Origin: Pristiophorus japonicus
Lineage: Eukaryota
DNA: 64,000 nucleotides
NCBI RefSeq assembly: GCF_044704955.1
Contig: NC_091980.1
Span: 130,572,001-130,636,000 of the forward strand
Reading direction: 5' to 3'
Of this stretch, positions 1-64,000 are shown in pieces. Each line of letters starts with the position of its first letter. The first letter of the stretch is position 1. The notes under the pieces are model-generated. The model did no database searches and had not been told where the DNA came from. It saw nothing but the letters and a program-made list of their open reading frames with translations. The position numbers and the translations under genes were made by a program.

Positions 1-435
1 CCTTTTTTGCTGAATACTAAATTGCTCCCAATCCTCAGGATTGCTACTTGTTCTGGCAACTTTGTATGACTCCTCTTTGGATCTAATACTATCCTTATAT
101 TCTTGTGTAAACCATGGTTGGGCCACTTTTCCTTTTGTGTTTTTGCAGCAGAAAGGAATGTATAATTGTTGCAATTCATGCATTCGTTACTTAAATGTTA
201 GCCATTGACTATCCACCATCATGCCTTTTAATGACTCTTCCCAATCTATCATAGCCATTCCTCATACCTTCATAGTTTCCTCTGTTTAGATTTAGGACCT
301 AGTTTTGGATTGGACATCTTCACTTTCAGTCTTCACGAAGATTGAAAATCATGTTATGAACATTCTTCCCTAAAGGACCCCGCACAAAAAGACTATTAAT
401 TAACCCCTTCTCATTGTACAATACCCAATCTACGA
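1..435 (-). mobile_element. Decayed CR1 LINE (5' part of the copy seen whole at 26330-28250)
   Basis: Paralogous sequence translates to [12 protein letters not shown]...DWEQF, homologous to the ORF at 3821-6007. Confidence 0.75.
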
Positions 436-553
436 TAGCTATTCTGACATGTTGAAGACCTAATTTCACTTGCATGTATATGTAATGACTCAAAAATCTG
501 GTTACTGTAAACTCACTCAGGTGCAACATCATCCATCTTTATTCCAGTGCCAG

Positions 554-689
554 AAAATTTGATTTTAGCGCCCCAAAAAAAAACAAAAACCAAAAAAAAA
601 AAAGGGGCCTTGAAAATGTCTGCTGTGTCACCCAGGTCGGGTGGCACCGTTTAATGTTTTATGTTTTGCAGGTGAACTCCAAAAAGAGT
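554..689. mobile_element. 136-bp insertion with 12-bp target-site duplication (probable truncated non-LTR retroelement)
   Basis: TTCCAGTGCCAG at both 542-553 and 690-701; a single copy at the empty paralogous site near 58732. Confidence 0.75.
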
Positions 690-780
690 TTCCAGTGCCA
701 GTGTGACAAAGACACCCAGCTTATATACAGGTGATCAAGCACACATGCCACGTGAAAACAGCCCGATGATCTCTGACCGC

Positions 781-796
781 AGCGCCCTCTGGTGTC
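781..796 (-). promoter_or_regulatory. CTCF-like motif (also at 28459-28474 and 58823-58838)
   Basis: Reverse complement GACACCAGAGGGCGCT is close to the CTCF core CCACCAG(A/G)GGGCGC. Motif match only. Confidence 0.5.
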
Positions 797-1165
797 TTGT
801 GACTACCAAGCATTAATCCATAAGAGTATATCTTGCAAATTCTATTCATGCATTTCAATCGAGCATTGCAATGCTGTAATCCAACAATTGAAAATGATCA
901 CGTTTGTTCAGCCACATAAGGCAGTGGGACCACAGGTACATTTTAGTGTCTTAAAAGAGGCAGAGAGGTTTACATAACATTCGTATGCCATTTGGCACCT
1001 CGAGCCTGTTACGCCAATCAGTAAAATCGTGACTGGTCTGATCTTGGTCTCAACACTTTCCTGCCTGTTCCCCATAACCCTTGACTCCGCTATTGTTAAA
1101 AAATCTATCCATCTCCACCTTAAATGTATTCAATGACCCTGCCTCCACACACGCACACAGACACA

Positions 1166-1321
1166 CAGTACTGAGGGAGTGCCGCACTGTCAGAGGGGCA
1201 GTACTGAGGGAGTGCAGCACTGTTAGAGGGGCAGTACTCACAGGATTTTGCACTGTCGGAGCGGCAGCACTAAGGGATTGCCACATTGTCTGAAGAGCAG
1301 TACTGAGGCATTGTTGCACAG
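1166..1321 (+). repeat. 33-bp minisatellite (CAGTACTGAGGGAGTGCCGCACTGTCAGAGGGG)n, about 4.7 units
   Basis: Direct repeats preceded by a CA-rich tract and a CR1 3' fragment; paralogues at 28856-29077 and 59214-59369. Confidence 0.9.
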
Positions 1322-1564
1322 ACTCATGTTTGATTCAGGTGGGTCAACTGTGCTCATTGGTGGCATCTCCCCTGAAAGGGTAGTGCCTGTGGTGTGATTG
1401 GTGGCTCCGGATCTGAATCACTGCCGCACTCTCTGCCCCATCTAAAGCAGAGTTTTAATCCAAGGGAACACCTCTCATCAGCTCATCCAGGACTGAACCA
1501 CTTCTGCACTGAAATCAGACGTCACGGCTTTGGATCTCCGAGATACACCAGCATGAAAGGTCAA

Positions 1565-1817
1565 TGACCAGAGGGGAGAGATGAGGACGATTATTTTAAC
1601 GCAGGGAGTCGTTGTGATCCGGAACGCACTGCCTGAAAGGGCGGTGGAATCAGATTCAACAGTAACTTTGAAGAGGGAATTGCAAATATACTTGACAAAA
1701 GTTGCAGGGCTATGGGGAAGGAGCTGAGGAGTGGGACGAATTGGATCGCTCTTTCAAAGTGCCTGCACAGGCACGATGGGCCGAATGGCCTCTTTCTGTG
1801 CTGATAGAATCTATGAT
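1565..1817 (+). mobile_element. CR1 3'-end fragment
   Basis: Similar to the CR1 ORF2 C-terminus and 3'UTR (GGGCCGAATGGCCTC...CTATGAT). Confidence 0.7.
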
Positions 1818-2009
1818 GAGCCAGATAGTTAGAGCATATCTGAGCCTCATCATTTCAATCAGATTTAAATATTCATCATTTCAATCAGATTTAAATATTC
1901 TTTCGAGTCACTGAAAACCGACTGTAAAAGGACACGTCTAACACATCAAATTGAGGGGCAGGAAAAGACCAGCTGGTCCATCAAGCCTGCCCCAAAACAT
2001 GCCGGAGCA

Positions 2010-2382
2010 AATCATAGAATCATAGAATGGTTACAGCACAGAGGGAGGCCATTCGGCCCGTCGAGCCCGTGCCGGCTCTCTTCAAGAGCACTTCAGCTAG
2101 TCCCACTCCCCCGCCCTTCCCCTGCAACCCTGCTATTAATTTTTCCTTCAGGTACTTATCCAATTCCCTTTTGAAAGCCACGATTGAGTCTACCTCCACC
2201 ACCCTCTCGGGCATTGCATTCCAGATCCCAACCACTCGCTGTGTAAACATGTCGCCTTTGGTTCTTTTGCCAGTCACATTAAATCTGTGTCTTCTGGTTC
2301 TCGACCCTTCTGCCAATGGGAACTGTTCCTGTCTATCGACTCTGTCCAGACACCTCATGATTTGGAATCCCTCTATCAAATG
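2010..2382 (-). mobile_element. CR1 3'-end fragment with (ATTCTATG)n tail
   Basis: ORF 2020..2379 reads FPLAEGSRTRRH...FTQRVVGIWN...FKRELDKYL; tail ATCATAGAATCATAGAAT. Paralogues near 29767-30125 and 60058-60430. Confidence 0.85.
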
Positions 2383-2819
2383 GAGATGTGGGTGACAATG
2401 TGTTCAGTCATGTTCATTCCCTCTCATTCTCACTCACTATATTGAATTTTACCAGGCATCATTCCATGAGAATGAAAATGACAGATCGTTGATGCCCCCA
2501 TGTAGCCAATCCTCAGACACATGCCCATTCTCTATATTCGAACTGGGGGCAGTTCACACCACCCACAAGATGGAATTCCCATTCCACTGGCCAATGCTTG
2601 GTTTGTAAATGCACCAAGACGACTTGATTGCTTTGAATATTGTCTCAGTGCCACAGAAACTTGCAAGTAACAAACTTCGCCAGATTGTGAAAAACTCCTT
2701 TGGCGAAAGTAGAAAATTATCATTTCATTCAAGTGAGAGCTTGAAACAACGGCACACTTTCAGATTTGAAGACGTTCAAGGAACCCAAAGGCAGTGACAT
2801 CACCAAGACTGATCTTCCC

Positions 2820-2961
2820 CAGCCCCCTCCGCCGAACCCCCTCTCCTTTGTTAATTGGTGCCTCAATTCAGGGAAGATTCCTGATTGGCTCTGAGGGATT
2901 GTCAATCATCATTGGTGATGTCATACCCTGTTTGAATGCAGCTGTTCCAATAGTATAAATA
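2820..2961 (+). promoter_or_regulatory. Type A ferritin promoter (TATA plus multiple CCAAT boxes)
   Basis: TATAAATA at 2954-2961, 76 nt before the ATG; ATTGG at 2854, 2884, 2911; CCAAT at 2947; GC-box-like CCCCCTCCGCC near 2823. Confidence 0.7.
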
Positions 2962-3029
2962 CAGGAGCTTGTGCAAGATAGAGTGATTTCTAGAACTGTG
3001 CAGGTGATAGTGAAATATAGATAGAGAAG

Positions 3030-6000
3030 ATGGCCTCCCAAGTGTGTCAGAACTACCACAAGGACTGTGAGGCTGCTGTCAACAAGCAGATCAACATGGA
3101 GCTCTGTTCCTCCTATGTTTACCTCTCCATGGTGAGTTGTGTATTCCTTGTTGCTGCATTCTGAAAAGTTGTTAATTCTCCAGTTCAATGAATTGGCTTT
3201 AAGTTGTATTTCTCTTGACTTCCTTCCCTGGGGGAGCAGAGTCTTTGGGCAGTGAGAACTTCAACTGTGTAATACAGGGGATCTTGTTGAGTTCATGGAC
3301 TGCTCCCTACAGCAGCTGCTCTCTATTGAAGTTTAATATCGGAAATCAGCTCAGCTGCTGCCTGAGTGTGACAGAAGAGCACAAACCTGGTCAGGGGCCT
3401 GTTGACCTGAGACAATGTTCAGTTTCAGTGGGGGACTGCAGTGAGTGAAATGTGGGTAGGTTCTCATTAGTGCTCTCATTAATTGGAGGTGATGTACTGA
3501 GAATCCTGCTGTTGGAGCCCTGCTCACTGCTGAGATCTCTTGCACTATTGTTGTGTAAACTACTGGAGTGGAGGATTTTTCTCACTCCATGTCCACACTT
3601 TGATTTAGAATGGAAGAAGAATCATTTCTATAATGCCTTTCACTACCTTGGAATATCCCAAGTGCTTTGTAGCCAATGAAGGAGTTAAGTGTAGTTACCT
3701 GTTATGTGGGAAATGCAGCAGCCAATTAGTGCACAGGATGCTCCCACAAACTGAAATTAGATAATGATCAGATCATCTGTTTTAGTGGTGTTGGTTGAGG
3801 GATAAATATTAGCCAGGAATATGGTGGAATTCTGCATTAGGATGGAGAATGAAACAGTTAATTCAGAGACCATGGTCCAGAACTTAAAGAAGGCTAACTT
3901 TGAAGGTATGAGGCGTGAATTGGCTGAGATGGATTGGCGAATGATACTTAAGGGGTTGACTGTGGATGGGCAATGGCAGACATTTAGAGACCGCATGGAT
4001 GAACTACAACAATTGTACATTCCTGTCTGGCATAGAAATAAAAAAGGGAAGGTGGCTCAACCGTGGCTATCAAGGGAACTCAGGGATAGTATTAAAGCCA
4101 AGGAAGTGGCATACAAATTGGCCAGAAATAGCAGCGAACCTGGGGACTGGGAGAAATTTAGAACTCAGCAGAGGAGGACAAAGGGTTTGATTAGGGCAGG
4201 GAAAATGGAGTATGAGAAGAAGCTTGCAGGGAACATTAAGACGGATTGCAAAAGTTTCTATAGATATGTAAAGAGAAAAAGGTTAGTAAAGACAAATGTA
4301 GGTCCCCTGCAGTCAGAATCAAGGGAAGTCATAACGGGGAACAAAGAAATGGCGGACCAATTGAACAAGTACTTTGGTTCGGTATTCACGAAGGAGGACA
4401 CGAACAACCTTCCGGTTATAAAAGGGGTCGGGGGGTCTAGTAAGGAGGAGGAACTGAGGGAAATCCTTATTAGCCGGGAAATTGTGTTGGGGAAATTGAT
4501 GGGATTGAAGGCCGATAAATCCCCAGGGCCTGATGGACTGCATCCCAGAGTACTTAAGGAGGTGGCCTTGGAAATAGTGGATGCGTTGACAGTCATTTTC
4601 CAACATTCCATTGACTCTGGATCAGTTCCTATGGAGTGGAGGGTAGCCAATGTAACCCCACTTTTTAAAAAAGGAGGGAGAGAGAAAACAGGGAATTATA
4701 GACCGGTCAGCCTGACATCGGTAGTGGGTAAAATGATGGAATCAATTATTAAGGATGTCATAGCAGTGCATTTGGAAAGAGGTGACATGATAGGTCCAAG
4801 TCAGCATGGATTTGTGAAAGGGAAATCATGCTTGACAAATCTTCTGGAATTTTTTGAGGATGTTTCCAGTAGAGTGGATAAGGGAGAACCAGTTGATGTG
4901 GTATATTTGGACTTTCAGAAGGCGTTCGACAAGGTCCCACACAAGAGATTGATGTGCAAAGTTAGAGCACATGGGATTGGGGGTAGTGTACTGACATGGA
5001 TTGAGAACTGGTTGTCAGACAGGAAGCAAAGAGTAGGAGTAAATGGGTACTTTTCAGAATGGCAGGCAGTGACTAGTGGGGTACCGCAAGGTTCTGTGCT
5101 GGGGCCCCAGCTGTTTACACTGTACATTAATGATTTAGATGAGGGGATTAAATGTAGTATCTCCAAATTTGCGGATGACACTAAGTTGGGTGGCAGTGTG
5201 AGCTGCGAGGAGGATGCTGTGAGGCTGCAGAGCGACTTGGATAGGTTAGGTGAGTGGGCAAATGCATGGCAGATGAAGTATAATGTGGATAAATGTGAGG
5301 TTATCCACTTTGGTGGTAAAAACAGAGAGACAGACTATTATCTGAATGGTGACAGATTAGGAAAAGGGGAGGTGCAAAGAGACCTGGGTGTCATGGTACA
5401 TCAGTCATTGAAGGTTGGCATGCAGGTGCAGCAGGCGGTTAAGAAAGCAAATGGCATGTTGGCCTTCATAGCAAGGGGATTTGAGTACAGGGGCAGGGAG
5501 GTGTTGCTACAGTTGTACAGGGCATTGCTGAGGCCACACCTGGAGTATTGTGTACAGTTTTGGTCTCCTAACCTGAGGAAGGACATTCTTGCTATTGAGG
5601 GAGTGCAGCGAAGGTTCACCAGACTGATTCCCGGGATGGCGGGACTGACCTATCAAGAAAGACTGGATCAACTGGGCTTGTATTCACTGGAGTTCAGAAG
5701 AATGAGAGGGGACCTCATAGAAACATATAAAATTCTGACGGGGTTAGACAGGTTAGATGCAGGAAGAATGTTCCCAATGTTGGGGAAGTCCAGAACCAGG
5801 GGTCACAGTCTAAGGATAAGGGGTAAGCCATTTAGGACCGAGATGCGGAGGAACTTCTTCACCCAGAGAGTGGTGAACCTGTGGAATTCTCTACCACAGA
5901 AAGTTGTTGAGGCCAATTCAGTAAATATATTCAAAAAGGAGTTAGATGAGGTCCTTACTGCTAGGGGGATCAAGGGGTATGGCGAGAAAGCAGGAATGGG

Positions 6001-9000
6001 GTACTGAAGTTGAATGTTCAGCCATGAACTCATTGAATGGCCTACTCCTGCACCTATTTTCTATGTTTCTATGTTTCTATGTAGGACACTGCAGAGAGCT
6101 CCTTGCAGTAGTATCTAGAACATGGAGAAGGCTTGAGGGACCAATGGCTGACTCCTGTCATTCACTAAGATCATTGCTAATCTTGTACCTCAACTCCACC
6201 TCCTGCACTGTCCCCATATCCTTTGCTATCCAAAAATCTATTGCTCTTGAATAGACTCAATGACTGGAATTCTCTAACCCAGGAGCTGTGGAGGCTCAAA
6301 GAGTCATCATGGAGTGAAGAAATTTCTCCTCATCTCAGTCCTCAATGACCCCTGGTTCTAGTCTCTCTCCAGCAAGGGGAACCATCCTCCCTGCATCCAA
6401 TCCTTCAAGTCCTGTAAGAATTTTGTACATTCCTAATGACATCACCTCTCATCCTTTGAACCTTGAATAGAGGCTCAGTCTGCTCAATCTCTCCTCCTTG
6501 ATCTTTCACATCCACCTCATGACTGACACACTCTTGTGTGAATGGCAGAAAGTAGAGGAGGTGTTGCTTATCCAGGAGTAGAATTTAGTTTGACTGGACA
6601 TGAAATATAATCCTGAACTTTAGTTTTATATGTTCAACCAGCAAAGGAAAAACTTTCATCATGCTATGGGGAGGTGAGGCTCAACTCCAATTGATGAAGT
6701 CAATGGCATTTTGCTAGTTTACAAATGGTGTCTATCTTATTAAGAATTCATTCATTCTGGGGAAAAATAACTCTTGCATTGTATATGAAGATCAAGGTCT
6801 AAATAGGCTGTCTTAATTTCTCTCTGCAGTCCTTCTACTTTGACCGGGATGATGTTGCCCTGCGTCACTTTGCTGAGTTCTTCAAGGAGCAGTCACATGA
6901 GGAACGTGAGCATGCTGAGAAACTGATGCAATTCCAGAATCGCCGTGGAGGACGGATCATCTTGTCTGACATCAAGGTTTGGTTCAAATCTTTAGTGGCC
7001 TTCTGTCTGGATACCCTTAGACCTGATTGTTTCAAATACCTCCTAAAGCAATTGATTCCGTGGTAGTGGAATTCAGTAATTCTATATTCCTGTGACATTG
7101 TTTATGGTAAAATGGACTTCTGGTTGCTTTTTTATCCTATTTTTCTTTGTACAGTCTTTTGTATTTTGTTTGTTCCATTGTAAGTGAACTACCTGTGATT
7201 TTCCTCTTCAGAAACCAGAGCAGGATGAGTGGAGCAATGGTCTGGATGCAATGCAGAGAGCTCTGCAGATGGAGAAGAATGTGAACCAGAGTCTGCTGGA
7301 TCTGCACACAATCTCCACTGGGAGCACTGACCCTCATGTAAGTTCCTCATGTGGGTTTCTGGGCAACTTGGAGGTGGTGGAACATTGCTATCCTTGAGCT
7401 GTTTCAAAAGTGCTCCATGTCCAATAGCTTTGTTTTTAGGGGGGGTGGTCTCTCTTGGGTTCTTCAGGGGGTGGGGGAGAGGACCATGAAGTTGGCCAAC
7501 TGTGGACATTGAGACATAAATGGGTCCCAATGTTTCCAGGATCTGAGCTCTCATTTGTAGGGGAGGATGAAAACCCCCTCATTTTACCCAGAAGGAAAAG
7601 GGCTGTGGGATCAGTCTGTGCTGTGAATTGAAACCGATGGAAGGAAAACTTTGGGACACAAATGGAGACCCCCCCCCCCCCAGTGTTTGGACTCAAAGGA
7701 AAGGGAATTTAATTTGGAACTATCTACCAAAAAGTTTGAAATCCTCAAGTACACATGGAAGAAACTATGAACTTTCATCGAATTTGGGATTTTTTAAAAG
7801 GTCTGCAAGAAAAGGGGTGGAGTCAATATCAAAAGGGCCAGTTTGGACATTGGAACTAATCAAATTGTCTGGGAACTGTATACCCTCGAAACTTGCCCCT
7901 TGAAAACATTAGCATTTAAACAATGCCACATACATATTCCAACACCTTTTTCATCAGGCATAGAAATATCTGGCTCAGGCCAGACTAGCACAATGGCTAC
8001 AGGAGGCCAATGCAATCAACACCCACTCAAACCTTGAGTAGGTTAAGATCAGTGGGGGAAAAAAAACCTACAAACATCAAACTGCTGCATTTTTCAAAAT
8101 CAAAAGTCCACCAATGAGAAGAATCGACTTCAGCAGGAGAGGCGGACTGGATAATCTGGCTATCAACAAGGGGTTTCTGACGTAGTGAAAAAAGAAATGA
8201 TGATTTTCCCTGCCCTCATGATTCAACAACCACAACCACAACCACAAGCCTCTCGACACTGAAGGAAAACCAGTGTCCGAAGATAGAAGAAACAAACCAC
8301 CAGACTGCGGAAGGCACAGTAGTGAGTATAACCTCCGGTCCCCAGAACTCCCAACTCAGTTAGGCCAGGAAAGGTGGGAGGTTGGGCATTGTACTGCTAA
8401 ACTGGTGTAAAGATTTTTGTTGGGTCTGTTTTTGTGGGATTTAGGGGGATTGTTTTGTTGGTGTATTGCTGTTTGTTGAATTACACCTTGTCAAATAAAT
8501 TGGAAGCCTAAAGTTCCTCTTGGAATCACCTTGTCTCAGTTCTATTGTATTACATCTCCTGATCATGAGTCTTATGCCAGAACCGTGTAAGGGAAGCTAG
8601 GAGTGCCTTGAAAACGCTCAACTGTGTGTCACAGGCTAGGGAAGAAGGTGTTAGGAGTGTTTGACACTCACAGGTGTCTCACAGGCTAGGCAAAAGCTGT
8701 GGGGACGCACGAGTCTCAAAACCCCCTTCATAAGCTGTGGATACAGTCTCTCCAGGGGTGCTCTTGCAGCACTCTGGGTACTTCACAGGTCAGGCATAAG
8801 CTGTGAGGGCAGAAGCCCAGAGAGAGACACCCAAGGCACAACAACAACCCTGTGAAAACCCCTTGCACATTGCACAGTAGCAACTGGATCATTAGAGCAA
8901 ATGTACATCAATTTCAATTGCCCAACCTGATCCTTCTCCACTCCTAGAGAATTAAAATCCTAACTTGGGGGGGGATGCACTGATCCTTGATATCTGTTAC

Positions 9001-9188
9001 TGGCCATAACTCATTTCCCTCTTCTCTTTCAGTTGTGTGACTTCCTGGAGACCCACTACTTGGATGAACAAGTCAAGATGATCAAGAAGCTTGGTGATCA
9101 CATCACCAACCTGAAGAGACTGGGAGCCCCTGAGAATGGCATGGGAGTGTACTTTTTTGACAAGCACACTCTGGAGGAGAGTGACTAA
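3030..9188 (+). CDS. FTH1: Ferritin heavy/middle-type subunit, type A copy 1 (176 aa, 4 exons)
   Basis: Exons 3030-3131, 6830-6976, 7212-7337, 9033-9188, all GT-AG, phase 0. Protein [176 protein letters not shown]. Intron positions match vertebrate ferritins. E27, Y34, E61, E62, H65, E107 and Q141 are present. AATAAA at 9306-9311. The symbol is family-level only; orthology (H vs M/heavy-chain-B) is unresolved. Confidence 0.95.
3625..3818 (-). mobile_element. SINE/L2-tail-like fragment in type A intron 1
   Basis: Resembles, from recollection, the 3' tail of a common shark SINE (CCCAAAGCGCTTTACAGCCAATGAAG...GGTTGAGGGATAAATATTGGCCAGGACAC type); not database-checked. Confidence 0.45.
3819..6082 (+). 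mobile_element. Young 5'-truncated CR1 LINE in A1 intron 1
   Basis: 4-bp TSD AGGA (3815-3818 and 6083-6086), (TTTCTATG)n tail, empty sites in A2 (near 31553) and A3 (near 61865). Confidence 0.97.
3821..6007 (+). CDS. CR1 ORF2 reverse transcriptase (endonuclease domain truncated), 728 aa uninterrupted
   Basis: Motifs [40 protein letters not shown] and [11 protein letters not shown]. Confidence 0.93.
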   Translation: MVEFCIRMENETVNSETMVQNLKKANFEGMRRELAEMDWRMILKGLTVDGQWQTFRDRMDELQQLYIPVWHRNKKGKVAQPWLSRELRDSIKAKEVAYKLARNSSEPGDWEKFRTQQRRTKGLIRAGKMEYEKKLAGNIKTDCKSFYRYVKRKRLVKTNVGPLQSESREVITGNKEMADQLNKYFGSVFTKEDTNNLPVIKGVGGSSKEEELREILISREIVLGKLMGLKADKSPGPDGLHPRVLKEVALEIVDALTVIFQHSIDSGSVPMEWRVANVTPLFKKGGREKTGNYRPVSLTSVVGKMMESIIKDVIAVHLERGDMIGPSQHGFVKGKSCLTNLLEFFEDVSSRVDKGEPVDVVYLDFQKAFDKVPHKRLMCKVRAHGIGGSVLTWIENWLSDRKQRVGVNGYFSEWQAVTSGVPQGSVLGPQLFTLYINDLDEGIKCSISKFADDTKLGGSVSCEEDAVRLQSDLDRLGEWANAWQMKYNVDKCEVIHFGGKNRETDYYLNGDRLGKGEVQRDLGVMVHQSLKVGMQVQQAVKKANGMLAFIARGFEYRGREVLLQLYRALLRPHLEYCVQFWSPNLRKDILAIEGVQRRFTRLIPGMAGLTYQERLDQLGLYSLEFRRMRGDLIETYKILTGLDRLDAGRMFPMLGKSRTRGHSLRIRGKPFRTEMRRNFFTQRVVNLWNSLPQKVVEANSVNIFKKELDEVLTARGIKGYGEKAGMGY
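6140..6500 (-). mobile_element. Decayed CR1 3' fragment in type A intron 1
   Basis: GAAGAAATTTCTCCTCATCTCAGTCCT etc. is the reverse complement of the CR1 3' end; contains an inverted 32-mer. Confidence 0.7.
7556..8867. mobile_element. 1312-bp solo LTR in A1 intron 3
   Basis: Termini TGTAGGGG...CCCCTTGCA, 4-bp TSD CATT (7552-7555 and 8868-8871), internal AATAAA, no coding capacity; absent from A2 (near 33024). Confidence 0.8.
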
Positions 9189-10964
9189 ACTGACTGGGAT
9201 CAAGCTTATTGTGTTTAGTACTTGTATTTATATAATCAGGCCCCTATACTGTAGGGAATGAATGCTTGTGACTTTGTACAAAAAGAGCTGAAACCCATAA
9301 CAGTAAATAAACTGTTCAACATTGGGCTGTGTTTTGTCACCTTGTAAATTTGAGTGGTTACTTATTTTTCATTTAACATAACTTGGCTTCTATCAAACAA
9401 GAATTACACTGACCTGTGCAACATTTATATGGGATTCAGTCTTATGAAATATGTTTTCCCCCTTGTGTAATGTCTATGTATTGACTGGGCCATTCAGGCA
9501 CCTGTTATAAGATCTAAAATGTTCAATGGTGTGTTTGGACAACTGACAGCCCCATGGGATATTGGCCCAGTTATCAAAAGTCTGGTCAGAGGTATGTATT
9601 GAGAAGGTACAGAGATGTTTAGGAAGGCATGTCTAGAGCTTGGGACTGATAAGCTGTATACAATTACCTGTTCCAACGATCTGTTTTTTACAAAGGAGAA
9701 TTCAATCCAACAAGATGTAACATCTGCTAAATTCAGGACCAATTTGCCAGTAATTCATTGTTGCACCATTTCAGTCGAATGAAGAAGTAGTCCTGGATTA
9801 GCTTCCTATTTAGTCTATCTGCCTCGTGAACGAACAGCAGTTTGTATTCAATCGCTGCAACAGATCCTCTTCAGTTATGCAGGTCGTTCAGAAATGGGAT
9901 TCACCACTGCTGCTATCGGCTTGCTGTTAAGCTTTGTAGGCAGAAAAGCAATATCTCAGCACACTGAACTCTGGGCACTACAATTGGGTGAGGAGGGAAA
10001 GCAACAGCTGGCATTAGCTTGCTGTCATAGCTTCAGTGCTTCGTGTGGATACCCTAGTCGTTCTGGGACAGCTTCTCTTCCGTCTGCTCCCCTAATGGTT
10101 GAATAACTTGCCAACACAACCTCCATTCAAACATGAATAAGGTATTGCAAGACTAACGATACTCCAACAACATTTAATACTTGGGGAAGGTGTAAATGTA
10201 TTTAATTCCACAAAGCAAAAGGCACAAGATGTTAAACCCATTTCTGGCCACAATGCCTAAGCACTCAATTTATAAGCCTATCAATTTTTTTTTGTTAGTA
10301 ATGAAATTCACAGTGGTACTAACACTCTGGATTAGATCTTCATTTCTCTCCTTCATGGCTATGAATGGATACAAATGGTACTGCTGCTCCAATAATCCAG
10401 TGTTTACGAGTTATTTTTAGGAATTTAACTGAGAACTGTGTTGAGTGCAATTAAATAGCCATGCACAGACATTCCAGGTTAATGTCTTGGCAACACTCAA
10501 GTGCCTTTCGGCTATCGATGTTACAAACTGTCATATATTGATGAGCCACAGTTCCACGAGTCGGCCTGGGTTTGCGTGCTGATGGGTTTGATGGCTTCAT
10601 GTATCAACAAATCTCTAGCTCACTCGATGTGAAACTTTACAGGTGCTCGTGTTTTAAGAATTACTTACAATTTGCAGCTCAGGAAAAAGACCATTTGGGC
10701 CAACTGGGCCATGCTGTGGTTTATGCTCCATGTGAAACTTGTCCCACCCCACTTCATCTAGACCTATTAGCATATCCTTCTATTCCTTTCCCCTTTGTGT
10801 TGATCAAGCTTTCCCTTAAATGCATCTATGCTCTTTGCATTCAGAGTTATTACTGCGGGTAGCTCAGTAAACGCACTGCTGCTGCTGTGGATTTTCTGTT
10901 CAGCTGTGTGGGTAAAGAAGTGAGTAACAGCTTTCAAGACCCGCAATGTTTGAGCTCAAGGACA

Positions 10965-13540
10965 GCATTTATTGTCCGTCACTAATTGCCTTTGAGAAGG
11001 TGCTGGTCAGCCATCTTCTTGAACCGCTGCAGACTTGTGGTGAAGGTACTCCAACAGTGCTTTTCGGGAGGGAGTTCCTGGATTTTGCCGCAGTGACGAA
11101 AAAGGAAGGGTGATATAAACCAACCTGACTTGGAAATATAACGTGGAGGTGAACTTGCAGGCGATAGTATTCCCAAACTTCTGCTGCCCTTGTCCTTCTA
11201 ATTGCTAGAGCTCGTGGGATGGCTTGTGCTGCTGAAAAAGCCTTGGCGAGTTGCTGCAGTGCATCTTGTCGATGGTACACACTGCAGCCATGGTGCACCG
11301 GTGGTGGAAGCAGTGAATGTGGAAGGTGGTGGATGGGGTGCCAATCAAGCGGCCTGCTTTGTCCTGGATGGTGTCGAGCTTCTTGATGATTGCTGAAGCT
11401 GCACTCAGCCAGTCAAGTGGAGAGTATTCCACCACACTCCTGACTTGTGCCTTGTCGATGCTGGAAAGACGTTAGGTATCAGGAGGTGAGACACTCACCG
11501 CAAAATACCCAGCCTTTGGCCTGCTCTTATTACCAGAGTATTTATGTGGCTGGGCGAGTTCAGGTCCTGATCAGCGATGATCCCCAGGGGTTAATGCTGG
11601 GGAATTCAGCGGCAGTGAATGTTAAGGGCAGGTGGTTAGACTCTCGCTTTTTGCAGATAGTCATTGCCTGGCACTTGTGTGGTGCCATTGTTACTTGCCC
11701 ATTATCAGCCCCACACTGAATGTCAAGCAGGTCTTGCTGCATGTGGGCATGGACTGCTTCATTTTCTGATGTCTTGCAAATGGAACAGAACACTGTGTAA
11801 TCATCAGCAAACATTCCCACTTCTGGCCTTTATGATGGAGGGAAGTTCAGTGATGAAGCAGCTTAAGATAGTTGGGCCAAGGACACTGCCCTGAGGTATT
11901 CCTTCAGAGATGTCCTGGGACTGAGATGATTGACCTCCAACAACCACTTCCTTTGTGCTAGATATGAGTCCAGCTCATCGAGAGTTTTCGATATTCGCAT
12001 CGACTTCAATTTTGCAAGGGCTACTTGATGCCGCACTCCATCAGATGCTGCCTTGCTGTGAAAGGTAGTCACTCTCACCTCACCTGTAATTCAGCTCCTT
12101 TGTACATGTTTGGACCAAGGCTGCAACGAGATCAGGAGCTGAGTGGTCCTGGCACAACCCAAACTGGGCATCGGTGAGCAGATTATTGTCGACAAAATCT
12201 TCCCTCACTTTGCTGATGATTGAGTGTAGACTGATGGGGCGGTAATTGGCCTGAATGGATTTGTCTGGCTTTTTCTGGACAGGACGTACCAGAGCAGTTT
12301 TTCACATTGTTGGGTAGATGCCAGTGTCTCTGTACTGGAACAGCTTGGCTAGAGGTGTGGCCATGAATTTACAGATTGTGGTGCAATACAATTCTGCAGT
12401 TGCTGATGACACAGTGCCTCATGGATGCCCAGTTTTGAGCTGCGAGATCTGTTTTGAATCTATTCCATTTAACACTGGTCAAACCACTCACCACAAAGGA
12501 GGGTGTCCTCAGTGTGAAGAGAAGACTTTGTCTCCACAAGGACTGTGTGGTGGTCACTGCTACCAATGCTGTCATGGACAGATGAATCTGTGACAGGTAG
12601 ATTGCTGTGGATAAGATCAGTAGGTTTTTCCCTTGTGTTGATTCTCTCACCATCTGTCGGAAGCCCAATCTCGATGCTATGTCTTTCAGGACTCAGCCCG
12701 CTTGCTCAGTGCTACCGAGCCCCTCTTGGTGATGGACATTGAAGCCTATTGCTATATCAGTGCTTCTTCCAAGTGGCCTTCAACATGGAGGTGTACTGAT
12801 TCATCAGCTGAGGGAGGGCGGTAGGTGGTAATCAGCAGGAGGTTTCCATGTCCAAGCTTGACCTAAACCCATGAGACTTGATAGGTTCCTGATTAAATGT
12901 TCAGGACTCCTATCGCTACTCCCTCCCGACTGTATACCACTGAGCCGCCACTTCTGGTGTGTCTGCCCTTCTGGTGGGACAGGACATACGCAGGGATGGT
13001 GAAGGAGGAATCTGGGACATTGGCCGAAAGGTATGATTCTGTGATTATGACTATGTCAGGATGTTGCTTGACTAACCTGTGAGACAGCTCTCCCCATTTA
13101 GGCACAAGATACCAGATATTAGTGAGGAGGACTTTGCAGGGTCGACTGGGCTGGGTGTACCATTGTCATGTCAGAAGCCGGTGCCGAGGTCAATGCCGGG
13201 TTGTCCATCCTGTTTTATTCGAATTATTGTTTCTTGTAACGGTTTGTTATAACTGATCGGCTTGCTTGGCCATTTCAGAGGGCAGTTAAGACTCAACCAC
13301 ATTGCTTTGGGTTTGGAGTCATATCGGCCAGATTTCCTTCCTGAAGGACATTAGTGAAGCAGATTGGTTTTTATGACAATCCGATAGCTCCCTGGGCAAC
13401 ATTACTGATACTAGCCTTTTATTCCTGATTTTAATTTAATTAACTGAATTTGAATTCCCCAGCTGCCATGGTGGGACTTTGGATTATTAGTCCAGGCCTC
13501 TGAATTACTTGTCCAGTAACTTAACCACGATGTTACCGCA
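10965..13540 (-). mobile_element. Decayed near-full-length CR1-clade LINE (second family)
   Basis: APE fragment (KWGELSHRLVKQHPDIVIITESYL...SGGSVVY), RT fragment (MFADDYTVF...MQQDL), C-terminus (VEYSPLDWLSA...LDTIQDKA); many frameshifts. Confidence 0.85.
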
Positions 13541-14215
13541 CTCTTTGCATCTCTCAATGGCACTTTTGGACTATCGATGTCACCACAATTCATACATTGA
13601 TGAGTCACAATTCTACAAGTCATGTTGGGTTTTGCGTGCTGATGAGTTTCACGGCTTCATGTTTCAGATAAAACAAATTCTTCAGCTCACTCGATGTGAA
13701 AAACTTTACAGATGCCCTTGTTTTAAGAATTATATAGAATTTACAGCACAGAAAAAGGCCATTCAGCCTGGCAAATTGCAGTGGTGAGCGGTCCTTCTTG
13801 AACGTAAAACGCATCTAGGATGAGGTGAGGAACCGAATGAGACAAGATCGATTTAATTGTCTTTCAATCATGAGCATGGAGAGCGAAGTACTGAGAGGAC
13901 TTGACTTCACACACTGAGCCTCCTCCCAACTTCATTTAACCCTATCAGCATATCCTGCCAATCCTTCCTCCCTCATGTGTTTATCCAGCTTCACCTTAAA
14001 CACTGTCTATGCTTTTTGTCTCAACTATTCCTTTTGATAGCGAGTTAAAAATTCTGAACACTCTCTGAGTAAAGAAGTTTCTTTGAAGTCTCTCTTAGAT
14101 TATTCATTCTAACTTTCTATATAATTCTATGGAGATCAGAACTGTGCGCAATACTCCAAGTGTTGTCTTGCCAAGGTTCTGTATAAATTTAACATGCTGC
14201 ACAGGGATGTGGTTC

Positions 14216-15724
14216 TGTTCACCTCAACTGTGTTCTCCCTGTGGCCGAGGAGCTCCGTCCGGAGTCACAGTGTGTATTTCGTCCCCTACGGGTAACAACG
14301 GACATGATCTTTGCAGCACGCCAATTGTAGGAAAAATGCAGGGAGCAGCGCCAGCCCTTGTACATGGCATTTTTTGATCTTATAAAGGCCTTTGAGACTG
14401 TCGACCGTGAGGGCTTATGGAGCGTCCTCCCTCCATTTTGGATACCCCCAAAAGTTTATCAACATTCTTCGCCTGCTCCACGTTGACATGCATGCCGTGA
14501 TCCTAATCAGCGGATTTGTTACAGACCCATTCCACGTCCGAAGCTGGGTCAAACAGGGCTGCTTCATCGCTCCAAAGATTTTCTCAATCTTCCTCGCTGC
14601 CAACTCCACCTCACTGGCAACAAGCTTCCTGCTGGAGTGGAACTAAACTACAAAATCAGTGGGAAGCAGTTTAACCTATGCCCTCTCCAGACCAGTGCAA
14701 GACCACCCAAACCTCTGTCGTTGAACTGCAGTATGCGGACGACGCCTGCGTCTGCGCACATTCTGAGGCTGAGCTCCAGGATATAGTCGATGCCGTCACT
14801 GAGGCATATGAAATCATGGGCCTTGCACTTAACATCCATAAGGGAAAGTGCCTCCATCAGCCTGTCTTCGCCGCACAGCACGGCCCCCCAGACATCAAGA
14901 TTCACGGCGTGGCCCTCGACAATGTGGACCACTTCCCATACCGCGGGAGCCTCCTGTCAACAAAGGCAGACATCGATGCGGAGATTCAATATCGCCTCCA
15001 GTGCGCCAGTGCAGCCTTCAGCTGCCTGAGGAAAGGAGTGTTCGAAGACCAGGCCCTCAAACCTACCACCAAGCTCACGCTCTACAGGACTGTAGTAATA
15101 CCCACCCTACTGTATGGATCAGAGGCATGGATGACTTACAGAAGGCACATCTCGTCGCTGGAGATATATCACCAAAGATGCCTCCGTAAGATGCTGTAAA
15201 TTCCCTGGGAGGACAGATGCACCGACATCAGTGTCCTCGCGCAGGCTAACATCCCCAGCATTGAAGCACTAACCACATGTGATCAGCTTTGCTGGGCAGG
15301 CCACTTAGTCCACATGCCAGACATGAGACTCTCTAAGCAACTGCTCTATGCGGAACTCCTTTATGGCAAACGAGCCAAAGTTAAACAGCGGAAACGTTAC
15401 AAGGACACCCTCAAAACCTCTCTGATGAAGTGCGACAGCACCACTGATGCCTGGGAGACTCTGGCCGAAGTCCATCCTAGTTGGAAAAAGTCTATCCGGG
15501 AGGGCGTTGAGCTCTTCGAATCTCAACGCTGCGAGCGTGAAGAGGTCAGGCAGCGGAAGGAAGGTGTGGTAAATCAGTGCCACCCACCCCCTTCCCCCGA
15601 CGAATATCTGTCCCATCTGTGACAGGGTCTGTGGCTTTCATGTTGGACTGTTCAGCCACCAACGAACTCACTATAAGAGTGAAAGCAAGTCTTTCTCGAT
15701 GATGAGGGACTGCCTATGATGATG
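14216..15724 (+). mobile_element. 5'-truncated RTE LINE
   Basis: ELQYADDA, VDHFPYRGS, PDMRLSKQLLYAEL...QRKRYKDTLK; (TGA)n-type tail GGGACTGCCTATGATGATG; possible TSD GGTTC. Confidence 0.9.
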
Positions 15725-15769
15725 GGTTCAGCTGCAGGTATTCCTCGCTCTGAGCTCAGAACTGCGCGA

Positions 15770-15995
15770 ATGGTTAACACTCATCTGTGCCTTTTTATCT
15801 CTAGAATTGACTATTTCAATGCTCTCCTGCTGGCCTTACATTCTCCATAAACTTAAGCTTATCCAAAACTCTGCTGCCCGTATCCTAACACACACCGAGT
15901 CCCACTCACCCATGACCCCTGTGCTTGTGGACCATCATTGGCTCCCGGTCTGACAACGCCTCAAATTCAAGATTCTTATCCTTGTATTAAATCCC
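15770..15995 (+). mobile_element. L2 LINE ORF2 C-terminal fragment
   Basis: Encodes SRIDYFNALL...IQNSAARILT...HWLPV-like sequence; paralogue near 39860-40080. Confidence 0.7.
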
Positions 15996-15999
15996 ACCA

Positions 16000-16170
16000 G
16001 AGCCCTTCCCTCACCTCTTTTCCCAGCACATTGATAATATCGGTGCTGTTTCGTGTTCTCACAATAAACTGGAACAATTAATTCACTATGTTCCCAATTT
16101 CCACCCTTCACTCACCTTCACATGGTCCATTTCTGTCACTTCACTTCCCTTTCTCGACTTCTCTGGCTAT
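16000..16170 (+). mobile_element. Penelope-like RT fragment
   Basis: Paralogous ORF 40028..40366 reads HIDNIGA...NFHPSLTFTWSISVTSLPFLD, typical of Penelope RT. Confidence 0.65.
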
Positions 16171-16724
16171 CGCCTCAGTCTATCAGACAAATATCCAATG
16201 AGCTGTTTGGATGTTGCTTCAAACCCGCAGATACCTGCAAATGACCAACCTACTGAACAATCCAGAACTCTTAAAAAGACACTGAATCGCAAACAACAGA
16301 GGATTCAATGAACCTTTCATGGTGGCCATTAACTGGTCCAGGCAGAGCACGGTCGATAGGGTGTTCTCTCTGTCTGCCTGCCTTTGTTCCGCGGCTATAT
16401 CCGTGCCCGGGTATCCCTGGATTGGGAGCACGCGGTGTCTGCCGGTATGCTTGAGGCTTTCCGTCATCGGAGGGCACCAGAGGGAGGGGAGCGCAGCATG
16501 GATACAGGGAAATAGTGTAAATTTTTTAAGTTTTTATGTTAGTTTTGTCATAATGTGGATCTGACAGTTTATTCCCCCTTATAAAGGGAGCACTTATGGT
16601 TTAAGTGTTTCCGATAGCTGAATTAAAATGCCCAAAGAATAGAGAATCCAATTTAACCTGTGACTCTGGATATTTGAACTGTGTTTGAGGAAAGTTCGGA
16701 CAATTGAGATCCTCATTGAGATGT

Positions 16725-16891
16725 CAGCCAATGATGCTCATTCTTCGAAGATCTGATTGGCTCTGGGAGTCCATCTCCCTCCTCCCTTTACTTGATTGGT
16801 GCTCTGAGAAGATGCAACTTCTGATTGGGTATTGATGACTGTCACTCATCATCAAGAGTGCCACACCCTGGATTATCCCTCAGTATAAATA
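16725..16891 (+). promoter_or_regulatory. Type B ferritin promoter (TATA plus multiple CCAAT boxes)
   Basis: TATAAATA at 16884-16891, 83 nt before the ATG; CCAAT at 16728; ATTGG at 16756, 16795, 16824; alignable with the type A promoter. Confidence 0.7.
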
Positions 16892-16966
16892 TTGGAGTTT
16901 GATATTAGTGAAATGTTATCTTTGTACTTCTAAAAAGTTTTTACTTTGGAAAAATAAAATATTAAG

Positions 16967-25752
<8,786 letters not shown>

Positions 25753-26329
25753 CGCTTCTGATCAGTACTCTTGTTTATACAATATGTGTGAGACTCTGTG
25801 CTACATAGAATGATGGCTTTGTACAGGCTGAGACCTGGGCTCTTGCTGTGAAATGTAATCAACTGTAAATAAACTGTTCAATATTGGACTGGGTTTTGTC
25901 TCCTTGCAATTAGTGGTTGCTTATTTTCCATTTACTGTAACTTGTTTGCAGCACAAGTATTGCACTAGGCTATGCAACAATCATACATTGGCCTCCTGTG
26001 CTGTAACCACTCAGCTGGCTCTCCAAGAACACTTCAGCTCGTCCTACTCCCTTGCATTTTCCCTGTTGCCCTGCAATGTTTTTCCTTCATGTACTTGTTC
26101 AATCCTATGATTGAAACTGCTTTCACCACCCTCTCAGGCAGTGCAATCCAGATATTAACCACTCATTGCATAAAAGTTTATCCTCATGTCAGCTGTGGTT
26201 CTTCTGCCAATTGTCTTAAATTTGTGTCTGCTGGTTCTCGTCCCTTCTACGAGTGTTAATAGTCCTATAATTTTGCTCGTTGCTGGGGTAATTTCAATAT
26301 ATTGACAGTTATATTCATAAAAACATAAG

Positions 26330-28250
26330 AGCAGTCGTTGTCCATTTTGGTTCTGTATAGACTGCACCACCATTAAATATAACTAATCCTTTACCACCAC
26401 CATGTTCATGCTTTTACCCCATAGCCCTTGATGCCTTTTGTATCAAGATATCTCACATCCTTAAATATATTCAGCAATTGGGCTCCACTGCCTTCTGCAG
26501 TCAATACTTCCCCAGTTTCCCCATCCTGAGTGAAAACATTTATCTTTGTGCTAAATTTCCTACAGCATATTCTGAGCCTGTGACTTTTTATTCTCAACTT
26601 CCCAGCAAAGGGCTACTTCCTCCCCACATCCAATCTCTCCAAACCAGTCTGAATTTTATGATTTAATAAGATCCCCTTTCACTCTTCTGGTGAATACAGG
26701 CCTGGTCAAGCTATTCTCTCGTCATACGACAATCTTTCCATCCAAGGAATCAGTCTGGTGGAACTTCGCTGCGCTCTTAAGGAGACCCAAACCTGTGCAC
26801 AATACACCAGGTGTAGTTTCACCAAGGCCATGTATAATTGTAGTAAGACATTCTTGCTCCTGTACTGTGGAAAAATTGTAAATATTAAATTTGTTTCTTC
26901 CTCCAAATCTATTTAGAAATGTGATTAGTTGGGGCCCAAGCACCGATCCCTGTGGTATCCCACTAGTCACGACTCACCACCCAGGAAAAGACCTGTTTAA
27001 TCCGACTGTGTTTTCTATCAATTAGCCAATTTTCAATCCATAGTATATTACCCCCAATCCCATGTGCTTTAATTTTGCACACTAACCTCTTGTGGGACTT
27101 TATCAAAGGCCTTCTGAAAATCCAAATACACGACATCCACCGGTTCTCCCTTATCTAATCACAGTTACATCCTCGAAAAAAACTCCAGTAGGTTTGTCAA
27201 ACACAATTTTCTCTTCATAAATCCATATTAACTTTGTCTAATCCCGTTGATAGTTTCTAAGTGTCCCTTTATCACATTCTACTAATGTTAGGCTAACCGG
27301 GCTGCAGTTACCTGTTTTCTTTCTCCTTCCTTTTTAAAATAGTGGGGTTACATTTGCCACCCTCCATTCTGCGGCAACTGTTCCATAATCTGTGGAAATT
27401 TGGACGATGACAACCAATGCAACCACTATTTCCATGGCTGCCACTTTTATTCCTCTGGGATGCAGATTATCAGGCCCTGGGGATTTATCAGCTTTCAGTC
27501 CCATTAGTTTCTCCAGCACTATTTTCTGACTAATAATCATTACCTTTAATTTCTCTTGCTCACTAGACCCTTAGTTCCCTAGCATTTCTGGGATGTTATT
27601 TGTGTCCTCTTCTGTGAAGACAGAACCAAAGTATTTAATTGTTCTGCCATTTCCTTGTTCCCCATTATAAATTATCCCATTTGTGACTGAAAAGGACCTA
27701 CATTTGTCTTCACTTATCTTTTTCTTTTTACAGACTGGGAGAAACTTTTACAGTCGGTTTTTATGATCCTTGCAAGTTTAGTCTCACACTATTTTCCTCC
27801 TCTTAAACAATCTCTTGGTCCTTTTTTGCTGAATACTAAATTGCTCCCAATCCTCAGGATTGCTACTTGTTCTGGCAACTTTGTATGACTCCACTTTGGA
27901 TCTAATACTATCCTTATATTCTTGTGTAAACCATGGTTGGGCCACTTTTCCTTTTGTGTTTTTGCAGCAGAAAGGAATGTATAATTGTTGCAATTCATGC
28001 ATTCGTTACTTAAATGTTAGCCATTGACTATCCACCATCATGCCTTTTAATGACTCTTCCCAATCTATCATAGCCATTCCTCATACCTTCATAATTTCCT
28101 CTGTTTAGATTTAGGACCTAGTTTTGGATTTGACAATTTCACTTTCAATCTTCATAAAGAATTCAATTATGTTATGATCATTCTTCCCTAAAGGACCCCG
28201 CACAAAAAGACTATTAATTAACCCCTTCTCATTGTACAATACCCAATCTA
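26330..28250 (-). mobile_element. Decayed CR1 downstream of B1
   Basis: [26 protein letters not shown] and KGKVAQPWF fragments. Confidence 0.85.
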
Positions 28251-28855
28251 CGATAGGTATTCAGACATGTTGAAGATCTAATTTCAATTGTACGTATATG
28301 TAACGACTCAAAAATCTGGTTCCTGTAAACTCACTCAGGTGCAACATCATCCATCTTTATTCCAGCCCAAGAGTGCCAGTGTGACAAAGACACCCAGCTT
28401 ATATACAGGTGATGAAGCACACATGCCACGTGTGTCCAGCCCGATGATCTCCGACCGCGGCGCCCTCTGGTGTCTTGTGACTCCCAAGCATTAAGACATA
28501 AGAGTATATCTTGCAAATTCTATTCATGCATTTCAATCTAGCGTTGCAACGCTGTAATACAACAAGTGAAAATGTTCACGTTTGTTCAGCCACATAAGGC
28601 AGTGAGACCACAGGTACATTTTAGTGTCTTAAAGGAGGCAGAGAGGTTTACATAATAACATGCTATGCCATTTGGCACCTCGAGCCTGTTCCGCCATTCA
28701 GTAAAATCATGACTGGTCTGATCTTGGTCTCAATACTTTCCTGCCTGTTCCCCATAACCCTTGACTCTGCTATTGTTCAAAAATCTATCTATCTTCACCT
28801 TAAATGTATTCAATGACCCTGCCTCCACACACGCGCACACACACAAAGACACACA

Positions 28856-29077
28856 CAGTACTGAGTGAATGCCGCACTGTCAGAGGGGCAGTACTGAGGG
28901 AGCGCCGCACTGTCAGAGGGGCAGTACTGAGGGAGTGCCGCACTGTCAGAGGGGCAGGACTGAGGGAGCGCCGCACTGTCAGAGGGACAATACTCACAGG
29001 ATTCTTCACTGTCGGAGGAGCAGCACTAAGGGATTGCCACACTGTCTGAAGGGCAGTACTGAGGGATTGTTGTACAG
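28856..29077 (+). repeat. 33-bp minisatellite, about 6.7 units
   Basis: Two more units than the copies in units 1 and 3. Confidence 0.9.
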
Positions 29078-30562
29078 ACTCATGTTTGATTCAGGTTGGT
29101 CAACTGTGCTCATTGGCGGCATCTCCCCCGAAAGGGTAGTGCCTGTGGTGTGATTGGTGGCTCTGGATCTGAATCACTGCCGCACTCTCTGCCCCATCTA
29201 AAGCAGAGTTTTAATCCAAGGGAACACCTCTCATCAGCTCATCCAGGACTGAACCACTTCTGCACTGAAATCAGACGTCACGGCTTTGGATCTCTGGGAT
29301 ACACCAGCATGAAAGGTCAATGACCAGAGGGGAGAGATGAGGACGATTATTTTAACGCAGGGAGTTGTTGTGATCCGGAACGCGTTGCCTGAAAGGGTGG
29401 TGGAATCAGATTCAACAGTAACTTTGAAGAGGGAATTGCATATACACTTGACAAAAGTTGCAGGGCTATGGGGAAGGAGCTGAGGAGTGGGACTAATTGG
29501 ATCGCTCTTCCAAAGTGCCTGCACAGACACGATGGGCCGAATGGCCTCTTTCTGTGCTGATAGAATCTATGATGAGCCAGACAGTTAGAGCATATCTGAG
29601 CCTCATCATTTCAATCAGATTTAAATATTCATCATTTCAATCAGATTTAAATATTTTTTCGAGTCACTGATAACCGACTGTAAAAAGACACGTCTAACAC
29701 ATCAAATTGAGGGGCAGGAAAAGATCAGCTGGTCCATCAAGCCTGCCCCAAAACATGCCGGAGCAAATCATAGAATCATAGAATGGGTACAGCACAGAGG
29801 GAGGCCATTCGGCCTGTCGAGCCCGTGCCGGCTCTCTTCGAGAGCACTTCAGCTAGTCCCACTCCCCCGCCCTTCCCCTGCAACCCTGCTATTAATTTTT
29901 CATTCAGGTACTTATCCAATTCCCTTTTGAAAGCCACGATTGAGTCTACCTCCACCACCCTCTCGGGCATTGCATTCCAGATCCCAACCACTCGCTGTGT
30001 AAACGTGTTGACTTTGGTTCTTTTGCCAGTCACTTTAAATCTGTGTCCTCTGGTTCTCGACCCTTCTGCCAATGGAAACAGTTCCTGTCCAGACAGCTCA
30101 TGATTTTGAATCCCTCTATCAAATGGAGATGTGGGTGACAATGTGTTCAGTAATGTTCACTCCCTCTCATTCTCACTCAATATATTGAATTTTACCAGAC
30201 ATCATTCCATGAGAATAAAAATGAAAGATTGTTGATGCCCCCATGTAGCCAATCCTCAGACACATGCCCATTCTCTGTATTCGAACTGGGGACAGTTCAC
30301 ACCACCCACAAGATGGAATTCCCATTCCACTGGCCAATGCTTGGTTTGTAAATGCACCAAGACGACTTGATTGCTTTGAATATTGTCTCAGTGCCACAGA
30401 AACTTGCAAGTAACAAACTTCGCCAGGTTATGAAAAACCCCTTTGGCGAAAGTAGAAAATTATAATTTCATTCAAGTGAGAGCGTTAAACAACGGCACAC
30501 TTTTAGATTTGAAGACGTTCAAGGAACCCAAAGGCAGTGACATCACCAAGACTGATCTCCCC

Positions 30563-30704
30563 CAGACCCCTCCTACAAATCCCCTCTCCTTTGTTAATTG
30601 GTGCCTCAATTCAGGGAAGATTCCTGATTGGCTCTGAGGGATTGTCAATCATCATTGGTGATGTCATACCCTGTTTGAATGCAGCTGTTCCAATAGTATA
30701 AATA
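30563..30704 (+). promoter_or_regulatory. A2 promoter
   Basis: Paralogue of 2820-2961; TATAAATA at 30697-30704. Confidence 0.65.
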
Positions 30705-30772
30705 CAGGAGCTTGTACAAGACAGTGTGAGTTTCAGAACTGTGCAGAGGATAGTGAAATATAGATAGTGAAG

Positions 30773-33350
<2,578 letters not shown>

Positions 33351-35111
33351 ACTGACTGGGATCAAGCTTTTTGTGTTTAGTACTTGCATTTATATAATCA
33401 GGCCAATATACTGTAGGGAATGAAGGCTTGTGGGTTTCAGCTCTTTTTGCACAAAGTCACAACAGTAAATAAACAGTTCAACATTGGGCTGTGTTTTGTC
33501 ACCTTGTAAATTTGAGTGGTTACTTATTTTTCATTTAACTTAACTTGATTTCCATCAAACAAGAATTACACTGACCTGTGCAACATTTATAGGGGATTCA
33601 GTCCTATGAAATGTGTTTTCCCCTTGTGTAATGTCTATGTATTGACTGGGCCATTCAGGCACCTGTTATAAGATCTAAAATGTTCAATGGTGTGTTTGGA
33701 CAACTGACAGTCCCATGGGATATTGGCCCAGTGACCAAAAGTCTGGTCAGAGGTATGTATTGAGAAGGTACAGAGATGTTTAGGAAGGCATGTCTAGAGC
33801 TTGGGACTGATAAGCTGTATCCAATGATCTGTCTTTGTACAAATGACAATTCAATCCAACAAGATGTAACATCTGCTAAACTCAGGGCCAATTTGCCAGT
33901 AATTCATTGTTGTACCATTTCAGTCCAATGACGAAAAAGTCCTGGATTAGCTTCCTATTTAGTCTATCTGCCTCGTGAACGAACAGCAGTTTGTATTCAA
34001 TAGCTGCAACAGATCCTCTTCAGTTATGCAGGTCGTTCAGTAATGGGACTCATCACTGCTGCTTTAGGCTTGCTGTTAAGCTTTGTAGGCAGAAAAGCAA
34101 TATCTCAGCACACTGAACTCTGGCCACCACAATTGGGTGAGGAGGGAAAGCAACAGCTGGCATCAGCTTGCTGTCATAGCTTCAGTGCTTCGTGCGGATA
34201 TCCTAGTCGTTCTGAGACAGCTTCTCTTCTGTCTGCTCCCCTAATGGTTGAATAACTTGCCAACACAACCTCCATTCAAACATGAATAAGGTATTGCAAG
34301 ACTAGCGATACTCCAACAACATTTACTACTTGGGGAAGGTGTAAATGTATTTAATTCCACAAAGCAAAAGGAACAAGATGTTAAACCCATTTCTGGCCAC
34401 AATGCCGAAGCACTCAATTTATAAGCCCATCAATTTTTTTTTTTGTTAGTAATGAAATTCACAGTGGTGCTATCACCCTGGATTCGATCTCCATTTCTCT
34501 CCTCCGTGGCTATGAATGGATACAAATGGTATTGCTGCAGCTCCAATAATCCAGTATTTACTAGTTATTTTTAGTAATTTAACTGTGTTGAGTGCAATTA
34601 AATAGCCATGTATAGACATTCCAGGTTAATGTCTTGGCAACACTCAAGCGCCTTTTGGCTATCGATGTTACAAAATGTCATATATTGATGAGCCACAGTT
34701 CCACGAGTCGGCCTGGGTTTGCGTGCTGATGGGTTTGATAGCTTCATGTATCAACAAATCTCCAGCTCACTCGATGTGAAACTTTACAGGTGCTCGTGTT
34801 TTAAGAATTACTTACAATTTACAGCACAGGAAAAAGACCATTTGGGCCAACTGGGCCATGCTGTGGTTTATGCTCCATGTGAAACTTGTCCCACCCCACT
34901 TCATCTAGACCTATTAGCATATCCTTCTACTCCTTTCTCCTTGTGTTTATCAAGCTTTCCCTTAAATGCATCTATGCTCTTTGCATTCAGAGTTATTACT
35001 GCGGGTAGCTCAGTAAACGCACTGCTGCTGCTGTGGATTTTCTGTTAAGCTGTGTGGGTAAAGAAGTGAGTAACAGCTATAAAGATCCGCAATGTTTGAG
35101 CTCAAGGACAG

Positions 35112-37690
35112 CATTTATTGTCTGTCACTAATTGCCTTTGAGAAGGTGCTGGTCAGCCATCTTCTTGAACCGCTGCAGTCTTGTGGTGAAGGTACTCCAA
35201 CAGTGCTTTTCGGGAGGAAATTCCTGGATTTTGCCGCAGTGACGAAAAAGGAATGGTGATATATTTCCAAGTCAGGTTGGTGTGTAACGTGGAGGTGAAC
35301 TTGCAGGTGATAGTATTCCCAAACTTCTGCTGCCCTTGTCCTTCTAATTGCTAGAGCTCGTGGGATGGCTTGTGCTGCTGAAAAAGCCTTGGCGAGTTGC
35401 TGCAGTGCATCTTGTTGATGGTACACACTGCAGCCATGGTGCACCGGTGGTGGAAGCAGTGAATGTGGAAGGTGGTGGATGGGGTGCCAATCAAGCTGCC
35501 TGCTTTGTCCTGGATGGTGTCGAGCTTCTTGATGATTGCTGAAGCTGCACTCAGCCAGTCAAGTGGAGAGTACTCCACCACACTCCTGACTTGTGCCTTG
35601 TCGATGCTGGAAAGACGTTAGGTGTCAGGAGGTGAGACATTCACCGCAAAATACCCAGCCTCTGGCCTGCTCTTATTACCAGACTTTTTATGCGGCTGGG
35701 CGAGTTCAGTTTCTGATCAGCGATGACCCCCAGGGGTTAATGCTGGGGAATTCAGCGGCAGTGAATGTTAAGGGCAGGTGGTTAGACTCTCGTTTTTTGC
35801 AGATAGTCATTGCCTGGCACTTGTGTGGTGCCATTGTTACTTGCCCATTATCAGCCCCACACTGAATGTCATCCAGGTCTTGCTGCATGTGGGCATGGAC
35901 TGCTTCATTTTCTGATGTCTTGCAAATGGAACAGAACACTGTGTAATCATCAGCAAACATTCCCACTTCTGGCCTTTATGATGGAGGGAAGTTCATTGAT
36001 GAAGCAGCTTGAGATAGTTGGGCCAAGGACACTGTCCTGAGGTATTCCTGCAGAGATGTCCTGGGGCTGAGATGATTGACCTCCAACAACCACTTCCTTT
36101 GTGCTAGATATGAGTCCAGCTCATCGAGAGTTTTCGATATTCGCATCGACTTCAATTTTGCAAGGGCTACTTGATGCCGCACTCCATCAGATGCTGCCTT
36201 GCTGTGAAAGGTAGTCACTCTCACCTCACCTGGAATTCAGCTCCTTTGTACATGTTTGGACCAAGGCTGCAACGAGATCAGGAGCTGAGTGGTCCTGGCA
36301 CAACCCAAACTGGGCATCGGTGAGCAGATTATTGTCGACAAAATCTTCCCTCACTTTGCTGATGATTGAGTGTAGACTGATGGGGTGGTAATTGGCCTAA
36401 ATGGATTTGTCCTGCTTTTTCTGGACAGGATGTACCAGAGCAGTTTTTCACATTCTTGGGTAGATGCCAGTGTCTCTGTACTGGAACAGCTTGGCTAGAG
36501 GTGTGGCCATGAATTTACAGATTGTGGTGCAATACAATTCTGCAGTTGCTGATGACCCACAGTGCCTCATAGATGCCCAGTTTTGAGCTGCGAGATCTGT
36601 TTTGAATCTATTCCATTTAACACTGTGGTCAAGCCACTCACCACGAAGGAGGGTGTCCTCAGTGTGAAGACAAGACTTTGTCTCCACAAGGACTGTATGG
36701 TGGTCACTGCTACCAATGCTGTCATGGACAGATGAATCTGTGACAGGTAGATTGCTGTGGACAAGATCAGTAGGTTTTTCCCTTGTGTTGATTCTCTCAC
36801 CATCTGTCGGAAGCCCAATCTGGATGCTATGTCCTTCCGGACTCAGCCCGCTTGCTCAGTGCTACCGAGCCCCTCTTGGTGATGGACATTGAAGCCGATT
36901 GCTATATCAGTGCTTCTTCCAAGTGGCCTTCAACATGGAGGTGTACTGATTCATCAGCTGAGCGCGGGTGGTAGGTGGTAATCAGCAGGAGTTTCCATGT
37001 CCAAGCTTGACCTAAACCCATGAGACTTGATAGGTTCCAGATTAAATGTTCAGGACTCCTACCGCTACTCCCTCCCGACTGTATACCACTGAGCCGCCAC
37101 TTCTGGTGTGTCTGCCCTTCTGGTGGGACAGGACATACGCAGGGATGGTGAAGGAGGAATCTGGGACATTGGCTGAAAGGTATGATTCTGTGATTATGAC
37201 TATGTCAGCTGTTGCTTGACTAACCTGTGGGACAGCTCTCCTCATTTAGGCACAAGATACCAGATGTTAGTGAGGAGGACTTTGCAGGGTCGACTGGGCT
37301 GGGTGTACCATTGTCATGTCAGAAGCCGGTGCCGAGGTCAATGCCGGGTTGTCCATCCTGGTTTATTCTAATTAATGTTTCTCGTAATGGTTTGTTATAA
37401 CTGATCGGCTTGCTAGGCCATTTCAGAAGGCAGTTAAGACTCAACCACATTGCTTTGGGTTTGGAGTCATATCGGCCAGATTTCCTTCCCGAAGGACATT
37501 ACTGAAGCAGATTGGTTTTTATGACAATCCGATAGCTCCCTGGGCAACATTACTGATACTGGCTTTTTATTCCAGATTTTAATTTAATTAACTGAATTTC
37601 AATTCCCCAGCTGGCGTGGTGGGACTTTGGATCATTAGTCCAGGCCTCTGGATTACTCGTCCAGTAACATAACCACGATGTTACCGCACT
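35112..37690 (-). mobile_element. Decayed CR1-clade LINE (paralogue of 10965-13540)
   Basis: Colinear with the unit 1 copy; same ORF fragments. Confidence 0.85.
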
Positions 37691-38362
37691 CTTTGCATCT
37701 CTCAATGGCACTTTTGGAGTATAGATGTCACCACAATTCATACATTGATGAGTCACAATTCTACAAGTCATGTTGGGTTTTGCGTGCTGATGAGTTTCAT
37801 GGCTTCATGTTTCAGATAAAACAAATTCTTCAGCTCACTCGATGTGAAAAACTTTACAGATGTCCTTGTTTTAAGAATTACATAGAATTTACAGCACAGA
37901 AAAAGGCCATTCAGCCTGGCAAATTGCAGTGGTGAGCGGTCCTTCTTGAACGTAAAACACATCTAGGATGAGGTGAGGAAACGAATGAGACAAGATCGAT
38001 TTAATAGTCTTTCAATCATGAGCATGGAGAGCGAAGTACTGAGAGGACTTGACTTCACACACTGAGCCTCCTCCCAACTTCATTTAACCCTATCAGCATA
38101 TCCTGCCAATCCTTCCTCCCTCATGTGTTTATCCAGCTTCACCTTAAACGCGTCTATGCTTTTTGTCTCAACTATTCCTTTTGATAGCGAGTTAAACATT
38201 CTGAACACTCTCTGAGTAAAGAAGTTTCTTTGAAGTCTCTCTTAGATTATTAATTCTAACTTTCTATATAATTCTACGGAGATCAGAACTTTGCACCATA
38301 CTCCAAGTGTTGTCTAGCCAAGGTTCTGTATAAACTTAACATGCTGCACAGGGATGTGGTTC

Positions 38363-39814
38363 TGTTCACCTCAACCGTGTTCTCCCTGTGGCCGAGGAGC
38401 TCCGTCCGGAGTCACAGTGCGTATTTCGTCCCCTACGGGTAACAACGGACATGATCTTTGCAGCACGCCAATTGCAGGGAAAATGCAGGGAGCAGCGCAT
38501 TTATACATGGCATTTTTCGATCTTATACAGGCCTTTGAGACTGTCGACCGTGAGGGCTTATGGAGCGTCCTCCCTCCATTTTGGATACCCCCAAAAGTTT
38601 ATCAACATCCTTCGCCTGCTCCACGTCGACATGCGGGGTCAAACAGGGCTGCTTCATCGCTCCAACGCTTTTCTCAATCTTCCTCGCTGCCAACTCCACC
38701 TTACTGTCAACAAGCTTCCTGCTGGAGTGGAACTAAACTACAGAATCAGTGGGAAGCAGTTTAACCTATGCCCTCTCCAGACCAGTGCAAGACCACCCAA
38801 ACCTCTGTCGTTGAACTGCAGTATGCGGACGACGCCTGCGTCTGCGCACATTCTGAGGCTGAACTCCTGGATTTAGTCGATGTAGTCACTGAGGCATATG
38901 AAATCATGGGCCTTGCACTTAACATCCATAAGGGAAAGTGCCTCCATCAGCCTGTCTTCGCCGCACAGCACGGCCCCCCAGACATCAAGATTCACGGCGT
39001 GGCTCTCGACAACGTGGACCACTTCCCATACCGTGGGAGCCTCCTGTCAACAAAGGCAGACATCGATGCGGAGATTCAATATCGCCTCCAGTGCGCCAGT
39101 GCAGCCTTCGGCTGCCTGAGGAAAGGAGTGTTCGAAGACCAGGCCCTCAAACCTACCACCAAGCTCACGCTCTACAGGACTGTCGTAATACCCACCTTGC
39201 TGTATGGATCAGAGGCATGGACGACTTGCAGAAGGCACATCTAGTCGCTGGAGATATATCACCAAAGATGCCTCCCGAAGATCCTGTAAATTCCCTGGGA
39301 GGACAGATGCACCAACATCAGTGTCCTCGCGCAGGCTAACATCCCCAGCATTGAAGCACTAACCACATGCGATCAGCTTTGCTGGGCAGGCCACTTAGTC
39401 CACATGCCAGACATGAGACTCTCTAAGCAACTGCTCTATGCGGAACTCCTTTATGGCAAACGAGCCAAAGTTAAGCAGCGGAAACGTTACAAGGACACCC
39501 TCAAAACCTCTCTGATGAAGTGCGACAGCACCACTGATGCCTGGGAGACCCTGGCCGAAGTCCATCCTAGTTGGAAAAAGTGTATCCGGGAGGGCGTTGA
39601 GCTCTTCGAATCTCAACGCTGCGAGCGTGAAGAGGTCAGGCAGTGGAAGGAAGGTGTGGTATATCAGTGCCACCCACCCCCTTCCCCCGACGAATATCTG
39701 TCCCATCTGTGACAGGGTCTGTGGCTTTCATGTTGGACTGTTCAGCCGCCAACGAACTCACTTTAGGAGTGAAAGCAAGTCTTCCTGGATGCTGAGCGAC
39801 TGCCTATGATGATG
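38363..39814 (+). mobile_element. RTE LINE (paralogue of 14216-15724)
   Basis: LRPESQCVFRP, QYADDA and the same tail; about 50-bp internal deletion. Confidence 0.9.
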
Positions 39815-40827
39815 GGTTCAGCTGCAGGTATTCCTCGCACTGAGCTCAGAACTGCGCCAATGGTTAACACTCATCTGTGCCTTTTTATCTCTAGAATTGA
39901 CTATTTCAATGCTCTCCTGCTGGCCTTACATGCTCCATAAACTTAAGCTTATCCAAAACTCTGCTGCCCGTATCCTAACACACACCTAGTCCCACTCACC
40001 CATGACCCCTGTGCTTGTGGACCATCATTGGCTCCCGGTCTGACAGCGCCTCAAATTCAAGATTCTTATCCTTGTATTAAAATCCCACCATGGCCCTTCC
40101 CTCACCTCTTTTCCCAGCACATTGATAATATCGGTGCTGTTTCCTGCTCTCACAATAAACTGGAACATTTAATTCACTATGTTCCCAATTTCCACCCTTC
40201 ACTCACCTTCACATGGTCCATTTCTGTCACTTCACTTCCCTTTCTCGACTTCTCTGTCTATCGTCTCAGTCTATCAGACAAATATCCAATGAGTTGTTTG
40301 GATGTTGCTTCAAACCCGCAGATACCTGCAAATGATCAACCCACTGAACAATCCAGAACTATTTAAAAGACACTGACTCGCAAACAACAGAGCATTCAAT
40401 GAATCATTCAAGGTGGCCATTAACTGGTCCAGGCAGAGCACGGTCGATGGGGTGTTCTCTCCGTCTGCCTGCCTCTCTTCTGCAGCTATATCCGTGCCCG
40501 GGTATCCCTGGATTGGGAGCACGCGGTGTCTGCCGGTATGCTTGAGGCTTTCCGTCATCGGAGGGCACCAGAGGGAGGGGAGCGCAGCGTGGATACAGGG
40601 AAATAATTTAAAATTTTTAAAGTTTTTATGTTAGTTTTGTCATAATGTGGGTCTGAAAGTTTATTCCCCCTTATAAAGGGAGCAGTTATGGGTTAAGTGT
40701 TTCCGATAGCTGAATTCAACATTCCAATTAATTAGCCCAAAGAATAGAGAATCCAATTAAACCTGTGACTCTGGATATTTGAACTGTGTTTGAGGAAAGT
40801 TAGGACAATTGAGACCCTCATTGAGTT

Positions 40828-40996
40828 GTCAGCCAATGATGCTCATTCTTCAAAGATCTGACTGGCTCTGGGAGTCCATCTCCCTCCTTCCTTTACTTGA
40901 TTGGTGCTTTGAGAAGATGCAACTTCTGATTGGGTACTGATGACTGTCACTCATCATCAAGAATGCCACACCCTGGATTATCCCTCAGTATAAATA
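40828..40996 (+). promoter_or_regulatory. B2 promoter
   Basis: Paralogue of the B1 promoter; TATAAATA at 40989-40996; one ATTGG is mutated to ACTGG. Confidence 0.65.
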
Positions 40997-41071
40997 TAGG
41001 TGTTTGAGATTGACAAAATGTTACCTTTGCACTTCTACAAAGTTTTTATTTTGGAAAAATAAAATATTAAG

Positions 41072-56101
<15,030 letters not shown>

Positions 56102-56679
56102 TCAGTACTCGTGTTTATACAACGGGTGATATACTCTGTCCTACATAGAATGGTGGCTTTGTACAGGCTGAGACCTGGGCTCTTGATGTGAAATGTAATC
56201 AACTGTAAATAAACTGTTCAATATTGAGCTGGGTTTTTTCTCTTTGCAAGTTACTGGTTGCTTATTTTCGATTTACCATAACTTGCAGCACAAGTATTGC
56301 ACTCGGTTATGCAACAATCATACATTGGCCCTCTGTGCTGTAACCACTCAGCCTGTTGAGCCTCTGCTGGCTCTCCAAGAGCACTTCAGCTCGTCCTACT
56401 CCCTTGCATTTTCCCTGTAGCCTGCAATGTTTTTCCTTCATGTCCCTGTTCAATCCTATGATTGAAACTGGCTTCACCACCCCCTCGGGCAGTGCAATCC
56501 AGATATTATCCACTCACTGCATAAAAGTTTATCCTCATGTCAGCTGTAGTTCTTCTGCCAATTGTCTTAAATTTGTGTCTGCTGGTTGTCGTCCCTGCTG
56601 TCAGTGCAAACAGTCCTATAATTTTTTGCTTTGCTGGAATAATTTCAATATATTGACATTCCTATTCACAAAAACATAA

Positions 56680-58625
56680 ATCGGAGCAGTAGTAACCCAT
56701 TTGGTCATGTGAAGCCTGCACCGCCATTCAATATGATCATTACTGATCCTTTACCACCACCATGTTCATGCTTTTACCCCATAGCCCTTGATGCCTTTTG
56801 TATCAAGATATCTCACATCATCCTTAAATATATTCAGCAATTGGGCTCCACTGCCTCCTGTAGTCAACAGTTCCCCAGCTTCTCTATCCTGAGTGAAAAC
56901 ATTTCTCATCTCAGCGCTAAATTTCCTACCCCGTATCCTGAGCCTGTGACCTTTTGTTCTCAACTTCCCAGCCAGGGGGTACTTCCTCCCCACATCCAGT
57001 CTCCAAACCAGTCTGAATTTTATGATTCATTAAGATCCCCTTTCACTCTTCTGGTGAATACAGGCCTGGTCAACCCATTCTCTCTTCACATGACAATCTT
57101 TCCATCCAAGGAATCAGTCTGGTGGAACTTCGCTGCGCTCTTTCTTGGTTAAAGAGACCCAAAACTGTGCACAATACACCAGGTGTCATTTCACCAAGGC
57201 TGTGTATAATTGTTGTAAGACATCCTTGCTCCTGTACAGTGGAAAAAAATTGTAAATATTACATTTGGTTTCTTCCTCCTCCAAATCTATTTATATACGT
57301 GACGAGCTGGGGCCCAAGCACTGATCCCTGTGGTATCCCACTCGTCACTGCCCACCACCCAGGAAAAGACCTGTTTATTCCGACTCTGTTTTCTATCAAT
57401 TAACTAATTTTCAATCCATGGCAGTATATTACCCCCAATCCCATGTGCTTTAATTTTGCTCACTAACCTCTTGTGGGACTTTATCAAAGGCCTTCTGACA
57501 ATCCAAATACACTACATCCACTCGTTCTCCCTTATCTAATCTCAGTTACATCCTCAAAAAAGAAACTCCAGTAGGTTTGTCAAACACCATTTTCATTTCA
57601 TAAATCCATATTGACTTTGTCTAATCGTGTTGATATTGTCTCAGTGTCCCTTTATCACATTCTACTAATGTTAGGCTAACCGGGCTGCAGTTACTGTTTT
57701 GTTTCTCCTCCCTTTTTAAAAATAGTGGGGTTACATTTGCCACAATCCATTCTGCGGCAACAGTACCATAATCTGTAGAAATTTGGAAGATGATAACCAA
57801 TGCATCCACTATTTCCATGGCTACCACTTTTAGTACTCTGGGATGCAGATTATCAGGCCCTGGGGATTTATCAGCTTTCAGTCCCATTAGTTTCTCCAGT
57901 ACTATTTTCTTACTAATAATCATTCTCTTTAATTTCTCTTGCTCACTCGACCCTTAGTTCCCTAGCATTTCTGGGATGTTATTTGTGTCCTCTTCTGTGA
58001 AGACAGAACCAAAGTATTAATTGTTCTGCCATTTCCTTGTTCCCCATAATTTATCCCATTTGTGACTGAAAAGAACCTACATTTGTGTCTCTTTCTTTTT
58101 ACATACTGGGAGAAACTTTTACAGTCGGTTTATATGATCCTTGCAAGTTTAGTCTCCTATACTATTTTCCCCCTCTTAAACAATCTCTTGGTCATTTTTT
58201 GCTGAATACTAAACTGCTCCCAATCCTCAGGATTGCTACTTGTTCTGGCAACTTTGTATGACTCCTCTTTGGATCTAATCCTAACCTTAATTTCTTGTGT
58301 AAACCATGGTTGGGCTACTTTTCCTTTTGTCTTTGCAGCATAAAGGAATGTATAATTGTTGCAATTTATGCATGCGTTCCTTAAATGTTAGACATTGACA
58401 AAACACTATCATGCCTTTTAATGAATCTTCCCAATCTGTCATAGCTATTCCTCATACCTTTGTAGTTTCCTTTGTGTAGATTTAGGACCTAGTTTTGGAT
58501 TGGACAACTTCACTTTCAGTCTTCATGAAGATTGAAAATCATGTTATGAACATTCTTCCCTAAAGGATCCCGCACAAAAAGACTATTAATTAACCCCTTC
58601 TCATTGCACAATACCCAATCTACGA
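56680..58625 (-). mobile_element. Decayed CR1 downstream of B2
   Basis: [18 protein letters not shown]...NVTPLF; paralogue of 26330-28250. Confidence 0.85.
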
Positions 58626-59213
58626 TAGCTATTCTGACATGTTGAAGACCTAATTTCACTTGCATGTATATGTAATGACTCAAAAATCTGGTTACTGTAA
58701 ACTCACTCAGGTGCAACATCATCCATCTTTATTCCAGTGCCAGTGTGACAAAGACACCCAGCTTATATACAGGTGATCAAGCACACATGCCACGTGTATA
58801 CAGCCCGATGATCTCCGACCGCAGCGCCCTCTGGTGTCTTGTGACTACCAAGCATTAATCCATAAGAGTATATCTTGCAAATTCTATTCATGCATTTCAA
58901 TCGAGCATTGCAATGCTGTAATCCAACAATTGAAAATGATCACGTTTGTTCAGCCACATAAGGCAGTGGGGCCACAGGTACAATTTGGTGTCTTAAAGGA
59001 GGCAGAGAGGTTTACATAACATTCGTATGCCATTTGGCACCTCGAGCCTGTTCCGCCAATCAGTAAAATCGTGACTGGTCTGATCTTGGTCTCAACACTT
59101 TCCTGCCTGTTCCCCATAACCCTTGACTCCGCTATTGTTAAAAAATCTATCTATCTCCACCTTAAATGTATTCAATGACCCTGCCTCCACACACGCACAC
59201 GCACACAGACACA

Positions 59214-59369
59214 CAGTACTGAGGGAGTGCCGCACTGTCAGAGGGGCAGGACTGAGGGAGTGCAGCACTGTTAGATGGGCAGTACTCACAGGATTCTTCA
59301 CTGTCGGAGGAGCAGCACTAAGGGATTGCCACACTGTCTGAAGGGCAGTACTGAGGGATTGTTGTACAG
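59214..59369 (+). repeat. 33-bp minisatellite, about 4.7 units
   Basis: Paralogue of 1166-1321. Confidence 0.9.
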
Positions 59370-60867
59370 ACTCATGTTTGATTCAAGTGGGTCAACTGTG
59401 CTCATTGGTGGCATCTCCCCCGAAAGGGTAGTGTCTGTGGTGTGATTGGTGGCTCCGGATCTGAATCACTGCCGCACTCTCTGCCCCATCTAAAGCAGAG
59501 TTTTAATCCAAGGGAACACCTCTCATCAGCTCATCCAGGACTGAACCACTTCTGCACTGAAACCAGACGTCACGGCTTTGGATCTCCGGGATACACCAGC
59601 ATGAAAGGTCAATGACCAGAGGGGAGAGATGAGGACGATTATTTTAACGCAACGAGTTGTTGTGATCCGGAACGCGCTGCCTGAAAGGGTGGTTGAATCA
59701 GATTCAACAGTAACTTTGAAGAGGGAATTGCATATATACTTAACAAAAGTTGCAGGGCTATGGGGAAGGAGCTGAGGAGTGGGACGAATTGGATCGCTCT
59801 GACAAAGTGCCTGCACAGGCACGATGTGCCGAATGGCCTCTTTCTGTGCTGATAGAATCTATGATGAGCCAGACAGTTAGAGCATATCTGAGCCTCATCA
59901 TTTCAATCAGATTTAAATATTCATCATTTCAATCAGATTTAAATATTTTTTCGAGTCACTGATAACCGACTGTAAAAAGACACGTCTAACACATCAAATT
60001 GAGGGGCAGGAAAAGATCAGCTGGTCCATCAAGCCTGCCCCAAAACATGCCGGAGCAAATCATAGAATCATAGAATGGTTACAGCACAGAGGGAGGCCAT
60101 TCGGCCCGTCGAGCCCGTGCCGGCTCTCTTCAAGAGCACTTCAGCTCGTCCCACTCCCCTGCCCTTCCCCTGCAACCCTGCTATTAATTTTTCCTTCAGG
60201 TACTTATCCAATTCCCTTTTGAAAGCCACGATTGAGTCTACCTCCACCACCCTCTCGGGCATTGCATTCCAGATCCCAACCACTCGCTGTGTAAACATGT
60301 CGCCTTTGGTTCTTTTGCCAGTCACATTAAATCTGTGTCCTCTGGTTCTCGACCCTTCTGCCAATGGGAACTGTTCCTGTCTATCGACTCTGTCCAGACA
60401 CCTCATGATTTGGAATCCCTCTATCAAATGGAGATGTGGGTGACAATGTGTTCAGTCATGTTCATTCCCTCTCATTCTCACTCAATATATTGAATTTTAC
60501 CAGGCATCATTCCATGAGAATAAAAATGACAGATCGTTGATGCCCCCATGTAGCCAATCCTCAGACACATGCCCATTCTCTATATTCGAACTGGGGGCAG
60601 TTCACACCACCCACAAGATGGAATTCCCATTCCACTGGCCAATGCTTGGTTTGTAAATGCACCAAGACGACTTGATTGCTTTGAATATTGTTTCAGTGCC
60701 ACAGAAACTTGCAAGTAACAAACTTCGCCAGATTGTGAAAAACTCCTTTGGCGAAAGTAGAAAATTATCATTTCATTCAAGTGAGAGCTTGAAACAACGG
60801 CACACTTTCAGATTTGAAGACGTTCAAGGAACCCAAAGGCAGTGACATCACCAAGACTGATCTTCCC

Positions 60868-61009
60868 CAGCCCCCTCCGCCGAACCCCCTCTCCTTTGTT
60901 AATTGGTGCCTTAATTCAGGGAAGATTCCTGATTGGCTCTGAGGGATTGTCAATCATCATTGGTGATGTCATACCCTGTTTGAATGCAGCTGTTCCAATA
61001 GTATAAATA
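60868..61009 (+). promoter_or_regulatory. A3 promoter
   Basis: Paralogue of the A1 promoter; TATAAATA at 61002-61009. Confidence 0.65.
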
Positions 61010-61077
61010 CAGTAGCTTGTGCAAGATAGAGTGAGTTCTAGAACTGTGCAGGTGATAGTGAAATATAGATAGAGAAG

Positions 61078-63119
61078 ATGGCCTCCCAAGTGCGTCAGAA
61101 CTTCCACAAGGACTGTGAGGCTGCTGTCAACAAGCAGATCAACATGGAGCTCTGTTCCTCCTATGTTTACCTCTCCATGGTGAGTTGTGTATTCTTTGTT
61201 GCTGCATTCTGAAAAGTTGTTAATTCTCCAGTTCAATGAATTGGCTTTAAGTTGTATTTCTCTTGACTTCCTTCCCTGGGGGAGCAGAGTCTTTGGGCAG
61301 TGAGAACTTCAGCTGTGTAATACAGGGGATCTTGTTGAGTTCATGGACTGCTCCTGACAGCAGCTGCCCTCTATTGAGGTTTAATATTGGAAACCAGCTC
61401 AGCTGCTGCCTGAGTGTGTGACAGAAGAGCACAAACCTGGTCAGGGGCCTGTTGACCTGAGACAATGTTCAGTTTCAGTGGGGGACTGCAGTGAGTGAAA
61501 TGTGGGTAGGTTCTCATTAGTGCTCTCATTAATTGGAGGTGATGTACTGAGAATCCTGCTGTTGGAGCCCTGCTCACTGCTGAGATCTCTTGCACTATTG
61601 TTGTGTAAACTACTGGAGTGGAGGATTTTTCTCACTCCATGTCCACACTTTGATTTAGAATGGAAGAAGAATCATTTCTATAATGCCTTTCACTACCTTG
61701 GAATATCCCAAGTGCTTTGTAGCCAATGAAGGAGTTAAGTGTAGTTACCTGTTATGTGGGAAATGCAGCAGCCAATTAGTGCACAGGATGCTCCCACAAA
61801 CTGAAATGAGATAATGATCAGATCATCTGTTTTAGTGGTGTTGGTTGAGGGATAAATATTAGCCAGGACACTGCAGAGAGCTCCTTGCAGTAGTATCTAG
61901 AACATGGAGAAGGCTTGAGGGACCAATGGCTGACTCCTGTCATTCACTAAGATCATTGCTAATCTTGTACCTCAACTCCACCTCCTGCACTGTCCCCATA
62001 TCCTTTGCTATCCAAAAATCTATTGCTCTTGAATATACTCAATGACTGGAATTCTCTAACCCAGGAGCTGTGGAGGCTCAAAGAGTCATCATGGAGTGAA
62101 GAAATTTCTCCTCATCTCAGTCCTCAATGACCCCTGGTTCTAGTCTCTCTCCAGCAAGGGGAACCATCCTCCCTGCATCCAATCCTTCAAGTCCTGTAAG
62201 AATTTTGTATATTCCTAATGACATCACCTCTCATCCTTTGAACCTTGAATAGAGGCTCAGTCTGCTCAATCTCTCCTCCTTGATCTTTCACATCCACCTC
62301 ATGACTGACACACTCTTGTGTGAATGGCAGAAAGTAGAGGAGTTATTGCTTATCCAGGAGTAGAATTTAGTTTGACTGGACATGAAATATAATCCTGAAC
62401 TTTAGTTTTATATGTTCAACCAGCAAAGGAAAAACTTTCATCATGCTATGGGGAGGTGAGGCTCAACTCCAATTGATGAAGTCAATGGCATTTTGCTAGT
62501 TTACAAATGGTGTCTATCTTTTTAAGAATTCATTCATTCTGGGGAAAAATAACTCTTGCATTGTATATGAAGATCAAGGTCTAAATAGGCTGTCTTAATT
62601 TCTCTCTGCAGTCCTTCTACTTTGACCGGGATGATGTTGCCCTGTGTCACTTTGCTGAGTTCTTCAAGGAGCAGTCACATGAGGAACGTGAGCATGCTGA
62701 GAAACTGATGCAATTCCAGAATCGCCGTGGAGGACGGATCATCTTGTCTGACATCAAGGTTTGGTTCAATTATTTAGTGGCCTTCTGTCTGGATACCCTT
62801 AGACCTGATTGTTTCAAATACCTCCTAAAGCAATTGATTCCGTGGTAGTGGAATTCAGTAATTCTATATTCCTGTGACATTATTTATGGTAAAATGGACT
62901 TCTGGTTGCTTTTTTATCCTATTTTTCTTTGTACTGTCTTTTGTATTTTGTTTGTTCCATTGTAAGTGAACTACCTGTGATTTTCCTCTTCAGAAACCAG
63001 AGCAGGATGAGTGGAGCAATGGTCTGGATGCAATGCAGAGAGCTATGCAGATGGAGAAGAATGTGAACCAGAGTCTGCTGGATCTGCACACAATCTCCAC
63101 TGGGAGCACTGACCCTCAT
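61078..63119 (+). CDS. FTH1: Ferritin heavy/middle-type subunit, type A copy 3 (exons 1-3; exon 4 lies beyond the window)
   Basis: Exons 61078-61179, 62612-62758, 62994-63119. [48 protein letters not shown].../KPEQ...RAMQMEKN...[11 protein letters not shown]. Symbol is family-level only. Confidence 0.9.
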
Positions 63120-63337
63120 GTAAGTTCCTCATGTGGGTTTCTGGGCAACTTGGAGGTGGTGGAACATTGCTATCCTTGAGCTGTTTCAAAAGTGCTCCAT
63201 GTCCAATAGCTTTGTTTTTAGGGGGGGTGGTCTCTCTTGGGTTCTTCAGGGGGTGGGGGAGAGGACCATGAAATTGTCCAACTGTGGACATTGAGACATA
63301 AATGGGTCCCAATGTTTCCAGGATCTGAGCTCTCATT

Positions 63338-64000
63338 TGTAGGGGAGGATGAAAACCCCCTCATTTTACCCAGAAGGAAAAGGGCTGTGGGATCAGTCTG
63401 TGCTGTGAATTGAAACCGATGGAAGGAAAACTTTGGGACACAAATGGAGACCCCCCCAGTGTTTGGACTCAAAGGAAAGGGAATTTAATTTGGAACTATC
63501 TACCAAAAAGTTTGAAATCCTCAAGTGCACATGGAAGAAACTATGAACTTTAATCGAATTTGGGATTTTTTAAAAGGTCTGCAAGAAAAGGGGTGGAGTC
63601 AATATCAAAAGGGCCAGTTTGGACATTGGAACTAATCAAATTGTCTGGGAACTGTATACCCTCGAAACTTGCCCCTTGAAAACATTAGCATTTAAACAAT
63701 GCCACATACATATTCCAACACCTTTTTCATCAGGCATAGAAATATCTGGCTCAGGCCAGACTAGCACAATGGCTACAGGAGGCCAATGCAATCAACACCC
63801 ACTCAAACCTTGAGTAGGTTAAGATCAGTGGGGAAAAAAAACCTAAAAACCTCAAACTGCTGCATTTTTCAAAATCAAAAGTCCACCAATGAGAAGAATC
63901 GACTTCAGCAGGAGAGGCAGACTGGATAATCTGGCTATAAACAAGGGGTTTCTGACGTAGTGAAAAAAGAAATGATGATTTTCCCTGCCCTCATGATTCA
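63338..64000. mobile_element. Solo LTR in A3 intron 3 (truncated by the window end)
   Basis: Same site and sequence as 7556-8867 (CATT|TGTAGGGG...). Confidence 0.8.

Follow-up and report, generated by a model that had tools for sequence, protein, structure and literature searches.

The window analysed here, a 64-kb stretch (G000:C4:130572001-130636000) that makes up ~1% of a 5.6-Mb ferritin array, carries five ferritin genes on its + strand, three of type A (A1, A2 and A3) and two of type B (B1 and B2), enclosed in segmental repeats of 88–99% identity. A1, A2, B1 and B2 are complete: each has four exons, introns of the GT-AG type and an open frame, the proteins being 176–179 aa long; A3 has no exon 4 inside the window, and an exon-4 match lies at G000:C4:130636804. 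An earlier, sequence-only reading of this DNA had described the genes as intron-containing and as preceded at a short distance by a TATA box, and both descriptions are borne out: TATAAATA lies at 2954, 16884, 30697, 40989 and 61002 and the ATGs at 3030, 16967, 30773, 41072 and 61078, at a distance of 76 nt in A1, A2 and A3 and of 83 nt in B1 and B2. The predicted start lies ~30 nt after the TATA box and the predicted 5′UTR is about 45–55 nt. The features are as follows:

2854..2951, + strand, A1 proximal promoter: three inverted CCAAT boxes (2854, 2884, 2911) and one forward (2947)
30597-30694 and 60902-60999, + strand, A2 and A3 promoters: same CCAAT layout as A1
2954..2961, + strand, A1 TATA box: predicted start ~30 nt downstream, with retrocopy ends as a guide
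2984..3029, + strand, A1 predicted 5′UTR: ~46 nt, without an IRE
3030..9188, + strand, ferritin A1: exons 3030-3131, 6830-6976, 7212-7337 and 9033-9188; 176 aa, open; AATAAA at 9306
16728..16891, + strand, B1 promoter: CCAAT/ATTGG at 16728, 16756, 16795 and 16824; TATA box 16884-16891
16921..16943, + strand, putative decayed IRE remnant of B1: C8 kept, loop AAAAGT, 2/5 upper-stem pairs; homologous to the L082 remnant
16967..25752, + strand, ferritin B1: exons 16967-17068, 19847-19993, 25166-25291 and 25597-25752; 176 aa, open; AATAAA at 25868
30697..30772, + strand, A2 TATA box and predicted 5′UTR: without an IRE
30773..33350, + strand, ferritin A2: exons 30773-30874, 32299-32445, 32689-32814 and 33195-33350; 176 aa, open; AATAAA at 33468
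40833..40996, + strand, B2 promoter: CCAAT/ATTGG at 40833, 40900 and 40929; TATA box 40989-40996
41026..41048, + strand, putative decayed IRE remnant of B2: C8 kept, loop CAAAGT, 2/5 upper-stem pairs
41072..56101, + strand, ferritin B2: exons 41072-41173, 50157-50303, 55503-55628 and 55937-56101; 179 aa, open; AATAAA at 56208
61002..61077, + strand, A3 TATA box and predicted 5′UTR: without an IRE
61078..63119, + strand, ferritin A3, exons 1-3: 61078-61179, 62612-62758 and 62994-63119

A Ferritin-domain search placed 137 of its 150 scored hits (from 1034 candidates) on C4 between 127.8 and 133.4 Mb. An exon-4 probe matched at 334 places in the genome, and of the first 100 listed, 98 fall in the same interval; we therefore put the array at ~330 copies over 5.6 Mb; an exon-1 probe gave 185 matches. 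The copies considered below come from 151 stretches (1.20 Mb of unique sequence) that were picked from search listings and are not a random sample; out of the ~330 copies they yield 141 distinct first exons, which span 127.79–133.41 Mb, 37 of them A-type and 104 B-like. An ATG and no stop are found in 132 of these 141 first exons, and some array copies carry stops or frameshifts. Among the 150 scored of 1407 candidates there was no distinct gene of the second multi-copy shark type (P0075).

The array promoters are rich in CCAAT boxes, with three to four within 240 nt against about one in shuffles (in A copies, a mean of 3.8 per copy against 1.1). These boxes are not proof of an oocyte promoter, because they are frequent across many promoter types. 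AREs were found in the promoters of 0/36 A and 2/68 B copies, and neither AREs nor MREs are in excess. Processed copies elsewhere in the genome bear on the start site: a spliced retrocopy on C3 begins to match an array gene 44 nt before the ATG (~TATA+41), a partly spliced copy on C11 does so 55 nt before the ATG (~TATA+29), and an H retrocopy, which serves as a control, starts at TATA+31. Starts at ~TATA+29 and +41 argue against a hidden upstream exon; furthermore, the retrocopies are colinear with the genomic UTR, and there is no acceptor-like AG between the TATA box and the ATG in A1, B1 or B2. Six dispersed, spliced array-type copies were read, and copies of this kind need germ-line transcripts.

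Searches for an iron-responsive element

Rfam returned 0 matches at the gathering score in the 64-kb window and, at E≤10, nine matches, of which 0 came from IRE families. A covariance model specific to this genome, built from its own ferritin IREs (which score 61.7–67.7 bits by construction), gave a best window score of 12.4 bits (E=1) and nothing above 12.4 bits in 68 array stretches. A rule scan that follows the published description of SIREs (PMC2896125), using canonical loops only with the 16 SELEX loops left out, recovers both control IREs and finds four one-mismatch sites on the sense strand of the window, all of them 5.3–11 kb from the next ATG. Neither Rfam nor the SIREs-type scan, both among the checks that the sequence-only reading had proposed, finds an IRE in the window, and a canonical IRE is present in the 400 nt before the ATG in 0/141 sampled array copies.

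Several look-alikes were also considered. In A2, the letters CAGTGT occur at the predicted start site, with no stem. In A1, a C-N5-CTGTGC register forms two of the five stem pairs, and its 12/23 match is at the level of chance (9372 of 20000 shuffles reach it). A hairpin in intron 1 with a C-bulge and a CAGTGA loop (19731 and 50041) was rejected as an IRE, being downstream of the ATG with a poor lower stem; in the window it is separated from exon 2 by 116 nt, and its upper stem is perfect in 16 other copies. The C-N5-CAGWGH core as such is slightly over-represented in the window (81 vs 60 ± 8) because of repeats and duplication, not hairpins. When array-type arms are sought around an intact loop with a loose pattern, the search is swamped by 5339 matches from one repeat, whose copy in the window (52829-52848, minus strand) is inside coding sequence, presumably retrotransposon reverse-transcriptase/RNase H-like; among the 85 exact matches listed, 0 lie in the array.

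IREs do occur elsewhere in the genome. With RF00037, for which 82 candidates were scored, at least six ferritin-type IREs are found, and an IRE pattern search gives 10 matches, in both cases all outside the array. The carriers include genes of the H type (on C14) and the M-like type (on C19), as well as a retrocopy of H on C20 and 5′UTR fragments of the C19 gene that are dispersed in the genome. The H and M-like genes carry perfect IREs, so the animal presumably has a working IRP system. Three further intron-containing ferritin genes on C19 have no IRE in the 420 nt upstream, so the lack of a nearby IRE is not unique to the array. The earlier reading is thus partly borne out: the array genes are without an IRE, but they are not the ordinary cytosolic ferritins of this animal and are distinct from the IRE-bearing genes on C14 and C19.

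A remnant of the element in B-like copies

The C19 gene's IRE has an in-register counterpart in the 5′UTRs of the B-like copies, ~49 nt after the TATA box. In the best copy, L082, 19 of 23 positions are identical: the two sequences share TTCTTG, C and TTCAA, and they differ in the loop (CAAGGT vs CAGTGT in C19) and in what follows (TTAGA vs TTGAA). None of 20000 dinucleotide shuffles scored as high. Typical B-like copies match at 17/23, which 6 and 22 of 20000 shuffles reached, and 0 of 581 window tiles exceed 15/23 against the C19 IRE. B1 and B2 alone match at 14/23, which is not significant (1760 and 1629 of 20000 shuffles, p about 0.08–0.09), and their remnants were assigned by alignment to L082. 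The A-type copies (n=37, including the three window genes) have no significant remnant, their 11–13/23 being what chance gives.

The alignment took in 99 of the 104 B-like copies, at ≥13/23; the five left out have a UTR that is deleted or replaced. Position 16 is A in 98 copies and C in one, and position 17 is A in 92, G in six and C in one. Hence G16 and U17, which are among the IRP1-contact bases, are each kept in 0 copies, and the AGU triplet at 15–17 is absent from all 99 aligned remnants, the loops in the window being AAAAGT (B1) and CAAAGT (B2). Published structural work describes A15, G16 and U17 as all needed for regulation and adenine as unable to make the G16 contact (PMC8466369). 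C8, the 5′ arm, C14, A15 and G18 are retained in most B-like copies: C14 is present in 61/66 and G18 in 55/66, and the C14–G18 cross-loop pair is possible in B2 and not in B1. C8 is present in 51/66 copies, B1 and B2 included, most of them without a helix for it to bulge from. All five upper-stem pairs can form in 5/66 copies, as against 2/5 in B1 and B2, the usual 3′ arm contributing one mismatch. Disruption extends to the lower stem, and the IRE hairpin does not appear in the predicted fold. The columns of the remnant are conserved no better than the flanking UTR. Relative to the TATA box, the loop begins at +49 in 44 of the 54 copies that could be measured, vs +59 in the intact C19 gene.

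These alignments show an IRE that decayed in place rather than one that was absent, and they do so for the B-like subfamily only, because the A-type copies have no significant remnant. The earlier claim that none of the five genes has an IRE stands in the functional sense, with Rfam, our own model and the rule scan all negative, and it has to be revised for B1 and B2, which are in register with a decayed element that other, better-preserved array copies make plain. Because the copies share ancestry, the 99 remnants amount to a single event. Since the same change is common to copies across 5.6 Mb, the loop bases were probably lost in an ancestral, IRE-bearing, non-H gene before or early in the expansion of the array.

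Public sequencing runs gave six weak matches (at a 0.05 share of query words), all in other organisms and as contigs only, and none that reached a share of one half. One of these, X6, whose status as RNA is guessed, has spliced contigs on exon 1 with a summed depth of several hundred thousand vs 24–44 on the promoter, depth being a poor measure in such data; the 3′ part of the remnant occurs in the loose 5′ ends of its contigs (one run, weak). X1, X2, X3 and X5 match coding exon 1 only and are uninformative for the UTR.

Proteins of the array and their relatives

The array proteins are 176–179 aa long, with no signal peptide and no insertion. All seven residues of the ferroxidase site, whose equivalents we take to be E27, Y34, E61, E62, H65, E107 and Q141, are present by alignment in A1, A2, B1 and B2, and at the level of residues this favours the earlier description of the genes as ferroxidase-competent. 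Solved ferritin structures are matched by a close relative, P0006, at E about 1e-89. dN/dS is 0.14–0.20 between the A and B types and 0.4–0.5 within a type, where changes are few. The nearest database proteins are from sawshark, then from other sharks, rays and chimaera; the names that some of these entries bear, such as ‘oocyte isoform-like’, are automatic labels.

Array proteins from sharks and rays group together as a starred clade in a 52-row tree, where their sister is a pair of chimaera proteins; the C14 gene falls outside it, in a starred H clade. A 22-row tree was computed under LG+G4, with the long branches X, Y and L and redundant rows left out; both trees are unrooted and without an invertebrate outgroup. 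On the 22 rows, placing the array with shark and chimaera H is rejected (p-AU 0.002), as is placing it with all six H rows (p-AU 0.018); a grouping with shark M, the C19 gene, is neither rejected nor recovered in this unrooted tree (p-AU 0.083). Because the clades are separate and array-with-H is rejected, the array proteins are not FTH1 orthologues, and on these trees they make up a clade of cartilaginous fishes distinct from FTH1. At the site of Arg23, the residue bound by NCOA4, the array clade has Lys.

Interpretation and comparison with known ferritins

It is informative to begin from what is seen directly: the array, a broken IRE, open frames with ferroxidase residues, CCAAT-rich TATA promoters and separate IRE-bearing H and M-like genes. 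We think it probable that the five genes, as members of a ~330-copy array whose 5′UTR IRE is broken, give mRNAs predicted to escape IRP control, that they likely serve an ovary or oocyte stockpile, and that their output likely depends on promoter and dosage. An ancestral IRE-bearing non-H ferritin gene would have lost its loop bases, and the array would then have expanded. By the published structural rules, IRP would no longer bind the array 5′UTRs; because the IRE is broken, the array mRNAs are predicted to escape IRP repression and to be uncoupled from IRP, and their output would be set by transcription and gene dosage. Expression in the ovary, which is less certain, is suggested by the Greenland shark cluster and by the retrocopies, which need germ-line transcripts. 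Large yolky eggs may benefit from the stored iron and from protection against oxidation. During egg provisioning, an IRE-bearing mRNA would be kept repressed by low free iron, and a cell that deposits ferritin in bulk would gain from losing a switch that closes under such conditions.

The Greenland shark genome is described as having 334 ferritin copies, in clusters shared with white shark, the largest of which is ovary-specific (10.1101/2024.09.09.611499); judged by the protein clade, this cluster is probably orthologous to the array. NFYA is reported to drive oocyte promoters in mouse (PMC13060261), ferritin mRNA is reported to be abundant in fish ovaries (PMC1488847), and the yolk ferritin of snails is without an IRE (PMC10799875). 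One can also imagine a wider scheme, which we offer tentatively as possible rather than probable: a cartilaginous-fish egg ferritin in which the IRP-contact bases were broken first and several-hundred-fold amplification followed, and which may escape both iron-dependent translation and turnover (through NCOA4), for long-term maternal iron storage. If true, this would be a natural, lineage-wide counterpart of the human IRE mutations behind hyperferritinaemia.

The loss of the IRE could also be accepted and the array seen as a somatic stress or immune ferritin, broadly expressed for oxidative protection. The tandem fthl27 copies of the hadal snailfish are described as high in most tissues and as lowering ROS in cells (PMC10746142); since that array is expressed in most tissues, a ferritin expansion need not mean ovary. 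However, the array promoters are short of ARE and MRE matches (ARE in 0/36 A and 2/68 B), the cluster in Greenland shark is reported as ovary-specific (10.1101/2024.09.09.611499) and the six dispersed spliced copies need germ-line transcripts, and we regard a somatic role as unlikely. It is very unlikely, in our judgement, that the array is a largely neutral birth-and-death expansion or partly an assembly artefact, with IRE decay a mark of relaxed selection and no regulatory purpose. The near-identical segmental repeats (88–99%), the copies with stops or frameshifts and the higher dN/dS within a type would fit such a history, but dN/dS is 0.14–0.20 between types, large clusters of the same proteins occur in several shark orders and in rays, with chimaera as the sister group, and the loop change is common to all aligned copies and not scattered; the spliced contigs of one run, with very high summed depth on exon 1 (a weak measure), lean the same way.

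A different possibility is that the remnant is still a functional RNA element, either a weak, non-canonical IRP site or one repurposed for another RNA-binding protein. The retention of C8, the 5′ arm, C14, A15 and G18 in most B-like copies, the full upper stem possible in 5/66 and the recurrence of the 3′ side of the remnant in the loose 5′ contig ends of another organism all speak for it; we nonetheless hold it to be highly improbable, given that G16 and U17 are gone in 99/99 copies, that the usual 3′ arm is mismatched and the lower stem disrupted, with a predicted fold that is not the IRE hairpin, that the remnant columns are no better conserved than the flanking UTR, and that the A-type copies manage without a remnant. 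Transcription from further upstream, with a non-coding exon supplying the IRE, is an outcome that the sequence-only reading had named as fatal to its own claim, and it is scarcely credible here. No IRE-scoring sequence was found in the 64-kb window or in the searched array stretches, the retrocopies start close to the TATA box and are colinear with the genomic UTR, and no acceptor-like AG intervenes in A1, B1 or B2; moreover, a decayed IRE already lies inside the TATA-proximal exon, and the element sought on an upstream exon is therefore accounted for.

A 5′UTR IRE is regarded as a defining trait of the cytosolic ferritins of vertebrates. Canonical vertebrate H and M ferritins share with the array genes four exons and three introns, the ferroxidase residues, a TATA promoter and an IRE-homologous position just after the start, whereas in the array the loop and stem are broken, the 5′UTR is about 45–55 nt and the copies number in the hundreds. 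Mammalian FTMT and FTHL17, both retrocopies, are not known to carry an IRE or to be under IRP control, and their expression is gonad-linked. FTMT is intronless (PMC11719527); in contrast, the array genes have introns and no targeting leader, and in the B-like copies the IRE was lost by point decay. All five salmon ferritin isoforms are reported to carry a 5′UTR IRE (PMC4117605). IRE-less ferritins are known in invertebrates: the snail yolk ferritin of Biomphalaria and Lymnaea is without an IRE, beside IRE-type soma ferritins (PMC10799875), and schistosome ferritins (cited in PMC1488847) offer a comparable case. The snail protein is single-copy and includes a signal peptide as well as a 42-aa insertion, whereas the shark array proteins have neither and are massively amplified; the likeness is one of analogy, not homology. 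Another fish, the hadal snailfish, has likewise amplified a ferritin heavy-chain-like gene in tandem, its fthl27 array having 14 copies and broad expression; ‘IRE’ has 0 occurrences in the available text of PMC10746142.

Ferritin expansion in sharks, and ovary-specific expression in another shark, were already known. A second Greenland shark genome paper reportedly describes a ferritin expansion as well. The Greenland and great white shark clusters resemble the array in having hundreds of mostly full-length copies in large clusters; the preprint labels these copies FTH1 and FTL, whereas the array proteins here form their own cartilaginous-fish clade, and in its main text the word ‘iron’ has 0 occurrences and iron regulation goes unmentioned (10.1101/2024.09.09.611499). 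A literature search that covered few subscription journals returned no report of IRE loss or of an IRE remnant in shark ferritins. The array copies are not FTH1 or FTL orthologues, which calls for caution where they are counted in comparative and longevity studies. Most ferritin genes of this shark are without the IRE, with the dead element still readable, and a readable remnant orders events by placing the loss before or early in the expansion. For the published and unexplained ovary-specific ferritin clusters of sharks, the loss of the IRE offers a possible mechanism.

Substitutions and insertions among the array genes

The proteins encoded by the array, which comprises some 330 ferritin copies on contig C4, carry Lys at residue 19 (codon at window 3084-3086 and equivalents), as do a single chimaera relative and the second multi-copy type of shark ferritin; H and M chains have Arg at the equivalent position. 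In one published account, NCOA4 binds ferritin Arg23 (PMC11719527). Judging from the sequence, it is possible that replacement of the NCOA4-binding Arg by Lys lowers ferritinophagy of the array proteins. Where H chains have the conserved Tyr29 (window 3105-3107 and equivalents), the A-type proteins carry Cys and B2 carries Ser. Position 144 is Met or Val in all four aligned window proteins (A1, A2, B1 and B2), and residue 6 is Cys in several array copies.

The introns have also diverged:

Window 3819-6082: insertion of ~2.3 kb in intron 1 of A1, missing from A2 and A3.

We take this insertion to be LINE-like, and it is because of such insertions that intron lengths differ several-fold among copies.

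IRE look-alikes, dispersed IREs and a retrocopy

Two kinds of IRE-like sequence lie within the window, and a fragment of an array-type gene lies on contig C11:

Window 19731-19747 and 50041-50057: IRE-like hairpin of intron 1, 116 nt 5' of exon 2, with a C bulge and a CAGTGA loop.
Window 52829-52848, minus strand: IRE look-alike string inside a coding sequence.
C11:6523.4-6523.7 kb, minus strand (stretch L050): array-type copy in which exon 1 is fused to exon 2 and the match continues into intron-2-like sequence.

The upper stem of the intronic hairpin is perfect in 16 further copies of the array, and the lower stem is poor. We rejected the hairpin as an IRE; it is probably a chance similarity multiplied through duplication. 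The minus-strand string, in retrotransposon-like coding sequence, has ~5300 near-copies across the genome and gives rise to false IRE calls here. Perfect IREs are also dispersed through the genome, left by short retroposed or captured pieces on C10, C12, C17 and C18 (L002-L005) that contain the IRE of the C19 M-like gene and part of its 5'UTR, with no coding sequence nearby. The C11 copy is a retrocopy from a partly spliced transcript, now broken.

Single ferritin genes on C19

Besides the IRE-bearing M-like gene, C19 holds further single ferritin genes:

L129:3056 (C19:93.11-93.20 Mb), minus strand: lies beside the M-like gene.
L057:4326 (C19:93.11-93.20 Mb), plus strand: lies beside the M-like gene.
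L130:22-216 (C19:93128522 onward), plus strand: four-exon gene, with exons 2-3 in L130 and exon 4 in L056.

Of the first two, one shares the TATA context of the array and has two of its ferroxidase positions occupied by Lys and Gln, and the other is an L-like ferritin; no IRE was found for either within the 420 nt upstream, the interval searched. The four-exon gene likewise lacks an IRE in the 420 nt upstream; its promoter is GC-rich, and its product bears an N-terminal extension of 31 residues, seven of them Arg or Lys and none acidic. From these sequence features it looks like a mitochondrial ferritin with introns, whereas mammalian FTMT is intronless.

Follow-up and report, generated by a model that had tools for sequence, protein, structure and literature searches.

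We analysed 64,000 nucleotides of the Pristiophorus japonicus genome (the window), in which ferritin genes of two types, A and B, alternate. In the reading that we regard as probable, the window is a slice of an IRE-less array of about 300 ferritin copies, broken in about half of the cases sampled, where the alternation is a by-product of a repeatedly copied two-gene segment and the array acts as a dosage amplifier.

The five genes of the window and the array around them

Five ferritin genes of four exons each lie on the same strand between positions 3030 and 63119 in the order A-B-A-B-A, just as the first-pass annotation of this DNA had stated. Three are intact and encode 176 aa each, namely A1 (3030..9188, + strand; exons 3030-3131, 6830-6976, 7212-7337, and 9033-9188), B1 (16967..25752, + strand; exons 16967-17068, 19847-19993, 25166-25291, and 25597-25752), and A2 (30773..33350, + strand; exons 30773-30874, 32299-32445, 32689-32814, and 33195-33350). 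B2 (41072..56101, + strand; exons 41072-41173, 50157-50303, 55503-55628, and 55937-56101) has lost its usual stop codon, and its reading frame gains three codons to give 179 aa. Exons 1-3 of A3 (61078..63119, + strand; 61078-61179, 62612-62758, and 62994-63119) are in the window, and its exon 4, which is intact, is located past the edge. None of the 19 visible exons has an internal stop or frameshift, and all are of the expected length and bordered by AG/GT splice sites; the earlier statement that every visible exon is intact stands except for the lost stop of B2. The exon lengths of 102, 147, 126, and 156 nt and the phase-0 introns match in position those of the C14 and C19 genes that carry an IRE. 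Exon 2 scores 37-46 bits against Pfam PF00210 in all five genes (cut-off 24.5), and the N-terminus of the shark copies is a direct cytosolic ferritin start.

Transposons were found in several introns. A young 5'-truncated LINE in intron 1 of A1 (3819..6082, + strand), with a 733-codon open frame containing RVT_1 and short tandem repeats at its end, is missing from A2 and A3. Intron 1 of B2 contains an LTR-element-like insertion (41950..48333, unstranded) flanked by 580-bp direct repeats that are 92% alike, and intron 2 of B2 holds a reverse-transcriptase remnant (52904..53761, - strand), to which a remnant in intron 2 of B1 (22814-23422) is related. The description of the surrounding transposons as decayed does not apply to the LINE.

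The repeat runs beyond both window edges, as had been supposed, and the tandem array extends over 5.6 Mb (C4:127.780 to 133.406 Mb), with assembly gaps near both ends; of this length, the window takes up 64 kb. Exact exon-2 patterns matched 235 and 189 times, and scaling by capture rate gives 309 and 289 copies, that is, an estimated copy number of ~290-310. Among 110 units sampled from 1.734 Mb of the array, 101 have four exons, 50 are intact, and 60 are broken or incomplete; the intactness first noted is real as a local run in the window and does not extend to the copies at large. Nested duplications of 9-69 kb share 92.5-99.0% identity (464 kb compared). Within the window, A genes are spaced 27.7 and 30.3 kb apart, in agreement with the 28-30 kb pair proposed earlier, but the unit length is not fixed and varies from 15.8 to 40.4 kb across 20 intervals.

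The array on C4 lies apart from the housekeeping ferritin loci. Single ferritin genes are located on C14 and C19. C14, C19, and C13 carry the genes with an IRE and the paralogues of glycogen synthase, none of which were found on C4. Past germ-line transcription is shown by four spliced retrocopies, one with a B-type leader, that derive from array-type mRNA; there was no A-type retrocopy among 39 A-leader matches (four 15-mer matches on other contigs left out).

Leaders, coding classes, and the ferroxidase centre

Each window gene has a TATA box on the + strand. That of A1 (2954..2961) is 76 nt 5' of the ATG, the leader there being short and without an IRE, that of B1 (16884..16891) is 83 nt 5' of the ATG, and those of A2, B2, and A3 are located at 30697, 40989, and 61002, respectively. 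Decayed IRE remnants remain in the leaders of B1 (16925..16944, + strand), in which 13/20 positions match the core of the genome's intact IRE and the loop is broken, and of B2 (41030..41049, + strand), with 12/20 matches. The 80 array leaders sampled form two clean upstream classes, A (23) and B (57); the IRE remnant is present in 47 of the B leaders and in none of the A leaders, and an IRE-like hairpin in none of the 80. The Rfam search of the window gave no match. Across the genome, the IRE family RF00037 has six matches, none on C4, among the only 82 candidates scored, and the canonical IRE is carried by two genes, the single ferritins of C14 and C19. A-like leaders were also found in a small cluster on C19, which indicates that the A-leader class predates the local amplification.

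The coding sequences of A and B are 93-95% identical, with introns that are mostly unalignable and leaders that are different. Seven A/B differences had been listed as fixed at first. Positions 15, 68, 80, and 164 (18, 71, 83, and 167 in the first-pass numbering; ours is human minus 3 for the ferroxidase list) do separate 13 intact A copies from 12 intact B copies, whereas at positions 26, 95, and 117 the two types overlap. A15 is found in 31/31 and C26 in 30/31 of the A-leader copies; the 70 B-leader copies include 53 with D15, 13 with A15, and 11 with C26. The A signature is confined to Pristiophorus-labelled database proteins, with C26 in 1/45 and Q68 in 2/45 of the other array-like representatives. 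In the coding tree, the A copies group together (support 74-87) and adjoin four B-leader copies, with the left-end A copy among those; because the backbone of this tree is unsupported, we claim no order of events.

The ferroxidase centre, which we take to consist of E27, Y34, E61, E62, H65, E107, and Q141 in the human chain, is kept in all five window genes, A and B alike. In the first sample, 35 of 40 intact copies have the complete set of seven residues, and five of the seven positions are invariant in all 40. On helix B, E54 and E61 are present and position 57 is H. The M subunit of fish and amphibians combines acidic nucleation residues on helix B with a ferroxidase centre (PMC9224801).

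Selection and the origin of the alternation

Silent divergence (pS) is 0.041 between A copies, 0.056 between B copies, and 0.145 between A and B. The similar values within classes and the higher value between them are as expected for a co-amplified pair of older paralogues. Intact copies are under purifying selection. Their pN/pS is 0.28-0.43 (0.27-0.43 for nearest pairs), and they differ from the neutral site ratio (p 2e-11) and from broken copies, with a pN/pS of 0.40-0.59 (Fisher p 0.029; 20 vs 20 disjoint pairs). These figures come from comparing present-day copies in pairs and from site counts, and, since the broken copies also fall below 1, pairwise pN/pS carries shared history and gene conversion as well. 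The fixed A/B differences comprise 4 replacement and 7 silent changes, against 52 and 32 segregating within classes (p 0.19); positive selection between A and B was rejected, there being no replacement excess among the fixed differences.

We suggest that the alternation likely arose from one A-leader and one B-leader gene that were neighbours within ~25-30 kb of DNA, a segment that was copied repeatedly, probably by unequal crossing-over. The proposed co-amplified A+B segment is borne out by a 734-kb block in which 15 A and 14 B copies are intact, and the proposed dosage amplification by unit identities of 92-99% with different insertions. The array would work as a dosage amplifier: many near-identical TATA-driven genes without an IRE brake would yield bulk catalytically active ferritin whatever the iron level of the cell, most probably in the ovary or oocyte if the Greenland shark cluster is a guide. 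A and B may co-assemble as near-equivalent chains, in which case the A:B ratio would matter little.

In the 734 kb, A and B switch at 44 of 55 steps among exon-1-bearing units, a value that none of 100,000 permutations reached; the alternation is limited to the array centre. Such an order could also mark a selected two-subunit cassette, with A and B as distinct chains whose pairing keeps a needed stoichiometry where the central sub-array is expressed. The balance of intact A and B copies and the retention of A15 and C26 in A copies are expected from selection for two types as well, and the likeness of the coding sequences beside different leaders and mostly unalignable introns, together with the place of two class markers in the NCOA4-binding cleft (see below), fits it too. 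We nevertheless hold this cassette to be distinctly unlikely. A local 1:1 ratio follows from co-duplication alone, and the 1:1 dosage once proposed fails array-wide, where A:B is ~1:5: the A-like Q68 is found in 41/235 exon-2 matches, the A leader in an estimated ~51 of ~300 copies, and three of five other sampled blocks have B alone. Two functional subunit types, also proposed at first, do not agree with chains ~94% identical that share all seven ferroxidase residues and lack an excess of fixed replacements; the A signature is restricted to Pristiophorus-labelled proteins, and A15 and C26 occur in B-leader copies.

It is rather unlikely, though less so, that the two leaders are themselves what is kept, serving different cells or stages (such as oocyte and follicle cell) for one protein. 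The clean upstream classes, the IRE remnant seen in B leaders only, the age of the A-leader class, and the 17/31 A-leader copies that are intact are all consistent with regulation of this kind, but the A leader is held to ~2.2 Mb of the array centre, plus one left-end copy and the C19 relics. Unlikely, too, is a mostly neutral accordion with few functional copies, in which the rest, the window block included, expand and decay by drift. The 60 broken or incomplete units, the predominance of replacement over silent changes segregating within classes, and a sister block 97.4% identical to the window in which three of five genes are broken would suit such drift; the pN/pS of the nearest intact pairs, the invariant ferroxidase positions, and the large arrays kept by distant sharks argue against it. 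An assembly artefact of uncollapsed haplotypes, which the first-pass annotation had also considered, is extremely improbable. A few pairs of copies share the same coding sequence and some distant blocks recur at constant offsets of ~260 kb, but 24 A-leader copies lie in one gap-free 734-kb stretch, the best long match is 99.0% with most at 92-98%, and transposon insertions are copy-specific; the artefact was rejected. The by-product of a co-duplicated segment remains our preferred account of the alternation.

The NCOA4 site and known ferritin systems

Residues of the human NCOA4-binding cleft were mapped with the numbers of PMC11076521 and an offset of +4; with this offset, 10 of the 11 named positions agree in the IRE-bearing ferritins of the genome. 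Of the class markers, the two most stable (15 and 26) correspond to A19 and Y30 in this cleft. Array ferritins across sharks are changed at the mapped docking site, with K for R23 and D for A19; of 101 copies, 87 have K at position 19 (human R23) and none has R, and the IRE-bearing ferritins of C14 and C19 have R and A at the two positions. One quite doubtful reading of these residues is that array ferritin would be free of both iron-control arms, with the IRE dead and the cleft remodelled (mostly K for R23, with D for A19 in the pan-shark B). The second type of this species, in tandem with B, would then reset the cleft (A19 kept, Y30 to C), so that the A:B mix of the cage would tune the release rate of stored iron, probably in the egg. 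If such changes block or tune ferritinophagy, sharks would have a natural iron depot uncoupled from translational and degradative control, which would contradict the view, already published, that additional copies feed a ferroptosis driven by ferritinophagy. NCOA4 itself gave one weak ARA70 match in the genome (C22, E 2.7e-6), with no convincing ferritin-binding motif in the 60 kb around it, beyond which the exon may fall. Neither NCOA4 residues nor A/B alternation in shark ferritin were found in the literature, a weak blank from a search that also missed two existing shark papers.

Mammalian H and L chains are far apart in sequence. Like FTH1 and FTL, A and B are ferritin chains of two types within a single genome and could be built into the same 24-mer, but H and L are unlike in ferroxidase activity and NCOA4 binding, whereas A and B are nearly identical, equally complete at the ferroxidase centre, and without an IRE. 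The fthl27 genes of the hadal snailfish are likewise a tandem ferritin dosage amplification in a fish, reported to protect against ROS on over-expression, with 14 copies and broad expression (PMC10746142), compared with ~300 copies here. Snail yolk ferritin is described as IRE-less too and tied to egg provisioning, but as a single secreted gene product with a signal peptide and a 42-aa insert (PMC10799875); the shark copies are of cytosolic type.

The array is another case of the published shark ferritin expansion. Clusters have been reported in the Greenland and great white sharks, with ovary-specific expression of the former (bioRxiv 10.1101/2024.09.09.611499), and 'FTH1b' clusters have been described in sharks, some copies being transcribed in fin and blood (PMC13214024), so that an ovary-only role is not established. 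As far as the available text of these reports goes, the clusters are similarly multi-megabase, tandem, of well over 50 genes, and apart from single housekeeping genes; they differ in having 59 annotated or 104-118 mapped copies and 'more than 85% full length', against ~300 copies and a broken share of about half in our sample, and that text makes no mention of IRE loss, leader classes, or alternation. Our analysis contributes a copy number that is probably higher and a map of the two leader classes; the broken share that it measures tempers the 'full-length' counts on which arguments about longevity and ferroptosis draw. It also adds an A lineage seen only in this species' proteins and, in the NCOA4-site changes across sharks, a testable lead. 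The best database matches come from sharks, as proteins grouped in clusters with as many as 180 members; many other shark and ray proteins are ~80-93% identical to B1, and bony-vertebrate ferritins reach 71-78%.

Ferritin genes of the window and the surrounding array

The window contains five ferritin genes on the forward strand, namely A1 (3030-9188), B1 (16967-25752) and A2 (30773-33350), each with four exons, B2 (41072-56101), which has lost its stop, and A3 (61078-63119), with three exons inside the window. Exon lengths are as expected in all 19 cases (102/147/126/156 nt), the splice sites are canonical, and no exon contains an internal stop or frameshift, which confirms the five co-oriented genes with open frames of the first-pass annotation; its description of every exon as intact must be amended for B2, where the normal stop is gone and the reading frame closes three codons downstream. 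Coding identity is 97-99% within a type and 92-95% between A and B, and a TATA box lies 76 nt (A) or 83 nt (B) upstream of the ATG in every gene. The unit length varies because of transposon insertions. A young LINE (3819-6082) in A1 intron 1 has a 733-codon open RT frame; it is common to the sister copy 104.8 kb upstream, judging by gene span, and absent from A2 and A3. The 6.4-kb insertion in B2 intron 1 (41950-48333) is LTR-like, with 580-bp terminal direct repeats (92%), and showed no Pfam match in the one frame scanned.

Exact exon-2 pattern searches of the 5.9-Gb genome gave 189 matches, and a second pattern set gave 41 + 194 = 235. All of those listed (for the 189 and the 194, the first 100 each) are on contig C4, and the 58 matches of a narrower pattern all fall within C4 127.8-133.4 Mb. 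The window itself occupies C4:130,572,001-130,636,000. Units were found out to 127.780 Mb on one side and 133.406 Mb on the other; the sequence read past these points (80 kb and 124 kb), with an assembly gap near each end, contains no ferritin exons. Scaled by the capture rate, these match counts correspond to 289-309 copies. Six sampled blocks (1.734 Mb) hold 110 units, 101 with four exons and 50 intact. The window is part of an eight-gene intact run, and its sister block, aligned over 69 kb at 97.4%, has three of the five counterparts broken. The history of the array is one of birth-and-death evolution. An artefact of allelic haplotypes, raised by the first-pass annotation, is excluded for the region around the window, since a gap-free stretch there holds long duplications of 92.5-99.0% identity. 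At C4 129.0-129.7 Mb, exon-2 matches recur at a constant offset of ~261 kb and then again inverted, and therefore reflect very large recent segmental duplications or assembly duplication. The array switches strand at 130.90 Mb, where the junction units are heavily broken.

The two classes and their coding sequences

Upstream sequence divides 80 four-exon copies into 23 A and 57 B. Across 734 kb surrounding the window the class switches at 44 of 55 steps, a value reached by none of 100,000 permutations, and the intact copies there number 15 A and 14 B; in the other five blocks, three of which are B-only, intact copies total 2 A and 19 B. A search for the A-leader pattern gave one match on C19 and 38 on C4, the latter confined to 129.0-131.2 Mb; capture correction (23/31) gives ~51 A-leader copies and therefore an A:B ratio of ~1:5 array-wide. 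The proposed ~1:1 gene dosage thus holds locally and fails for the array as a whole. Fixed A/B differences do exist, with only four replacements: in the co-oriented run, 4 replacement and 7 silent differences are fixed between intact A (13 copies) and intact B (12 copies), and 52 replacement and 32 silent ones segregate (p 0.19). Silent divergence is 0.041 (A-A), 0.056 (B-B) and 0.145 (A-B). The exons of A and B are about 90-96% alike although their introns and leaders are alignable only close to the exons, which fits selection and possibly gene conversion. We infer that two older paralogues stood side by side in one segment that was later copied many times, and the A/B alternation is most likely the trace left by segmental duplication. 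A sub-class of eight copies at C4 129.74-130.84 Mb, every one of them broken, combines a B-like leader with A-like residues in exon 1.

Pairwise pN/pS is 0.28-0.43 in 40 intact copies and 0.40-0.59 in 40 broken copies, the ranges being the spread over pair sets and transition weights, and it falls when CpG codons are excluded; intact copies lie below the value near 1 that the first-pass annotation had considered for dN/dS. Intact pairs differ from the neutral site ratio (p 2e-11), as well as from broken ones in disjoint nearest pairs (p 0.029). Five of the seven positions that we take to be the ferroxidase residues are invariant across 40/40 intact copies. Against a reading of strong selection, many replacements still segregate, and the broken copies likewise have pN/pS below 1.

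A protein database search with one retrocopy as the query was considered for its best 120 of 290 proteins, of which 113 were tabulated after dropping 7 unlabelled or invertebrate rows. Among the matches listed, the nearest bear the label Pristiophorus japonicus, and one of these exactly matches a sampled copy that lies outside the window. A further 45 representatives, which share 78% or more identity with B1, carry D15 (36), K19 (39), Y26 (41), C26 (1) and Q68 (2). D15, K19 and Y26 predominate, and B is therefore the general shark type. The A signature would seem confined to the Pristiophorus japonicus label among the matches listed, the query being B-like and 90% clusters masking variants.

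Known expansions, predicted role and the NCOA4 site

The array is real, not an artefact, and is a further case of the already published shark ferritin expansion. Excerpts of the Greenland shark study (bioRxiv 10.1101/2024.09.09.611499) report 155 FTL-like and 179 FTH1-like copies, clusters that the white shark also has, and, for the largest cluster, expression specific to the ovary; those of PMC13214024 report 59 tandem copies of FTH1b, copy gain in sharks generally, and some FTH1b expression in fin and blood. Tandem ferritin gain is likewise known in a hadal snailfish (PMC10746142, in excerpt). An IRE-like hairpin was found in 0/80 array leaders (last 120 nt), and the window has no Rfam IRE match; snail yolk ferritin is likewise IRE-less (PMC10799875, in excerpt). 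A worn IRE is present in 47/57 B leaders (at least 13/20 matches; shuffles 1.7%), with the loop intact in none, and in 0/23 A leaders. The array would most likely supply bulk ferroxidase-competent ferritin whose translation is not iron-gated, probably destined for the egg, a role suggested by expression in another species.

In human FTH1, the NCOA4 site comprises A19, N22, R23, L27, Y30, R80, F82, K87, D90, V111 and S114, and A19Y, N22A and R23A abolish binding (PMC11076521, in excerpt). With residues transferred at an offset of four, ten named residues are matched in at least one of the two IRE-bearing ferritins, on contigs C14 and C19. In the array, the R23-equivalent is K in 87/101 copies and R in 0/101, the A19-equivalent is D in 53/70 B copies, and the Y30-equivalent is C in 30/31 A copies. 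These apparent changes are a lead, not a result: R23K is conservative and outside the variants tested in the excerpted study, and surface residues vary in any case. A shark NCOA4 ferritin-binding motif was not found in 60 kb around a weak ARA70 match on C22, and its exon may lie outside. That array ferritin escapes both IRE and NCOA4 control, the A:B mix tuning release from an iron depot, would be quite unlikely.

Ferritin loci elsewhere in the genome

The two IRE-bearing ferritins lie 1.8 (C14) and 4.3 Mb (C19) from glycogen synthase genes, and the B1 protein is 73% identical to that of the C19 gene. Three glycogen synthase genes are present, on C13, C14 and C19, and none was found on C4 in a search that gives a lower bound; mammals have two. 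Past germ-line transcription is evident from four spliced retrocopies derived from array-type mRNA; one of them carries a B-type leader (91%).

Around the IRE-bearing gene, C19 93.05-93.20 Mb holds about eight ferritin genes or relics in a small, mixed cluster: some are array-like relics whose leaders are A-like, others are divergent L-like genes without ferroxidase residues. This cluster is a possible source of the C4 array. An intact four-exon ferritin without an IRE (C19:93128522-93141732) has a 31-residue Arg/Leu/Ala-rich N-terminal extension and is a candidate mitochondrial ferritin with introns. Four dispersed copies, on C10, C12, C17 and C18, contain only the first ~90 bases, with the IRE, of the leader of the C19 ferritin gene; their start and end points nearly coincide, as if a short 5' piece of the RNA had been retro-inserted repeatedly.
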